A DNA stretch of 64,000 nucleotides from an uncultured Ruminococcus sp. (GTDB lineage Bacteria > Bacillota > Clostridia > Oscillospirales > CAG-272): NCBI GenBank assembly GCA_902782445.1, contig CACZNC010000008.1:32630-96629 (forward strand), in the 5' to 3' direction. Positions 1-64,000 of this stretch are shown one piece after another; position 1 is the first letter of the stretch; the number at the start of each line of letters is the position of its first letter. A program made the translations under genes and the position numbers. The notes below the pieces were generated by a model. That model saw only the letters and a program-made list of their open reading frames with translations, did not search any database and was not told where the DNA came from.

Positions 1-574
1 CGCTTCTTTGGATCTTCTCCTGGACGCCCCATGCTTCGACCGTCTCATAGAGCGCTTCCTCGGGCTGTTTTTTGGCGATCCAGCGGACGGTCACCTTGTT
101 CGCCCCGGTGGGTTCGCCGAGGTAAACGAACTCTGCGGTGTGCTCGTCGATGTCCTTCGATTCCACTGTCAGAGCATTGTAACGGATCTGGAACCCGTCC
201 GCGCTCATGTATGTCATCTGCTCGTGTCCGTCTTCAGGCGCATCGGCGGGAACCTCAAGGACGGTACGGACGAATCCGGATCCGGTGATGCGGAACGTCA
301 CTTCGCCGTTCTCGCAGCTCCAGCGGTACAGACCGGTCGTCAGATGTCCGACGGAAACGCTCCCCTTTTCATTGGTCTCATACTTGCCAAGTAAAGTATC
401 GCCGCTGGAATACGGATTCACTCTATAAAGTTCGACCGAAGCTCCCGTGACCGGTTCCCCTACCTTTTTGACGGTGAGGAGATCCGCTCCCGGAAACGGC
501 ATCACCGCGCCGTGAGCCGCAAACGAACCTCCGAGCATCACCGCGGCGAGAATCGTGGAGATGGTTTTTGTCAT
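1..574 (-). CDS. Secreted protein with prealbumin/Cna-B-like fold (3' end runs off the window)
   Basis: Not in ORF track because it is truncated. Manual translation MTKTISTILAAVMLGGSFAAHG...PVTGASVELYR...LLGKYETNEKGSVSVGHLTTGLY shows a signal peptide and a Cna-B-like pattern; AAAGGA RBS; open to position 1. Confidence 0.7.
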   Translation of the reverse strand, partial: MTKTISTILAAVMLGGSFAAHGAVMPFPGADLLTVKKVGEPVTGASVELYRVNPYSSGDTLLGKYETNEKGSVSVGHLTTGLYRWSCENGEVTFRITGSGFVRTVLEVPADAPEDGHEQMTYMSADGFQIRYNALTVESKDIDEHTAEFVYLGEPTGANKVTVRWIAKKQPEEALYETVEAWGVQEKIQRS

Positions 575-627
575 TGTGTTTTTCCTTTCGCAGCTGTTTT
601 ACAGAAATTGTTCATCCGAACAGCCCT

Positions 628-656
628 ATTATACCGCACTCTCCTCCGTATGTCAA
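628..656 (-). promoter_or_regulatory. Sigma-A promoter
   Basis: TTGACA-17 bp-TATAAT upstream of the ATG at 574. Confidence 0.8.
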
Positions 657-920
657 TCCTGATCTTGCCCGGAATTGACCGGCTCAATCGTTCAGGAAGA
701 GTTCCGTTCCGCTGTCCTTCCCCGCATGGGATACCGGCCATGATCTGCTCCTTCAAATCCCGGTATACCGGGATGCCCCGCGAACGGGCAGCGAATCAAG
801 TGCCTGAGCCATCTTATCGGCTGGTTGTTCGACCGTCCGCAGCTGTTCCGCGGAAAAGGCGTCGAAATCCGGGGATACGGGCCGGTCTCTGCTCCATGAC
901 TTCCCTTCCCTGCCTGTATT

Positions 921-2327
921 TCAGTCTGCCTTTGTCCGCTTGATGATCCGATCCTCTACCCAGTTCTCGCGGTAGTATCCCACCGGGTGGAAGCGGTCGT
1001 TGACCCGGGCCATCTCGGCGGCCATTTTGTCTTTCATCTCCGAAAGGACGGGCGCGGAATCTGCTTCTCCCGCGAGGTTTTTCATCTGCAGAGGATCGGC
1101 GAGGTTGTCGTACAGGTGCTCTTCCCCGTCTTTCAGATAGACGGCATAGGTGTACCGTTTTGTGCGGAAGGCCCTCCATTCGAATCCCTCGCCCCAGTCC
1201 GCCGTCGCTCCGGTCCCCATCATGAGGGCTCCGTCCGGTTCGGGCGCTCCGGGTTTCCCGAGAAGGGAGGCCGAAAGATCCCGCCCTTCCACGTCCTCCG
1301 GGATCGGGAGTCCGCACAGCGCGAGCAGCGTCGGCATCACATCGACCGTGTTGAGGCAGACGCCGCAGGATCTTTCCGGGATCGTCCCCGGACAGCGCAC
1401 AAGGAAAGGCACGCGGACAGCCTCTTCATAGAAGATGTTCTTCGCTCTCCGTCCGTGGGCGCCGAAGAGTTCTCCGTGATCCGAGGTGAAAACGAAGAGC
1501 GTGTCCTTTTCGATCCCGAGCCGTTCGATCGCTTCCCGCATCCGGCCGACGTTCCGGTCCACATCGGCGACCATGGCATAATAGACCCGCATCCAGTCGG
1601 GGATCCGCTCCCTCTCCTCCCGGGACAGCCGCGCCCATCCGTCGGCATGGGGATCGTTCTCTGGCAGATAGTTGTCCGGCAGGGAGAATTCCGTATCCCG
1701 GAACTTTGCGAGCCATTCCGCCGGGACATTGTCCTCGTCCCAGGGGTCGTGCGGCGTACCGACGGAGAGGAAGAGCGCAAATGGCCTGTCTCCCTCCGCC
1801 AGCCGTTCCAGTTCGCGGATCGCCATATCCGTCTGGCAGTCCGGTTCATAGGCCCCTTCTCCGTACCGGATCTTCTCCGGGGTGTTCAGGTGATAATAGG
1901 AGTTCTCGCCGTAGTTGTTATGATGGAAATTGTACGCGGCGAAATAGTCGTCGAAGCCGAGGCGGTCGGGTCCTGCCGGGATAAAGGAATTCTTCGGATC
2001 GAAGTGGTTGCCGAGCTCGTTCGCGTAGAGATGCCACTTGCCGATGTAGGCCGTCTCGTAACCCGCGCGGTCCAGCGCTTTCGCGATCGTGTCGTGATCC
2101 GGGGAGATGCGGATTTCGTTGATGACCATCCCGGTGGAGGTGGTGTATTTCCCCGTGAAGAGCGAGGCGCGGTAGGGAGCGCACACGGGATGTCCCGATA
2201 CGGCGTTCGAAAGCTCGCAGGACTCCCGGGCGAGGCGGTCGATGTTGGGGGTTTCAGCGCGGAGGTCGCCGGCATATCCGCAGGACTGCCGCCGCAGCTG
2301 ATCGGCAAACATATAGACGATATTCAT
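921..2327 (-). CDS. Cys-type sulfatase (S1 family)
   Basis: NIVYMFADQ, CAPYRASLFTG (CxPxR), GKWHL, PHDP, SDHG motifs; no signal peptide. Confidence 0.93.
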   Translation of the reverse strand: MNIVYMFADQLRRQSCGYAGDLRAETPNIDRLARESCELSNAVSGHPVCAPYRASLFTGKYTTSTGMVINEIRISPDHDTIAKALDRAGYETAYIGKWHLYANELGNHFDPKNSFIPAGPDRLGFDDYFAAYNFHHNNYGENSYYHLNTPEKIRYGEGAYEPDCQTDMAIRELERLAEGDRPFALFLSVGTPHDPWDEDNVPAEWLAKFRDTEFSLPDNYLPENDPHADGWARLSREERERIPDWMRVYYAMVADVDRNVGRMREAIERLGIEKDTLFVFTSDHGELFGAHGRRAKNIFYEEAVRVPFLVRCPGTIPERSCGVCLNTVDVMPTLLALCGLPIPEDVEGRDLSASLLGKPGAPEPDGALMMGTGATADWGEGFEWRAFRTKRYTYAVYLKDGEEHLYDNLADPLQMKNLAGEADSAPVLSEMKDKMAAEMARVNDRFHPVGYYRENWVEDRIIKRTKAD

Positions 2328-2388
2328 TTTTCACCTTTCCGGAAAGCAATCGCCATCCTATCCGTGTTCTGATTTACCTGCTGTCCTC

Positions 2389-2417
2389 ATTATACACGGG
2401 ATACAATGAAAAGTCAA
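2389..2417 (-). promoter_or_regulatory. Sigma-A promoter for the sulfatase
   Basis: TTGACT-17-TATAAT. Confidence 0.7.
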
Positions 2418-2465
2418 CAGGCGCTTGAATCCGCCGGGAAGCGGAAAAACTCCCCGCAAAAGATC

Positions 2466-2494
2466 TTGCACATCGGCCGGAGCGGATATATAAT
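2466..2494 (+). promoter_or_regulatory. Sigma-A promoter for the XRE regulator gene
   Basis: TTGCAC-17-TATAAT. Confidence 0.6.
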
Positions 2495-2648
2495 ATAAGC
2501 CGAGAACAAATCAGGGGATTCTTCCGAAAACAGAGCTTTTTGCACTCGATTTCACGTATGCAACGCCCCGTTGACAAAAAGAAACGGTGTGATGGTGGTC
2601 AATAAACCGTGTTCGGTGTACCCTTACAGCCGAAAGGAGGCGTTGACG

Positions 2649-3905
2649 ATGACATTGGGACAACGCATACAGGCCCTGCGAAAACAGCGCGGCAGGTCGC
2701 AGGAAGCCCTCGGCGAAGTGCTGGGTGTCTCCCGGCAGGCCGTATCGAAATGGGAGGGCGACAACGGTATTCCCGAGCTGGATACCCTCGTTGCCATGAG
2801 CCGTCTGTTTGACGTAATGGTCGGCCGGCTTCTCGGCGTTGAAGATCCGGACGCAGGGAAAGGGGAAACCGCAAACGAAACCGACGGCACCGGAACCGAT
2901 GACAACACAGAAGATCGGGTTGAAGCCGTTCTCCGCCGCTATGTTGAACAGACGGCGCAGAAGGACAGGCGCGTCCGCTCTGTCCGGCTGGGATGGATTT
3001 CCTTCGCGGCGATCGTTTTGACGGCGGTCTTCATCGTACTGTTTGTCACGCTCGGGTCCCTCCGGAAGTCGGTCAGACTTCTTCGGAGCGATCTTTCAAA
3101 CCTTCAGGTCAATGTATCAGACAACCACAACAAACTTTCCGGACAGATCCGCAGCACGATCTATGATGTTCTGGCAGAGGAAGCGAATCTATTGAGCACC
3201 TATGAATGGAAGATCACAGACCTCGATCTTGACGATCAGACTGTAACCCTGTGTCTGGATGCTGTCATGAAAGAGTACAGGCCCGGATACCGGATGCAGT
3301 TCTGCGCAGACTGGCAAAAGCTCGATGAAACCGAAGGCAGAACAGCCGGTGACTGGACGGACGGTCCGGACTTTCGATCCGAGATCACGATCCCTCTGAA
3401 TCACAGGACTGTGATCAGCATCCGGGTCGAAGACGCGGACGGCAGCATCAGGGAACAGGTGGTGGATCCGCCCATTTATCAGCTCCACCCCGATTATTTC
3501 CGCCTGCGGGCCGAACATCTGACCGCTCCGTTTGACATGACGATTGTGAAAGGCTTCGGCGTCACATCATCCACAGCAAGGGGGGAACAGGCATATATCC
3601 TGATCACATCCGCCTTTCCCGATTTGATCCGGCCTGAAAAGGCTGAACTGACCGCGTCTGTGAACGGCGTCGAGGTCATGAATGAAATCATGACGGTCAC
3701 CCCTTCTGAAAGAGAGAAGCGGATCTTTAACGCCTCCATTCAGGACACCTATTTCGACCTTACGCTCAAAAACGGAGACAAACTGGAAATCGTGCTCGAG
3801 GTTACGGACAATCTCGGCCGTACGGAGCGGTTTACTTATTCCAACAGCGTAAAAGACGGGCGGCTCCAGCCCATGCCGGCCGAAAAACCGGCGATCATGC
3901 CATAA
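2649..3905 (+). CDS. XRE-family HTH protein with one TM helix and a large C-terminal domain
   Basis: MTLGQRIQALRK...SQEALGEVLGVSRQAVSKWE...PELDTL; hydrophobic WISFAAIVLTAVFIVLFVTL; AAGGAGG RBS before ATG 2649. Confidence 0.85.
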   Translation: MTLGQRIQALRKQRGRSQEALGEVLGVSRQAVSKWEGDNGIPELDTLVAMSRLFDVMVGRLLGVEDPDAGKGETANETDGTGTDDNTEDRVEAVLRRYVEQTAQKDRRVRSVRLGWISFAAIVLTAVFIVLFVTLGSLRKSVRLLRSDLSNLQVNVSDNHNKLSGQIRSTIYDVLAEEANLLSTYEWKITDLDLDDQTVTLCLDAVMKEYRPGYRMQFCADWQKLDETEGRTAGDWTDGPDFRSEITIPLNHRTVISIRVEDADGSIREQVVDPPIYQLHPDYFRLRAEHLTAPFDMTIVKGFGVTSSTARGEQAYILITSAFPDLIRPEKAELTASVNGVEVMNEIMTVTPSEREKRIFNASIQDTYFDLTLKNGDKLEIVLEVTDNLGRTERFTYSNSVKDGRLQPMPAEKPAIMP

Positions 3906-3907
3906 AT

Positions 3908-3949
3908 AATCCCGGAGAAAGGGTTTGCCGCCGCCCCCTCTCCGGGATT
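3908..3949. terminator. Hairpin between convergent genes
   Basis: AATCCCGGAGA...TCTCCGGGATT 11-bp inverted repeat. Confidence 0.6.
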
Positions 3950-3987
3950 CTTACTTTGCGTACAGTTTTCCGGATCAGACCGTTCTG

Positions 3988-5466
3988 TCAGCCGTTCTCC
4001 ACAGCTTCGTACAGCTTTTTGTAGTGCTTATCCACGATCTTCGACACGCTCTTCCAATAGGAAGCCACGTCGGTGCCGCCGCTCTGCACCACCCTCACGA
4101 TGGTCCAGGTGCACCCTTTCCAGTTGTCGAATATGTAGCCGAAATCGTAAACCACGCCGTCGAAGATGATATCCAGCATCTCCGCGGACTCCTCGTCCCG
4201 GACGTATTTGGTTCCCAGCGCCACGTCGTAGTAAGCCGGGATCACGTACTTCCAGGTCTCCGCCGCCATGGCTTCCGTCACGATGCCCGTCCGCTCCAGA
4301 TCCGGTGCCGTGATGGGAATGCACAGCATGCCGTTCCAGGCGTCCACGTGGGTGTGGTAACCGTCCTGCTCCTCGTCCCACATGGGATAGGGGATGACGC
4401 CCAGGTCGATTTCGGATTCCCGGAGTCCCGCAAGGTCCCCCACTCCGCCGCACTTGATCATGATGCGCCCCGCCGTGAATCCTCCCGTACCCAGAACCGC
4501 CTGATTGTTGTAGTCGGTGAAAAGGGTCTGGCTGTCGTTGTAGACCAGATCGTGCATCTTCTCCACCAGGGACACCATCTTGTCGGTGAACACGTTGGGC
4601 TCCGGCATTCCCTCCTCGTTCAGGATCACGGACTGGATCCCGGAGGCGTACATGAAGTTCAGGGTGTTGTTGTCGTTGTTGAAGGAGATGCCGTACTGAT
4701 CGTTCTCCGTCATCTTCCCGTCGCCGTCCAGATCCGCCACCACCTGCCGCGTCATGGAGGTCATGCGGTCGAAGGTCCACTTTCCCTCCCGCACCGTGGC
4801 GTAGATGTCGTCAAATCCGTAGTTGCGGATGTAGTCCTTATTGATGAACATACAGAAGGGCGTGGGCATGGTGATGTAGCCCGCCATGTAGAACTGGGTG
4901 CCCTTGATGCTGATGGTCTCGTTGATGGACTGGTTCCACCAGGGCTTTTCCGGGTTGATATAGGGTACGTCCTTCCAGTCCCGGATGCAGTGCCCCGTGA
5001 TGAAGCCGGGACCGCTGGTGATCTGATGGGGGACGGCCAGATCGTAGGCATTGTCCCCGGCTGTGACGGAGCGCTTCAGTTCGGCGTCCAGTTCGTTGAT
5101 GCCCGGGGAGGCTACGGAGATCACGTCGACGTTGAACCGGTCCGCCAGCTTCACGCCCCGCTCGTATATGGCGTCAACCACCACGTCCCCGTTCATCTCC
5201 TCCGCCTGATAGGTATTCGGAGAATAGGTCAGGATCGAGAATTCGTACCCGTCGAAATCCCGCTCCGGCAGATCGTCGGAAACCGCTCCCCGGACGTCCT
5301 CCGGCTCGGCGGCCTCAGGTTCCGCGGATGCCTCGGGGGTGACGGACTGGATCGCGGACGCCGTCTCCTCCTGTGAAGTCCCTTCGCTGCATCCCGCCGC
5401 TCCGCATCCTGTCAGGACTGCCGCCAGCAGGATGCACAGATTCCTTTTTATACCGGTAGTCTTCAT
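3988..5466 (-). CDS. Extracellular solute-binding lipoprotein (sugar-type)
   Basis: MKTTGIKRNLCILLAAVLTGCGAAGC lipoprotein signal; PWWNQS, GKWTFD, DLDGDGKM, GVIPYPMWDEEQ, RDEESAEMLDIIF motifs. Confidence 0.88.
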   Translation of the reverse strand: MKTTGIKRNLCILLAAVLTGCGAAGCSEGTSQEETASAIQSVTPEASAEPEAAEPEDVRGAVSDDLPERDFDGYEFSILTYSPNTYQAEEMNGDVVVDAIYERGVKLADRFNVDVISVASPGINELDAELKRSVTAGDNAYDLAVPHQITSGPGFITGHCIRDWKDVPYINPEKPWWNQSINETISIKGTQFYMAGYITMPTPFCMFINKDYIRNYGFDDIYATVREGKWTFDRMTSMTRQVVADLDGDGKMTENDQYGISFNNDNNTLNFMYASGIQSVILNEEGMPEPNVFTDKMVSLVEKMHDLVYNDSQTLFTDYNNQAVLGTGGFTAGRIMIKCGGVGDLAGLRESEIDLGVIPYPMWDEEQDGYHTHVDAWNGMLCIPITAPDLERTGIVTEAMAAETWKYVIPAYYDVALGTKYVRDEESAEMLDIIFDGVVYDFGYIFDNWKGCTWTIVRVVQSGGTDVASYWKSVSKIVDKHYKKLYEAVENG

Positions 5467-5610
5467 CTGATCCCCTTTCCGCGGGTCTTCCCGCCTATAT
5501 AATTCTGTTGAAACTCTGCTTATTCCCTCTGTGTTCGTCCCGCTTTCCGCCGCAGCCGATCGGCGCATGGACCCATCGGTTTCCCGCCGGTATATTTCTT
5601 ACCCGAACTC

Positions 5611-5640
5611 ATTATATCACTCCCCCGCCCTTCCAGTCAA
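5611..5640 (-). promoter_or_regulatory. Sigma-A promoter (extended -10)
   Basis: TTGACT-18-TATAAT with TG at the extended position. Confidence 0.6.
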
Positions 5641-5986
5641 TAGGCGGAGGTGCTTCGTCTTGAAAAAAGCCGCTCCCGAGGGAACAATGTTCTCTCTGCT
5701 CTGATATGCGGCGGTGCGTCTTCCGGATCCCCTGCCGCAGAGTCATTTATGGGAAGTTCTGCTTCCTGCCTTCGTTTCCTTCTCTCCGGAAGCGAGACAA
5801 AAGCTCTGCATCTTTTCATCCAATTCGGAAAATTCCCCTCTTCCCTATTGACAAACGGAAGGCAGAATGGTCATCATGGGGAACATCGATCCCGCTGGCG
5901 TTCTGCTCAACAGAATGCCGGACAAAGATGCCGGGCAAGGCGTGCAAGGATTCCTCCGTTGTCAACTGATCCTCCTCCGGAAATGC

Positions 5987-6014
5987 AAAAGGCGGCCGTC
6001 CGAACCGCCTTTTT
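5987..6014. terminator. Intrinsic terminator downstream of the CPBP gene
   Basis: AAAAGGCGG-N9-CCGCCTTTTT. Confidence 0.7.
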
Positions 6015-6071
6015 GTTCTTGCTTTCACGAAACGGTCAATACCTGCCGACACGTCCGCGCCGCATGGCTAA

Positions 6072-6836
6072 TCATGATCTCCATTGGTCGGAAGCAGATT
6101 CCGTCTGCCTGTCGACCCGATTGTTTGCCGGCGTCTCAACTTGTTTCGCCAGATAGATGCAGTACGCCGCGGATATGACAATGAACACGACGTGCAGGAT
6201 GATATTCATAAGCTGAGACCCTTCGTCGGACGCGAATACGGAGGTTGCGTCGATGAAGCTGTGCGCCAGGATCCCCGGCAAAAGGCTCCCGCTCTTGTAA
6301 AACGCCAAGGTAAAGACAAAGCCGACTGCAACCGCGAAGACCACCTGACCGAGCGTCTCAGTCAAATTCTGTCCGGTGAACAGATTCAGAATATGTCCGA
6401 GCCCGAAGGTGACGGAAGAGACGATGACTGCCGTTTTGACGCTGCCGTCCTTCAGCATCGCCTTGAACAGGAACCCCCGGAAAAGCAGTTCCTCCGCAAA
6501 CCCGACCAGGGTCATGGAGACGGCGGCATAGATCAGGCCCGGCACCGGATAATCCGGCCCGAATCCGCTGAAAAGATTCAGACAGGAGATCATCCACAGG
6601 GGGATGAACCACAGCATGGCTCCGCTGTTCTTTGCCCATCCGGCAAGACCGTACTTCTCCATGAGGCCGTTTCCCTTCACGAACAGAAAGATCGCCGCGG
6701 AGAACACGATCAGGCCCAGCATCTGCCAGAGCGAATCGAGTCCGAAAGTGCTTCTCAGGGTTCCCATGCCCGCGGTGTAGATCACGATCCACAGGATCGC
6801 AAATGTGATCTCGCTTTTTTCATACAGTTTCTTCAT
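6072..6836 (-). CDS. CPBP/CAAX-family intramembrane metalloprotease
   Basis: EELLFRG, FGLGH, HSFID motifs; multiple TM helices; GGAGGAG RBS before ATG 6836. Confidence 0.9.
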   Translation of the reverse strand: MKKLYEKSEITFAILWIVIYTAGMGTLRSTFGLDSLWQMLGLIVFSAAIFLFVKGNGLMEKYGLAGWAKNSGAMLWFIPLWMISCLNLFSGFGPDYPVPGLIYAAVSMTLVGFAEELLFRGFLFKAMLKDGSVKTAVIVSSVTFGLGHILNLFTGQNLTETLGQVVFAVAVGFVFTLAFYKSGSLLPGILAHSFIDATSVFASDEGSQLMNIILHVVFIVISAAYCIYLAKQVETPANNRVDRQTESASDQWRS

Positions 6837-7407
6837 GCTGCTCCTCCTTCTGCGCGGCCGCGAGACAAGCGCCGTTCCATGTCCGTTCCAGGTGTTCTGC
6901 GACCAGTTTTTCATCATATTCCAGGCCGTTGTTGGCAATGATGCTGGCATATCCGTGCGCAAAAAGCGCAACTGTCAGGAATACCTCCCTGGTTTTTTCC
7001 ATGCTCAATCCGGCGCCTTCCTGCATGGCGGCAAGAACCGGGATCAGTTCTTCCGAATCGATCATCTCCAAAAGACTGTTCTCCTCCGCATATCCGGACT
7101 GAAACAAAAAGCGGAACAGCTGAGGTTCCTCCACAGCAAAGCGGATATAATTCAAGCCGATCCCGAGGACCGGATCCTGTCCCGGAGGAATCGTCATCAG
7201 ATACTCCGAATGCATTTGATCGGCCAGTGCATAAGCGGCCCTTTTCATGGCTTCAACGGTCGAAAAATGATACATGACCGGCTGCGTGGAACAGTGCAGC
7301 TGCTCGGAGACCCGTCTTGCATTGACGCTCTCATAGCCGCTCTGTCTTGCAACTTCAACGGCCGCTTGAACGATCATGTCTTTCGTGATCCTTGTCCTGG
7401 GCGGCAT
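6820..7407 (-). CDS. TetR/AcrR-family regulator (WHG-like C-terminus)
   Basis: MPPRTRITKDMIVQAAVEVAR...NARRVSEQLHCSTQPVMYHF HTH; LFAHGYAS; overlaps the CPBP start. Confidence 0.9.
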   Translation of the reverse strand: MPPRTRITKDMIVQAAVEVARQSGYESVNARRVSEQLHCSTQPVMYHFSTVEAMKRAAYALADQMHSEYLMTIPPGQDPVLGIGLNYIRFAVEEPQLFRFLFQSGYAEENSLLEMIDSEELIPVLAAMQEGAGLSMEKTREVFLTVALFAHGYASIIANNGLEYDEKLVAEHLERTWNGACLAAAQKEEQHEETV

Positions 7408-7426
7408 GGATGCTGTCCCCCCTTTT

Positions 7427-7478
7427 ATAACCATCGTTATGTAACGATCATTATACATACTTTTCTGAGTTTTGTCAA
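7427..7478 (-). promoter_or_regulatory. Sigma-A promoter with overlapping palindromic operator
   Basis: TTGACA(7478-7473)-17-TATAAT(7455-7450); palindrome ATCGTTA-TG-TAACGAT at 7433-7448. Confidence 0.75.
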
Positions 7479-7705
7479 TACAGAATACGAAAAAAACCCG
7501 GAAATTTCCGAGTGCAACAGAGCGGAGGAACTCTTGTCCCTTCCCGTTCATGAGGCTATTTTATCTTGGCCGAGGCTTTGTAGTTGTGAAGGCCTGTACC
7601 CCCAGCCGGGATGCGGCAAATACGGCATCTGTTCGCCTTGCCGAAAGGCCTGGCGAAGATGGGATCATTGGATAATAGTCAGGCATCCCCCCGGGAATGA
7701 TTTTC

Positions 7706-7734
7706 TTGACAGACCCCGGCCTTTCCATTATAAT
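7706..7734 (+). promoter_or_regulatory. Perfect sigma-A promoter
   Basis: TTGACA-17-TATAAT. Confidence 0.8.
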
Positions 7735-7793
7735 GAAAGAAGGACCGACAGCCCCCGGGAGGCCGCATGAAGACGATCCCACTGAACAATCTG

Positions 7794-7888
7794 ATACTAA
7801 TTCCACTCAAAACCATTGCAATGGTTTTGAGTGATCCTGAAAGTCAGAATGACTTTCAGGGCATTCTAAATCTATGATTTAGAATGGA
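7794..7888. repeat. Three-hairpin element, copy 1 (right terminus lost)
   Basis: ATACTAATTC plus hairpins at 7804-7833, 7836-7860 and 7862-7886; homologous to 54900-55004. Confidence 0.85.
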
Positions 7889-8204
7889 GAACGGATGGCG
7901 GAAGTGAAAAGGGTTCACGATGCCTGGCGGAACGGGACGCCGAACAGGCCGCCGGTTACCGTGCAGCTTCTCGGAGCATATCCTCCGGATCGGGCAGCCT
8001 GCGAATGATCCGGCAGAAGGTGCGAAATGAAGTTTCCTTTTCATGTGGAACTGCGGCCGATTCGGGGATTTCGGACGTTTTGGAGACGCGGATACGGACG
8101 GGCTCGCTGTCTGGAACCGCTCTGGTCCTCACATGAACCAGCAGACAGACGTCTCGGGCATAAAACAACTGCTCTGACACAGAAAACACGAGGTACAAAA
8201 TATC

Positions 8205-9302
8205 ATGAAAATAGGCTTTATCGGCAACGGCTGGAGAACAGAAGGGTACTGGCGCATCGTCCATGAAGTGCCGGAAGAATTTGAAATCTCCGGCGTCCTC
8301 TTCCGAAACCCGGACAAAGCTGCAGCCTTCGGGAAAACCCACCCCGGGCTGGCATTCACCGAACTCGACGCTTTTCTGGGACAGGACCACGACATGGTGT
8401 TCATCCTTCTCCCCCGGCACATCGTCCTGCCCTATATCGAAGCTGTGCTCAAAGCCGGATTTCCTCTTCTCGTCGAAACGCCACCCGCGAACGGACCGGA
8501 CGAGCTGAACGCGGTCTGGGAGCTCCAGAAGAAATACGGCGCGAAGATCCAGGTGGCGGAGCAATACTTCCTTCAGCCATATCACCGGGCGGTGAAAGCA
8601 CTCGCGGACCGGGGCGTGTTCGGCGAAATCAGCAACCTGCGGATCTCTATGGCGCACGACTATCACGGCATCAGCGTGATGCGGCGTCTGCTTGGAACGG
8701 AGGGACTTCCCTGCTCCATTACGGGGCAGAGGTTCGAATTTCCCGTACTCTGGCACTGCGGAAGGGAAGGACTCGCCGAAGGTTCGGAAAAAATAGTGAG
8801 AGACGGCAGAAAAGTCGCGTCCTTCGTGTTTGAGAACGGAAAGGTCGGGTTCTTCGATTTTGCCGGGGAGCAGTATTTCAACTATTTCCGCAGCCGGCAC
8901 CTGAACGTACAGGGCACGCACGGAGAACTCAACGACTACAATGTCGCATACTGGAACGGCAGAATGCCCGTATCCGCCCGGCTGGAACGTCAGGATACGG
9001 GGAAGGACTCCAATCTGGAGGGATATTTCCACCGGGGGATCACCTGGAACGGTGAATATGTGTATGAAAATCCTTTCGCAAAGTATCCGAAGGCCCGGCT
9101 GACCGACGACGAGATCGCAATGGGATCGCTGCTCCTCGGCATGAAGCGGATGATCGCCGGAGGAGAGGAGATCTATCCCCTTCGGGAGGCGCTGGAGGAT
9201 ACCTACCTCTATCTCATGATGGACGAAGCCATCCGCACCGGGACAGCCGTGAAAACAACGCCGCAAGCGTGGAATGATACTGATCTCAATCCAAAAAGCT
9301 GA
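8205..9302 (+). CDS. Gfo/Idh/MocA-family oxidoreductase
   Basis: MKIGFIGNGWR Rossmann start; LVETPPA (EKP-like); HDYHG. Confidence 0.88.
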   Translation: MKIGFIGNGWRTEGYWRIVHEVPEEFEISGVLFRNPDKAAAFGKTHPGLAFTELDAFLGQDHDMVFILLPRHIVLPYIEAVLKAGFPLLVETPPANGPDELNAVWELQKKYGAKIQVAEQYFLQPYHRAVKALADRGVFGEISNLRISMAHDYHGISVMRRLLGTEGLPCSITGQRFEFPVLWHCGREGLAEGSEKIVRDGRKVASFVFENGKVGFFDFAGEQYFNYFRSRHLNVQGTHGELNDYNVAYWNGRMPVSARLERQDTGKDSNLEGYFHRGITWNGEYVYENPFAKYPKARLTDDEIAMGSLLLGMKRMIAGGEEIYPLREALEDTYLYLMMDEAIRTGTAVKTTPQAWNDTDLNPKS

Positions 9303-9470
9303 GTTCAATCCGCTCTCTGCAAGGGATGTTCGAAACGATCTCGTCAGTCGGAGCCGCTGCAGTCCCGCGCAAACAATCTGCATCATCGGCAAGAGAGCGG
9401 AAAACTTCATCCCGGAACCCCACTGAACGAAGGTATTTCCAGATTTGTTCAATGGGGTTCCTTATGATTC
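9277..9470 (-). mobile_element. IS630-family transposase C-terminal remnant plus right end
   Basis: Minus-strand translation NPIEQIWKYLRSVGFRDEVFRSLAD...EIVSNIPCRERI resembles IS630 DDE C-termini; followed by ...GAGATCAGTAT terminus. Confidence 0.7.
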
Positions 9471-9571
9471 CCTGGAACGGTCGGAAAGGCAACATGTGTT
9501 TCAATCCGCCGGGACCCGGAAAAACGCTTCGCTGATCATACCAAGGCGGACAGGACGCGGACGCTTCCGAC

Positions 9572-11086
9572 TCAGCCGTCCTTCTCCTCGATCTTGTCAA
9601 GATTCTCATAGAACAGTTCGATATCCTTGACCGACGGCCTTTCCAGCTTCTTATACAAGGAGCTGAAATCGGAAGACTTCCGGTTCACCGCGAGCCGCGG
9701 CAGAGAGTAAAAGAGATCGTTCACACCGGTGTCGAATCCGAAATAGTTCCCGCCGACCTCATAGGCGATCGTGTCGAAAATGATGTCGAGCATCCGGACG
9801 GAATCCTCGTCGCGGGCGAGCTTTCCGGCGAGAACAAGATCGTAGAACGCCGGGATCACCTCGTTGCCGCTCTCCCACGCCAGAAGCTCCATCGCCGCGC
9901 CGATCAGGGCCGGATCGGAAATGATGCGGGGAACGGCGAGAAGTCCGCCCCAGTCGAGGTTGATGTAGTCCTTCTGCTCCGCGTCGAATTTCGGGTAGGT
10001 CAGGATCCCGAAGTCCACCTCGCAGTCCCGAAGCGTTTCCACCTTGTCGAGGAACAGGATCTGGAACAGCACTCTGCCGGTCTCCAGACGGAGGATCACC
10101 TCCTCGTCGTTGGAGGGCGGCGCATAGATAATGTTTTCATTCGCAAGACCGGCGAAGAACTCGAAGATGGACTGCGTCTTCTCCGTGTTGAAATCCAGCC
10201 GGACTCTTCCCTCGTCGCTGCGGGAGGTGATGAACTGCCCCGCGCCGGTCATGAAATTGATGTAGCAGCTGCTCCCCGCACCGGTGGCCGCGAGCCCGTA
10301 CTGGTCGTTTATGTCCATGACGCCGTCCCCGTTGTAATCCAGCGTCACGGCGCGGGCCAGATCCCCCATGCTGTCGAAGGTCCATCTGCCTTCGTACACA
10401 AGGTCGTAGGGGTTGTCCAGCTGATTGTTCCGGATCAATTCTTTATTGAACAGGATAACGGCGGGACAGGGGAGCATCATGTCGTTCACGGCAAAATAGG
10501 TGTTCTTCCCCAGCCGCAACGCGTCCATCTGCGTCCGGTTCCACCAGTCCGCCTTCATATCGACATAGGGCAGAAGGTCCAGATTATACAGATATCCTTC
10601 CGAAACAAGGGAGGCGTTTCCCTGAATGCAGTGGTTGAACACAAGGTCATAGGTCGCGTCCCCGGCGAGCACGTTGGCTTTCGCGGTGGAGACGACTGCG
10701 CCGAGATCCGCCTCGAACGTGTTGGTCATCACGATGTTCAGCGCTTCCTCCACCTTGATCCGGCGGGAGTACACCGCGTCGTTCATGTTGTTCCCGTTCT
10801 CTTCGTCCGCGAAAAAGTAGTATTTGTACCCCTGCCAGTAGGGCGCGATGGAATGGAGCTCGTCGCCGCTGAAGTCGAGCACGTCCAGATCCAGACCGTG
10901 ACGCGGGCGGGTCTCCTCCGCTTCTTCCGTTTCCGGGACAGCGCTGTCCTCGACCGGATCCGCCGTCATGGGTTCGTTCTGTTTTTCCTCCTGGGAGGCC
11001 GTTTTTCCCCCTGCTCAGGAGACAAGCGCGCTCCCGGCCATGAGCATAGCCGTGAGGACGGACAGAATGCGGATGTGCTTCTTCAT
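9572..11086 (-). pseudogene. Solute-binding lipoprotein with in-frame TGA at the lipobox Cys codon
   Basis: ATG 11086 with AAGGAG RBS gives MKKHIRILSVLTAMLMAGSALVS, then TGA (11017-11015), then continues in frame into the 465-aa ORF, a paralogue of 3988-5466. Confidence 0.8.
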
Positions 11087-11142
11087 GTTTTTCACTCCTT
11101 TGTTTCAGATATCGGATCGGGAAAGATCAAGCGGGCCGGGCC

Positions 11143-14100
11143 TTATTTCAGCACCGTGACCCCCATCAGCGCAAAGATCACATCGTTGGCGATGACGCGC
11201 ATTTCGATCTCGCTGACCGGGACGCCCTCCCTGAGCCGGAATCGGAGGATGTGCGCCTCAAGATCCGTTTCCACCGGCTTCGAGAGATCCAGTCCCGCAG
11301 AGGAAAGCGCTCCGCGGCCCCCGCCGATGTTCTCGAATCCGTTTGCAGGGGTGTCGTGCCAGCGGCCGAACTTGGTGAACCACATGTCCCCGATCCCGTC
11401 GGGATTGAACAGCGGGTGTTCTTCCTCCGTGCCGTCCTCATACCGGACGGTGATCCGGAGGTTTTCCACGTGGGACTGCATCGGGAGCGTGATCCCCGTG
11501 ATGAGAAGATAAACCGCGCGGCCGCCCTCTCCCACGGGAACGGCGATCCGGTCGGGATGGGACGGGGAGACCAGGGTCGCCGCCGCCATGCAGTTTCCCT
11601 CTCTCTTTGAGCGGAACGGGATCCCCTCGCCCGTCACGGCGATCCCGTCGTCGTTCACCAGACTGCGCCACCGGTCGGGCGTCTGTCCGTAGAGCGGATG
11701 ACCTCGGGTAAAATCGCCGATGACGTGCCAGGTATAATAGCCGAAATTGAACTGGCTGTACTCCTCAGGCGGGCGTTCTGCCGTGGAAATGATCCCGTCG
11801 GCGGCATTCTTCGGAGAGTCGTAGTTGAAGAGGGCGTCCATGTCCACCGGCTTCCATGCATACGGCGCGGCAAACTCCTCCCGGAAGGAGCGGAACACCG
11901 AGGGAGCCTTCTTTTTCCCGATCCGGAGCTTTACGGGGCGGATGTACGCAGCTCCTCCGGCTTTCATGCGCAGGAAGAATACGCCGCTGCCCTCACTCCC
12001 CGTGACCTTCGCCGCGATCCGGTCCTTTTCAAGCCGAACGTCGGACAGAAGCTCCTGCGGATCCTCGAGGGACAGGACCGTTTCTCCCGCCCAGCCGAGC
12101 TCCAGCGCTTCCCCTGGACTAACCTCGCGCCGCGGATCAATGGGAGACAGGTTCAGATTCCGGTACTCGACAACAATCTCACCGAAGGACGAGTCCGGAC
12201 AATCGACCGAGACGCTTACGGAGCAGAATCCGGGTTCGACCGAATACGGTACCTCCCTCCCGCCGAGCGTCACGCGCGTCACTTCGGACACGGGGAGAAG
12301 CAGGCTTGTCCGGAGTGCGGTCCCGGACTTTTTCAGGTCGTATTTCAGCCGGAGTTCCGTGTCGCTTTTCCTGTATTCATAGTCGATCAGTGCGGAACGC
12401 ACCGCGATTTCCGGCATCTCCTCCGGCAGGCAGGGGGCGAGGAGGATTTCACTCCGTTCAAGATGGGGGTGAATACCGAGGATCCCCTCGAACACCTCCC
12501 GTCCGAACATGCCGATGGTGTCGCCGAAAAGCGGATTCATCCGACCCGTTCCGTTTACCGAAAGATGGCAGGGCAGATTCAGCGCCGTATGCGTATAGAG
12601 ATGCGGCCCACCGCGGACTCTCCCCGTATCATAGTCGAAGTTCGGAATGCCCGGGTCCCGGCCGCCGTAGAGCGACATATAGACGAATTTGAAGATCTCG
12701 TAAGCCGGCCCGGCAAGACCGATCTGCTGATACGCCAGCGCGAGGTTCAGCTCCTCCCCGCCGTTCAGCTCATAGATCGAATGGCTGTACAGATCGCCGC
12801 CGTTGGGATGCCAGTTTGAACTGCGGCACATTTTCCCGCCGTTGTCCGTCCGCACCCAGTCGAGGTTGTCCTCCGCCCAGTCGAGCATCTGGCAGGTCCG
12901 GATCGGATCCGCGACGCCGAGTTCGGTCGGATGATAAATGTCCGCAAGTTCCGGTTCATCGTGGATCAGACCGTTTCCTTTCAGATCCCGCGCGTAGGCG
13001 AACACACCCTTCCGCTTCTGCCAGAGGACCCGGTTGAGATCCTGCTTCACCGTTTCGGACTGTTCCGTCCAGTACGCTTTCCGCTCCGGATCGTCCGACA
13101 GCTCCGCGGCCAGCGTCATCAGATTGTACAGATATGCCGAGCCCTGCGTACACTGGCCCATGATCGTCCAGTGGTGGTCGCTGATCCAGGTATTCAGGCA
13201 GCCCTCGAGGAGCAGCTCTTTTCCCGGCCTCAGCCGCCGCAGGTCCCGCTCGATCGCCCCTTCCACAATGGGCAGAAGCTCCGCGGCGAATGTGTTGTCC
13301 CCGGTGTATTCCCAATACCGCCGCGCCTGATGGAGGAAGGTCTGGTGCATATTGTAGGACATGATCCCGTCCGGCCGGGCCCCTTCGATCGTGCCGTTGA
13401 AGCCTCCCCGGTCCGGCCCTTCGGTGATCCTTGTAAAGGTAAAGTGATTCCGGAAATGCTCTGCGGCCTCTCGGAACATCCCGTAGGCCAGCGGTCCGTA
13501 GGCGACGCGCCAGCCCTGATACCCCTCCCGCCACGACAGATTGCCGTGCAGGAACACGTTGTCGCCGAACACGCCGTCCGTGGGGAACGCCCCCGCCGCC
13601 ACCGCTCCGTCAAACGCGGGATCGCCGGTTTTCACCGTCAGCCGTTCTCCGATGATCCGATTGTTCTCCCGCATGGCGGAAAACAAGGCATCGAGCGGCT
13701 TCTCACGGATTGCGTTCCCGATCCCGACCGCAGCATAGCAGACACAGCCCGTCGGAAGTCCGGCGCAGACAATGGCGTCATGTACGTCCGTTCCGGGCGA
13801 GGAAACCGTCTGCCCCGGTCGGAAGAAGCGCAGGGCGTCCGGGGGAGCGGCGGTGAAACTGTGTCCGTCAGCACGCAGAAAGATCGGGACATCCTTCGCA
13901 AACCAGCCGTTGTCGGAGGTAAAGCGCTTCAATCCGTATGGATTCGGTTCATCCTCCCGCTCTTCCGTCACCCGGAGCTCCGCGTGGGACTCGGAAATCG
14001 AAACGACATTGCCCCGGACCATATCGCGGGAAAACTCCAGCCGGTAGGGACTGTGGGTCTGCCAGCCGAGCACGCCGCCGTGGAGCCAGTACAGCTTCGT

Positions 14101-14549
14101 ATCCCCGTCCAACCGCAAATCTCCACCCGGATCAGAAGCCCGCACGCGCCGCGGCCCGAGACGAATGTGACGTATACCGGATCGGGGGAAATGCGGTCGT
14201 CCTGCGCCGTATAGCGCACTTCCCCGTTCTCGTATTCCGCGGTGACATGCTGAAATTCATCCAGAAATACGGGAACCGCACCTTTCACGAACGCGAGCCG
14301 TCCGTATCCGCCCATGCCGCCCACATTGTCGAAGTGAATTTCATACCGCGGTGACAGCTTCGCAAGTACAAACGGACGGAAGGGGATTTTCTCCCGTTTT
14401 TTCAGCTCTTCCGGATCGAAGAGCAGTTCCCGGCGGTTGTCAGGGTACAGGACGCACGGAGTCGATCTCTCCGGATCAGAGGGTTCGGCGGATTCGTACC
14501 GGATCCCGCGGCCCGTAGGTTGGTAGGTATATACAGCATTGTCTTTCAT
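11143..14549 (-). pseudogene. Large glycoside-hydrolase-like protein (DUF4450-like, six-hairpin type), frameshifted near 14120
   Basis: N-terminal ORF (MKDNAVYTYQP...GGMGGYGRL...GLLIRVE) and overlapping 1000-aa ORF (DLRLDGDTKLYWLHGG...FLHGNLSWREGYQGWRVAY...YNMHQTF) read as one protein. Confidence 0.65.
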
Positions 14550-14680
14550 TTTTTGATCCCATGCTTTTGTCAATTCAGGAAGAGGTCTCCGTTCAGGTGC
14601 CGGCATGAAGAGATACCGGTTTCCGTATGTTTGTTGTCGACGACTGGCTTTGCCGCCGTCCCTCCGTGAACTGTGTCCGT

Positions 14681-15886
14681 TTACCGGGCCGCAACTGTCA
14701 AAGCGGTTTCCAGCCGGTCCTCGGACTCGTTGTACCAGAAACCGCGGGCTTTTACCGTGACGGTATAGCTTCCGGATCCCAGCGGGGGGACAGTGTATTC
14801 CATTTTTGCCGGACGCTCAAGGAGATAATACGGCGACCACAGCGCAAACCGCCGCTCGACGATCCCCTTCTCGTTCCGGATGGTGATGACATAGTCGTTC
14901 ACGTCCTCTCCGCCGCCGTCCGCATGATCGAAAACGATGCGAAGGCCCTCTTCTGCTTGTGCCGCTTCGAGGACTGCTCCGGGAAGGAAGCGCGGTTTTT
15001 GAGCTTCCCGGATCCTTTTCTCCCTTGTATAGACAAAGGAATCCGGATCCCACGGCCGCTCTACCAGCCAGCCCTCGTGGAAGAACTGTCCCGTGATCAC
15101 GTCATAGGGCTTGATCAGCACGCTGCCGTCGTCGAACGCCTCCACAATCTGCATCTGAGCGGCCGTTTCGTATCCCGTCGGGAAGGTTTTGTAAATCTTG
15201 TCAAACTCATCCAGTTCAAAGTAACTGAAAGTCCCCGTTCCTACGGATGTGAAGTGCTCCTGATGGATCGACCGCGGGTCGTTGATCGGCGCATGGGAGT
15301 GACCGGAAAAGTCGATGATCTGCGGGTAGTTGACAAGGATCGGCATCAGCGCGGCCTCTCCCCAGCCTATGCTGCCGTATACGGTATCCGTCGGATGCGG
15401 ATGCTGGAAAAAGAATATGGGCTTATCCGGCGTATCGGCATGGGCAGCGGCGAGTTCCCGTGCCGCGAAATCAAGCTGCGGCTGACGGAACCTGCACCCT
15501 TCCGTGGTCGTGACCGAAATGAAGTGAAAGCCTCGGATCACCCGGTGCGTGTCCGCCTCCTGCCCGAAGATCTCGAAAAGCTGTCTGCGCGCGCCTTCTT
15601 CCTTCTGCGGACCGTGGTATTCGTGGGAAGCGAGGCTCAGATTCACGATCGTCTCGGGGCGCAGACCGCTGTCAAGGGATTCTTTCACCAGTTTCATCTC
15701 CTCCGGCAGACCGGCGTTTGCGAAATCCCCCACGATGTAGACGGCGTCGACCGTGGGATACTCCTGGCTGTCCGCATAGGCATAGAGGCGGCGCAGACCT
15801 TCCTCAAAACGTGTCTTTTCAATGCTGTCAGGGGTCTTATAGTGCAGATCGCTGCATACCATAAATCTTAGAACGACTTTTTTCAT
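14681..15886 (-). CDS. Calcineurin-like metallophosphoesterase
   Basis: SDLH, VGDF, ASHE, FQHPH, SGHSH motifs; GAGGA RBS before ATG 15886. Confidence 0.88.
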   Translation of the reverse strand: MKKVVLRFMVCSDLHYKTPDSIEKTRFEEGLRRLYAYADSQEYPTVDAVYIVGDFANAGLPEEMKLVKESLDSGLRPETIVNLSLASHEYHGPQKEEGARRQLFEIFGQEADTHRVIRGFHFISVTTTEGCRFRQPQLDFAARELAAAHADTPDKPIFFFQHPHPTDTVYGSIGWGEAALMPILVNYPQIIDFSGHSHAPINDPRSIHQEHFTSVGTGTFSYFELDEFDKIYKTFPTGYETAAQMQIVEAFDDGSVLIKPYDVITGQFFHEGWLVERPWDPDSFVYTREKRIREAQKPRFLPGAVLEAAQAEEGLRIVFDHADGGGEDVNDYVITIRNEKGIVERRFALWSPYYLLERPAKMEYTVPPLGSGSYTVTVKARGFWYNESEDRLETALTVAAR

Positions 15887-16200
15887 ATTCCTCACTTCTT
15901 TTCCTTGATTTTTGATGCGCCATCCGTCACAGATCGTAACCGTCGATTTGTTCCTGCCCGTAAAGCCGGATGCCGTCCATGGGTTCCCCCCGTTTTGAGG
16001 AGAAAGATCGATACAGGATGATTATATCATGGAATCATCCCGGCAGTCAAGACGCAGGATCCCAATTCATGACAGTTTTCCCGGGCAGAATACCCAGGCA
16101 GAGGCAGTTCAAAAGCTCAGGCAGCATGACTTCCGGCCGGGCAGAAAAACTCCGCCGCAGTCCTGCATCCGTTTTTTTCCGTTAGGAAGCGGACAACGGC

Positions 16201-16229
16201 TTGCTTTTTTCTATTGGATCATGTATAAT
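16201..16229 (+). promoter_or_regulatory. Sigma-A promoter for the MFS operon
   Basis: TTGCTT-17-TATAAT. Confidence 0.55.
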
Positions 16230-16289
16230 ATCTGACGGAAGACATGCAGTTCAGGGCTTTTTCCGCCTGAACGGAGAAGGAGGGAAAGG

Positions 16290-17786
16290 ATGGGCAAAGA
16301 AGCAAAAAGAAATGCCCTCCCCCGGCTGAAAGCGGCCTGGGGAAGGATCGTCCATAATCCGACGTTTACACTCAGGGAACAACTCGGCTATTCTTCCGGC
16401 ATCATGGGAAATTCCATGGCCCAGGACGTGGAGGCTTACGCGCTCACGCTGTTTCTGACCCGGTTCATGGGGATCGCGGCGTCCTATGTCCTGATTCTGG
16501 AACTGACTGCGAAGATCGCCAATATCATCGTCGATCCGCTGGCCGGCGTGATCCTCGACAGAAAGGGAAAACACGGCAGGAGCCGCGCAAAAGCGTTCAC
16601 GCTCGTCATGCCGTTCCCTCTTGCGATCTCGTCGATCCTGCTCTTTGTCGTACCCGGCATCCGGCTGACGGCGAGGATCGTCTATGTGTTTGTATTCTAT
16701 CTGATCTACTGCATCTCCGACGGCTTCTACGACATGTCCCTTTCCACCATTTCCGCCCGCATGACGACGAATCCGAATGACCGGAAGAGTTTCTACACCG
16801 TCGCCCAGTTCGCCTCAACCCTCGGCGGAATGCTCCCGAGCGGTCTGATCCCGGTCTTTGTCGCGCTCTACATGGATAAGGAAGCCCTGATCTACCTGCT
16901 CTTCGCGATTTTCTTCGGAGTCGTCGGCTTCGCGCTCATGATCGTCCCCTACTTCACGCTCCGGGAAAAAACGGCGGCCGCCTGGCGGAAGGAAACGCCC
17001 GTCGCGCTGAACTTCAAAGCCCTGATGCTGAACCGCCCGATGTGGTGCCTGATCCTCTCGCAGATCGTGGATTCGGTCAGACAGGTCTGTTATTCGGGAC
17101 TGGCTTATTTCTATCTCGAGACGCTGGACACATTCTGGATGGCGTCGGTCGCGGGAACGATCTCGGTCACGCTCTCCTATCTCGGCATCGCCGCGGTACC
17201 TTTCATCGGAGCGAAACTCTCCTCCCGCGATATCATCATGTACGGGTATTTCTACACCGGGGTCCTGTACATCCTTTTCCTGCTCGTGGGCTACCGTTCC
17301 CTGCTCGTCGTGGCGCTGATCGTCGGATTCGCGGGACTGCCGAACGGCGCGATGAGCTCGTCGCGGAACATTCTGCTGGCGGATTCCACGGATTATATGG
17401 AATACATGACCTGGAAGAAATACGGAGAACCGGTCCGATCGGAGGCGATGGTCTTTGCGCTCCGTTCGACCGCGGCGAGGATCAGCGGTTTCTGGAAGAG
17501 CCTTCTCTTCCCGGCGGGACTCGTGCTCATCGGCTATGTCAGCGCGAAATCCTTCGGTTCGACAACGATCAGCGTCGTACAGTCCGCCGAAACCCTGAAC
17601 GGCATTTTCTATCTCATAACGATTTCGGGCATCGTCGGGAACATCGTCCCGGGCATCATCATGTCGTTCGACCATTATACGGGAAAACGCAAGGAAAGGA
17701 TCCTCAAAGAGCTGTACGCGATGAGAGCCGAGCGGCAGGCCCTATGGGACGCGGAGCATCCGTCGGAGGGAGGTGCGGAGTCATGA
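16290..17786 (+). CDS. MFS transporter, GPH (glycoside-pentoside-hexuronide):cation symporter family
   Basis: About 12 TM helices; IVDPLAGVILDR, MTTNPNDR, LADSTDYMEY...RSEA motifs. Confidence 0.9.
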   Translation: MGKEAKRNALPRLKAAWGRIVHNPTFTLREQLGYSSGIMGNSMAQDVEAYALTLFLTRFMGIAASYVLILELTAKIANIIVDPLAGVILDRKGKHGRSRAKAFTLVMPFPLAISSILLFVVPGIRLTARIVYVFVFYLIYCISDGFYDMSLSTISARMTTNPNDRKSFYTVAQFASTLGGMLPSGLIPVFVALYMDKEALIYLLFAIFFGVVGFALMIVPYFTLREKTAAAWRKETPVALNFKALMLNRPMWCLILSQIVDSVRQVCYSGLAYFYLETLDTFWMASVAGTISVTLSYLGIAAVPFIGAKLSSRDIIMYGYFYTGVLYILFLLVGYRSLLVVALIVGFAGLPNGAMSSSRNILLADSTDYMEYMTWKKYGEPVRSEAMVFALRSTAARISGFWKSLLFPAGLVLIGYVSAKSFGSTTISVVQSAETLNGIFYLITISGIVGNIVPGIIMSFDHYTGKRKERILKELYAMRAERQALWDAEHPSEGGAES

Positions 17787-18571
17787 CGGAAGGAAGAAAT
17801 CACAGAAGGCGGAGGACGAGGCTCCTTCCGGCGCTGGCGGTCGCCGCGGCAGTCGTGTTTTGCTTCGCGGGATGCGCAAAGGAAAACAAATACGTCAACG
17901 TCGGCGTGGAGATGTCGACGGCCGGATTGAGTCTGTATCTCACAAACACGGTGAACGGGTTTCAGAAGATCTCAAATTACGTCTTCTTCTCCCCGTCCTC
18001 CGAAGCGTCGCTGGACAAGCTCCGGCAGGAGAAGCAGGGGATCGATATCACCTATCTGCCCGCCGAAGATCTTGGCCTGATCCGGGAGGGGGACGGGCTG
18101 ACGGCAGTGTTCCCGGACTGTTTTGACAAAGACGGGGGACTGAAGGGCGTCTGGGCAGCCCGGGATTCATGGCTGGAAAACGCGCCGAATTATTCCTACA
18201 AGTTTATTCTGGGGCTGGCCATGAGCGCGGAGTATCGGGCGTCTCACAGGAACATGAGCTATCCGGACGCGCTCGAATCCGTCCGCGGCGTGCGGGACAT
18301 CGACTGGGAGGAATACCCCGAAACGATGCAGTACTGCGCCGTCTACGCGCTCTCGAACGGAGAGGAGCTTCGGGATGAACCGTTTGAAGTCAGGGACGCG
18401 GAATCCCTCCTATCCATGTTCGAGGGATTTGCTTCGGGAGCCGGAGAAGGATATGCGCTCTGCCGGGACGCGTATGCCCGGTACTGCGGGAACAGCGCGG
18501 AATCCTTTGAGAGCCTGTTTGATTTCAGCCTGGCAACCCGCGCGCTGGAAGAGGCTGCCGGGAAGGAATGA
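17783..18571 (+). CDS. Lipoprotein, SsuA/TauA-type binding-protein-like
   Basis: ATGA overlap with the MFS stop; RRRRTRLLPALAVAAAVVFCFAGC lipobox; GIDITYLP and VWAARDSWLENAP...KFILGL patterns. Confidence 0.7.
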   Translation: MTEGRNHRRRRTRLLPALAVAAAVVFCFAGCAKENKYVNVGVEMSTAGLSLYLTNTVNGFQKISNYVFFSPSSEASLDKLRQEKQGIDITYLPAEDLGLIREGDGLTAVFPDCFDKDGGLKGVWAARDSWLENAPNYSYKFILGLAMSAEYRASHRNMSYPDALESVRGVRDIDWEEYPETMQYCAVYALSNGEELRDEPFEVRDAESLLSMFEGFASGAGEGYALCRDAYARYCGNSAESFESLFDFSLATRALEEAAGKE

Positions 18572-19839
18572 GATCGGAGAGCAAGATGAAGAAAACAAAA
18601 TGGAAATGGGTCCTCGCCGCGTTCTCCGGCGTCCTGCTTGTGGGGGGAGCGATCGCCGCCGCTGTGCTGCCCGTCACGTATCCCGTCGACCGTTCGCTGA
18701 TCGTGAAAAACCCGGAGTACAGGATTTCTGCGGAGAAACGGAACGGGTACACAACGCTCGTGAAGAGGGACGCGGCCGGGAACGCGCTTGACGGGGATTT
18801 CAAGGTCGTGGGCTTCACGGATTCCCACCTCGATCACAACAGGGAGAAAGGCGCGGTCACACTGGAATATATCATCCGGAATATTGTGAACGAGAAACCG
18901 GATCTTGTCGTGTTCGTCGGGGACAATATCACTTCCAGCTTCAACGCCCGCCGCGCGAAACAGCTCTGCCGTGTGATGGAGGATCTCGGGGTCTATTGGA
19001 CCTGCGTTCTCGGAAACCACGAAGGCGATAATCCGTGGAGCGTCTCCCGGGAAAAAATGGTTCGGATCTTCTCCTCTTATCCGCACTGCCTGAACGAAGC
19101 GGACGTGAAGCATACCGAGGACGGAGAGCGTGTTTGGGGGTTCGGGAATCATGTCCTGAACTTCGCGGATGCAGAGGGTAACATCACCCGTTCCCTGTTC
19201 TTCCTCGACGGCGGAAACGAAATGACCGAAGCGGATCGGGAGGAATTCGCCGCTGAAATAGAGGCGGGAAGCGGAAGGACGGACGACTATGTGAAGGAGA
19301 GCCAGATCCGCTGGGTCCGGGAAAATGTCACGGCCATCCGGGAACTCAACGATTCCGGGAACGCAGAGCCGGTCAGATCGGCGGTTTTCGTCCACATCCC
19401 TCTCCCGGAATTCAGGATCGCCTATGAGGACCTGACGGGCGAGCATGAGGTTTCACCGGGGAATATCCCCCTCTACAACGTGCCGAACGAAAACGGAGAC
19501 ATGATCCTGACAGGACAGCGGCGGGAGACTGTATGCTGTTCCGGGCACAACAGCGGACTCTTTGACGCCGCACGTGATCTTGGTTCCGTCGATCTTGTTG
19601 TATGCGGGCATGACCACATCAATGATTTTGTCCTGAAATACCGGGGCGTGACCCTCGCGTACAACGTCCCCTCCGGATATTCGAGTTATAACCTCTGGAC
19701 GAAGAAACTCTCCGACAAGCTCCTCCAGGGCTATACCCGCTATCTGTTTCACAGAGACGGCAGTTTTGATCTTGAACCCTGTCACAACGCAGATCTCTAT
19801 CCCGAAGTTCAGGAGAGCATCAGGAGGCTCTACGAGTGA
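18568..19839 (+). CDS. Membrane-anchored metallophosphoesterase (Dcr2/PAP-like)
   Basis: N-terminal TM/signal; TDSH, VGDN, GNHE, VHIPLPEF, GHDHIND; ATGA overlap (alternative start 18586). Confidence 0.88.
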   Translation: MRSESKMKKTKWKWVLAAFSGVLLVGGAIAAAVLPVTYPVDRSLIVKNPEYRISAEKRNGYTTLVKRDAAGNALDGDFKVVGFTDSHLDHNREKGAVTLEYIIRNIVNEKPDLVVFVGDNITSSFNARRAKQLCRVMEDLGVYWTCVLGNHEGDNPWSVSREKMVRIFSSYPHCLNEADVKHTEDGERVWGFGNHVLNFADAEGNITRSLFFLDGGNEMTEADREEFAAEIEAGSGRTDDYVKESQIRWVRENVTAIRELNDSGNAEPVRSAVFVHIPLPEFRIAYEDLTGEHEVSPGNIPLYNVPNENGDMILTGQRRETVCCSGHNSGLFDAARDLGSVDLVVCGHDHINDFVLKYRGVTLAYNVPSGYSSYNLWTKKLSDKLLQGYTRYLFHRDGSFDLEPCHNADLYPEVQESIRRLYE

Positions 19840-19861
19840 TGTTGGCCCTCCATTAACACGG

Positions 19862-19900
19862 AAAGGCGGCTGAACCGTAAAGGGTTGAACCGCTTTTTTT
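19862..19900 (+). terminator. Intrinsic terminator
   Basis: AAAGGCGG...CCGCTTTTTTT. Confidence 0.6.
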
Positions 19901-20059
19901 CGAATTATTCAAATTTTGCAGCAGAAACGGCAGGAAGCAAGGCGGCGGATGAGGGTTCGCCCCTTATTTCACCTTTTCATACTCCGCCCGGTCCCGCGTG
20001 CCGAAGGCGGCCCTGCAGACCGTCAGGCTCTGCTCGTCTTCGAGGCAGGTGTCCTCCTC

Positions 20060-20509
20060 TTACAGTTCTTCCAGCATCTGAGCCGCGTTTTCCTTGGCCT
20101 TCACGGCACCGAATGCCTTAACGATCACGCCGTCCCCGTCAATCAGATAGGAGGAGCGGATCAGGCTCTTTGCAGGCTTGCCCTCTTTTCCGGGTTTCAG
20201 GACATCATAAGCCGTGATGACGGACAAGTCTGTGTCCGACAGCAGCGTGAAGGGCAGTCCGTGCGCCTGTTCAAACCGTTTATGCGATTCTACAGTGTCT
20301 TTGCTCACGCCGAGGACAACAGCGCCTTTCTCCCGGAATTGCGGATACAGGTCCCGGAAGCTGCAGGCCTGGCTGGTACAGCCGCTCGTCATATCCTTCG
20401 GATAGAAGTAAAGGATCACCTTCTGGCCCTTGTAATCCCGGAGTGCATGTACTTCCCCGTTCTGATCCGGCAATGAAAACTCCGGCGCCTTTGTTCCGAT
20501 TTCGAGCAT
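20060..20509 (-). CDS. bcp: Peroxiredoxin, BCP/PrxQ type
   Basis: YFYPKDMTSGCTSQAC (PxxxTxxC); GGAGGAG RBS. Confidence 0.9.
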   Translation of the reverse strand: MLEIGTKAPEFSLPDQNGEVHALRDYKGQKVILYFYPKDMTSGCTSQACSFRDLYPQFREKGAVVLGVSKDTVESHKRFEQAHGLPFTLLSDTDLSVITAYDVLKPGKEGKPAKSLIRSSYLIDGDGVIVKAFGAVKAKENAAQMLEEL

Positions 20510-20623
20510 GGTCTCCTCCTCGCTTTCTGACGGACTATTCATCCACTGTATTATCTTCGGCTCTCCCCATATCGCCCCGCTGTCATACGGAGGTCGTATT
20601 TGTTCCAGAGAGGGGTACAGTCA

Positions 20624-21280
20624 TCAGTCCGTCTCTTCCAGTTCTTTGTTGAATTTCTCGATGGACTTGTCCACGACCTTTGTGACCCGGGCCAGCATGG
20701 ACGCAACGTCCGTTCCCCTCTGTGCGAGGAGCGTGTCGCGGATGCCGCCGAAATTCCAGATGACGCCGGAATCGAAGAGAGTCCCGTCAAACACATAGTC
20801 CAGCATGACCGCGGAATCCTTATCACGAATCAGCTTTTCGCCGAGGACAGTTTGATAGAGGCTGTCGATGACCGTATAGTGGGATTCACAGGCCAGAGCG
20901 GACAAAACCACACCGGAACGTTCCGCGTCCTCCGACGTCCGGGGGATCATGCAGATCGTGCCGGAATAGGGATTGACGGCGGAATGATATCCGTCCTGTT
21001 CCCCGTCGTATTTGGGCAGGGGGATGATCCCGAAGTCAGCCTCCATCTCGCGCATGACGAACAGGGACTGCAGGGGCCGGATCATAAACAGGGAGCGGTT
21101 TTCCCGGAAGATGTTGATCGCGTCGTTCAGCGTGAGATTGAACGTCTGCCGGTTGAAATAGCGCATGGGGTCGCCCATCAGCTCGTAAATCGACTGCAGG
21201 CAGCCCATGACACGCTCCGAACTCAGGTTGAGCCGCACGTTCCCTTCCTCGTCCGGCTTGCAGATGGCGATGCGAATCAT
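20624..21280 (-). pseudogene. N-terminally truncated solute-binding protein (C-terminal half only)
   Basis: FGIIPLPKYDGEQ, RDKDSAVMLDYVF match the paralogues; no signal peptide; begins MIRIAIC after a GGAGG RBS. Confidence 0.7.
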
Positions 21281-21323
21281 ACCAGCAGAATCCCTCCATC
21301 CTTTGCGTTTCCCGTTCATTTGG

Positions 21324-21352
21324 ATTATACCACATCCGTTTCTCTTGCGCAA
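21324..21352 (-). promoter_or_regulatory. Sigma-A promoter (extended -10)
   Basis: TTGCGC-17-TATAAT with TG at the extended position. Confidence 0.6.
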
Positions 21353-21374
21353 TGGCTTTTTCCCTTCCGCTGTG

Positions 21375-21405
21375 AAAAAAGCCGCTCCCGTGAGGAACGA
21401 CTTTT
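21375..21405 (-). terminator. Intrinsic terminator
   Basis: Minus strand AAAAGUCGUUCC-loop-GGAGCGGCUUUUUU with G-U pairs. Confidence 0.7.
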
Positions 21406-21467
21406 ACCGGAGATATAAACCCTGTTTCGGCGGGAAGGTGTCGGGGGTATGCCCTCCTCCCACGCGT

Positions 21468-22685
21468 TTATTTTGTCTCTCTGAGCAGCTCGATCTGCCC
21501 GGGAGCCAGCCACATGCGCACGGACCGCCCGTCGTCGGACAGAGCGCCTACCGCGTCCATGGGACCGGTGAGGATCTGCCAGGAATCGCCCCACTGCTTG
21601 CGCTCCACCTTTACGCCCGGAGCGAAGATGAGATGCGCCTCGATATTCTTCTTGCGGTCCAGATTCACAACGGTCCGATAGCGGACGCCGTTTTTGTCCC
21701 GGAAGGTGGACACCAGCATATCGACGCCCTTCGCATTCTCCGCAGCCAGCAGTCCGTCGTCCGGCGCGAAAGCGGGCAGGCCGCCATAGGGTTTCCCGGT
21801 AAACTCCGCCTTCTCAATGGTGAGCTCCATCATCTCGGCGCCGAGCCGCTTCTGGAAATAGCGGTTTTCCTCCGAAAGCCAGCCGAAGGAGGCGGTGCGC
21901 TCGTGGAAGGCGTTGATGGGGAAACAGCGGTAATTGTCGTGGGGCCCGTCGCTCATCACATAGAAATAGCACACGGCCTTGGCGCCCAACGCGGCGGAGG
22001 TGGAGATCTGCCAGCGGAAGGCGTCCTGATCGGGGCAGGCATAGTCGTAGTGGCCGGAGGAGAGCACGGTGTTCATGAAGGGTACGCCGTGGCGCAGAGA
22101 GGCGTCCTTCATTTCCCGCAGGTTATTGAAGTACGCGTCCCATCCGCTGTCGCCCTCCCACATCTGGGTATAGCAGTCCCATCCCAGAAGGGCCAGATTT
22201 CCTTCGGTCACCGCCCGATCCAGATAGGGGCCGTATGCGGGAGAACCGATGCGCTCCCCGATCCAGTCGAACCAGGGCAGAAGATTCAAGAAGGGGATAA
22301 GGTTCGGGGCCTCCTCCCGCTGAATCCGCGCGACGGCGAAGAAGTTCGAGGCATCCGGCGCATCGGGCTCGTCGCCGACGTAGAAGCCGTACACAGCGGG
22401 ATGGCCGCCGAACTGGGCCAGGGACGCTCTGAACTTTGCCCGGTACTCCGCCTCGTTCAGCACCATGCCTCCCCGGGCCGTGACTCTGCCGTCGAACACG
22501 ATCGCCTTCATGCCCAGCGCGTGGAACTGGTCCAGAAGCCGCAGGAGCTTTTCCGGGTCGTCTCCTTCGTTGAATACCGGCGTGAGAGGCATGTTCAGCC
22601 CCAGGTCGGAATAGTCCTTCGCAAGGGTATCCCATGCGCGGTTTATGCTGAAATAGGTCCAGCAGGAAAATCCGAATTCTGCCAT
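21468..22685 (-). CDS. Hypothetical protein, probable TIM-barrel glycoside hydrolase
   Basis: HPAVYGFYVGDEP acid/base-like motif, WDCY, GAKAVCYF; GGGGAGGA RBS. Confidence 0.65.
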   Translation of the reverse strand: MAEFGFSCWTYFSINRAWDTLAKDYSDLGLNMPLTPVFNEGDDPEKLLRLLDQFHALGMKAIVFDGRVTARGGMVLNEAEYRAKFRASLAQFGGHPAVYGFYVGDEPDAPDASNFFAVARIQREEAPNLIPFLNLLPWFDWIGERIGSPAYGPYLDRAVTEGNLALLGWDCYTQMWEGDSGWDAYFNNLREMKDASLRHGVPFMNTVLSSGHYDYACPDQDAFRWQISTSAALGAKAVCYFYVMSDGPHDNYRCFPINAFHERTASFGWLSEENRYFQKRLGAEMMELTIEKAEFTGKPYGGLPAFAPDDGLLAAENAKGVDMLVSTFRDKNGVRYRTVVNLDRKKNIEAHLIFAPGVKVERKQWGDSWQILTGPMDAVGALSDDGRSVRMWLAPGQIELLRETK

Positions 22686-22779
22686 ATGCGATTCCTCCCC
22701 GTTGTGATGCACATGTTACTGTGTACTCTATAATGTCAGCCCGATATGGAATGTTGAACCTTTCCGGCCGATCGTACTC

Positions 22780-23580
22780 TCAATTTTGCGATGTCTGACC
22801 GTTTGCCGCGGTGACGATATCCCCGACACCGCCCAGAACAACGCTCGGACGGTAAGCATACTGATCCAGCGTTTCCCGCGTGGAGATGCCGGACAGCACC
22901 AGGACCGTGGACATTCCGCTCTCGAGTCCGGAGATAATATCCGTGTCCATCCGGTCGCCTATCATAACCGACTCGGCGCTGTGGCATCCCAAAAGCTTAA
23001 GCCCTGTTCTCATCATGAGAGGATTCGGCTTCCCGCAGAAATAAGCCTGCTTCCCCGTTGCCATCTCGATCGGGGCGATCAGAGAACGGCACGCGGGAGC
23101 AATTCCGTTCTCAACCGGGCCCGATATATCCGAGTTCGCCCCCACCAGTTTTGCGCCGGCCAGCACAAGGTTCGTCGCCCTTGTCAGGGATTCCAGAGAG
23201 TATGAATTCCCCTCTCCGACGATCACGTAGTCGGGATCGACATCGTTCATCGTGACGCCCACATCGTACAGAGCGTTCAAAAGCGCAGAGGCTCCGATCA
23301 CATAGGCGGAACAGCCGGGAGCCTGATCCTTGATAAACGCGGCAGTGGCAAGCGCGCTGGTATAAAAATGCTCCTCTGAAACGTCGAGGCCCATTCTTGC
23401 GAGACGCTGCTTCAGTTCTCTCGGCGTATAACCGCTGTTGTTCGTTAAAAACAGGAATTCTTTCCCGTTGGTTTTTAACCAGTCAATGAAATCGCTCACA
23501 CCGGGCAGGACACGGTTTCCGGAATAAATCACGCCGTCCATGTCGCAGATGAATCCTTTTTTCTTGTTGAAATCAATCAT
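22780..23580 (-). CDS. nagD: HAD-IIA hydrolase (NagD-like)
   Basis: DMDGVIY, LTNNS, CGKPNP, IGDRMDTDI. Confidence 0.9.
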   Translation of the reverse strand: MIDFNKKKGFICDMDGVIYSGNRVLPGVSDFIDWLKTNGKEFLFLTNNSGYTPRELKQRLARMGLDVSEEHFYTSALATAAFIKDQAPGCSAYVIGASALLNALYDVGVTMNDVDPDYVIVGEGNSYSLESLTRATNLVLAGAKLVGANSDISGPVENGIAPACRSLIAPIEMATGKQAYFCGKPNPLMMRTGLKLLGCHSAESVMIGDRMDTDIISGLESGMSTVLVLSGISTRETLDQYAYRPSVVLGGVGDIVTAANGQTSQN

Positions 23581-23757
23581 TTTATCGCCTCATCTTTTTG
23601 ATGGTATCTGGTTCTCTCCATTTATTATAGCATATTTCGGACAAAGATGCAACCCTTGTTTTTCGGGGAGTCTGTCGATCTGACAAGAGGAGCCGTTCGT
23701 CAGCAGAAGTCAAACATATACGGAACCTCCCGGTAAAGAGGAACATGAGCCCGGGAT

Positions 23758-24174
23758 CTATCTTCGTTTGTATAGAACAATTTCCGGATCGGAACCGCCG
23801 CAGCCATACTCACAGATAAGAATGAAATCTTCATTTGCGACAACGCCGTAACAGCGGTCCGAATCTGCCTGTTCGACCTGATTTCCCAGATAGATATCGC
23901 TGTCTTTCAAAAACTGAACCGTGGATCCGTTGGCAAGAAGATACGGCAGATTCACATAAGAACCGGTCAGCAGATTCAGGTCTTCTACTGCAAGCCCCTC
24001 GATGCCTGACGCGTTTATTTCGTCGATCAGCTGACGCTTCAGGAGCGGGAAGTCTTTGTTTCTCTCCGCGACGCAGCTGCCGCCGAACGGGTGCCCCTGG
24101 CACTTTTCACACCCTCCGCAGGCCGACAGCCTGGCACAATCTTTGCAGCAGTTTTCTCCGCAATAGGTCTTCAT
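23758..24174 (-). CDS. Cys-rich hypothetical protein (DUF3795-like)
   Basis: YCGENCCKDC...CGGC..C...PFGGSC; AAGGGGG RBS. Confidence 0.7.
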   Translation of the reverse strand: MKTYCGENCCKDCARLSACGGCEKCQGHPFGGSCVAERNKDFPLLKRQLIDEINASGIEGLAVEDLNLLTGSYVNLPYLLANGSTVQFLKDSDIYLGNQVEQADSDRCYGVVANEDFILICEYGCGGSDPEIVLYKRR

Positions 24175-24273
24175 ACGTTTTACCCCCTTATTGAATTTGG
24201 AGCTTCCTGTTTTTGCGATATCGTCGTCTCCCGAGGATCGGGCGGATGAAGCACATCATCAGGCAGAATATGC

Positions 24274-24735
24274 TTATAGTTTTCTGATCGGAAAGAACAT
24301 ATAGCTTTTTCCGGTCTGCGGGCAGGTAAAATCATGAACCGCGCCGGCAAGCGAAACGCTGTGATCCTCCATATACCGCATCATCTGTGGAAAAGTATTC
24401 TCCCCTTCGTTCTCCACCCGCAGATATTCATAGCCCGGGACGACCCATTTCACCCATCCGTCCGGGGCCTGCGCTCCGTCCGTGCATTCCGCTCCCGCAA
24501 GATAGAGCCCGTTCCTGAAACCATCCCACGGCAGAAAGGAATGCGTAAAATCAGACATTGCCCCCCATACGCCCGCCGGGTTTCCGTTCTCATCTTTTTT
24601 CGCCAGATGGGAGATTTGATCATAGTGCGCGTTGGCGTCCGCCCATAATTTCTCGATAAAGTCATCGCCGTCAGCAGTCGATCCTTCTTTTCCGATCACT
24701 GTGAACGATCCCTTTACGACCTTTTCAATCTTCAT
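24274..24735 (-). CDS. GyrI-like small-molecule-binding domain protein
   Basis: FTVIGKEGST, LW..AN, YLAGAE, PDGWVKW..PG.EY; GGAGGAGG RBS. Confidence 0.8.
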   Translation of the reverse strand: MKIEKVVKGSFTVIGKEGSTADGDDFIEKLWADANAHYDQISHLAKKDENGNPAGVWGAMSDFTHSFLPWDGFRNGLYLAGAECTDGAQAPDGWVKWVVPGYEYLRVENEGENTFPQMMRYMEDHSVSLAGAVHDFTCPQTGKSYMFFPIRKL

Positions 24736-24825
24736 GATGCTGCCTCCTCCGTGATGCGGAATCCATCCGCCATTGATTTTCGGCTTTCGACAGAACCGCG
24801 CGACGTGTTCCTCTTGCAGAGTCCG

Positions 24826-25803
24826 TCAAAGTTCCTCGCCGGACGGGGGGACAAGATCTGCCTCATATCCGGCGGGCTCTCCCATGACAGGATATCCGCT
24901 CTGATCAAATTCCACCTTCTGGATATGAAAATACCGGGGTGCGGGCGTGACCGTTTCATTGTGTTCCTTCATGCCGTGGTACGCGCACCAGAGTTCCGAT
25001 CCGTCGGGAGAGCGGAAGAAGGAGGCGTGCCCGGGGCCGTACACTCCGTTTCCCATGACGAACAGGGGAGTATCGTGTTTGAACCAGTTTTTGGGGTTCG
25101 TCATCTGATCCGGATCTCCGCGGTCGCTGCCTGTGAATTCAAGAACCCCCAGACAATAATGATCGGACCAGCAGCCGTTTCCGGAATAGATGATGAAAAG
25201 ACGCGATCCGTTTTCGACAAAGAACGCGCCTTCATTGATGGCGGCATTCCCGACATAGGGCGGAACCAGTTCCCAACCGTATTCCGCCCGGGCGATCATG
25301 GAACGACGGCTCCCGAAGGTCCATGGGTTATCGAGAGCGCATACGTCCAATACCTGTCCGTGATCCACGCGGGAACAGCAGATGAACTGCTGACCGTTCG
25401 GGGCTGTATAGACGGTGGGATCAATGGAGAAAACGTCCGGAGTGGGTTTGCATTTGAAGCGCCAGTCTCTGAAAGGGTCGTCGGAAAGGGCTTCCATGAT
25501 GAAAAGCCGTTTCTCGCCGGGCTGTTCCTGCGCGCGGCCGCTTGTGTAGATGTACCATTTGCCGTTATTTCCGCGGTGCATTTCCGGCGCCCATATATCG
25601 CCCCAAATGCCGTCACGGGGTCCGTCAGGCGTATAGATCACCTTTGATTCACCTGTGCAAATAGCGGCGGCATGGCGGCTGCGGAACAGTTCCAGAACGC
25701 TTCCGCGCGTAAACAGAGCGTAGTAATACCCGGTTTCAGGAACATAAGTCATGAATGGATCGGGAGCGCTGAAAGGAGAGATCGGATTTCGAAATGTATT
25801 CAT
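24826..25803 (-). CDS. Glycoside hydrolase family 43
   Basis: APDP, WAPE, SIDP, INEG, GPGHASF. Confidence 0.93.
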   Translation of the reverse strand: MNTFRNPISPFSAPDPFMTYVPETGYYYALFTRGSVLELFRSRHAAAICTGESKVIYTPDGPRDGIWGDIWAPEMHRGNNGKWYIYTSGRAQEQPGEKRLFIMEALSDDPFRDWRFKCKPTPDVFSIDPTVYTAPNGQQFICCSRVDHGQVLDVCALDNPWTFGSRRSMIARAEYGWELVPPYVGNAAINEGAFFVENGSRLFIIYSGNGCWSDHYCLGVLEFTGSDRGDPDQMTNPKNWFKHDTPLFVMGNGVYGPGHASFFRSPDGSELWCAYHGMKEHNETVTPAPRYFHIQKVEFDQSGYPVMGEPAGYEADLVPPSGEEL

Positions 25804-25879
25804 GGCGCGGTCCTTTCATGGTGTGGAGATAATATCCGTCTCCATTATACATCACCGGCCCCCGTCGGTCAAGAGAAAA

Positions 25880-26070
25880 ATGAAACCGGAAGAGAATCGC
25901 GGCAAGCTGTTCGCGGGTCACGCTGTCCTTCGGTCCGGATTTGCCGTTGCCGCAGCCGAGGACGATGCCGTGGGAGGCCGCCCATTCGACGCCGTCGGCG
26001 TATCCATTCGCCCGCGGGAACATCCGTGAAGACGCCGGATCGCGGCAGTCCGTACCGGCAAGCGGTGCTC
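25880..26070 (-). pseudogene. Fossil S-layer homology (SLH) domain
   Basis: FTDVPAGEW / (1-nt frameshift) YADGVEWAASHGIVLGCGNGKSGPKDSVTREQLAAILFRF; no start codon context. Confidence 0.7.
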
Positions 26071-26078
26071 CGCGGGTG

Positions 26079-26108
26079 TTGACACGCTCCGGCACGGTAT
26101 GGTATAAT
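26079..26108 (+). promoter_or_regulatory. Sigma-A promoter (extended -10)
   Basis: TTGACA-18-TATAAT with TG at the extended position. Confidence 0.65.
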
Positions 26109-26179
26109 ACGGCAGGGGACGGCGGGATATCCTGCATCCTGCCGACCGGAAATACCGCACGCTTGACGGAGGCGCCGCC

Positions 26180-27367
26180 ATGTATGTCTTCACGCCCGAT
26201 GACGGATTCCATTACTTTTTCGGCTATTACGACCTGCAGCCCTTCGATTCCTCCGAACGGTTCCATCTCGTGCACCGGGTCCGCTTCATGGACCGTCTTC
26301 CCGCGGCGGACGACACGGCGGAGCTCGGAGCGGTCGATCTCGAAACCGGCCGCTTTCTGAAATATGCCGAAACGACGGCGTGGAATTTCCAGCAGGGCGC
26401 GATGCTGCGATATTTCGGGGACGACGGGCATATCCTCTACAACGTCCGCGACCGGGGGACTCCCTCCGGATTTGCCGCCGAGATCCTCGAACCGAAGACC
26501 GGCGCGAAACGGAGGCTTCCCTGCCCCGCGGCCGACGTATCGAAAGACGGGACCCTTCTTCTCTCGGTGAATTTCAGCCGGATCTTCGACTTCCGGCCCG
26601 GATACGGATACGCCGGCGTTCCCGATCCCCGGAAGGACGTCCGCGCGCCGGAAGACGACGGCATTTTTCTGACGGACACCCGGACCGGGAACACGCGCCT
26701 CATCGCGGATTACGACAGGATCCGGCGGGAATTCCCCCAGCCGCCCTTTTCCGACGGGAAGCTGCTGGTCAACCACATCACGTTCAATCCGGCGGGCGAC
26801 CGGTTTCTGTTCCTGCTCCGGAACTTCCCCGAACCCGGACAGCGGGGGTGGAAGACCCAGCTCATCGTATCCGACACGGACGGGAAAATGAAAAAGCTCA
26901 CCGATTACTGTCTGAACTCCCATTATCACTGGAAAAACGACCGGGAGATCCTGATCGTGTCCTCGCTCCGCACGGAAGACGACGGCTTTTCCCTCGTCCT
27001 CATCGACAGCGAAACCGGAGAGGCCGTCCTGCTCCCGGATCCGAATCCGAACTGGGACATTCACTGCCTCTACTCCCCGGACCGCCGTCTGATCGTCGGA
27101 GACAGCTATCCCGGCGGATCCCGCGGCGCGACGCGCAGTCTCTGGCTGATCGACACAGAGCGGGGTGTCATGACGGAACCGGTGCGGGTGGACACGGTGA
27201 TCCCGCCCATCGTGGACATCCGATGCGATCTGCACGCGCGCTGGAGTCCATCCGGGCATCTGCTCTCCTTCGACTCGACCCACAGTGGGCGAAGGACCTC
27301 CGTTCTCGTCACGGCGGAAGAACTGCTTGGGCATGACGGCCCTCCCATGACTCTGCCGGCACGGTAA
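26180..27367 (+). CDS. Beta-propeller protein (oligogalacturonate-lyase/TolB-like)
   Basis: HYFFGYYD.QPF, AWNFQQG, NHITFNP, SHYHW, RCDLHARWSP; GGAGG RBS. Confidence 0.7.
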   Translation: MYVFTPDDGFHYFFGYYDLQPFDSSERFHLVHRVRFMDRLPAADDTAELGAVDLETGRFLKYAETTAWNFQQGAMLRYFGDDGHILYNVRDRGTPSGFAAEILEPKTGAKRRLPCPAADVSKDGTLLLSVNFSRIFDFRPGYGYAGVPDPRKDVRAPEDDGIFLTDTRTGNTRLIADYDRIRREFPQPPFSDGKLLVNHITFNPAGDRFLFLLRNFPEPGQRGWKTQLIVSDTDGKMKKLTDYCLNSHYHWKNDREILIVSSLRTEDDGFSLVLIDSETGEAVLLPDPNPNWDIHCLYSPDRRLIVGDSYPGGSRGATRSLWLIDTERGVMTEPVRVDTVIPPIVDIRCDLHARWSPSGHLLSFDSTHSGRRTSVLVTAEELLGHDGPPMTLPAR

Positions 27368-27406
27368 CACATTCCGTACAGATTGGAAACGCAGGGAAAG
27401 CATATC

Positions 27407-27874
27407 ATGGAATTCAGACTGCTATCAACTCAGGATAAAGAACCCGTAACAGCCCTGTTCAGAGACGTGTTCACAGAAGATCCCTGGAACGACGACTGGA
27501 GCGATCCGGAACAGCTCGGCGCCTATATCGACGATCTGATCGGGCAGAGCAATTCCCTCACGCTCGGATATCTGGACGGGGATCGTCTTGTCGGCCTGTC
27601 GATGGGACGCATCAAACACTGGTATGAAGGCACGGAATACTGCATCGACGAGTTCTGTATCGCCGGACCGTATCAGCATCAGGGGATCGGCAGCAGTTTC
27701 CTGAAAGAGATCGAAGCATATCTGGCAGAAAAAGGAATCCGGCACATTTTCCTCCTGACGGACAGGGATGTGCCGGCTCATGCGTTTTATTTGAAAAACG
27801 GATTTCGGGAACTGGAAAACAATGTCTCGCTTGCAAAAAAGATTGATTCCCTGTCCGTTCCGGGAAACGATTGA
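27407..27874 (+). CDS. GNAT acetyltransferase
   Basis: IDEFCI...YQHQGIG, AHAFYLKNGF. Confidence 0.88.
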   Translation: MEFRLLSTQDKEPVTALFRDVFTEDPWNDDWSDPEQLGAYIDDLIGQSNSLTLGYLDGDRLVGLSMGRIKHWYEGTEYCIDEFCIAGPYQHQGIGSSFLKEIEAYLAEKGIRHIFLLTDRDVPAHAFYLKNGFRELENNVSLAKKIDSLSVPGND

Positions 27875-27894
27875 AAGATCGGGAGGCACAAACC

Positions 27895-29286
27895 ATGTCA
27901 GCTGTCACGTTGGACATCGAACAGAAAGCGGAAGACCTGCGGTACAAAATCGAATCCGCAGAAAATACCCAGCCGGCGGGGGAAGTTTTCTATCTTTCCG
28001 CCGACGGAGACGATTCCGGGGACGGACGTTCTCTCCGGACGCCCTGGAAATCGCTGGACGCCCTGAAGACGCATCGCTTCAAACCCGGCTCGACCGTACT
28101 TTTCAGGCGCGGAGATATCTGGCGCGGGAGCATCGAAGCACAGCCGGGGGTGACCTACGGGGCTTACGGGATCGGGAAGAAACCCTGTCTCTATGGTTCC
28201 CCCTTCGATGGAGCGAAATCGGGGACGTGGACGGAAGTCTGTCCCGACGTCTGGCGTTTCAGCGAAAGGATCCCGGACGACTGCGGCGGAATCGTTTTTG
28301 ACGGAGGGACCTGCGCTGCCCAGAAATACGTTTTGAATTACGAGGGCCCAGTTCCCGTCGAAAACGTCACGAAAGAGCCCTTCCGCGGGTATTTCGACCT
28401 GACGGGGGATCTTTCCTTCTGGCATGATCTCGAACCCGGCGCCGTTCACAGCGAAGACCGGGGGACGATCTATCTCCGTTCCGAACACGGAAATCCGGCA
28501 GAGCGATTTCACGAGATCGAATTTCTACCGCGCAGGCACGGCATTTCCGTCTCCTGCGACAATGTCACGATCGACAACCTCTCCGTCCTGTACTGCGGCG
28601 CGCACGGGATCGGAGCCGGTACGGTAAACGGTCTCTGCGTGAAGAACTCCGTCTTCGGCTGGATCGGCGGAAGCCTGCAATACGTCAAAGACGGGCGTCC
28701 GGTACGGTTCGGCAACGGCGTGGAGATCTACGGAGGCTGCAGGAACTACACGGTCGAAAACTGTCACGTGTATCAGTGCTATGACGCCGGGATCACCTTT
28801 CAGTTTTCCTCTGGCGGACAGCAGGATATCCTCATGGACGGGATACGGTTCTCCGGCAACCTCATCGAAAAGTGCTCCTATTCCATAGAGTACTTTCTCG
28901 GAGCGCCGGACACGCCCGCGGCAGACCGTCAGATGCGCGATATCCTGATATCCGGGTGCATCATGCGGCAGGCAGGATACGGCTGGGGCATCCAGCGGCC
29001 CGACCGTCAGACCCCGGCCCATATCAAGGCCTGGGATCATTTCAACCGCCGCACAGGTCCCTTTCTCATCGAGAACAATATCATGGATCTGTCCCGGTAC
29101 ATGATCCTGCATATCGGCGTGTCGGACGAAGCATGGCTTCCGGATTTCCGGGGAAACACGATCCGCCAGTATCGGGGAGCATCTTTCGGAAGGATCGGGA
29201 AACATCCCACCGCGATGCTCGCATACAATGACTCCCTCTCCGAAGACGAGCGCTTCCGGAAGGATACGCTGTTGTTCCCGGAATGA
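27895..29286 (+). CDS. Right-handed beta-helix (pectin-lyase-like) protein
   Basis: FYLSADGDDSGDGRS...PWKSL, LFRRGD.WRG, GNGVEIYG, QCYDAGITFQ. Confidence 0.8.
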   Translation: MSAVTLDIEQKAEDLRYKIESAENTQPAGEVFYLSADGDDSGDGRSLRTPWKSLDALKTHRFKPGSTVLFRRGDIWRGSIEAQPGVTYGAYGIGKKPCLYGSPFDGAKSGTWTEVCPDVWRFSERIPDDCGGIVFDGGTCAAQKYVLNYEGPVPVENVTKEPFRGYFDLTGDLSFWHDLEPGAVHSEDRGTIYLRSEHGNPAERFHEIEFLPRRHGISVSCDNVTIDNLSVLYCGAHGIGAGTVNGLCVKNSVFGWIGGSLQYVKDGRPVRFGNGVEIYGGCRNYTVENCHVYQCYDAGITFQFSSGGQQDILMDGIRFSGNLIEKCSYSIEYFLGAPDTPAADRQMRDILISGCIMRQAGYGWGIQRPDRQTPAHIKAWDHFNRRTGPFLIENNIMDLSRYMILHIGVSDEAWLPDFRGNTIRQYRGASFGRIGKHPTAMLAYNDSLSEDERFRKDTLLFPE

Positions 29287-29361
29287 GGCAAAGCCGTTCC
29301 CGTCGTGGGTTCCGCCCGCTTGCAATCGTTCAAATTCTGCATCGCCAACAGAGTTGACGAA

Positions 29362-29865
29362 TCAATTATTTGTGTCTGTGCCGTTCGCTTCCGTATAGAA
29401 ACTGTAACAGGCTTTGCCGCCGTATTCCTCGGAACTGTTCCACTCGGTGATGACCTCGTAGATATAGTTTCCGCCTTTCAGCTCGATCATAAATCCTCTG
29501 CTGTTACTGCCGTCCTGCGTTTCCGTTTCGAAAACATCCACAGGAATATCTTCGCTCCGGGAATCGGGTTTCCCCCAGCATTCCCCACTCCAACAGCGAA
29601 CCGTAATCTCGTCAGGGGCAGTCGTCCAGAGCAGTTCCGCTTTCGATGAATCCGGGTTCGAACAGGACGGCATGTATTTTGGGGCTTCCAGCGGGTGCAT
29701 GCAGTCCGCATTGATGCCTGTCTCCGTGCCGTCCCCGTTCGGATATCTCCAGGAGTATGTTCCTTTCAAGGCTTCGATATTTTTGTTCCCGCCGCATGCC
29801 ACAGTCAGTGCGGGAGGCTCTTTCAGGACCGGAGTTTCCCCGGAAGTTCCGATGTTTTCGGCGGT
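29362..29865 (-). pseudogene. Probable C-terminal domain cut off by an in-frame stop
   Basis: Same frame as 29866-30411 directly after its TAA; PPALTV...IEALKGTYSW...ADCMHPLE; no evident RBS of its own. Confidence 0.55.
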
Positions 29866-30411
29866 TTAGTATCCTTTTGCGCCGGAGATGGAAACGGTTT
29901 TCGTCTCATCGTCGTATCCGACATGGAAATCCAGCGCTTTTCCGAGATCCCGGAGCTTGAAGTAGTTCGCGCCGCCGATCTTGAAAACCGTCAGCGTCAC
30001 GGACTCCCCGTCGATGAAGATCCCGTTGTTGGTCGGACTTGCGGAGGCTGTCTCCGCAGCCGCGCCGGTCAGTTCCCCGCCGATTGCCTCATAGGACTTG
30101 CCGGTGGTGATCGAAATGCTCTTCGTCACGTCGTCGTAGTCCACGGCAAACTGTTTTTCACTGCCGTTCAGCATCATGGCCACGTCCCGCAGCTTGAAGT
30201 AATTGTTTCCCATGATCTTGTAGACGGCGGGACGAACGAGATGCGCGTCGGGCTCATTGGCGATGTCGCTCACGACGATCGCGTCGTTCGTTGCCCCGGC
30301 AAAAAGGGGAAGCCCTTCGCATATCTCTTCTCCGGCGGCTGAGACCGGAACGAGAAGCACCGCGCATACGGCCAGCGTCAGCACAAATGTGAATATCTTT
30401 TTCATCATCAT
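29866..30411 (-). CDS. Secreted protein with two copper-amine-oxidase-N/stalk-like repeats
   Basis: Signal peptide; twice (Y/F)KI.G.NYFKLRD...V.YDD.TK...I. Confidence 0.8.
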   Translation of the reverse strand: MMMKKIFTFVLTLAVCAVLLVPVSAAGEEICEGLPLFAGATNDAIVVSDIANEPDAHLVRPAVYKIMGNNYFKLRDVAMMLNGSEKQFAVDYDDVTKSISITTGKSYEAIGGELTGAAAETASASPTNNGIFIDGESVTLTVFKIGGANYFKLRDLGKALDFHVGYDDETKTVSISGAKGY

Positions 30412-30494
30412 TCACCCCCTGAATCTGTCAGCGCGCCGATAAGAACGGCGGATTCGTTTCGCGGTCGATCAGCATACAGACAGACGCCGTCCCA

Positions 30495-30614
30495 TGCGCT
30501 GACCTTGAGCCCGGTGTGCTCCGTCACATAACCCTTGATCTCCGGATATGCCGTCTTTTCTCGTATTTCGTCAGATCCAGCCCGCTCATGTTCAGCCACA
30601 CTTCGATATGAGGT
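30495..30614 (-). pseudogene. Decayed RlmD C-terminal extension
   Basis: Across frameshifts reads SKPHIEVWLNMSGLDLTKYEK / KTAYPEIKGYVTEHTGLKVS. Confidence 0.6.
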
Positions 30615-31787
30615 TTACTGTTTCAGTTTGGACAATAAACATATCGTCTCGACATGATATGTCCCCGGGAACAGATCCACCGGCTGGATGGCGGTGACGC
30701 GGAAGTTCTGCCGCAGGACCGCAAGGTCCCTGGCCAGGGTTTCGGGATTGCAGGAGATATAGACCAGCTTATCCGGGGAGGCTTTCATGACGGCGGAGAG
30801 GAAGCGTCTGTCGCAGCCGGCCCGCGGGGGATCGGCGAAAATGACGTCGTACCGGCCGTCGGCTTCCGATGCGGGAAACGATCCGTCCCTCCGTTCCGTG
30901 AAGCGCGCGTTTTTGATCCCGTTCTGCTCCACGTTCTTCGCGGCGAACCGGACGGCGTCCGCGCTGACGTCGAATCCGTCGAGGGAGGCGCATCCCCCCT
31001 TCGCCGCCGTGATCCCCACCGTCCCGATGCCGCAGTAGGCGTCAAGGATGCGCGAAGATTCTTTGACCTCCGCGAACTCCGCCGCCTTCCGGTAGAGGAT
31101 CTCGGTCGCCGCGGGGTTGATCTGATAGAACGCCTTCGCGGGGACCATGAAGCGGCATCCGCAGAGCTCGTCCGTGAGGTATCCTTCCCCATAGAGGACC
31201 GTCTCGTCCCCGTTCATGAAGAGAGGAGTGTCCGAATCGTTCCCGATCACCGAGACGGAGACCAGCGAGGGGTGTCTCCGGGTCAGTTCCTTCACGAATT
31301 CCTCCGCCCGGGGGAACAGGCCGTCCCGGGTCACGATCGCGCAGAGGATCTCGCCCGTCCTGAATCCCCGGCGCACCATGACGTGGCGCAGATCCCCCCT
31401 CCGTCCGTCCCACACTCTGAGCCCGAACGGGTCGATCAGTTTCCGCACCGTGCGGACCACCGAAAAGAGCTCCGGCGACTCCATCGGACAGCGGTCCACC
31501 CGGGTCAGACCCCCGTCGGAGGAACGGTACAGCCCCATGTTCACCCGTCCGCCGTTGTACGCGAACAGGACCTGCGTCTTGTTGCGGTACCCCGTCGGAC
31601 GGCTTCCCTCCTCGCAGGGGGACGGCAGGATCTCCTCCACCCTCCCGAACGGTTTGAGCAGGGAGATGAGCTTCCGCATTTTCAGGGAAAGCTCCTCCTC
31701 GTAGTCCATGTTCAATGTCTGGCACGCGCCGCAGCGTCCGAACGCGGGGCAGGTCTCCGGGACGGCGTCTTCGTTCCGATGCTTCAT
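30615..31787 (-). CDS. rlmD: 23S rRNA (uracil-C5)-methyltransferase RlmD/RumA
   Basis: CPAFGRCGAC, AFYQIN, DAYCGIG, DPPRAG, YISCNP, DLFPGTYHVE; AAGGAG RBS. Confidence 0.93.
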   Translation of the reverse strand: MKHRNEDAVPETCPAFGRCGACQTLNMDYEEELSLKMRKLISLLKPFGRVEEILPSPCEEGSRPTGYRNKTQVLFAYNGGRVNMGLYRSSDGGLTRVDRCPMESPELFSVVRTVRKLIDPFGLRVWDGRRGDLRHVMVRRGFRTGEILCAIVTRDGLFPRAEEFVKELTRRHPSLVSVSVIGNDSDTPLFMNGDETVLYGEGYLTDELCGCRFMVPAKAFYQINPAATEILYRKAAEFAEVKESSRILDAYCGIGTVGITAAKGGCASLDGFDVSADAVRFAAKNVEQNGIKNARFTERRDGSFPASEADGRYDVIFADPPRAGCDRRFLSAVMKASPDKLVYISCNPETLARDLAVLRQNFRVTAIQPVDLFPGTYHVETICLLSKLKQ

Positions 31788-31896
31788 TCCGTTCTCTCCT
31801 TCTTTTGAAAAATCCCCCGAACCCTTCCGGGCAAGGGGGATGCTGTTTTGTCTGCTGTGTTTGTCCAGGGACTTCGGTTTCTCCGCGCGGGGCCCG

Positions 31897-32808
31897 TCAG
31901 TCCGCGAGCTCCGCCGCAAGCCGGCAGAAATCCGCCGCGGAAAGCCTTTCACCGCGGATATCCGTCCTCATGCCGCAGGATTCGAGGGCAGCCGCGGTCT
32001 TTTCCTTCGGGTATTTCGCACTCAGCGCGTTGACGAGGGTCTTCCGCCTCTGCCCGAATGCCGCTTCGATCAGTCCGCCGACCTGGACGGAGAACCGGGC
32101 AAGATCTTCGGGAGCGTCGGGGTAAACCTCCCGGATCCCTCCGTGGGGCACGATCCCCACCACCGAGGAGGAGACCTTCGGCGCGGGCAGGAAATTCCCC
32201 GGTCCCACTTCGAAGAGCTTTTCCACCCGGCACCGGAGGGCGAGTGACGCGGAGATCGAACCGTAATCCGCCGATCCCGCGCTTGCCGCCAGTCTCCGCG
32301 CGACCTCCGTCTGCACCATGACGGTGAGGGAGGAGAACGGAAGGGGACGGTCCGGCGGGAAACTCTCCACCAGCTTCATGATGACGGGGGTCGTGATGTA
32401 GTAGGGCAGATTCGCGCATACGCTCACCGTCCCGCCGGAGGCAGTCAGATCCCCGAACCGCTCTTCGAGAAAGGCGGGGAGGTCCAGCTCCATGAAATCG
32501 GCTTCGACGACCTCCACGTTTTCGTATTCCCCGAGCGCTTCGCCGAGCAGAGGGATCAGCCCCCGGTCGATCTCCACCGAGACCACCCTGTCGTACTCCC
32601 GGGCAAGGAACTGGGTCAGCGCGCCGACTCCCGGGCCGATCTCGAGCACCCCGGCCGGACGGTCCTTCGGCGCATATCCGCGGGAACAGGCCGCGATCCG
32701 CTCGGGAACGGAGGCATTGATGAGGAAATTCTGTCCGAATCCCTTCCGGGGTGCGAGGCCGTACTTGTCGAGGAGGGAGCGGACGGTCGTCAGGCTGCAG
32801 AGATCCAT
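31897..32808 (-). CDS. rsmA: 16S rRNA dimethyltransferase RsmA/KsgA
   Basis: GQNFL, LEIGPGVGALT, ANLPYYITTP, PAPKVSS. Confidence 0.95.
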   Translation of the reverse strand: MDLCSLTTVRSLLDKYGLAPRKGFGQNFLINASVPERIAACSRGYAPKDRPAGVLEIGPGVGALTQFLAREYDRVVSVEIDRGLIPLLGEALGEYENVEVVEADFMELDLPAFLEERFGDLTASGGTVSVCANLPYYITTPVIMKLVESFPPDRPLPFSSLTVMVQTEVARRLAASAGSADYGSISASLALRCRVEKLFEVGPGNFLPAPKVSSSVVGIVPHGGIREVYPDAPEDLARFSVQVGGLIEAAFGQRRKTLVNALSAKYPKEKTAAALESCGMRTDIRGERLSAADFCRLAAELAD

Positions 32809-32811
32809 CGT

Positions 32812-33693
32812 TCAGCGGATCACGGAGACGGCGTATCCCACCGAATACTCCTCGTCCGGCTGGATGGACTTGTGGTATTTCTTGCTCTTCGCGTCGGTGG
32901 TCTCGGCCACGTCGGCGGGCAGTCCGTTCCAGGGCTCGAGGCAGATGAACGGGGAGTGCTTGTGATCGGGGGTCCAGAGCCCGAGAGCGTCAAAGCCTTC
33001 GAAATCGAAGCGGAATCCGTTCCCGCTCACCCGGGAGACCAGTTTCACGGACTTGACGGGAAGATCCTCGAGGATGATCGCGTCGTTGTCGTAGTCGGAC
33101 CAAACCAGGGGCAGTTCGTTTGTGCCCTTCAGGATGTCGAGCTTCGGCACTTCGGCGTTCATGTAGCCGTCCTTCGTGATCGACGCCGTGCAGCCCTCCG
33201 CGTTCTCGAAATACAGGCTGTGGTCCTCGAATCCGCCGTCTTCGGGGGTCAAGGGGCAGTTGAATCCCGGATGGCCGCCGATGCAGAAGGTCATTTCGTT
33301 CCGGTCGAGATTCTTCACGGTGAATTTCGCCGAGAAGCCCTCCTCGGTCAGTTCGTATTCCGCTTTCAGGGAATAGCAGAAGGGGAACATCTTGAGGGTC
33401 TCTTCGGTCTCGCGCTGTTCGAGCACGACCTTGGTCTTGCCGATGTAGACGGGCTCGAATTCGCGCTTTCTGGCGATACCGTGCTTGGGCATGGGATATT
33501 CCGTGCCGTCGAAGGCGATCTTGCCGTCCTTCGCGGAGCAGCAGACCGGGAACAGGATGGGAGCCTGTCCGTTCCAGTGCTCGGGATTGCCCTGCCAGAC
33601 ATATTCGATGCCGTCGCGGAGGTAGGAGATCAGTTCCCCCCCGTAGGTCCGGACGACGGCGGAAGCCTTTCCGTTGGTCAGCGTGATGGTCAT
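32812..33693 (-). CDS. Aldose 1-epimerase family protein (LacX-like)
   Basis: WQGNP..W.GQAPILFP, KHGIAR, IGGHPGF, FICLEPW. Confidence 0.9.
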   Translation of the reverse strand: MTITLTNGKASAVVRTYGGELISYLRDGIEYVWQGNPEHWNGQAPILFPVCCSAKDGKIAFDGTEYPMPKHGIARKREFEPVYIGKTKVVLEQRETEETLKMFPFCYSLKAEYELTEEGFSAKFTVKNLDRNEMTFCIGGHPGFNCPLTPEDGGFEDHSLYFENAEGCTASITKDGYMNAEVPKLDILKGTNELPLVWSDYDNDAIILEDLPVKSVKLVSRVSGNGFRFDFEGFDALGLWTPDHKHSPFICLEPWNGLPADVAETTDAKSKKYHKSIQPDEEYSVGYAVSVIR

Positions 33694-33744
33694 GATGAAA
33701 TCCTCCGAATCAGATTTGGTTTGAACGGGACGGACGGTTTTATA

Positions 33745-35148
33745 TCAGAATTCCAGCTTTTCGTCGATATAGGCGGCGACTTCGGAGATGGGCATACGGA
33801 CCTGTTCCATCGTGTCGCGGTCGCGGACGGTGACGCAGTTGTCCTCCACGGAATCGAAGTCGTAGCAGATGCAGAAGGGCGTGCCGATCTCGTCCTGACG
33901 GCGGTACCGCTTGCCGATGGAGCCCGCGTCGTCGAATTCGACGTTGTATTTCTTCGAAAGCTCCGTGAAGAGCTCGCCCGCCTTGTCGCTCAGCTTCTTC
34001 GAGAGGGGCAGGACTGCAGCCTTGACGGGAGCGAGAGCCGGATGCAGGTGCAGGACCACGCGCACGTCGTTCTTTTCGGGATCGACGATCTCCTCGTCGT
34101 AGGCGTCGCAGAGGAAGGCAAGGGCGACGCGGTCCGCTCCGAGGGAGGGTTCCACGACATAGGGGATGTATTTCTCGCCGGATTCCGCGTCGAAATATTC
34201 CATCGACTCGCCGGAGGTGTTCTGATGCTGGGTCAGGTCGTAGTCCGTGCGGTCCGCGATGCCCCAGAGCTCGCCCCATCCGAAGGGGAAGAGGAATTCG
34301 ATGTCGGTCGTGCCCTTGGAGTAGAAGCAGAGTTCCTCGGGATCGTGGTCGCGGAGACGGAGATTTTCCTTTGTCATGCCGAGGGAGTAGAGGAAGTTCG
34401 CGCAGTAGGTCCGCCAGTAGTTGAACCATTCGAGGTCGGTGCCGGGCTTGCAGAAAAATTCCAGTTCCATCTGCTCGAATTCGCGGGTGCGGAACACAAA
34501 GTTGCCGGGGGTGATCTCGTTGCGGAAGGACTTGCCGATCTGACCGATCCCGAAGGGCATCTTCTTCCGGGAGGTGCGGGCGACGTTCTTGAAGTTGACG
34601 AAAATGCCCTGCGCCGTCTCGGGACGCAGATACACGGTGTTCGAGGAGTCCTCGGTCACGCCGATGAAGGTCTTGAACATCAGATTGAACTTGCGGATGG
34701 GGGTGAAGTCCTCCGCGCCGCAGTCCGGGCGGGCGATGTGGTTGTCTTTGATATACGCGCTCATCTCCTCGTCGGTCCATCCCGCGGGATTGATATCCAG
34801 ATTGTTTTTGAACGCGTAGTCCTCGATCAGCTTGTCCGCGCGGTGACGGGCTTTGCAGGCGCGGCAGTCCATGAGGGGATCGGAGAATCCGCCGAGGTGA
34901 CCGGACGCCACCCAGGTCTGCGGGTTCATGATGATCGCGGAATCGAGACCGACGTTGTAGGGGCATTCGGTGACGAATTTCTTCCACCAGGCCTTTTTGA
35001 CGTTGTTCTTGAATTCCACGCCGAGGGGGCCGTAGTCCCAGGAATTGGACAGGCCGCCGTAGATCTCGGAGCCGGCGTACACAAAGCCTCTGTTCTTGCA
35101 CAGGGCGACGATCTTATCCATGGTCTTCGCTTCGTTGGACATACGCAT
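33745..35148 (-). CDS. glyQS: Glycine--tRNA ligase (homodimeric type)
   Basis: [47 protein letters not shown]. Confidence 0.97.
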
Positions 35149-35201
35149 ATCGGATATACCTTCCTTCGTGTAGAATGGATGATGGACGGGTTGGGGCGCG
35201 T

Positions 35202-36635
35202 TTACGGATTGACGGCGGCGGCTGTCCGGTAGGGGAGGAAGAGGTCGAGGCCGTCTTTCAGCCGCACGTGATAGGTCTCGCCGGAATCCGCGGACGCGGG
35301 GGTATAGGTGCAGGGATAGGTGATGTTGACGCTGTCGAACCGGGTGACTGCCGTCAGCATGGGATAGGATTCCCTGAAATTCTCCGTATTGCAGTCGGTT
35401 TCGAGGATGGCTCCTGCGGGTTCCGCGAGGGGGGAGATCCAGAGGGGCGTCGTGTCGGCCTCGGTCTCCTTCTCATTCTCTCCCTCCGCGGGCTTCCACG
35501 TTGAGACGTCTCCGACGGGCGTGGGATCGAAGGGCAGGTCCGGGTCGATCTCGACGGGCTGTTCTTCGGCAGGAGGCTCTTCTTCGGGGGTCTTCTCTTC
35601 TCCGCCCTCCGGTTCCTCTCCGTCTTCGGGCGATTCCGCGGGCGCTTCCGTCTCGGGAGGCTCGTAGCCTTCGACGTTCTTCCAGTTCTCCCGTTCGGTG
35701 GAGAGCAGCACGAAGAGGGTCGCCGCCTCCTCGTCCCCCGCCTCGACCAGTTTGGCGATGTACGCACGGACGATATCGAGGACGTATTTCTGCTTGGCGT
35801 CCCGGTCCGCTTCCGTGTGCTCGGTGACGGTGCTCAGGATATAGAGCTTTTCGGCGTCCAGCTCGCTTTCCCCCGCTCCGAAGATCCACTGGTTCGGGAC
35901 GTGCTCCGTCCAGGGATAGCCGTCGTCCCCGATCCGCTCCACCGGCGTGTCGTAGTTCATCGTGTATTCCTTGCCGTCGGAATAGACGTCCCGGGGCAGG
36001 GTCACGGTCACATTGCCGAGGATCTCGGTCAGATCGTCGAAGTGACAGCCGTCGATCACCGCGGTGTAGTGGATCTTCAACCCGGTCATGGCGTTGACGT
36101 ACTCCGCGAGGCTGGCGGTCCCGTAATACCGGTAGATCTCGGAGAGGGTGCGGAATCCGGCCGGGGTGTAGACCTGCATTTCGGGGGTAAAATAGGTGTA
36201 GACGTACTGCTGTTTCTCCCGGTCGGCGCGCACCAGCACGATGGAGGTGGCGTTGATGTCCCGGAACTTAGCCGAGAGCAGGCCGATGGCGGGGATGGCG
36301 TCCGTCATATCCTTCGTCCTTTCCGCGACGGTCTCGGCGGAAGGGCGGTAATTGTCATAGAGATCGGGACGGTAGTCCGTCGTCACGAGGAGGAGATTGA
36401 AGCTCTTCCCTTCCGGCAGATCCTCGGCAGGAGGCGCGTCGGGGACTTCGGCGGGCGTCGTTTCTTCGTTCGGCCCTCCCTCGGCGGATATGATTTCGTC
36501 CAGTTCGTTCTTCTCGTCGTCCAGAATGCTGTTGACCGTATTCGATACGAACAGGGTGGCGAAATACGCGATCACCCCGAACAGCAGCGCTGAAATCAGA
36601 AAGGTCACGCCGAAATTCTTCAAAGCGGACAGCAT
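35202..36635 (-). CDS. LCP (LytR-CpsA-Psr) family protein
   Basis: N-terminal TM; [41 protein letters not shown]. Confidence 0.7.
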
Positions 36636-36832
36636 GGCGGCACTTTCCTTTCGTTCGGATATTCTTTTTTATTATACATGAGTACCGGCGAAATTGCAAG
36701 TGTCAATTTGCTGCAAGCCGTGAATTATCCGCAGGGATTCTGTGTCGGAAATGATAAAAAAGCGCCGCGTCCCCCTCTTCTCCGGAAAGGAACGCGGAAA
36801 AAGCGCGGTTTTGTTTTATAGGAGCCCCGCCC

Positions 36833-37894
36833 TTAGAGCGTGAGCGGAAGGATCCCGTACCGCCCGCCGAGGGACGCGGAGACGCTCTTCTCAAAGGGCG
36901 TGTGCCCGATCAGCCGGAAGACCTCCGCCGTGAGATCGACGAGCTCCCCCTGCCCGGGATCCCCGCCGTCCCGACGCATGAGAGCGAATCCCCCGACCAA
37001 ATAAATCCGCTTCAGGGCATAGGCCGCAGCGAGGGACGCCCAGGTTTCCCGCCGGGAGACGCCGAGATAGGGGAACTGAGTGAAAAACATGTGGTTGACG
37101 AGGACCTGCTCGGCAAACCGCTCCCATGCGGGGATCCGGTGCTCGAAATCCGCGGCGTCCTCCTCCCATTTCCCGGAATCCTCCCCGTACCGGGCGGCGA
37201 TTGCCGTTCCCTTTTCCCGGATGCTGTCACTCCGGTCGGCGTAATAGCGGAGCATCCCGACGGCGGAAGCGGGTTCTTCGTGCGGCTCTCCGGGCAGCCC
37301 GAGTGGGGCGCGGAGGGAAAGGATCCGTTCCTCCACCTTTTGGCTCCGATCCTGCATCAGGCGGATCAGGGAGAAGCGGAATTCTTCGTCGGGGGTCATT
37401 CCTTCCAGTGAACGCGGGGAACTGGGGGACGGGGGCGGGACGACAGCCAGCGCGCAGGTGCCGAACCGCATGGGCTCTTTTTCATCCCACAGCAGCTCGA
37501 GAGTCCTTTCGCAGCTGTTCGACGCGGAGCACTCATACCGTCCCTCCCAGATCCGCACGCCCCGGGGATAGAGGCGGCAGACGTCGGAGAGCGCGTCTTC
37601 CCCCAGTTCGGCCTGAATGGAGCACCGTCCGTCCTCCATCCGCATGGGGCAGTCCCCGAGCCAGTTGGGGGTGAAACGGGCGTATTCCTCCTCCGTGGGA
37701 TGATCCGCCAGCCGGAGAGCGACGTCGAGCCGGTCCCGCAGTTCCTTCCGGCAGGGGAGGCCGAGGAGGGTGAAATAATTTTTCATGGACACGGACACCG
37801 GCCATCCGACGCAGCAGGCGGACCGGCATGCGCCCATTTTGCACCTGAATCGGGGGAGGTAATCCGGTGCGAAGAATTCCGTTTTCGCGCTCAT
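36833..37894 (-). CDS. FliB-like (flagellin lysine-N-methylase family) protein
   Basis: PDY..RFRCKMGACRSACCVGW, CPM..DGRCSIQ, VCRLYPR, NSCE. Confidence 0.8.
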   Translation of the reverse strand: MSAKTEFFAPDYLPRFRCKMGACRSACCVGWPVSVSMKNYFTLLGLPCRKELRDRLDVALRLADHPTEEEYARFTPNWLGDCPMRMEDGRCSIQAELGEDALSDVCRLYPRGVRIWEGRYECSASNSCERTLELLWDEKEPMRFGTCALAVVPPPSPSSPRSLEGMTPDEEFRFSLIRLMQDRSQKVEERILSLRAPLGLPGEPHEEPASAVGMLRYYADRSDSIREKGTAIAARYGEDSGKWEEDAADFEHRIPAWERFAEQVLVNHMFFTQFPYLGVSRRETWASLAAAYALKRIYLVGGFALMRRDGGDPGQGELVDLTAEVFRLIGHTPFEKSVSASLGGRYGILPLTL

Positions 37895-37921
37895 TTGGAG
37901 AGGCCTCGGTTCTTTTCAGAC

Positions 37922-37950
37922 TTGAAAACGCCGCCGCTCCGTGGTATAAT
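37922..37950 (+). promoter_or_regulatory. Sigma-A promoter for queH
   Basis: TTGAAA-17-TATAAT with extended TG. Confidence 0.65.
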
Positions 37951-37982
37951 GACGGCACAGAGAAGAAAAGGGGGACGGCGGT

Positions 37983-38624
37983 ATGGTGAATTACGCGAAA
38001 CTGTTCGAGGAAGAGGCGGCAAGGGCTCTGGCGTCCGGGAGGAAACCACGGCTCCTGCTCCACGCCTGCTGCGCTCCCTGCTCGTCCCGCTGTCTCGAGG
38101 TGCTGGACGGGATCTACGAGATCACGGTATACTTTTACAATCCGAACATCGCGCCGGAAAAGGAATATCAGTTCCGGCTGTCGGAACTCCGGCGGTTTGT
38201 CGGGGAGGCGGGTTACAGAGAAGTCGCAGTAGACGCGCCCGACTATAATCCCGCGCCGTTCGAAGAGATGGCGAAGGGGCTCGAAGCGCTTCCCGAGGGG
38301 GGCGAACGTTGCCGGAGATGCTATGAACTCCGGCTGAGAAAGACGGCGGAAGCGGCCCTCTCCGGGGGATTCGACGCCTTCACGACGACCCTGTCGATCT
38401 CCCCCCATAAGAACGCGGTCTGGCTGAACGAGATCGGGCTCGCGCTGGGAGAGGAGTTCGGGGTCCCGTGGCTCTGCTCGGATTTCAAGAAGAAGGACGG
38501 CTACAAGCGTTCCATCGAGCTTTCGGCGGAATACGGGCTTTACCGTCAGGATTACTGCGGATGCCGGTTCAGCCGGGCGGAGCGGGAGCGGATCAAACGG
38601 GAACGGGAAGGATCGGGGAACTGA
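37983..38624 (+). CDS. queH: Epoxyqueuosine reductase QueH
   Basis: LLLHACCAPCS, YNPNI, RCRRCY, TTLSISPHK, YRQDYCGC. Confidence 0.93.
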   Translation: MVNYAKLFEEEAARALASGRKPRLLLHACCAPCSSRCLEVLDGIYEITVYFYNPNIAPEKEYQFRLSELRRFVGEAGYREVAVDAPDYNPAPFEEMAKGLEALPEGGERCRRCYELRLRKTAEAALSGGFDAFTTTLSISPHKNAVWLNEIGLALGEEFGVPWLCSDFKKKDGYKRSIELSAEYGLYRQDYCGCRFSRAERERIKREREGSGN

Positions 38625-38635
38625 GCTTCCCTTTT

Positions 38636-39310
38636 CTATTCCGCCCGGAAGACTGCCCGTTCCAGCTCTTCCGGGGTGGAGACGACCTCGTCCGCGCCGT
38701 TTTCCCAGAGCACGGAGGCGGGACGGTAACCCCAGGAGACCCCGAGGGCGCAGATCCCCGCGTTCTTCGCCGTCTGCATGTCGACGTGGGAATCGCCGAT
38801 GAAGACGAATTCCGAAAGCGGCACTCCGAACCGGTCCGCGATGGCGCAGGTTCCGGCGGGATCCGGCTTCGGCGGGCAGTGACCGTCCCCGAGGATGAAA
38901 TCGAAGAGCCCCGGCAGGAGTTTTTCCACCATCCCGACGGCGTGCTCGTGCTCCTTGTTGGTATGGACCGCCAGCTTCATTCCGCTCTCCTTCATCCGCC
39001 GGATCACGGGTTCGAGGCCTTCGTAGACCGTAGTATGGTCGCAGTAATGCAGGGCGTAGATGTCGGTGTAGTCGGCGAGGCAGCGGTCGAGAAGATCCTC
39101 GTCCCGGGATACCTCCTCGGGCAGTCCTCCCCGGACCCATTCCCGCACGCCGTCGTTGACGTGACGGTAGAGCTCGGCGTCCGTGCGTTCGGGCCATCCG
39201 TGATTTTTCAGCATGGCGTTGAGGCTGGCTTTGAGATCCGGGTAGGTGTAGCAGAGCGTTCCGTCGAGGTCGAACACCGCGGCGCGGAACCGGGGAGAGG
39301 ATTCTTGCAT
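38636..39310 (-). CDS. HAD-IA hydrolase (phosphoglycolate phosphatase-like)
   Basis: FDLDGTL, TNK, KPDP, IGDS.VD. Confidence 0.9.
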   Translation of the reverse strand: MQESSPRFRAAVFDLDGTLCYTYPDLKASLNAMLKNHGWPERTDAELYRHVNDGVREWVRGGLPEEVSRDEDLLDRCLADYTDIYALHYCDHTTVYEGLEPVIRRMKESGMKLAVHTNKEHEHAVGMVEKLLPGLFDFILGDGHCPPKPDPAGTCAIADRFGVPLSEFVFIGDSHVDMQTAKNAGICALGVSWGYRPASVLWENGADEVVSTPEELERAVFRAE

Positions 39311-39347
39311 GGTACTGCCTTTCTTGTCGGGGATAGGGGTACGGATT

Positions 39348-40142
39348 TCAGACGGTGAGCACCCGGATCCCGCGTTCTCCGAGGGCTTCGAGTTCGGCGG
39401 CGGGGGCTTCGGCTTCCGTAACGAGGGTGGAGATTTCCTCCGCAGGGCAGATCTGCTCGACAGATTCGACGCCGATCTTTTCCGCCGGGTAGAGGGCGAC
39501 GACTTCCCTCGCCTGCGCGATCACGAGACGGGTGAGCGTGACGTTTCTTCCGTTCTGCACCGACATGCCGAATCCAGCGGACAGCGCGGCGGAGGTGAGG
39601 AAAGCCTTGTCAAAGCGGAGCCGTTTCAGGGCCGAGAGGGTGAAATCGTCGTAGAAATTGCCGTTCTCCTCCATTTCACCGCCTGTGACGAAGACCCGGA
39701 TGTTCTTCTTGGTTCTGAGTTCTTCGGCGACGGCGGAAGAATTCGTGACAACCGTGCACCGCAGAGATTCGGGGATCTCCCGCGCGAGCAGCCACCCCAT
39801 GCTGGCGGAGGTGACGAAAACGACTTCTTCCTCCCCGATCATCCCGGCAGCCTTCCCGGCGATTTTCCGGTAATTCTCGCGGATCTCGGCGCAGCGTTCG
39901 CGGGAGGTGAGCGGGTGGATATCCGGGGAATAGCCCACGGACGGAACTCCGGCTGGAACGGCACCGGCATGGGTGCGGCGGACAAGTCCTTTCCCGGCCA
40001 TTTCATCGAGGTCGTTCCGGGCGGTGCCGTATCCCACGCCGAATTTCCGCTGGATGAGAGAGGTGGTGATCCGCCCCTCCGTCTCCACGATTTTCAAAAT
40101 GGCGTTCTGACGTTCTTCCTTGAACATGGTATCTTCCATCAT
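39348..40142 (-). CDS. DeoR/GlpR-family transcriptional regulator
   Basis: MFKEERQNAIL...TARNDL...RTHAGA, VVTNS, FDKAF; AGGAGG RBS before ATG 40142. Confidence 0.92.
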   Translation of the reverse strand: MMEDTMFKEERQNAILKIVETEGRITTSLIQRKFGVGYGTARNDLDEMAGKGLVRRTHAGAVPAGVPSVGYSPDIHPLTSRERCAEIRENYRKIAGKAAGMIGEEEVVFVTSASMGWLLAREIPESLRCTVVTNSSAVAEELRTKKNIRVFVTGGEMEENGNFYDDFTLSALKRLRFDKAFLTSAALSAGFGMSVQNGRNVTLTRLVIAQAREVVALYPAEKIGVESVEQICPAEEISTLVTEAEAPAAELEALGERGIRVLTV

Positions 40143-40210
40143 TTTGTCCTCCTGTACAGGTTCATGCAGTTTCATGACGTTTTTTTGAGGTATTCGGTGT
40201 TTCAAACTGC

Positions 40211-40239
40211 ATTATACTGTATTTCGAGGGCTTTGTCAA
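40211..40239 (-). promoter_or_regulatory. Perfect sigma-A promoter
   Basis: TTGACA-17-TATAAT. Confidence 0.8.
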
Positions 40240-40441
40240 TGATGTTTCATAAATTTTACTGTCGTTTTATGAAGTTTTTTTCGTTTCATGCCGATCTGTT
40301 CCTGCTGTCCATCGGAAGGGCGGACCCGAGGGAAACTGACGGCATGGAGCCGGACGATGCGGACGCCGTTTTTTCCCGGACATTATACCACAGGCCCCGC
40401 GCCGCTGTCAACACGCAGGATCCGATCCCTTTTCCAGGGCG

Positions 40442-42925
40442 TCATTCCCCGAGAAGCCGACGGGCGGCGAGGACGAGGAACATATAATGCGAGGAGCCGC
40501 CTCCCATCACGTATTCCATCTGCTGCCAGAGGAAGGGGAATTCCAAGAGTTCCGGGAAATCCGGCCGGATCAGAGCGGTCCCGGACACCACGCCTCCCGG
40601 GATGAACGACCAGTCCGCCCGGTTCGCTCCGTATGCCACCGTCGCCGATTTCGCCCCGACGCCCGACGCGAAGGACGCCGTATTCGATCCGGGGTGACAG
40701 CCGAGAATGAAGTGCAGGGCGTTGAAGACGAGATCCTTCGGGAAGATCTCCGGGAAGGCGCGGCAGAGGAAATAATACCGGAACCCGAGGGACTGAATAT
40801 CCCACCCCGCGCCCCAGATATGCGGACGGTAGGGGATCCCGTAGGGCGTCTCCGCGCTCTCCTCTGCGTACCGGTCCGCTTCGGGGATCAGGGCTTCCCG
40901 GACCGCGAAGGCAAATCCGTCGTCCCGCATGGCATCGAGGACCCGGCAGACGATCCAGCCGAGGGAGCGGATGTTTTTCGTCACGAATTCCCGCTCGGTG
41001 AGGAGAAAATCGCGGTATTCCTCCTCCCCCGTCGTCAGGAGCAGTTCCGCGGCGGCGTGGATCTTCGCGCCCTCCGCTCTTCCCTCCCAGGGCGTGATCC
41101 GCCAGAGTTCCCGGGCGTCGTCGAGGCAGTCCGCGGCGAGATCCGGGTTGAAGTCCCGCAGCACCCGGGCGCAGGCGGCCATCTGTGCGGCGGTCGTCAG
41201 TTCGCGGGGCGGATTGTCCTCCGTGAAGACCCAGCGGTCGTCCTCATTCCCGGGGATCCCGTCGGTCATGGCCGCGGCGTCGCCGAGAAGCACATACTGC
41301 CTCAGATCCGCGCAGATAATACCCCGGTAGAGCCTTCCGAGGGATTTGTATCCGCCGGCCACCGAGAGCATCCCGTGCTCGACCTGCTGCAGAATGTCGT
41401 TCTTCCCGTCGGGCTGGTGGATCTCCACGGTCTTCGTCTTCTGATCCACCGTCGTGGCGTCCCAGTCCACGCCGAAGGCCTCGTAGGTCAGGGCGAGGAT
41501 GTAGGCCTCCCCCGCCTGGGATTCGACGCGCAGATCGTAGTCCCCCGCGTCGTGCCATCCGCCCGCGTCCAGTCCCGGAACATGCTCCCCCGGCGCGTAC
41601 TTCGTCAGGGTGGAGGGGCCCTGGGCGTAGCCGTCGATGTGGTTGCAGTTGAGGGGAGCCATCTTCGCGTCGTCGGTGTGGCACCGGTCATGCCAGACCC
41701 GGTATTTCTCGTTGACCCGCATGTGGCACATCTGGACCGGCAGGAAGTATTCGAGCACCGGCTGCCAGACCCCGCGGTCGTACACGTCCCGGGCGATGCG
41801 GAAGACGGAACTTTCGGATCCGCCGTACCGCACGCGGTAGAGTCCTTCCGCCGAAACATCGGTAAAATCGAAGATCCGGTACCGGTATCGCAGGAAGCGG
41901 CCCCAGTCCTTCCCCGCCAGTTCTTTTTCGAGCGCTTCTCCCCGCTCCGTGATCCGGTATATCCGCGCGTTCTCCTCCGATCCGTCCCGGGGATCCAGCT
42001 CCACGACGGCGGTCTTCGGCTCGGCGGGGTGATAGCCCACCTGAGAAAGCTGGATCACGGGGGCATACATCCAGTCGGCGGAGGTGTCCGGGGTGATCCG
42101 CCAGAACAGCGCGCCGGCGGTCTTTCCCCCGGGGATGGCCGAGGAGAGGACGAACCATCCGTTGTTGTGGTTCATCCGCCCGTCGAAGAGCTCGAGATCC
42201 GCCCCCTCACTCTCGACCGTGAAGCGGCGGAGCGGATCGTCCGGGCGGCAGGTGAAGCGGCGTCCCGCGGCGTAGGGCTCGGCGATCAGATCGTCGGCCG
42301 CGATGGGGCTGTATCCCTTCCCGCCGCCGGAGAGGGAGACGGGATCGGTCTTCGGTCCCTCATGTTCGACCGGGGGAAGCGTATGGGCGAGATTCGATTT
42401 CTCTTCCCGGACCGGTCCGTTCGGCTGGCGGGGGAAGATGCCGCTTTTTTTGTCCATGATCCACGGCTTCCCGAAGAGCTCCCCCGGGAACAGTTCCAGA
42501 TTGAAGCGGAGCTTGCCGAGGAATTCTTCGGGCACCGGGCGGTCGAGATCGACGCTCACGGTTACGGACTCCCCCTCGCCCCGGACGGTGACTTCATATC
42601 CGAATTCGAAATCGGGATAGATCATCGGATTGAAGCCGCGGAGGTGCCGCCCCCTGTCGGGATATTCCAGCCGGACGCGGACGGTGTCGGAAGCGGGATC
42701 CGCGATCCGTTCGATCTGCTTCGGGACGGGCTGCCACTGGCCGGGGGTGGGTTCGAATCTCAGATCCCCGTTCGTCGCAGCGCGCTTCCCGTGCAGGATC
42801 AGGCTCACTCCCGCCTGATGCCCCTCGGGATAGATATCGTCGAAGGCCATGACGTCCGCCCCGCGGTAATGGAAATAGCCACCTCCGGCTTCGAGGACAA
42901 AGCCTCTCTCTTTCGGTTCGCTCAT
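40442..42925 (-). CDS. Glycoside hydrolase family 9 with Ig-like domain
   Basis: SQVGYHP..PKTAV (CelD-N), GGWHDAGDYD, FILGCHP; no signal peptide. Confidence 0.9.
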   Translation of the reverse strand: MSEPKERGFVLEAGGGYFHYRGADVMAFDDIYPEGHQAGVSLILHGKRAATNGDLRFEPTPGQWQPVPKQIERIADPASDTVRVRLEYPDRGRHLRGFNPMIYPDFEFGYEVTVRGEGESVTVSVDLDRPVPEEFLGKLRFNLELFPGELFGKPWIMDKKSGIFPRQPNGPVREEKSNLAHTLPPVEHEGPKTDPVSLSGGGKGYSPIAADDLIAEPYAAGRRFTCRPDDPLRRFTVESEGADLELFDGRMNHNNGWFVLSSAIPGGKTAGALFWRITPDTSADWMYAPVIQLSQVGYHPAEPKTAVVELDPRDGSEENARIYRITERGEALEKELAGKDWGRFLRYRYRIFDFTDVSAEGLYRVRYGGSESSVFRIARDVYDRGVWQPVLEYFLPVQMCHMRVNEKYRVWHDRCHTDDAKMAPLNCNHIDGYAQGPSTLTKYAPGEHVPGLDAGGWHDAGDYDLRVESQAGEAYILALTYEAFGVDWDATTVDQKTKTVEIHQPDGKNDILQQVEHGMLSVAGGYKSLGRLYRGIICADLRQYVLLGDAAAMTDGIPGNEDDRWVFTEDNPPRELTTAAQMAACARVLRDFNPDLAADCLDDARELWRITPWEGRAEGAKIHAAAELLLTTGEEEYRDFLLTEREFVTKNIRSLGWIVCRVLDAMRDDGFAFAVREALIPEADRYAEESAETPYGIPYRPHIWGAGWDIQSLGFRYYFLCRAFPEIFPKDLVFNALHFILGCHPGSNTASFASGVGAKSATVAYGANRADWSFIPGGVVSGTALIRPDFPELLEFPFLWQQMEYVMGGGSSHYMFLVLAARRLLGE

Positions 42926-43163
42926 GTGTCTGCTCCTTTCCGAATCGCTCGGTTTCGGATATGCCTCGGGGTACGGCTCGCTCTGCGGGGTCGGCGTCTC
43001 GATGGGTCCGGCATACCGGGGGCTCTCCGCCTTTCTCGGGATGGTCCGGTCCCATTATACCACAGCCGCGGGCGGATGAAAAGGGGATCGGGAAAAGCGG
43101 GAGGAAAAAACTGAAAACGGCGCAGAAAAGACCGTCCTCCGAAAAGAACGGCCTTTGCGAGCT

Positions 43164-45677
43164 TCACGGCCCGAACTGCTCTTTCAGCATCCGCGCGGCG
43201 GCGGCAATCACCGGAAGGTCGGCTTCCGACACATACTCCGGCAGGAATTCCGAAAATCCGTCGTCCCAGAGCGACGCCATCCGGCCGGAGAGAAGATTGT
43301 CCCGGATCAGCACAAGGATACCTGCCGGGTGTTCGGGCGCGATCATCCCCTCCGCCGCGGTCATTCCGGTGCCCCTCAGAAGGAAGGGAGAAGGAACGGA
43401 GTCGACCGGGAACGCGCAGTCGACCTCCCAGAGCTCCAGGGCGTCGGCGGAACCGTTCTCCGGAAGCGCGGCGGACGCCACCGGATGTGCGGACCGTACC
43501 GTGCAGGCCGTCACGCCGATCCCGCGCTCCGCCAGTCTTTCTTTCACTCCGAGGATGTATTTTAGCACGGGGGCAGGAGACGCTGTGACGGTTTCGAAGG
43601 TGACGGTCAACCCCTCCCTGTGAAAGACCCGGACATTCGGACCCCGGTTTTCGTCGTCAGACCCCGGCATGACGGCGGCGAATCCCGTCCACTCGTCCCA
43701 GTTCCGCTCGGCGAGCAGGGCTTCCCAGAGCATCGCTTCCGCGGAATCGGAGTATGTCCCTGCGTACTTTTCCCCGGCGAGGCGTTCGGTCTCAGAATCC
43801 GCGTGATCGAACCACCGGATAATTTGCCCGGTTTCCGCCGAGCAGCGGGTCCCGAGGATGATCCAGAGGGGTTCGCCCTCCGTCATGTCCTCCTCCCCAA
43901 CCTCCGTCGGACCCCAGCGCCAGTACACGGGGACCGCTTCGGTGGGGGAGGCTCCGTCTGGATCGATCCGAACGGCGTCCCCGATCCCGTCGACCCTGTA
44001 CACCGTCTGCCGGAGCGCGGCATCTCCCGTGACCGCCGCCCGTTCGCCGAGGACCTGATCGAAGGAAACAACCGCCGCAAACCGCAACACTTCCGGGGAG
44101 AAGGAGAAACCGCTCCCTCGGACCAGTCCGTCGTCGAGAAAGATCCGGTCCGTCACCGATAGTTCCGCCCCCGGGGTCTCTCCGTCGAGCACCGTGATTG
44201 AAGGGCCGGTTTCCTCGGTCGGGAAGACGTAGAGGGTGCCCCCGTCGGCCTTCCGGCTCATGCCCTCCTCCCGCCGGATCGTGACGGAGCGGGTCTTCGC
44301 TTTCGCCGCGGCGAGGATCCAGATCCGGTCCGGCACCTCCGTCTTCCCGAGCATCCCGTCCGAGCTGACGGTGGGAGGCACGTCCGGTCCCGGAGAGGGC
44401 AGATCCACGCTGTTTTCGTAGATGTCGAGGAACGCGGCGACAAAGCTGTATTTTTCCCGTTCCCGGGCGTCGCTCCGTTCGGTTTCCGCGGCGCAGATCA
44501 TATAGAGGCCGAGGGTCCTTTCCGACAGCGGGGCGAGATGATTGCGCTCCCGGATCTCCCCGAGCGTGTCCCCGTAGAGGGAGAGAAAAGTGGAGTACGC
44601 TCTTTCGGGATCCTTGAACACCGCGTACCCGTTTTTATCCGCTCCCACGGCGAAATCCGGGCTGACGGCGGTGAATTTGCCCGTATCGACGTTCCCGCGG
44701 CTGATTCCGGGGATGTAGTCGCCGACGGCCGGATTCTTCGCCCCGGGCGGATCGGTGAGGAAGCAGACGGCCAGAAGGACCGCCGTGACCGCGGACAGCG
44801 CGATCGCCCAGAACGCAGGATTTTTGTAGCTGAGTACGCGCTTCACCCGGGTCTTCACGCTCACCTCTCCGAAGGCCAGCGGGCAGGCTGTGATCCGGCG
44901 GCGGGACAGGGAGCAGGCGAGGAGGCTTTCGGAATACGCGGCGCGCTCGGCGGGGGCATAGTCTTTCACGACCTGTTCGTCGCAGGCCATCTCGATATCC
45001 CGGCAGAGGAGCAGATACGCGAGCCACAGGAAGGGATTGAACCAGTGGACCGCCAACAAGAGGAACGCAAGGGGCTTGATCCGGTGGTCCCCCCGTCGGA
45101 TGTGGGCCCGCTCATGGTCCAGCACGAAGGGGGTGAGTTCTTCTCCGATGCCCTCGGGCAGATAGACGACGGGGCGGAAGAAGCCGAGCACAAAGGCGGT
45201 CGGACAGAAGGGGGAGATCTTCACGCCCTCCGAAACGGATTCGGCATCCCGGAGCCTCACTTTGAGGACGACCGTGCTGACGAGGGCATAGCCGAGCATG
45301 AGGGCGATCCCCGAAGCCCACAGGACCCCGCCCACCGCAGCGAGGACCTGCATCGGGTTGACGGAATCCCCGATCCCCGGCGCGAGGGAATCGAAGATCC
45401 AGCGGTTCAGCGATCCGTCGACGGAGGAAAATCCGGTGTCCGCGGCAGGGGTGGGAGAGGTCAGGATCCCGTCGGGCAGGGGCTTCGCGGAGGGGACGAG
45501 GCTGAGGGGCGTTTTGAAGGTCACGGGAAGGAGCAGCCGCAGTCCGACGAGCCCCCACAGGATCGGGAAGATCCGCTTCGGCGCGTGCCGGAACACCGCC
45601 CGGACCAGCACCACGGCGAGGACGATCCACACGGAGGAGAGGCTCATGTTGAGGATTTTCAGAAAGACCTCATCCAT
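43164..45677 (-). CDS. BlaR1/MecR1-like M56 peptidase with non-PBP C-terminal domains
   Basis: HERAHIRRGD, HWFNPF.W, DIEMACDE, CPLAFGE. Confidence 0.9.
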   Translation of the reverse strand: MDEVFLKILNMSLSSVWIVLAVVLVRAVFRHAPKRIFPILWGLVGLRLLLPVTFKTPLSLVPSAKPLPDGILTSPTPAADTGFSSVDGSLNRWIFDSLAPGIGDSVNPMQVLAAVGGVLWASGIALMLGYALVSTVVLKVRLRDAESVSEGVKISPFCPTAFVLGFFRPVVYLPEGIGEELTPFVLDHERAHIRRGDHRIKPLAFLLLAVHWFNPFLWLAYLLLCRDIEMACDEQVVKDYAPAERAAYSESLLACSLSRRRITACPLAFGEVSVKTRVKRVLSYKNPAFWAIALSAVTAVLLAVCFLTDPPGAKNPAVGDYIPGISRGNVDTGKFTAVSPDFAVGADKNGYAVFKDPERAYSTFLSLYGDTLGEIRERNHLAPLSERTLGLYMICAAETERSDAREREKYSFVAAFLDIYENSVDLPSPGPDVPPTVSSDGMLGKTEVPDRIWILAAAKAKTRSVTIRREEGMSRKADGGTLYVFPTEETGPSITVLDGETPGAELSVTDRIFLDDGLVRGSGFSFSPEVLRFAAVVSFDQVLGERAAVTGDAALRQTVYRVDGIGDAVRIDPDGASPTEAVPVYWRWGPTEVGEEDMTEGEPLWIILGTRCSAETGQIIRWFDHADSETERLAGEKYAGTYSDSAEAMLWEALLAERNWDEWTGFAAVMPGSDDENRGPNVRVFHREGLTVTFETVTASPAPVLKYILGVKERLAERGIGVTACTVRSAHPVASAALPENGSADALELWEVDCAFPVDSVPSPFLLRGTGMTAAEGMIAPEHPAGILVLIRDNLLSGRMASLWDDGFSEFLPEYVSEADLPVIAAAARMLKEQFGP

Positions 45678-46041
45678 CGGCGTTCTCCTTCCGGTAGTTC
45701 TCGATCATCCGGCTGATCTCGTCGATCTCGGCGTCCGTCATGTCCTTCCGTCTGGTGAACGCGGCGACGAAGGCGGGGAGGGATCCCTCGAAGGTCTTCT
45801 CCACCAGCTCGTCGATCCGGGCGGCCTCCGCTTCCTCCTTTGTGACGAGGGCGGTGACGACGGATCTTTCGTTTTTGAGCACCCCCCGTTCGGAGAGGCG
45901 TTTGAGGACGGTATAGGTCGTCGTCGGAGCCCATCCCAGCTTTTCCCGGGCCAGCTTCACAAGCTCCCGGCTGGGAACGGGGGATCTCTCCCACAGGATC
46001 AGGCAGAAGCGGTATTCGGATTCAAAGATTTTCGGCGTCAT
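45670..46041 (-). CDS. BlaI/MecI/CopY-family repressor
   Basis: SEYRFCLILW, W..TTTYTVLKRL, FEGSLPAFVAAF. Confidence 0.93.
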   Translation of the reverse strand: MTPKIFESEYRFCLILWERSPVPSRELVKLAREKLGWAPTTTYTVLKRLSERGVLKNERSVVTALVTKEEAEAARIDELVEKTFEGSLPAFVAAFTRRKDMTDAEIDEISRMIENYRKENADG

Positions 46042-46068
46042 GGATCTCTCCCCTTTCGCTGAAACAGA

Positions 46069-46118
46069 CTAATTGATTAGAGCATTTACAGTCTAACACA
46101 TTAGACAGCACCTGTCAA
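46069..46118 (-). promoter_or_regulatory. Promoter with two BlaI-like operators
   Basis: TTGACA-17-TAGACT; CTAA-N4-TTAG dyads at 46069-46080 and 46093-46104. Confidence 0.7.
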
Positions 46119-46177
46119 GGGGGTTCACGGATTTGTTACAAACGGTCCGGAGCATTGTTTTTCCGCGCATTCCCGGC

Positions 46178-46206
46178 TTGACAGAAAAGACGCGTCATGC
46201 TATAAT
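46178..46206 (+). promoter_or_regulatory. Perfect sigma-A promoter (extended -10)
   Basis: TTGACA-17-TATAAT with TG at the extended position. Confidence 0.8.
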
Positions 46207-46244
46207 ATAGGGCGAAAAACGAACGCCGGAACGGAGGCGGAGAC

Positions 46245-47000
46245 GTGAGCCTGAAAGACGCGCTGCTCGGACTGCTCTTCCCGCCGGTCTGTCTTCTCTG
46301 CGGAGAGCGGGAGGAAAAGGACGGCCTCTGCGCCTCCTGCCGGAAAAAGTTCGCCCGGGAGACCTTTCTCCGCTGCCCTGTCTGCCATGAGACCGCCGAC
46401 CGCTGTCTCTGCGGAACGGATCTCCTCCGCGGGGCGAACACGGAACTTGCCGGACGCCGCTTCCTCGCCCTGACATGGTATGTCCCCGTGAAGAACGCGG
46501 CGGAGGAGCCGGACCGGGTCACCGAGAAGATGATCCTCATGCTCAAGGACCGCGCCTCCTTCGCGGATTTCTTCGCCGGAGAGCTGGCCCGGGAACTGAA
46601 CCGCCTCTTCGAGCAGGCGGGCGAGGATCCCCGGGAGTGGACGGTATCCTTTTGTCCCCGCTCCGCCGAACGGTTCATGAAAACCGGATTCGACCAGAGC
46701 GAGGAGATCGCCCGGCGAGTATCGAAAAAACTCGGATGCCCGGCGGAAAACCTCTTTGTCCGGGTCACGGAATCAGAGGAGCAGAAAAATCTCGGCGGCA
46801 GTGAACGGAAGGCGAACGCCCGGGACAGCATCCTGCTCCGGAAAAGTAGATTCCGCAGGGGATCGAAGGTCCTTCTGATCGACGACATCCTCACCACGGG
46901 CGCGACCGTTTCATCCTGCGCCGGTCTGCTGGTTGAAGCCGGAGCCTCGAAGGTCTTTCCGGCCGTTCTCTCCCGCGCCCTCACGAAAGAAAAGCGCTGA
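46245..47000 (+). CDS. ComF-family protein (zinc ribbon plus PRTase)
   Basis: LFPPVCLLCG, LCASC, GFDQSE, LLIDDILTTGAT. Confidence 0.9.
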   Translation: MSLKDALLGLLFPPVCLLCGEREEKDGLCASCRKKFARETFLRCPVCHETADRCLCGTDLLRGANTELAGRRFLALTWYVPVKNAAEEPDRVTEKMILMLKDRASFADFFAGELARELNRLFEQAGEDPREWTVSFCPRSAERFMKTGFDQSEEIARRVSKKLGCPAENLFVRVTESEEQKNLGGSERKANARDSILLRKSRFRRGSKVLLIDDILTTGATVSSCAGLLVEAGASKVFPAVLSRALTKEKR

Positions 47001-47033
47001 CTGTTTCCCATCCCAATATCGGAGGAAGATCCC

Positions 47034-47783
47034 ATGAAAAAGATCAAACTCATCCTTACCGCCCTCGCCGCTGTCCTGGCCTTCTCCGCCCTTGCGACCT
47101 GCCTGTCCGCCGCCGACGCCGCGACCGTCGGGACCAAGGCGAAAGCCCTCAAATCCCTCGGCCTGTTTCGCGGGGTGTCGGACACCGAATTCGATCTCGA
47201 CCGCAGTCCCACGCGGGTGGAGGCCCTCGTCATGCTGATCCGCACGCTGGGGAACGAGAAGGAAGCGACGGGAGGAGACTGGAAGCATCCCTTCTCCGAC
47301 GTGCCGTCCTGGGCGGACAAATACGTGGGCTACGCTTATGAGAAGGGGCTGACGAAGGGCGTCTCCGATACCGAATTCGGGACGGGGAACGCGTCCGCGG
47401 CGACTTACGTGACCTTCATGCTCCGGGCACTCGGCTATTCCGATTCCGCCGGGGATTTCAGCTGGCAGGATCCCTTCGGCCTGGCGAAAACCGCGGGCAT
47501 CCTCCCGGATACTGTCGATCTCGAGGACTTTTTGCGGGCGGACGTGGTGGAGATCTCCTTCAGCGCCCTGAAAGCAAAGATCAAGGATTCGAAGGATACC
47601 CTCGGCGACCGGCTGATCTCGATGGGAGCCTTCACGGCAAACGATCTCAAGCTTGCAACGACCCTCGCTCCGGGCGGAGGCAGGCAGATCTTCGTCCGGG
47701 ACCCGAATCCCGCCATCCTCCCCGTCGAGCCGAAGGATCCCCTGCTCCCGATGGACGACGACGGTCCCGCCATCGGGGACTGA
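47034..47783 (+). CDS. S-layer homology domain protein
   Basis: Signal peptide; LGLFRG...PTRVEALVMLIR; HPFSDVPSWADKYVGYAYEKGLTKG. Confidence 0.88.
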   Translation: MKKIKLILTALAAVLAFSALATCLSAADAATVGTKAKALKSLGLFRGVSDTEFDLDRSPTRVEALVMLIRTLGNEKEATGGDWKHPFSDVPSWADKYVGYAYEKGLTKGVSDTEFGTGNASAATYVTFMLRALGYSDSAGDFSWQDPFGLAKTAGILPDTVDLEDFLRADVVEISFSALKAKIKDSKDTLGDRLISMGAFTANDLKLATTLAPGGGRQIFVRDPNPAILPVEPKDPLLPMDDDGPAIGD

Positions 47784-47799
47784 ATCCGGAAAATAATCA

Positions 47800-47839
47800 A
47801 AACTCCCATGCGGAAGAAACTGCACGGGAGTTCTTTTTT
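47800..47839. terminator. Terminator hairpin between convergent genes
   Basis: AACTCCC...GGGAGTT followed by a T-tract. Confidence 0.6.
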
Positions 47840-47866
47840 CGTTCGGGGCTTACCGGGACAGTCCTG

Positions 47867-48943
47867 TCACAGCTTCCACTTCGTATAGAGGAGGGAGGTG
47901 AACGGATCCCCTTCGACCTGCTGATAGTATACCGTCAGAAGGGAGCGGTCGGGAAGCTCCACAGTCGCCGGATAACCGAGGTCGCAGGGCGTCGTCTCAT
48001 GCAGGATGTATTCGTCCTCCCATGTCTCCCCGCCGTCCCGGGACACCACCGCGCGTTCTCCGAAGGGCTCCGTCCGGCGTCCGAAGGAGAGGATCACGGC
48101 CCCGGAAGAATGGAGGCAGAGATGGGGCGGGGATCCCTGGATGTGGGTCGGGACGAGGGGGGACCAGCTCCGCCCGCCGTCGTCGGAATGGGTCTCGAAC
48201 ATGGTGAAGCCGAATTCGACCTGCGCCCCCTCCCCGCGGATCATGCCGAGAAGCCTGCCCGAGGGAAGCTCGACGACGTGGGGTTCGTGGAAATTGTCCG
48301 GGACCGTGCCGTCGGGGATGGAGAGGACGGAGAGCTTCTCCCAGTTCATCCCGCCGTCCCCGCTCCGATAGGCCGCAACTGCGCCGTAGGGCAGCTCGTC
48401 TGTATACATGGCCTTACCGAGATAGAGGAGGTCCCCGTTTTTCAAGAGGATCGGGCCGTGGGGAGCCGAAACGGGAACGCGGACGGTCTTGCCCCAGGTG
48501 AATCCGCCGTCCTCCGACACCCGCAGGAAGGATCCGCCCCGGGCATGTTCCTCCGGAATGGTCGGATAGGCGTCCAGCACCCCGTCGGATCCCGGCCAGA
48601 CCTTCCGGATGTGCTCGCCGTAGCGTTCGAGATAGACCTGAGCGGGGTGGGAAAACCAGGTCACGAGGAGTTTTTTGCCGCCGAGGGAGACGATCCCCGC
48701 GTCCCGGTCGTCGAGATAGGTGTCGTTGACGACGGAGGGGATGCTCCAGGTGCGTCCGCCGTCGAAACTGCGGTAGAGGGCGGTCTTGCCGAAGGGGCAG
48801 ATATGGCTGACGCGGAAACCGGAGTCCACGGCGTAGAGCGTGCCGTCCGCGTCCATCGTCACGCTCGGCCAGCCGTGATAGCGGAAAAAGGTGTCGGGCG
48901 TGCGGCAGATCGCGCCTCGTTTGCATTCCGGGTATTTCACCAT
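47867..48943 (-). CDS. Sialidase/BNR-repeat family protein
   Basis: Five Asp-boxes (SFDGGRTW, SEDGGFTW, SGDGGMNW, SDDGGRSW, SRDGGETW); DLGYP. Confidence 0.85.
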   Translation of the reverse strand: MVKYPECKRGAICRTPDTFFRYHGWPSVTMDADGTLYAVDSGFRVSHICPFGKTALYRSFDGGRTWSIPSVVNDTYLDDRDAGIVSLGGKKLLVTWFSHPAQVYLERYGEHIRKVWPGSDGVLDAYPTIPEEHARGGSFLRVSEDGGFTWGKTVRVPVSAPHGPILLKNGDLLYLGKAMYTDELPYGAVAAYRSGDGGMNWEKLSVLSIPDGTVPDNFHEPHVVELPSGRLLGMIRGEGAQVEFGFTMFETHSDDGGRSWSPLVPTHIQGSPPHLCLHSSGAVILSFGRRTEPFGERAVVSRDGGETWEDEYILHETTPCDLGYPATVELPDRSLLTVYYQQVEGDPFTSLLYTKWKL

Positions 48944-48966
48944 GATTGTCGTCTCCTTTGCTGTTT

Positions 48967-50265
48967 TTATTCCTGTCCGCGGAGGGAGAAAAGCTGATTC
49001 AAAACGGTCCAGAGAGCCGGGAAAGGCCGCATGAGGTTCCAGACCCCGATGCCGGAGAAGCTGAAATCCGCGATCAGACGGGCTTTGGCTTCGACGGAGC
49101 GGGCGTTCTCAAACCAGACCACGTGCTCCACGGCGTCGGCGTAGGTCTCGGGGCGGTCGAAATAGGTGAAGAAAGGGGAGGCCGCTCTCTCGTCGAACCG
49201 GATCCCGGCGCGCTTCTCCTTCGCCAGCCTCACGGCCTCTTCGTTTCCGAGGGACCGGGCTTTCGATTCTCCCTGTATGAAAGGGAGCGCCCAGTCGTAG
49301 CCGTAATTCGGGAATCCGAGGGAGTATTTCCGGGGATCCGCTTCCGTGACGGCGTACTCCGCGACCCGCCGGACTTCGTTGAGCGGCGCGACGGCCATCG
49401 GGGGACCGTAGGTGTAGCCCCATTCGTAGGTCATGAGCAGGGCCCGGTCCGCGGCGTCGGCCAGAAGTCCGTAGTCGTGCCCCCGGTAGAGCAGGCCCTC
49501 CTGAGAGGCGGAAGTCTTCGGCGCGAGAGACACGGAGACCTCCGTCCCCTCCGGCAGCCCTTCCTTCGCCCGGCGGATGAAGTCGGCGTAGGCTTCGGCG
49601 TATTCGGCCGGGATGTACTCGAAATCCATGTCCACCCCGCCCCATCCCTGTTCCAATACCGCTTCCGAGAGTTCCCCGATCAGCCGGGCGGAAAGACCGG
49701 GATCGGAGAGGAGGCGGGACACCAGCTCCGGCGAAAAGGTCCCCCGCTCCGAAAGGGAGGTCAGCACGAGCACCGGGGAAACGCCGTAGGACCGGGCGAG
49801 GGAGATGAGATCTTCTCCTCCCTCCGGCTCGATCAGTCCTCCGTCGTCCCGGATGCCGAAGGAGAAAACGGAGAGTTCGCCGAGATAGGGCAGGACCTGA
49901 CGGAGCAGGGCGCGGTCGACGTCCGGGTAGACGTATCCCCCGGCGAACAGCGGACCGAGGGCGGGGGCGGGAAAGGAGATGTTCAGCTCCTGACCCGGAT
50001 AGATGAAATCCTCCCCGCCGAGGATGGGATTGTTCCGCCAGATCTGATTCAGGCTGACCCCGTACCGGGCGGCGACGGAGGTCAGAGTGTCCCCGCCGAC
50101 CACCGTATGGACCACGTCCGGCTCGAGGATCAAAAGATCCTGCCCCACAGCGAGCCGGGAGGGATCGGAGAGCAGATTATCCGCGATGATCCTCGTGGGA
50201 GTCGTCCCGTACAGGCGCGCGACGGAATACACCGTTTCGCCCCGCTCCACCGTATGAATGCGCAT
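48967..50265 (-). CDS. LysM-LysM-GH18 spore cortex hydrolase (SleL/YaaH-like)
   Basis: Two LysM repeats, DMDFEY, LMTYEWGYTYGPPMAVAP, HVVWFEN. Confidence 0.92.
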   Translation of the reverse strand: MRIHTVERGETVYSVARLYGTTPTRIIADNLLSDPSRLAVGQDLLILEPDVVHTVVGGDTLTSVAARYGVSLNQIWRNNPILGGEDFIYPGQELNISFPAPALGPLFAGGYVYPDVDRALLRQVLPYLGELSVFSFGIRDDGGLIEPEGGEDLISLARSYGVSPVLVLTSLSERGTFSPELVSRLLSDPGLSARLIGELSEAVLEQGWGGVDMDFEYIPAEYAEAYADFIRRAKEGLPEGTEVSVSLAPKTSASQEGLLYRGHDYGLLADAADRALLMTYEWGYTYGPPMAVAPLNEVRRVAEYAVTEADPRKYSLGFPNYGYDWALPFIQGESKARSLGNEEAVRLAKEKRAGIRFDERAASPFFTYFDRPETYADAVEHVVWFENARSVEAKARLIADFSFSGIGVWNLMRPFPALWTVLNQLFSLRGQE

Positions 50266-50332
50266 ATCCACCGCCTTCCGACGGGGCTCAGAAAGCCGTA
50301 CCGCGCCGCCCCGTCCTGTGTTCAAACGGTCC

Positions 50333-50361
50333 ATTGTATGCGGCGCGGCACCTTCTCATGC
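50333..50361 (-). promoter_or_regulatory. Sigma-E-like sporulation promoter
   Basis: GCATGAG-14-CATACAAT upstream of the YaaH-like gene. Confidence 0.55.
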
Positions 50362-50390
50362 GGGAAAAGGGGGAAATCTCCCGCTCAGCT

Positions 50391-51677
50391 TTATTTCAGG
50401 TAGATCTCGAGGACGGGGATATCCGCGCCGAGGGGCTTGTAGATCGGGAGCGGAATGTCGACCGTCTTGTTTTCCGGATTGTACGAGAAGCGCATTTCGG
50501 AGGCGTCGGACAGGATCTGGATGTATTCGACGTGTTCCGCGACCTCGCCCGTCAGGCGGATCTTGCCGAAGGGCCAGGAGTACATGTGCAGATACAGCCG
50601 CTTCGTGTCGGGATTGTAGGTGTAGCGGCAGTCGCGGGGGCATTCGAATTCCAGCGGAGCCTGGGTGCATCCGTAGATCGAGCGGGAGTGGCGCTTCATC
50701 CACTTGCCGATGCCTCTCAGCCGGTCGTAGGCCCGTTCGTCGAATTCGCCGCGGCCGGTGGGACCGACGTTGAGCAGCAGGTTCCCGCCCATGGAAACGC
50801 TGTCGATGAGCATTTTCAGAAGCTGATCGACGCTCTTCCAGCTCTGTTCGTCCCGGTAGTAGCCCCAGGAGCCCGAGAAGGTGTGACAGCCCTCCCAGAC
50901 CACGGGGACGCCGTTGACTTTGTACCATCCGTCGGGCATGTACTGCTCGGGGGTCTTCACGTCCTGATCGATCTGGAGGCGGTCGTCGATCATGATCTTC
51001 GGGTTGATTTTCCGGATCTTTTCGATCAGTTCCTCGCTGCGCCAGACTTCCTTGCCCTTTCCGGCGAATCTGCCGCCCGGGCCGACGGAGAAGTCGAACC
51101 AGATGATGTCGACGGGGTCATAGCGGGTGAGGAGTTCTTCGGTCTGGTTGTGGAGGTATTCGACGTACCGGCTGAGGACCCGGTCCTTGTCCCCGGCGAT
51201 GTACTCCTCGTTGTCCCGCATCGGATGGCAGTGGTCCACGGTGTAGTCCGGGTGATGCCAGTCGAGGAGGGAGTGGTAGAAGCCGGTGCGCAGTCCGCGG
51301 GAACGGAAGGCCTCCACCATCGGGGTGAGGATATCCTTGCCGTAGGGGGTGTTCGTCGCCTTGTAGTCGGTGTAGGCGGAATCCCAGAGGCAGAAGCCCT
51401 CGTGGTGCTTGGTGGTGATGATGAAGTATTTCATCCCGGCGTCTTTCGCGGCGTCCGCCCAGAGCGCGGGATCGTAGAGATCCGGGTCGAAGTGGCGGAA
51501 ATACTTCTCGTCGTAGATCTCCGTGGGGATCCGCTCGTAGTTTTTCAGCCATTCGTGGCGCGCGCCGAGGGCGTAGAGGCCCCAATGAATGAACATGCCG
51601 AAGCGGTCGTGGGTGAACCAGCTCGTGTCGCCGGGAGTCGGCGCGGGTTTGATGACGGTCAGGTCTTCGAGTCGCAT
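50391..51677 (-). CDS. Alpha-L-fucosidase (GH29)
   Basis: RFGMFIHWG, TTKHHEGF, IIWFD, GGNLLLNVGP. Confidence 0.95.
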   Translation of the reverse strand: MRLEDLTVIKPAPTPGDTSWFTHDRFGMFIHWGLYALGARHEWLKNYERIPTEIYDEKYFRHFDPDLYDPALWADAAKDAGMKYFIITTKHHEGFCLWDSAYTDYKATNTPYGKDILTPMVEAFRSRGLRTGFYHSLLDWHHPDYTVDHCHPMRDNEEYIAGDKDRVLSRYVEYLHNQTEELLTRYDPVDIIWFDFSVGPGGRFAGKGKEVWRSEELIEKIRKINPKIMIDDRLQIDQDVKTPEQYMPDGWYKVNGVPVVWEGCHTFSGSWGYYRDEQSWKSVDQLLKMLIDSVSMGGNLLLNVGPTGRGEFDERAYDRLRGIGKWMKRHSRSIYGCTQAPLEFECPRDCRYTYNPDTKRLYLHMYSWPFGKIRLTGEVAEHVEYIQILSDASEMRFSYNPENKTVDIPLPIYKPLGADIPVLEIYLK

Positions 51678-51873
51678 AACAGTCCTCCGTTTGATTCCCT
51701 GATTTCGTTCAGACGGGTCCGTTCCCCGTCTTCTCTGTCAGATTACCATAAATCCGCGCGTTTTGCAAGGGGTTTTTGTAAATCCCGCCGGTTTTTCGCT
51801 CCTTTCCCTCTTTTTGTTCCGGAGGCGGAGGGGAAAGAAATATAAATAAACCGTAAATTCCGCCTCTTCCTCC

Positions 51874-51902
51874 TTGCAATCCGGGACGGGATATGATATA
51901 AT
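51874..51902 (+). promoter_or_regulatory. Sigma-A promoter for the SRP RNA/dnaX operon
   Basis: TTGCAA-17-TATAAT with extended TG. Confidence 0.75.
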
Positions 51903-51941
51903 GTCCTTCCGTGAAGCAATGCACAATAGCTCGTGAATCAA

Positions 51942-52211
51942 GGCCATACCAGCCGGGGGAGCAGCGGGTCCCTGTACTCGAAGTCCGCTACAGCGAGGGT
52001 GGATTCCCGTTCCGAGGGCGGAGCTTGTGCGGTCTGTATCATACGGAATGTGTTGACGAATGGGTCTTGCGCGATTCGCGGCTGTGAACCATGTCAGGTG
52101 GGGAACCAAGCAGCATTAAGCAGTGCAGCGGATGCGCCGCGAGGCAGCCTGTTCCGAGCAGGAAGTGTGGTGGCGCGCATGATCCTTCGTTCGAAGTTCG
52201 GGTGTATGGTC
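51942..52211 (+). ncRNA. ffs: Large bacterial SRP RNA (scRNA)
   Basis: Alu-like 5' domain (GGGGGAGCAGCGG..CCCTGTA...TCCGCT), S domain GAACCATGTCAGG...AAGCAGCA, paired ends, canonical position before dnaX. Confidence 0.93.
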
Positions 52212-52250
52212 TTGATTTGCGAGCTATTCTTGTTTTGTTGAGGGGCAGAT

Positions 52251-53825
52251 ATGCATCAGACGCTTTACAGAAAATACCGTCCCCGCACCTTTGACGGCGA
52301 GGGGGGCGTCGTGGGTCAGGAGCAGGTGGCTTCCGTCCTCCAGTACGAGGCGGCTCACGACAGGCTCTCCCACGCCTATCTGTTCTGCGGTCCCCGCGGC
52401 ACGGGAAAGACCTCCTGCGCCAAGATCCTCGCCAAGGCCATCAACTGCGAGCATCCCGTGAACGGCAATCCTTGCGGGACCTGCTTCGCCTGCCAGTCCA
52501 TCGACGCGGGCACGGCTCCCGACGTCACCGAAATGGACGCGGCCTCCAACAACGGCGTGGACACGATCCGTGATCTGAAAGAGGAGATCTCCTTTACCCC
52601 GGCGGCCCTGAAAAAGCGCGTCTACATCGTGGACGAGGTGCACATGCTCTCGGCCTCCGCCTTCAACGCGCTCCTCAAGACGCTGGAAGAGCCCCCCGAG
52701 CACGTGGTCTTCATCCTCGCCACCACCGAACTGCACAAGCTCCCGGCGACCATCGTCTCCCGGTGCCAGCGGTTCGAATTCCGGCGCATCCGGTTCGACG
52801 TCATCGCGGACCGCCTGCTCTGGATCGCGGAGAAGGAGGGGCTGAAGCTCGATCCCGAGGCCGCGCGCACCATCGCCAAGCAGGCGCAGGGATGTATGCG
52901 GGACGCCATCAGCCTGTTCGAACTGACGTCCTCCGGCGGATTCGACGTCACCCCGGAACGGGTCGCGGACGTTCTCGGTCTCGCCGGGATCCAGACCCAG
53001 TACAAAACGGCGGTGGCCGTCGCCCGGAACGACGCCTCCGCGATCTTTTCCATCGTCGCGTCCGTGGATGCCTCGGCGAAGGACATGACCGTCTACTGGA
53101 CCGAATTGCTCGGATTCTGGCGGGACATGCTGGTGATCCGGAGCCTGCCCGAGGAGGAGCGCGTCCGGTATCTCGACTACACCGAGCCGGAGCTCAAACT
53201 GCTCTCCGACGGCGCGCGGCGATTCCGTCCCGAAGCCATCACCCGGCATTTCGCTCTGATGGACGACGCGCTCCGCGAGATGATCCGGCTCCCCCAGTCG
53301 AAACGGATGACCGCCGAGATCACCCTCATCCGTATGGCAGACCCGGCCCTCGATTCCACGGAAGCCGCGCTTCTCGCCCGGATCGCGTCCCTCGAGGACC
53401 GTCTGGCCATGCTCGAATCCGGCGCGCCGAAGATCTTTCCCGAAATCCCCGCTCCCACGGCTCCCGAAATCCCTGCCGCGGCGGAGGAACCGAAACCGGA
53501 GGCGACTCCGAAGACTGCGGAGGACGAGCTTGTTCCGGCGGATCTCTCCGACGCCATCGAACGGTGCCGCTCTTCCCTGCCCGGGTGCGCGGGGCATCTG
53601 ATGGAGTGCGACTGCTTCGTCTCCCCGGACGGCTCCCGGATCGTATTGAAAACGCCCGGCGAATTCGCGAAGGACATGCTGTCCTCCCCGATGAATCTCC
53701 CGAAGCTGGCCTCGGCCTTCACGCTTTCGGGCATCGGATCCCCCGGGGCGCGGCTCGAGATCACGGTCGGCGCGAAGCCAAAGGTCAAGAACGCCCTCGA
53801 CGAGCTGGCGGACGCGGAGTATTGA
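52251..53825 (+). CDS. dnaX: DNA polymerase III subunit gamma/tau
   Basis: LYRKYRP, GPRGTGKT, DEVHML, NALLKTLEEPP, SRCQRF. Confidence 0.97.
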   Translation: MHQTLYRKYRPRTFDGEGGVVGQEQVASVLQYEAAHDRLSHAYLFCGPRGTGKTSCAKILAKAINCEHPVNGNPCGTCFACQSIDAGTAPDVTEMDAASNNGVDTIRDLKEEISFTPAALKKRVYIVDEVHMLSASAFNALLKTLEEPPEHVVFILATTELHKLPATIVSRCQRFEFRRIRFDVIADRLLWIAEKEGLKLDPEAARTIAKQAQGCMRDAISLFELTSSGGFDVTPERVADVLGLAGIQTQYKTAVAVARNDASAIFSIVASVDASAKDMTVYWTELLGFWRDMLVIRSLPEEERVRYLDYTEPELKLLSDGARRFRPEAITRHFALMDDALREMIRLPQSKRMTAEITLIRMADPALDSTEAALLARIASLEDRLAMLESGAPKIFPEIPAPTAPEIPAAAEEPKPEATPKTAEDELVPADLSDAIERCRSSLPGCAGHLMECDCFVSPDGSRIVLKTPGEFAKDMLSSPMNLPKLASAFTLSGIGSPGARLEITVGAKPKVKNALDELADAEY

Positions 53826-53860
53826 ATCCAAACTGAACTCTACACAGAGAGGTAAATAAA

Positions 53861-54217
53861 ATGAAAGCAAAACTCCCGAAGGGGATCGGCGGCGGTCCTC
53901 AGAACATGCAGGGCATGATCAAGCAGGCCCAGAAGATGCAGGAGGAAATGGAGACGCTTCAGGCCGAGCTCGACGCGAAGGAATACGAGATCCAGGCGGG
54001 CGGCGGCGTCGTGACCGTGAAAATCAACGGCAAGCTCGAGATCCTCTCCATCGATCTCAAGCCCGAAGTCGTGGATCCCGAGGACATCGAGACCCTCTCC
54101 GATCTTCTCACGGCGGGCGTCAACGAGGCGATCAAGACCGTCTCCACTGCCAACAACGAAGCCATGAGCAAGGTCACGGGCAGCCTGAACGTCCCCGGTA
54201 TGCCCGGTCTCTTCTGA
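53861..54217 (+). CDS. YbaB/EbfC nucleoid-associated protein
   Basis: MIKQAQKMQ, AGGGVVTV, VDPEDIETLSDL; between dnaX and recR. Confidence 0.95.
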   Translation: MKAKLPKGIGGGPQNMQGMIKQAQKMQEEMETLQAELDAKEYEIQAGGGVVTVKINGKLEILSIDLKPEVVDPEDIETLSDLLTAGVNEAIKTVSTANNEAMSKVTGSLNVPGMPGLF

Positions 54218-54218
54218 G

Positions 54219-54857
54219 ATGGCAGAAAATCTGGAGCCCCTCGAGCGGCTGACGGACATGTTCCGCAAGCTCGACGGCGTGGGGAAAAAATCCGCCTCCC
54301 GCTACGCCTTCTGCGTTCTGAACTTCTCGGACGAGGAAGCCGCTGAATTCGCGCGGGCCATTCTGGCGGCGAAGACGGAGATCCGCCGGTGCAGGATCTG
54401 CCAGAACATCACGACGGAGGAGATCTGTTCCGTCTGCGCGTCCGAAGCCCGGGATCACCGGACCGTCTGCGTGGTGGAGGATCCGCGGGCCATGCTCGCC
54501 ATCGAGAAGACGCGGCAGTACGGCGGCGTGTACCACGTTCTGCACGGCACGATCTCCCCGATGCGCGGGATCACCCCGGACAAGCTGACCATCCGGGAAC
54601 TGCTGGCGCGGATCTCCCCTCCGAAACAGGAAGAAGACGGGGAGACGGAACAGCAGCCCCGGGTCGAAGAGGTCATTCTCGCCACCAACCCGACGGTGGA
54701 GGGCGAGGCGACCGCGATGTATGTGGCGAAGCTGCTCTCCCCCCTCGGCGTGAAGGTGACGCGCATCGCAAACGGTCTTCCCGTCGGCGGAGACCTGGAA
54801 TACGCGGACGAAATCACCCTCCGCCGCGCGATGGAAGGGAGATATGCTCTTCTCTGA
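54219..54857 (+). CDS. recR: Recombination mediator RecR
   Basis: GVGKKSA.R, C4 zinc finger, VVED, ATNPTVEGEATA, GGDLEYAD. Confidence 0.97.
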   Translation: MAENLEPLERLTDMFRKLDGVGKKSASRYAFCVLNFSDEEAAEFARAILAAKTEIRRCRICQNITTEEICSVCASEARDHRTVCVVEDPRAMLAIEKTRQYGGVYHVLHGTISPMRGITPDKLTIRELLARISPPKQEEDGETEQQPRVEEVILATNPTVEGEATAMYVAKLLSPLGVKVTRIANGLPVGGDLEYADEITLRRAMEGRYALL

Positions 54858-54899
54858 CTCCCCCGCACAATACGAAAATACCGCGGTCCCACGGATCTA

Positions 54900-55004
54900 A
54901 TACTAATTCCACACAAAAACATTGTAAAATGGTTTTGTGTGACCCAGAAAGTCAGATTGACTTTCTGGACAGTCTAAATCAATAATTTAGACTGGAATTT
55001 GTAT
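54900..55004. repeat. Three-hairpin element, copy 2 (complete, with terminal inverted repeats)
   Basis: ATACTAATTC...GAATTTGTAT enclosing hairpins at 54910-54941, 54944-54968 and 54970-54994. Confidence 0.88.
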
Positions 55005-55042
55005 AGATCCACGGGATCGCGGCTGTTTTTGCCTAGCGAGCC

Positions 55043-57148
55043 TCAGTACTGGTTCGTGTCGAGGTAGTCCATGACGTCGATATCGGTGAAATAGGCGTCG
55101 AGGATCTCTTTGGCGGTATAGCCCTTCAGGCCGAGCTCGTAGGCGCCCCACTGGCTCATGCCGACGCCGTGTCCCCAGCCCTTGCCGACGATGATGAAAT
55201 TGTCCCGGTCCTCGGCGTAGGCGGTCTTGTAGGCTGTCTTCCCGTCTTCGGAGACCCGGGTTTCCTCCTCCTTCACCTTCTCCTGTTTCGCCCGATCCTG
55301 CGCGGCTCTCATGGCGTCCGTCCTGCTCTCGGCGACGCCCTTTCCGTAGAGCTCGTCGTACTCCTCCCCGAGGAATGCGGCGGCGTTCTCCGCGGTCACC
55401 GCGAAAATGTCATGCCGGAAATAGTCCGCGTACCCTTCGCCGGACATGAGAAGGACGGAGTTTTTGAAATAGCTTTTTTCCAGCGAATCCTTCGTGATGA
55501 CGACGAATTCGTCGAGATCGGTATAGCTGTAATCCATCCCGAGGGGGCCTTCCGGGATCTCTTCGATCTGTGCGGCCGGCTCTTCGGGTTCGGAGATCTC
55601 AGGTCCGGCTTCCGGGATCACGATGTCCTCGGTATATTCGACCTTTCCCTTCCCGATCACGAAATTGGAACTCTTCACGTAGGGAGTGAGCGCGATGCGG
55701 ACGGAATCCGTGGTGTCGATGGTGATTTCGGTTCCATAGCTGTCGGTGACCTTCAGGGTCTTGATGTAGGTGGAATTCTTCGCCAGTGCGGCGATCTCCA
55801 CCTTTTCCACGGATCCGCGGAGCTCGGAGTAACCTGCCTGACGGAAGCGGTCGAGCAGGGCGGTCGGAGAGATCTCCGTGATCCAGAACGCGTTTTCGTG
55901 GTTCATGTAGTTTTCCCACGGCGTTTCGACGGCCTTGAGGTACGGCACGGGTTTGGTCCCGTTCCATGCGTCCTCCGCGTTGACCGTAACGCCGCCGACG
56001 CTGGAGGAATAGTACCCCTCGACGATGTTCCGGTCGTAGGTCATGACTAGTCCCGCCGTGCCGAGGACCGCTTTCATGAGCTTGTCGTTGATCCTCCCCG
56101 CGCCGCGGTAGACCTGGCAGCAGACCTCCGGGCAGAGATCGTAGCCGAGGGATTTGTGCTTGCCCTTCTCGCCGCAGTAGGAGAGGGTAAAGGACCGGAC
56201 GGTGACGGCGAAGGCTTTCTGGGTCTCGAGGGGCCATTCGTTCGAGGTCTCGTAGGGGAGGACCCCGGCGATGTAGGATTCGAGCGGCACGACGTTGATC
56301 ACGGCAACCCCTTCGGGAGCGCGCCGGAACGCGAGGACGCCGTCGTAGATATTCCCCGCCGGGACTTTGACGTAGGTATTCCCGTTCCGGTCTTCCTCCG
56401 CCCCGACACCGAGTTCCAGACCGCCGTCGCAGTCGAATTCGAAGATCACTTCATAAGTCGAAGGGTCTATGGCGGAAACTCCGGTGGTGGAAGGGCCGAC
56501 GACGGAGACCCTGCGGTCGGGAAACAGATCTTCGGCGTCTTCGAGATCGTCGTAAGCGTCTTCCCAGGAGGTATAGGCCCCGAGGCGGAGAGCGAACTGT
56601 CCGTGAACGTAGGCGGGGGTCACGGAAAAGCCCATTCTCCGCGCGCTGCGCTCGATATCGTACACGAGGTCTTCGAGATCGTAGCGGTCGCAGTCGGCGC
56701 AGTTGACCTCGATCCGGTAGCCCCCGAGATCGGTCGTCCGCTCCGAGGAGGCGACTTCAAATCCGGAGCCGTCCGATGAGAGATTCGCCGCGGGAGCGAG
56801 GGTGATTTTCCGGTTTTCCAGTTCCCAGACGGTGCGGAAATCGCGGTCCCCGTCCATCTGCTGGGATCCGAGGACAAATCCGGCTTCCGAGGTGACTTCA
56901 AGGGAGGAAGGGGTTTCGTCCCCCACCATCAGACCCACCGTAATCAGAACATCCCCGCTCTGTTTCAGCGAGGATGTGTCGATGGTGTCGGTTTCCGCGG
57001 CGTTTACCGCTGACGCAAGAATGGTGATGGTATAGGAAGCCGCGCCGAGGATCATGAGCACCACCATGATGACGGCGATCACGCGGACGGTCAGCTTCTT
57101 TTTCTCTTCCTGCGTTCTCTTTCTTTTTTCTGTGTTATCCCTTGACAA
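55043..57148 (-). CDS. SpoIID/LytB domain protein
   Basis: INVVPLESYIAGVLPYE...W...KAFAV..RSF, CCQVYRG, GKGWGHGVGMSQWGA; N-terminal TM; probable TTG start at 57148. Confidence 0.9.
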   Translation of the reverse strand: MSRDNTEKRKRTQEEKKKLTVRVIAVIMVVLMILGAASYTITILASAVNAAETDTIDTSSLKQSGDVLITVGLMVGDETPSSLEVTSEAGFVLGSQQMDGDRDFRTVWELENRKITLAPAANLSSDGSGFEVASSERTTDLGGYRIEVNCADCDRYDLEDLVYDIERSARRMGFSVTPAYVHGQFALRLGAYTSWEDAYDDLEDAEDLFPDRRVSVVGPSTTGVSAIDPSTYEVIFEFDCDGGLELGVGAEEDRNGNTYVKVPAGNIYDGVLAFRRAPEGVAVINVVPLESYIAGVLPYETSNEWPLETQKAFAVTVRSFTLSYCGEKGKHKSLGYDLCPEVCCQVYRGAGRINDKLMKAVLGTAGLVMTYDRNIVEGYYSSSVGGVTVNAEDAWNGTKPVPYLKAVETPWENYMNHENAFWITEISPTALLDRFRQAGYSELRGSVEKVEIAALAKNSTYIKTLKVTDSYGTEITIDTTDSVRIALTPYVKSSNFVIGKGKVEYTEDIVIPEAGPEISEPEEPAAQIEEIPEGPLGMDYSYTDLDEFVVITKDSLEKSYFKNSVLLMSGEGYADYFRHDIFAVTAENAAAFLGEEYDELYGKGVAESRTDAMRAAQDRAKQEKVKEEETRVSEDGKTAYKTAYAEDRDNFIIVGKGWGHGVGMSQWGAYELGLKGYTAKEILDAYFTDIDVMDYLDTNQY

Positions 57149-57677
57149 TGGAGTAATCCCCCCTGACCATGATGTAAACGGATTCTGACTGTGCGACGAG
57201 ACCGCGGCCGTCCGCACGGGGAATCAGGCACATGTGATTCTTCGTGAGAAATTCGCCGTTGTAGATTTCGTATCCGCCCGTAATGTCGGCCAGCCCCTGC
57301 TTCGCGTCGGGAGCCATACAGACGGCCGAGCCCGCCCGGAGCATCACTTCGCACGCGGATTCGGCGTAGAGGATGTCGCCCCAGGTCAGCTCCACCACCT
57401 CGAAGACGGTGGACTGCCCGGAGGGGACCTCGACCGTCGTGACCGCGGGAGTTTCGGCGGCGGCGCGCTCGTTCCGGTAGGATTCCAGCGTCCCCACGAT
57501 GCTCTCGATCCGTTTGTCCACTTCGGAGAGGATCTCGTTTTTGAACTGGTTCGAGAGATAGCTCAGGGTGACGATGGGATCGACCGAGCTGTCGTATGCG
57601 GCCGCGGATGCCAGCACCCCGGCGGACACAAGGAGCGCGCAGGCGGATGCGGCGACGGCGGCGATTTTCTTGTTCAT
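57135..57677 (-). CDS. Secreted hypothetical protein
   Basis: Signal peptide; DPIVTLSYL, EVMLRAG, GLADITGG, NH...IPRADGRG pattern. Confidence 0.8.
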   Translation of the reverse strand: MNKKIAAVAASACALLVSAGVLASAAAYDSSVDPIVTLSYLSNQFKNEILSEVDKRIESIVGTLESYRNERAAAETPAVTTVEVPSGQSTVFEVVELTWGDILYAESACEVMLRAGSAVCMAPDAKQGLADITGGYEIYNGEFLTKNHMCLIPRADGRGLVAQSESVYIMVRGDYSIVKG

Positions 57678-57837
57678 AGCGTCAAGACCTTTCAGCGGTT
57701 CGTCCGGGACCCTTTTCCGAGCCCCGCGCTTCTGCTATTATACACGACGGAGCGGGATTTTTCAAGAGCGGAGGCCCCATATCCCGCAAAAATTTACATT
57801 CCGTTCGTGAAATTGGCAATCGTTTCCCCTTTTTTCC

Positions 57838-60063
57838 TCATTCGAGGGCGATCTGCTCCGGGACCGCGATCCCCGTCGCCGGGATTTTGTTTTTGCGGCA
57901 CTTGGAGAAGGCGGGGCGGGCGGCGTTTTCTCCGATGAGTGCCCTTGTGATCTTCAGCCCGTCCTTCATCGTGAACAGGGTGACGCCCTGGGACGAGCGG
58001 GTGGTCTTCACGGGCACGAGATCGGAGGAGATGAGGATACCCTTGTTCGCGCTGTTTTCGAGGAAGAGATCCGCGCTCTCCCCTTCTCCGAGGAAGAAGA
58101 CGGCGGCGATGGGGGAAGCGGAAGAAAACGCCCCGGTGAGCTTTTTCCGGTTGGTCTTCGTCTCGTAGGCGGAGGCCGGGATCTTCACGCCCTTGCCGTT
58201 TTCAAAGAGGAAGAGGAAGCAGTCGCCCTCCTTGAAATCGGTGATCGCTTTCATCATGACGGGCCGCTCGCCGTCCTCAAATCCCAACCGCGCCGCGATG
58301 AACTCGCCGAGGGCGGAGGCCTTGACGGGATCGAATTCGGAGCAGCGGGTCTTGTAGCACTGGGCCCGGTCGGTGAAGAAGAGCACTTCCGCCGTGTTTT
58401 CCGTCTCCTCCGCGTTGACGATCTCGTCGCCCTCTTTCAGCTTCTGCTCGTCCGCGCGCATGAGGGACTGGCGGGTAATCTTCTTGAAATACCCCTCCTT
58501 CGTCAGCACGACGTAGACGGGATAATTGTCCTCCCCGGTGTCCTCGGGAACCGCGATCTGCGGGACTTCGTCGAGGATCTCCGTCTTCCGCGGCTGGCCG
58601 TATTTCTTCTTCACGGCGGCGAGCTGGCGGGCGATGAGCTCCTTGACCTTGATGTCGTCGGCAAGGACGGCTTCGAGGTCGGCGATCTCCTTCTGCAGGG
58701 CTTCGATCTCGCGGATCCTTTCGAGGATGTATTCCCGGTTCAGGTGGCGCAGGCGGATCTCGGCGATGTACTCCGCCTGGACCTCGTCGATGGAGAAGCC
58801 CTCCATCAGGCGCGGCACGACCTCGGATTCCTTCGCCGTCTCCCGGACGATGCGGATGGCCTTGTCGATATCGAGCAAAATCTTGCCCAGCGCCCGGAGA
58901 AGATGGAGCTTTTCCTTTTTCTTCCCGAGCTCGAAGGCCAGTTCCCGGCGGACGCACTTCATGCGGAACGCGATCCACTCGGTGAGGATGTCGCGGACGC
59001 CGAGCTGTTTCGGGGCTCCGTCGATCAGAACGGTGAAATTGCATCCGAAGCTGTCCTCCAGCGTGGTCTGCTGGAAGAGCTTCTGCATGAGCACGTCGGG
59101 ATCGGTGCCGCGCTTGACGTCGATGGTCAGTTTCAGGCCGGAGAGGTCGGTCTCGTCGCGGATATCGGCGATCTCCCGGAACTTGCCGTCCTTGAGCATG
59201 TCCGCGATCCGCTTGATGATGATCTCGACCGCCGTGGAATAGGGGATCTCGGTGATCTCGATCAGGCTCTCGGACTTGTCGTACCGGTATTTAGCCCGCA
59301 CCCGGACGCTCCCGGCCCCGGTCTCGTAGATCTGCCGCATCTGGTCCCGGTCGTAGAGCAGCGCGCCGCCCCCCGGAAAATCGGGACCCTTCACGATGTC
59401 CATGAGCTTTTCGACGCTCGTCTTCGAATTTTTGAGGAGCGCGATCGTGCCGTCACAGATCTCCCCGAGGTTGAAGGAACAGATCTGGGAGGCAAGTCCC
59501 ACGGCGATGCCCGTGTTCGGCGAGACGAGGATGTTCGGAAAGGACGTGGGAAGCAGGACCGGTTCCGTCTTCGTGTTGTCGTAGTTCGGGACCATGTCGA
59601 CGGCGTCCTTGTCGATCCCCCCGAAGATCTCGGCGGCGATCTTTTCGAGCCGGACTTCGGTGTACCGGGACGCGGCGGGGGAGGTGTCGCGGCTGTACTG
59701 CTTGCCGAAGGTCCCTTTCGAATCGATGAAGGGATGGAGGAGGGATTCGTTGTCCCGGGTCAGGCGCACGAGGGTGTCGTAGATCGCAGCGTCGCCGTGG
59801 GGGTTGAGCTGCATGGTGGCCCCTACGACGTTCGCGCTTTTGATATAGTCCGCCCCGGCGTTGAGCAGTCCCATCTTGTACATCGTATAGAGCAGCTTCC
59901 GGTGGGAGGGCTTGAAGCCGTCGATCTCCGGGATGGCGCGGGAGACGATCACGCTCATGGCGTAGGGCATGTAGTTCGTCTCGATGGTCTCGGTGATCTG
60001 CTGATCCCGGATCACGGGCGATTTTTCATCGACGGAAACGGTTTCTTTTTTCTTTCTGGGCAT
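57838..60063 (-). CDS. Type IIA topoisomerase A subunit (ParC-like; no GyrA-box seen)
   Basis: YAMSVIVSRAIP.IDGFKP, NPHGD, AASRYTE, GPDFP.GG. Confidence 0.9.
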   Translation of the reverse strand: MPRKKKETVSVDEKSPVIRDQQITETIETNYMPYAMSVIVSRAIPEIDGFKPSHRKLLYTMYKMGLLNAGADYIKSANVVGATMQLNPHGDAAIYDTLVRLTRDNESLLHPFIDSKGTFGKQYSRDTSPAASRYTEVRLEKIAAEIFGGIDKDAVDMVPNYDNTKTEPVLLPTSFPNILVSPNTGIAVGLASQICSFNLGEICDGTIALLKNSKTSVEKLMDIVKGPDFPGGGALLYDRDQMRQIYETGAGSVRVRAKYRYDKSESLIEITEIPYSTAVEIIIKRIADMLKDGKFREIADIRDETDLSGLKLTIDVKRGTDPDVLMQKLFQQTTLEDSFGCNFTVLIDGAPKQLGVRDILTEWIAFRMKCVRRELAFELGKKKEKLHLLRALGKILLDIDKAIRIVRETAKESEVVPRLMEGFSIDEVQAEYIAEIRLRHLNREYILERIREIEALQKEIADLEAVLADDIKVKELIARQLAAVKKKYGQPRKTEILDEVPQIAVPEDTGEDNYPVYVVLTKEGYFKKITRQSLMRADEQKLKEGDEIVNAEETENTAEVLFFTDRAQCYKTRCSEFDPVKASALGEFIAARLGFEDGERPVMMKAITDFKEGDCFLFLFENGKGVKIPASAYETKTNRKKLTGAFSSASPIAAVFFLGEGESADLFLENSANKGILISSDLVPVKTTRSSQGVTLFTMKDGLKITRALIGENAARPAFSKCRKNKIPATGIAVPEQIALE

Positions 60064-60084
60064 TTTTTCCTCTGAGTTGGATGA

Positions 60085-61368
60085 TTATCGGGACGCGGCG
60101 TGGATGACGAATTCGGCAAAGATGGAGTTGGCCCAGGCAAACCACGCGCGGGTGAAGAGTTCGGGATCGTCCTTGTGGAAGCCCTCGTGCATCAGTCCCC
60201 GTCCGGCGGTCGTGGTCTCGAAGAGATCGAGCAGGTAGTCGATCTCCGCGTCGTCCGTGGAAGTCAGGCCCTGCATGGCGAGGGAGACGTGCCAGATATA
60301 GTCCTTCGGGGTGTGGGGGGAACCGACGCCCTTCGCGGCCTTGCCCTCGAAATAATAGGGATTGCGCTTCGAAAGGATGAACTTCCGGGTGTTCTGGTAG
60401 ATCGGATCGTCGGGAGAGCACCAGCCGAGGTAGGGGAGGGAGAGCAGGCTCGGGACGTTCGCGTCGTCCATCGTGAGATAGTGCCCGAGGCCGTCCGTCT
60501 CGTAGGCGTAGATCTTTCCGAATTCGGGATCCTCGGTCACGGCGAATTCCGCGATGCCGGCGTTGATCTCGGAGCGGAGCTTTTCCGCGCGGTAAGCGAA
60601 TCCCTCGTCCGTCCAGACGTCCCGGGCGATCTCGGCCATGTACCCGAGGATCACGGAGGCGAACATTTCGGAGGGGATGAGATAGTGGTAGGTGCAGCTG
60701 TCGTCGCTGGGGCGGAAGCCGGACCAGGTCATGCCGGTGTATCCGACGGGGGAACCCTTGCCGTCGTGGGAGAGGGTGTCGGTGGGCGGGCAGTTGGTGC
60801 GGCGGAAATAGTACCGGGAATTCTCCTCATGCCGCTGTTCACGCTCGAAGGTGTCGAGGATCGTGCGGCAGGCGGCCTTGAACGTGGAGTCGAGATGGTC
60901 GGTAGTCTCCGAGGCCTTCCATAAGTGATAGGCGAGGTTGACGGGATAGCAGAGGGAGTCGACCTCGTATTTGCGCTCCCAGGCCATGGGGTTGCGGAAT
61001 TCGGTGTCGTCGTGGAACTGCCACTGGGTGATGTGGTCGCCGGTGCGGTTGAAGGCGTTGGCGTAGGGGTCGTTGACGACGCAGAGGGACTGCCGTTTCA
61101 CGAGGCTGGCGACGAACGCGCGGATATCGGGATCCTCCTTCGTCAGGGGAAGATAGTGGCGGACCTGGGCGGACGAATCCCGCAGCCACATGGCCGGAAT
61201 GTCGCCGGTAATCACGAACGCGCCGTTCTCATCGTTCGTCACGGTGGTCTCGATGGTGTTCAGATAGGTGGCCGGGAACATCTCCGCGATGACGGGACGG
61301 CCCATTTTTCTGAGTTTGTCCTGCACGGACGCCACATATTCGTTCATTTTTTCGGTGATCAGAGACAT
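60085..61368 (-). CDS. Glycoside hydrolase family 125 (exo-alpha-1,6-mannosidase)
   Basis: ITGDIPAMWLRDS, WERKYEVDSL, FRPSDD, MDDANVPSLL, WFAWAN. Confidence 0.95.
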   Translation of the reverse strand: MSLITEKMNEYVASVQDKLRKMGRPVIAEMFPATYLNTIETTVTNDENGAFVITGDIPAMWLRDSSAQVRHYLPLTKEDPDIRAFVASLVKRQSLCVVNDPYANAFNRTGDHITQWQFHDDTEFRNPMAWERKYEVDSLCYPVNLAYHLWKASETTDHLDSTFKAACRTILDTFEREQRHEENSRYYFRRTNCPPTDTLSHDGKGSPVGYTGMTWSGFRPSDDSCTYHYLIPSEMFASVILGYMAEIARDVWTDEGFAYRAEKLRSEINAGIAEFAVTEDPEFGKIYAYETDGLGHYLTMDDANVPSLLSLPYLGWCSPDDPIYQNTRKFILSKRNPYYFEGKAAKGVGSPHTPKDYIWHVSLAMQGLTSTDDAEIDYLLDLFETTTAGRGLMHEGFHKDDPELFTRAWFAWANSIFAEFVIHAASR

Positions 61369-61396
61369 GGTTTCCTCCGGTTGATGGTTTTGGGGA

Positions 61397-62452
61397 TCAG
61401 GTCCGGCCCGATCCGAGGGTGAGGATCTTCGATCCTGCGGCGCGGATGATGCGGTTGTAGAGGGCCAGGGTCTCCCCTTCCGGTTCCGGCAGTTCCGCGT
61501 AGATCGTTTCGAGCCCCGCTTCGTCGGCCCTTCTGAGGAGGGAGAAAAGACGGCGGGATGCCTCCTTCGCGTCTCCCCGGTTTCCCGTGAGCAGCATCAT
61601 GCCGCCCCCGAAATACCCGGCGTCCTCGTTCGGGATCATGACGCCGTACTTTCCTGAGGCGTGCTCCCGGACGTATTCGAGGAATTTCGCGTGGGAGGCG
61701 TTGATGAGGACGACTTCGGCTTTCGGGGCGTAGTGCCGGTACTTCATGCCCGGGGATTCCGGGGTCCCGTCGGCGGCCAGGGAGGGCTCCACCACGGCGG
61801 GGGCGATCCTCACCTCCCGGCAGACCTCGGCCAGCATCTCCGGCGTGACGGCTCCCGGTCTCAGAACCGTGCAGGCGTCGTCCCCGTCCGGCCGCACGAC
61901 GGTGGATTCCAGCCCGATCTCACAGGGGCCGCCGTCCACGATCATCTCGATCCTGCCGTTCATATCGGCATAGACGTGCTCCGCGGCGGTGGGGGAGGGG
62001 CTGCCGGAACGGTTGGCGGAAGGCGCGGCGATGGGATGGCCGGACACTTCGATCAGCCGTCTGGCCACGGGGTTGGAGGGGCAGCGCACGGCCACGGTCC
62101 CGAGCCCTGCCGTCACGGTGGAGGGGATGCGGTCGGTCTTCTCGAGGATCACGGTCAGAGGCCCCGGCATGAACCGCTTCGCGAGCCGGAAATAGAGCGG
62201 TCCGGGGCGGGCGAAGTCTTCGGCTTCCTCCGGGCGGGCGACGTGTACGATCAGCGGATTGTCCGCGGGACGCCCCTTCGCCGCATAGATCTTTTCCGCG
62301 CTGGTCTCAAGGAGCGCGCTCCCGGCCAGCCCGTACACCGTCTCCGTGGGAATCGCGACGAGCCCGCCTCCCCGGATGATCCGCGCGGCCTTTTCGATGA
62401 CCCGTTCGTTTTCCGCGGGATCGCCGGTGATTTTCAAAACCTCAGTTGTCAT
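61397..62452 (-). CDS. sua5: Threonylcarbamoyl-AMP synthase (Sua5/TsaC2)
   Basis: [36 protein letters not shown]. Confidence 0.95.
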
Positions 62453-63527
62453 TGCCGTTACCTTCGCCGTTTTTCAGTTTTTCCGCCGTGTCCGCCGTGG
62501 CGAGGGCGTCGATCAGTCCGCCGAGTTCGCCGTTGATGATGCTTTCGAGGGAATAGAGCGTCAGGCCGATGCGGTGGTCGGTGACGCGGCTCTCGCGGAA
62601 ATTGTAGGTGCGGATCCGTTCGCTGCGGTCCCCCGTTCCGACCTGGGACCTGCGTTCGCTGGCGATCCGGTCGCTCTGTTCCCGGCGTTTGAGATCGTAG
62701 AGCTTGGCGCGGAGCAGTTTCATCGCCTTGTCGCGGTTCTTGAACTGGCTGCGCTCGTCCTGACATTCGATCACGATGCCGGTGGGCTTATGCAGGAGGC
62801 GGATGGCGGATTCGGTCTTGTTGACGTGCTGTCCGCCCGCGCCGCTGGATTTGATGGTTTCGATCTCGAGATCGTTCTGGGAGATCTCCACCTCCACATC
62901 CTCCGCCTCGGGCAGAACCGCCACGGTCGCCGTCGAGGTGTGGATGCGCCCGGAGGTCTCGGTCTCCGGCACGCGCTGGACCCGGTGGACGCCGCTCTCA
63001 TACTTGAAGCGGGAATAGGCGCCCTCCCCGTTGACGAGGAAGGTGATCTCCTTATATCCGCCGAGCTCCGTCCCGTTGAATCCGACGAGCTCCGTGCGGA
63101 AATGCGCCGCGTCCGCGTACATCACGTACATCCGGTAGAGCACCGCCGCGAACAGGGCCGCCTCTTCCCCGCCCGCTCCGGCCCGGATCTCCACGACGAC
63201 GTTCTTGCCGTCGAGGGGGTCCTTCGGGAGCAGGAGGATCTTCAGCTCCTCCTCGTATCTTGCGGCGTCTTCCTTGGCGGCTTTCAGTTCTTCGTCCGCC
63301 ATCGCGAGAAGTTCCGGGTCGCTTTCGGAGGAGAGGAGCGCGAGGGCTTCTTCCCCGTCGGAGAGCGCTTTTTTGTACTGGCGGAATTTTTCGATCACGG
63401 GGGCGAGGGCGGCCCGTTCCTTGAGGAGCGCGGTACACCGGTCGATATCTTTTGCCGTCGACGGATCGGAGAGCTCCGCGTCGATGCCGTCGAACCGCTT
63501 TTCCGCTTCGTTCAGCCTCTCAAACAT
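62442..63527 (-). CDS. prfA: Peptide chain release factor 1
   Basis: GAGGEEA, RVPETE (PxT), [18 protein letters not shown]; GGAGGAG RBS before ATG 63527. Confidence 0.96.
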
Positions 63528-64000
63528 CGCCCTCTCCTCCCCGGATCCGCAAGACAAGCCGCCTCACCTCCGCGGCCGTCTCCCGGATCCCGTCATAGTC
63601 TCCGCGGGCAAGCCGGTCCTTATCCGCGATGAAGCTCCCGCCGCAGCAGAAAACGCATTTCAGCCGGAGATACTCCGCCGCGTTCCCGAGGGTGATCCCC
63701 CCGGTGGGCATGAAGCGGACGTTCCGGTAGGGCGCCGAGAACGCTTTCAGCATCCGCGCTCCTCCAGCCGCCTCCGCCGGGAAGAATTTCAGCGCGGTGA
63801 ATCCCATCCCCATCGCGGCCTCGATCTCCGTCGGGGTCATGATCCCGGGGATGAAGGGGACACCCGCCGTGAGAGCCGCCTCCGCGATCTTCGGGTTGAA
63901 CCCCGGCGCGACGACAAAACAGGCTCCCGCCGCGAGGGCCTCTTTCAGATCCGATTCGCCGAGGACCGTTCCCGCGCCGACCAGCAGACCGGGTTCGGCC
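63520..64000 (-). CDS. eda: KDPG/KHG aldolase (5' end off the window)
   Basis: [39 protein letters not shown]. Confidence 0.92.

Follow-up and report, generated by a model that had tools for sequence, protein, structure and literature searches.

Two copies of a three-hairpin sequence lie in the window, the 64,000-nt stretch of DNA analyzed here, and the stems of one copy differ from those of the other by paired changes. Do they represent a mobile DNA element or a structured RNA? An earlier note on this DNA had left room for both. The explanation that we regard as best, and consider quite probable, is a MITE family served by a DDE partner enzyme, in which pairing would be upheld mainly at the DNA level and which would have no dedicated RNA function.

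The copies in the window and their family

Both copies were found where the earlier note had placed them (Table 1), and the double changes that it reported between copies 1 and 2 are exact: CACTC/GAGTG versus CACAC/GTGTG in H1, CCTG/CAGG versus CCAG/CTGG in H2 and CATTC/GAATG versus CAGTC/GACTG in H3. The 10-nt terminal inverted repeat described for copy 2, with one mismatch (ATACTAATTC / GAATTTGTAT), is likewise present, and copy 1 is without a right end. The boundaries of copy 2 had been drawn slightly too wide. The element is there, but the mobile unit is one base shorter at each end, because the outer A and T both belong to the 3-nt target duplication. A long outer stem around copy 2, followed by a T-run, is the recR terminator and does not belong to the element. 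Copy 2 was inserted in the loop of this terminator hairpin; in relatives an ordinary terminator follows recR and the element is absent.

Table 1. Features of the two element copies and their surroundings (window positions)
Feature	Position	Strand	Details
Sigma-70-like promoter, putative, TTGACA-17-TATAAT	7706..7734	+	12/12 hexamer matches, consensus match only; host DNA outside the element
Copy 1, left target duplication, TGA	7792..7794	+	Empty allele (run X1) agrees with the window up to and including 7794, then host
Copy 1, left terminal repeat and three hairpins	7795..7888	+	H1 7804-7833, H2 7836-7860, H3 7862-7886
recR	54219..54857	+	Upstream of copy 2; Toprim_4, RecR_C, RecR_HhH, RecR_ZnF
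recR terminator stem, left half, split by the insertion	54881..54899	+	Partner in the minimum-energy fold: 55004-55022
Copy 2, left target copy, TAA	54898..54900	+	Right copy is TAG, 1 mismatch
Copy 2, full-length, 103 nt, TAC...GTA	54901..55003	+	Covariance model score 112 bits; H1 54910-54941, H2 54944-54968, H3 54970-54994
Copy 2, right target copy, TAG	55004..55006	+	Imperfect repeat of TAA
recR terminator stem, right half, plus T-run	55004..55030	+	Fold
SpoIID-domain gene, convergent on copy 2	55043..57217	-	PF08486, E 1e-20

Copy 1 breaks off at the 7888|7889 junction, where its right terminal repeat, its right target copy and 32 nt of host sequence are absent from the assembly. This absence is probably an assembly artefact: by analogy, five further copies truncated on the right are complete in contigs from the same species. 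The assembly calls for caution in use, as its repeat ends coincide with hidden deletions (42-150 nt) by which neighbouring genes are shortened.

The earlier note knew of two copies only. The search for more showed that the assembly (4.16 Mb, GC 0.60) carries 21, both window copies included, with 84-100% identity. The element proper is ~101-103 nt long, has the form TAC...GTA and has no ORF of at least 30 aa confined to it. It is indeed AT-rich in a GC-rich genome, as had been pointed out (GC 0.32 for 54905-55008), and sits between genes, mainly at their 3' ends. The family is present in 8 of the 53 species genomes in one genus; it was found neither in 400 further genomes of the same taxonomic family nor in 16 genomes that represent other families in the order, and the plasmid and phage collections gave no match to it. 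In three metagenome runs the depth of the element is 20-50x that of its flanks.

Ends, target site and empty alleles

The element is bounded by imperfect terminal inverted repeats (TACTAATTCC.../...GGAATTTGTA), whose similarity reaches ~23 nt inward. Ten of the 11 outer terminal bases pair and, over 23 nt, 17 of 23 do so in copy 2. Direct 3-nt repeats are identical at 39 of 49 sites, a list in which one copy is truncated on the right and four loci form two orthologous pairs. These duplications are TTA (14), TCA (9), TGA (8), TAA (7) and CGA (1), so that 38 of the 39 are TNA. The middle base agrees at 43 of the 49 sites, compared with 26% for mismatched partners (binomial p ~2e-19). Insertion involves a 3-nt staggered cut, preferably at T-N-A, and duplication of those 3 nt. 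The target preference is wider than TNA and asymmetric, TC|TNA|NTC(C/G)TC; the duplication of copy 2 itself is imperfect (Table 1).

Filled and empty sites could be compared for two loci. A contig of run X1 contains the left flank of copy 1 through TGA and then host DNA rejoining at 7889, which corresponds to the empty site. The filled left junction is present in run X2, and the site is also filled in the window assembly (G000). At the second locus a contig of that assembly (C70, 8310-8312) is empty, reading ...TTC CGA ATAG... with the triplet present once, whereas metagenome contig L099, with flanks 98% identical to C70, is filled and reads ...TTC CGA [TAC..GTA] CGA ATAG.... These two allele pairs show that the element moved recently. 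The earlier proposal of a non-autonomous element is therefore upheld by multiple copies, terminal inverted repeats, the 3-nt duplication, filled and empty alleles, and a patchy distribution among relatives.

The closer analogy drawn at that time was to pneumococcal repeats. RUP and BOX are, like the present element, ~100-nt structured intergenic non-autonomous repeats, and BOX is modular, much as the element family recombines with a second module family. RUP is associated with an enzyme of IS630 type and duplicates TA. In this respect the analogy does not hold, as the duplication of the element is 3 nt long with a T-N-A preference and a free middle base. We accordingly rejected an IS630/RUP-like MITE: the empty sites hold TGA and CGA, each a single time and with no TA, and the repeat has a variable middle base.

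Fold, covariation and strand symmetry

Between the terminal repeats lie three perfect hairpins of 11-13 bp. The terminal repeats can themselves pair as a fourth helix, which forms the closing stem in copy 2, so that a single strand folds as a four-way junction. Subfamilies that have diverged from one another retain this pairing. The predicted folds are very stable for both copy 1 (-48.8 kcal/mol, z -8.0; reverse strand z -8.4) and copy 2 (-76.0 kcal/mol, z -13.4; reverse strand z -13.6), and none of 200 shuffles folded as well in either case.

Covariation was evaluated for 44 pairs in 38 sequences against 500 shuffles. Paired cells amount to 96.3% versus 86.6% in shuffled data. Both sides change in 23 of the 44 pairs, compared with a shuffled mean of 11.4, and 0/500 shuffles reach 23. 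The covariation score is 0.259, as opposed to 0.084 for shuffles and at most 0.049 with partners slid. All four helices covary. The closing stem, 97.7% paired in the 38 sequences, includes pair 9-98 (UA 27, CG 11) and pair 10-97 (CG 34, UA 2). Divergent members keep all helices by compensatory changes, in agreement with the earlier view that structure rather than sequence is conserved.

Covariation that extends to the closing stem would also fit a folded four-way junction needed for transposition by a DDE or other enzyme, for example in joining the ends, with selection acting on mobility in place of a mutation bias. H1 and H3 each consist of an inner part of the terminal repeat and its complement, and the architecture persists through deep divergence, both in keeping with such a role. 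However, covariation of terminal repeats is expected of any transposon with both ends bound by one enzyme, and a second, hairpin-free family with related ends is still multi-copy and makes the same duplication. Moreover, the most numerous subfamily, internally identical, has two H1 mismatches, and perfect pairing is therefore dispensable for spread. We consider this explanation rather unlikely.

Still less probable, in our estimate, is a family of structured RNAs, non-coding or cis-acting (an mRNA stabilizer, a terminator module or a small RNA), for which transposition is merely the means of spread. Strong covariation in all helices and the stability of the folds would suit it, and so would the setting of the window copies: copy 1 stands ~60 nt downstream of the putative promoter, a perfect consensus match, and copy 2 is inside the recR 3' terminator. 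H3 with the T-rich right end scores terminator-like. Other features of the family argue against an RNA. G-U wobble is symmetric between strands (25 top, 22 bottom), and both strands fold equally well. The genes around 32 unique sites were called with a crude codon-usage scorer made in house. Eleven of these sites are between convergent genes, 6 are in tandem genes running the same way as the element, 9 are in tandem genes running the other way and 6 are unresolved, showing no orientation bias. The loops occur in reverse-complement forms in H1 (TGCAAA and TTTGCA), H2 (TGAAT and ATTCA, twice) and H3 (TAT/ATA, AAT/ATT, GCA/TGC and TTC/GAA), which requires inversion of DNA and not selection on RNA. 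Symmetric wobble, unbiased orientation and flip-flop loops together point to DNA-level upkeep of palindromes and not to an RNA gene. The existence of empty alleles also means that a given site can do without the element. In the Rfam scan of the window SRP RNA alone reached its gathering threshold. For copy 2 in E-value mode the scores were far below such thresholds (best 22.3 bits versus a 100-bit threshold; best E-value 0.12), and the suggested Clostridiales-1 motif gave no match. The RNA option of the earlier note gained no support.

A close parallel is provided by bcr1 and other group A interspersed repeats of the Bacillus cereus group. Like our element, they are short non-coding intergenic sequences of Firmicutes with short direct repeats on either side, and their locations differ from one close strain to the next (PMC3184786). 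According to the same account, bcr1 has a predicted cruciform-like fold in which compensatory changes preserve independent stem-loops, a likeness to our element, but by description it is ~155 bp long with two stem-loops and 5-bp repeats, in contrast to ~103 nt, three stem-loops and 3-nt T-N-A (PMC3184786). It is also reported there to be transcribed, a point in favour of RNA, whereas our element is known here from sequence only.

Under the MITE explanation that we prefer, replication template switching inside each palindrome would copy one arm from the other, and this would yield both the 'compensatory' double changes and the inverted loops. Template switching has been put forward as a source of such patterns (PMC8794818). 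Selection may contribute as well, by favouring a compact self-folding insert that spares flanking structures such as terminators; the data fit template switching and selection for pairing alike.

The partner enzyme and the meaning of the family

The IS1031 group of the IS5 family is described as preferring 5'-TNA-3' and making an exclusive 3-bp duplication (PMC12016507), a likeness to the TNA duplications of the element. Because of T-N-A and the 3-nt duplication, and nothing else, we suggest that the partner may be a DDE transposase of the IS1031-like group. The ends differ, since ISLrh of this group is given as starting with GAACC (PMC12016507) and the element starts with TAC. A transposase of IS1031 type with such ends turned up in none of the genomes searched, and neither the window assembly, nor four relatives, nor 45 end-motif metagenome loci yielded an autonomous element with matching ends. 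DDE_Tnp_1, DDE_Tnp_1_2 and DDE_Tnp_4 had no match in the window assembly. The insertion sequence may be unbinned, because this assembly holds no contig shorter than 3.6 kb. IS5-type elements are present in two relatives (G004:C38, G453:C96), with ends GATAGTGTCTACACGAG unrelated to those of the element. When metagenomes were scanned for the terminal motif, only the element family, a second MITE-like family and unrelated matches came up.

It is conceivable, though improbable, that the central hairpin is an ancient module which the element has in common with repeats of an unrelated family in AT-rich Clostridia, and that the four-way junction of a folded DNA or RNA strand is a functional machine, joining the ends and serving as substrate or guide for a mobilizing enzyme; such structure-specified transposition would be distinct from that of classical DDE MITEs.

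REP/BIME-RAYT and IS200/IS605-derived palindromic elements resemble ours in that they are intergenic and hairpins are their most conspicuous conserved feature; to our knowledge, they have no terminal inverted repeats and no target duplication, and HUH insertion makes none. It is thus very improbable that an HUH (Y1) enzyme recognizes the hairpins and moves the element in single-stranded DNA form, despite the perfection of all three hairpins (in H2 the loop is mostly a triloop of G-N-A type), structure kept under sequence drift and a conserved left-flank TCT-N motif, given the terminal inverted repeats, the 3-nt duplication with its variable middle base at 39/49 sites, the single triplet of the empty site and the lack of Y1_Tnp (PF01797) in all five element-bearing genomes searched (78-94% complete).

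A DNA repeat that gives textbook covariation for four helices is a caution for RNA discovery, since covariation screens could take such repeats to be RNA genes; wobble that is symmetric between strands and loops in reverse-complement form are marks of DNA template switching. A search of the MITE, IS5 and template-switch literature, made in general terms and not by sequence or host, found no published description of the element. The three-hairpin element represents a real MITE family of a familiar kind, apparently undescribed so far, in this rumen bacterium and a few relatives. With its ends, target duplication and filled and empty alleles in hand, a well-delimited MITE family is added to the poorly studied uncultured rumen Oscillospiraceae.

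Copy number, distribution and boundaries of the element

The two window copies of the three-hairpin element are members of a dispersed repeat family. The earlier note had reported two copies, and the window sequence bears out both their positions and their three paired differences exactly; BLASTN with copy 2 reveals 21 copies in the source assembly (G000; 4.16 Mb, 144 contigs) at 84-100% identity to copy 2. The window corresponds to C8:32630-96629 of G000. The alignment of the 21 copies shows sharp boundaries and three subfamilies. The element was also rightly described as AT-rich in a GC-rich genome (GC 0.32 vs 0.60). Compared with 200 shuffles, copy 1 folds at -48.8 kcal/mol on the + strand (z -8.0) and -45.7 kcal/mol on the reverse strand (z -8.4), and copy 2 at -76.0 (z -13.4) and -74.2 kcal/mol (z -13.6), respectively; none of the 200 shuffles reaches the + strand energy of either copy. 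At Rfam gathering thresholds the sole family reaching score in the whole 64-kb window is SRP RNA (see the table of features), and a permissive E-value search with copy 2, the Rfam check proposed earlier, yielded no relevant family, all scores being far under threshold (best E 0.12 among the 19 matches listed).

The distribution of the element is narrow and patchy. BLASTN finds it in 4 of 24 other species of the same genus and in none of 16 genomes, one each from 16 other families of the order. A covariance model trained on 47 distinct copies detects it in 8 of 53 genomes of the genus, with clearly diverged members in G007 and G444; among 400 further genomes of the family, for which two candidates per genome were scored, none has it. 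Matching public contigs are titled as rumen MAGs ('uncultured Ruminococcus sp.', 'Oscillospiraceae bacterium'). Scanning metagenomes with the end motif gave 45 loci, namely 28 of the three-hairpin element, 4 of a second family and 13 unrelated, the last being about the number expected by chance. Plasmid and phage collections gave no match; the single viral-contig match (same contig as L133) is unrelated and due to chance.

The consensus junctions are ...T-N^ATAC...GTAT^N-A... (^ marks a junction). Of 49 sites, which include one right-truncated copy and two orthologous pairs, 39 have identical flanking 3-nt strings; the middle base of these strings agrees in 43 of 49 compared with 26% for mismatched partners. 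The duplications are TTA (14), TCA (9), TGA (8), TAA (7) and CGA (1). The comparison of filled and empty sites proposed in the earlier note could be made for two allele pairs, at copy 1 and on contig C70. A contig from sequencing run X1 matches the window through 7794 (...TC TGA) and then extends by 44 nt that do not resemble the element; another X1 contig matches from 7889, and the 18 nt before it overlap the tail of the first. Joined, the two contigs give an allele that has no element but carries 32 nt of host sequence absent from the window. In run X2 one contig spans the filled left junction of copy 1. At C70, the empty allele in G000 (...CCTTC CGA ATAGAC...) has a filled counterpart in metagenome contig L099 (...CCTTC CGA [TAC...GTA] CGA ATAGAC...) with flanks 98% identical. 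Since the two pairs fix the boundaries, the mobile unit is TAC...GTA (101-103 nt) with a 3-nt duplication, and the CGA case assigns the outer T and A to the target. For copy 2, no empty site was found at base level among relatives; recR of the closest species is only 76-79% identical, and the recR-spoIID arrangement around copy 2 is absent there. Read depth over the element is 20-50x that of the flanks in three metagenome runs. The target preference is wider than TNA, about TC-TNA-NTC(C/G)TC. Nested and abutting insertions occur in L126, where one copy sits in the H3 of another at TC-TAA-AT, in line with the target consensus, and two head-to-head copies have one common TTA.

Locations of the element copies and associated features (G000, source assembly; C, its contigs; other G, other genomes; L, extracted loci)
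Feature	Location	Remark
Copy 1	window 7795-7888	no right end in G000
Copy 2	window 54901-55003	full length
Promoter-like hexamers in copy 2	window 54957-54986	TTGACT-18-AATAAT, 10/12, reading outward to the right
Bacterial large SRP RNA	window 51944-52209	158 bits; directly 5' of the next ORF
ORF, presumably dnaX (reading of translation)	window 52251-53825	followed by ybaB, recR
Hidden deletion sites	window 7888^7889; G000 C7:71431, C24:37736, C24:108404, C52:19657, C84:45992	
Nested and abutting insertions	L126:246-426 and 1051-1215	
IS5-type insertion sequence	L087:1100-1990 (G004:C38); in L088 (G453:C96)	
Second MITE-like family, example sites	G000 C16:48431, C17:10402, C51:19144	
Second MITE-like family at contig ends	G000 C15, C42, C89, C97, C112	
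Repeat of AT-rich Clostridia	L035:4040-4085; also L034, L037, L143-L146	

Truncated copies and genomic setting

Seven of the 21 G000 copies are without the right end, cut at most 6 nt from the foot of H3; three have lost the left end, and small end duplications are present in two. In all 12 cases the aberrant end is the one on the high-coordinate side of the contig, for which the (post hoc) chance is ~5e-4 if contig orientation is arbitrary. At five right-truncated loci, conspecific contigs (96-99% identical) have the full element, and G000 lacks 146, 84, 150, ~93 and ~45 nt, comprising the element end and flank. Copy 1 follows this pattern, with the element end, the second TGA and 32 nt missing relative to the X1 allele. 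In the X2 contig of the right flank, 66 nt precede 7889; this length equals 32 + 3 + 31, the sum predicted if an intact filled allele had been broken at a 31-mer boundary. The missing right end of copy 1 is probably an assembly artefact; were the aberrant junctions real, they would represent deletions of one end that leave the copies immobile. The hidden deletions measure 42-150 nt against conspecific contigs. In every case they are found to the high-coordinate side of a repeat copy, and they take away 3' ends of adjacent genes; at copy 1 a small ORF has lost its ribosome-binding site and start.

Copy 2 is flanked by recR and, convergent with it, a SpoIID-domain gene; being within a 19-bp stem followed by a T-run, it interrupts the loop of the recR terminator. 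In eleven relatives recR has an ordinary downstream terminator and no element. The neighbours of copy 1 are a TetR-type gene (-) and a GFO/IDH/MocA oxidoreductase gene (+), with a consensus promoter (12/12 matches) ~60 nt upstream. With a codon-usage scorer that had been checked against four known genes, we classed 32 unique sites (three duplicates removed): 11 between convergent genes, 9 between tandem genes with the element opposite, 6 in the same direction, and 6 not assigned by the scorer, among which copy 1 and C84:45898 look divergent. Promoter-only regions are under-represented. Insertion into hairpin loops was rejected as a rule, as only 5 of 35 sites show greater flank complementarity than the 5th percentile of mismatched flank pairs; complementary flanks are a weak tendency. 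An outward promoter in the element was likewise dropped because the hexamers of copy 2 are absent from the divergent subfamily.

Candidate mobilising enzyme and related repeats

PMC12016507 names T-N-A preference and an exclusive 3-bp repeat as characteristic of the IS1031 group (IS5 family). Judging by its target, the element may be moved by an IS1031-group/IS5-type enzyme, and IS1031-group MITEs are its closest mechanistic class. G000 has no match to PF01609, PF13359 or PF13586, and the same searches across G000 and relatives produced no candidate with ends matching the element. Approximate-match searches for the element ends in G000 returned just the known copies and the second MITE-like family. 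Because G000 has no contig <3.6 kb, insertion sequences may have dropped out in binning. The IS5-type elements of G004 and G453 have ends GATAGTGTCTACACGAG; the G004 copy is broken by stops and located inside another element, whose ORF we take, from its translation, to be IS66-type Orf2. A supposed 910-bp insertion sequence with inverted ends in L126 turned out to be two MITE copies around an ordinary gene. The 3-nt duplication, together with no Y1 (HUH) transposase in any of five element-bearing genomes, argues against a REP/RAYT or IS200/IS605 mechanism.

The second MITE-like family of G000 (~210-260 nt) has a related end, ATACTGATTTCACTCTAAACC..., a right end ...GGAAATAGTAT and the same T-N-A duplication as the three-hairpin element, but no terminal hairpins; several G000 contigs break within it. 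In G453 (L083, L085, L078) it forms composite repeats, fused head-to-tail to a three-hairpin module with loss of the abutting ends (AGTAT / ATACT), and in L088 its free right end adjoins the IS5-type element. AT-rich small-genome Clostridia MAGs (G462-G464) harbor another abundant repeat family (at least 18-45 matches per genome, with up to 40 candidates scored in each), in which the same H2 hairpin (AGAAAGTCA-GNA-TGACTTTCT) stands atop a covarying lower stem; at one locus this lower stem is the H3 stem TTCTAAATC/GATTTAGAA.

Covarying helices at the DNA or RNA level

The shuffle test upholds the earlier proposal that structure is kept while sequence drifts, and extends covariation to all four helices, including the closing stem.

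Pairing and covariation in two sets of copies
Measure	47 close copies	26 main-family + 12 diverged copies
Pairs changed on both sides	7/44	23/44 (shuffled mean 11.4)
Cells paired	96.0% (shuffled 93.3%)	96.3% (shuffled 86.6%)
Covariation score	0.085 (shuffled 0.038)	0.259 (shuffled 0.084; slid at most 0.049)
Shuffles reaching score	0/500	0/500

One H1 pair occurs as all four Watson-Crick types among the 47 close copies. Related sequences can outscore shuffles even when they have no structure; both the slid control and the effect size argue against kinship alone as the cause.

The signals point to DNA, not RNA, as the level at which pairing is conserved. Loop variants occur as reverse complements: the H1 loop is TGCAAA in most copies and TTTGCA in L079, the H2 loop is TGAAT in L152, L153 and L154 and ATTCA in L155 and L166, and H3 loops include TAT/ATA, AAT/ATT, GCA/TGC and TTC/GAA. 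For the 5- and 6-nt loops a chance origin is negligible; for the 3-nt loops, four such pairs compare with roughly 1.4 expected by chance among 14 loop types. A loop inversion requires a single DNA event. Replication template switching inside the palindrome would copy one arm onto the other, so that 'compensatory' changes would arise without selection. PMC8794818 argues for template switching as the source of such palindrome changes, and PMC7202029 describes quasipalindrome template-switch mutation. Our data do not separate this mechanism from selection for pairing. Perfect pairing is not needed for spread, since the most numerous subfamily, identical at at least 7 loci, has two H1 mismatches.

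The reading of the conserved structure as RNA, which the earlier note had kept as an option, has the reverse-complement loops against it and two further observations. G-U wobble is symmetric between strands (25 top vs 22 bottom, with 32 other mismatches; 15 vs 19 in the closer set), and the orientation of the element is unbiased relative to flanking genes. RNA run X19 gave one contig only, on window 8252-8482, which says nothing on the element.

As for known systems, the likeness to RUP suggested earlier fails at the target, which is unlike that of RUP. Among described repeats, bcr1 of the Bacillus cereus group comes closest; PMC3184786 presents it as a short mobile, cruciform-like repeat whose independent stem-loops are kept by compensatory changes. 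The three-hairpin element is a new family of a familiar type, which may be listed in the MITE census PMC11602168. The main wider lesson is that palindrome dynamics in DNA can mimic RNA covariation.
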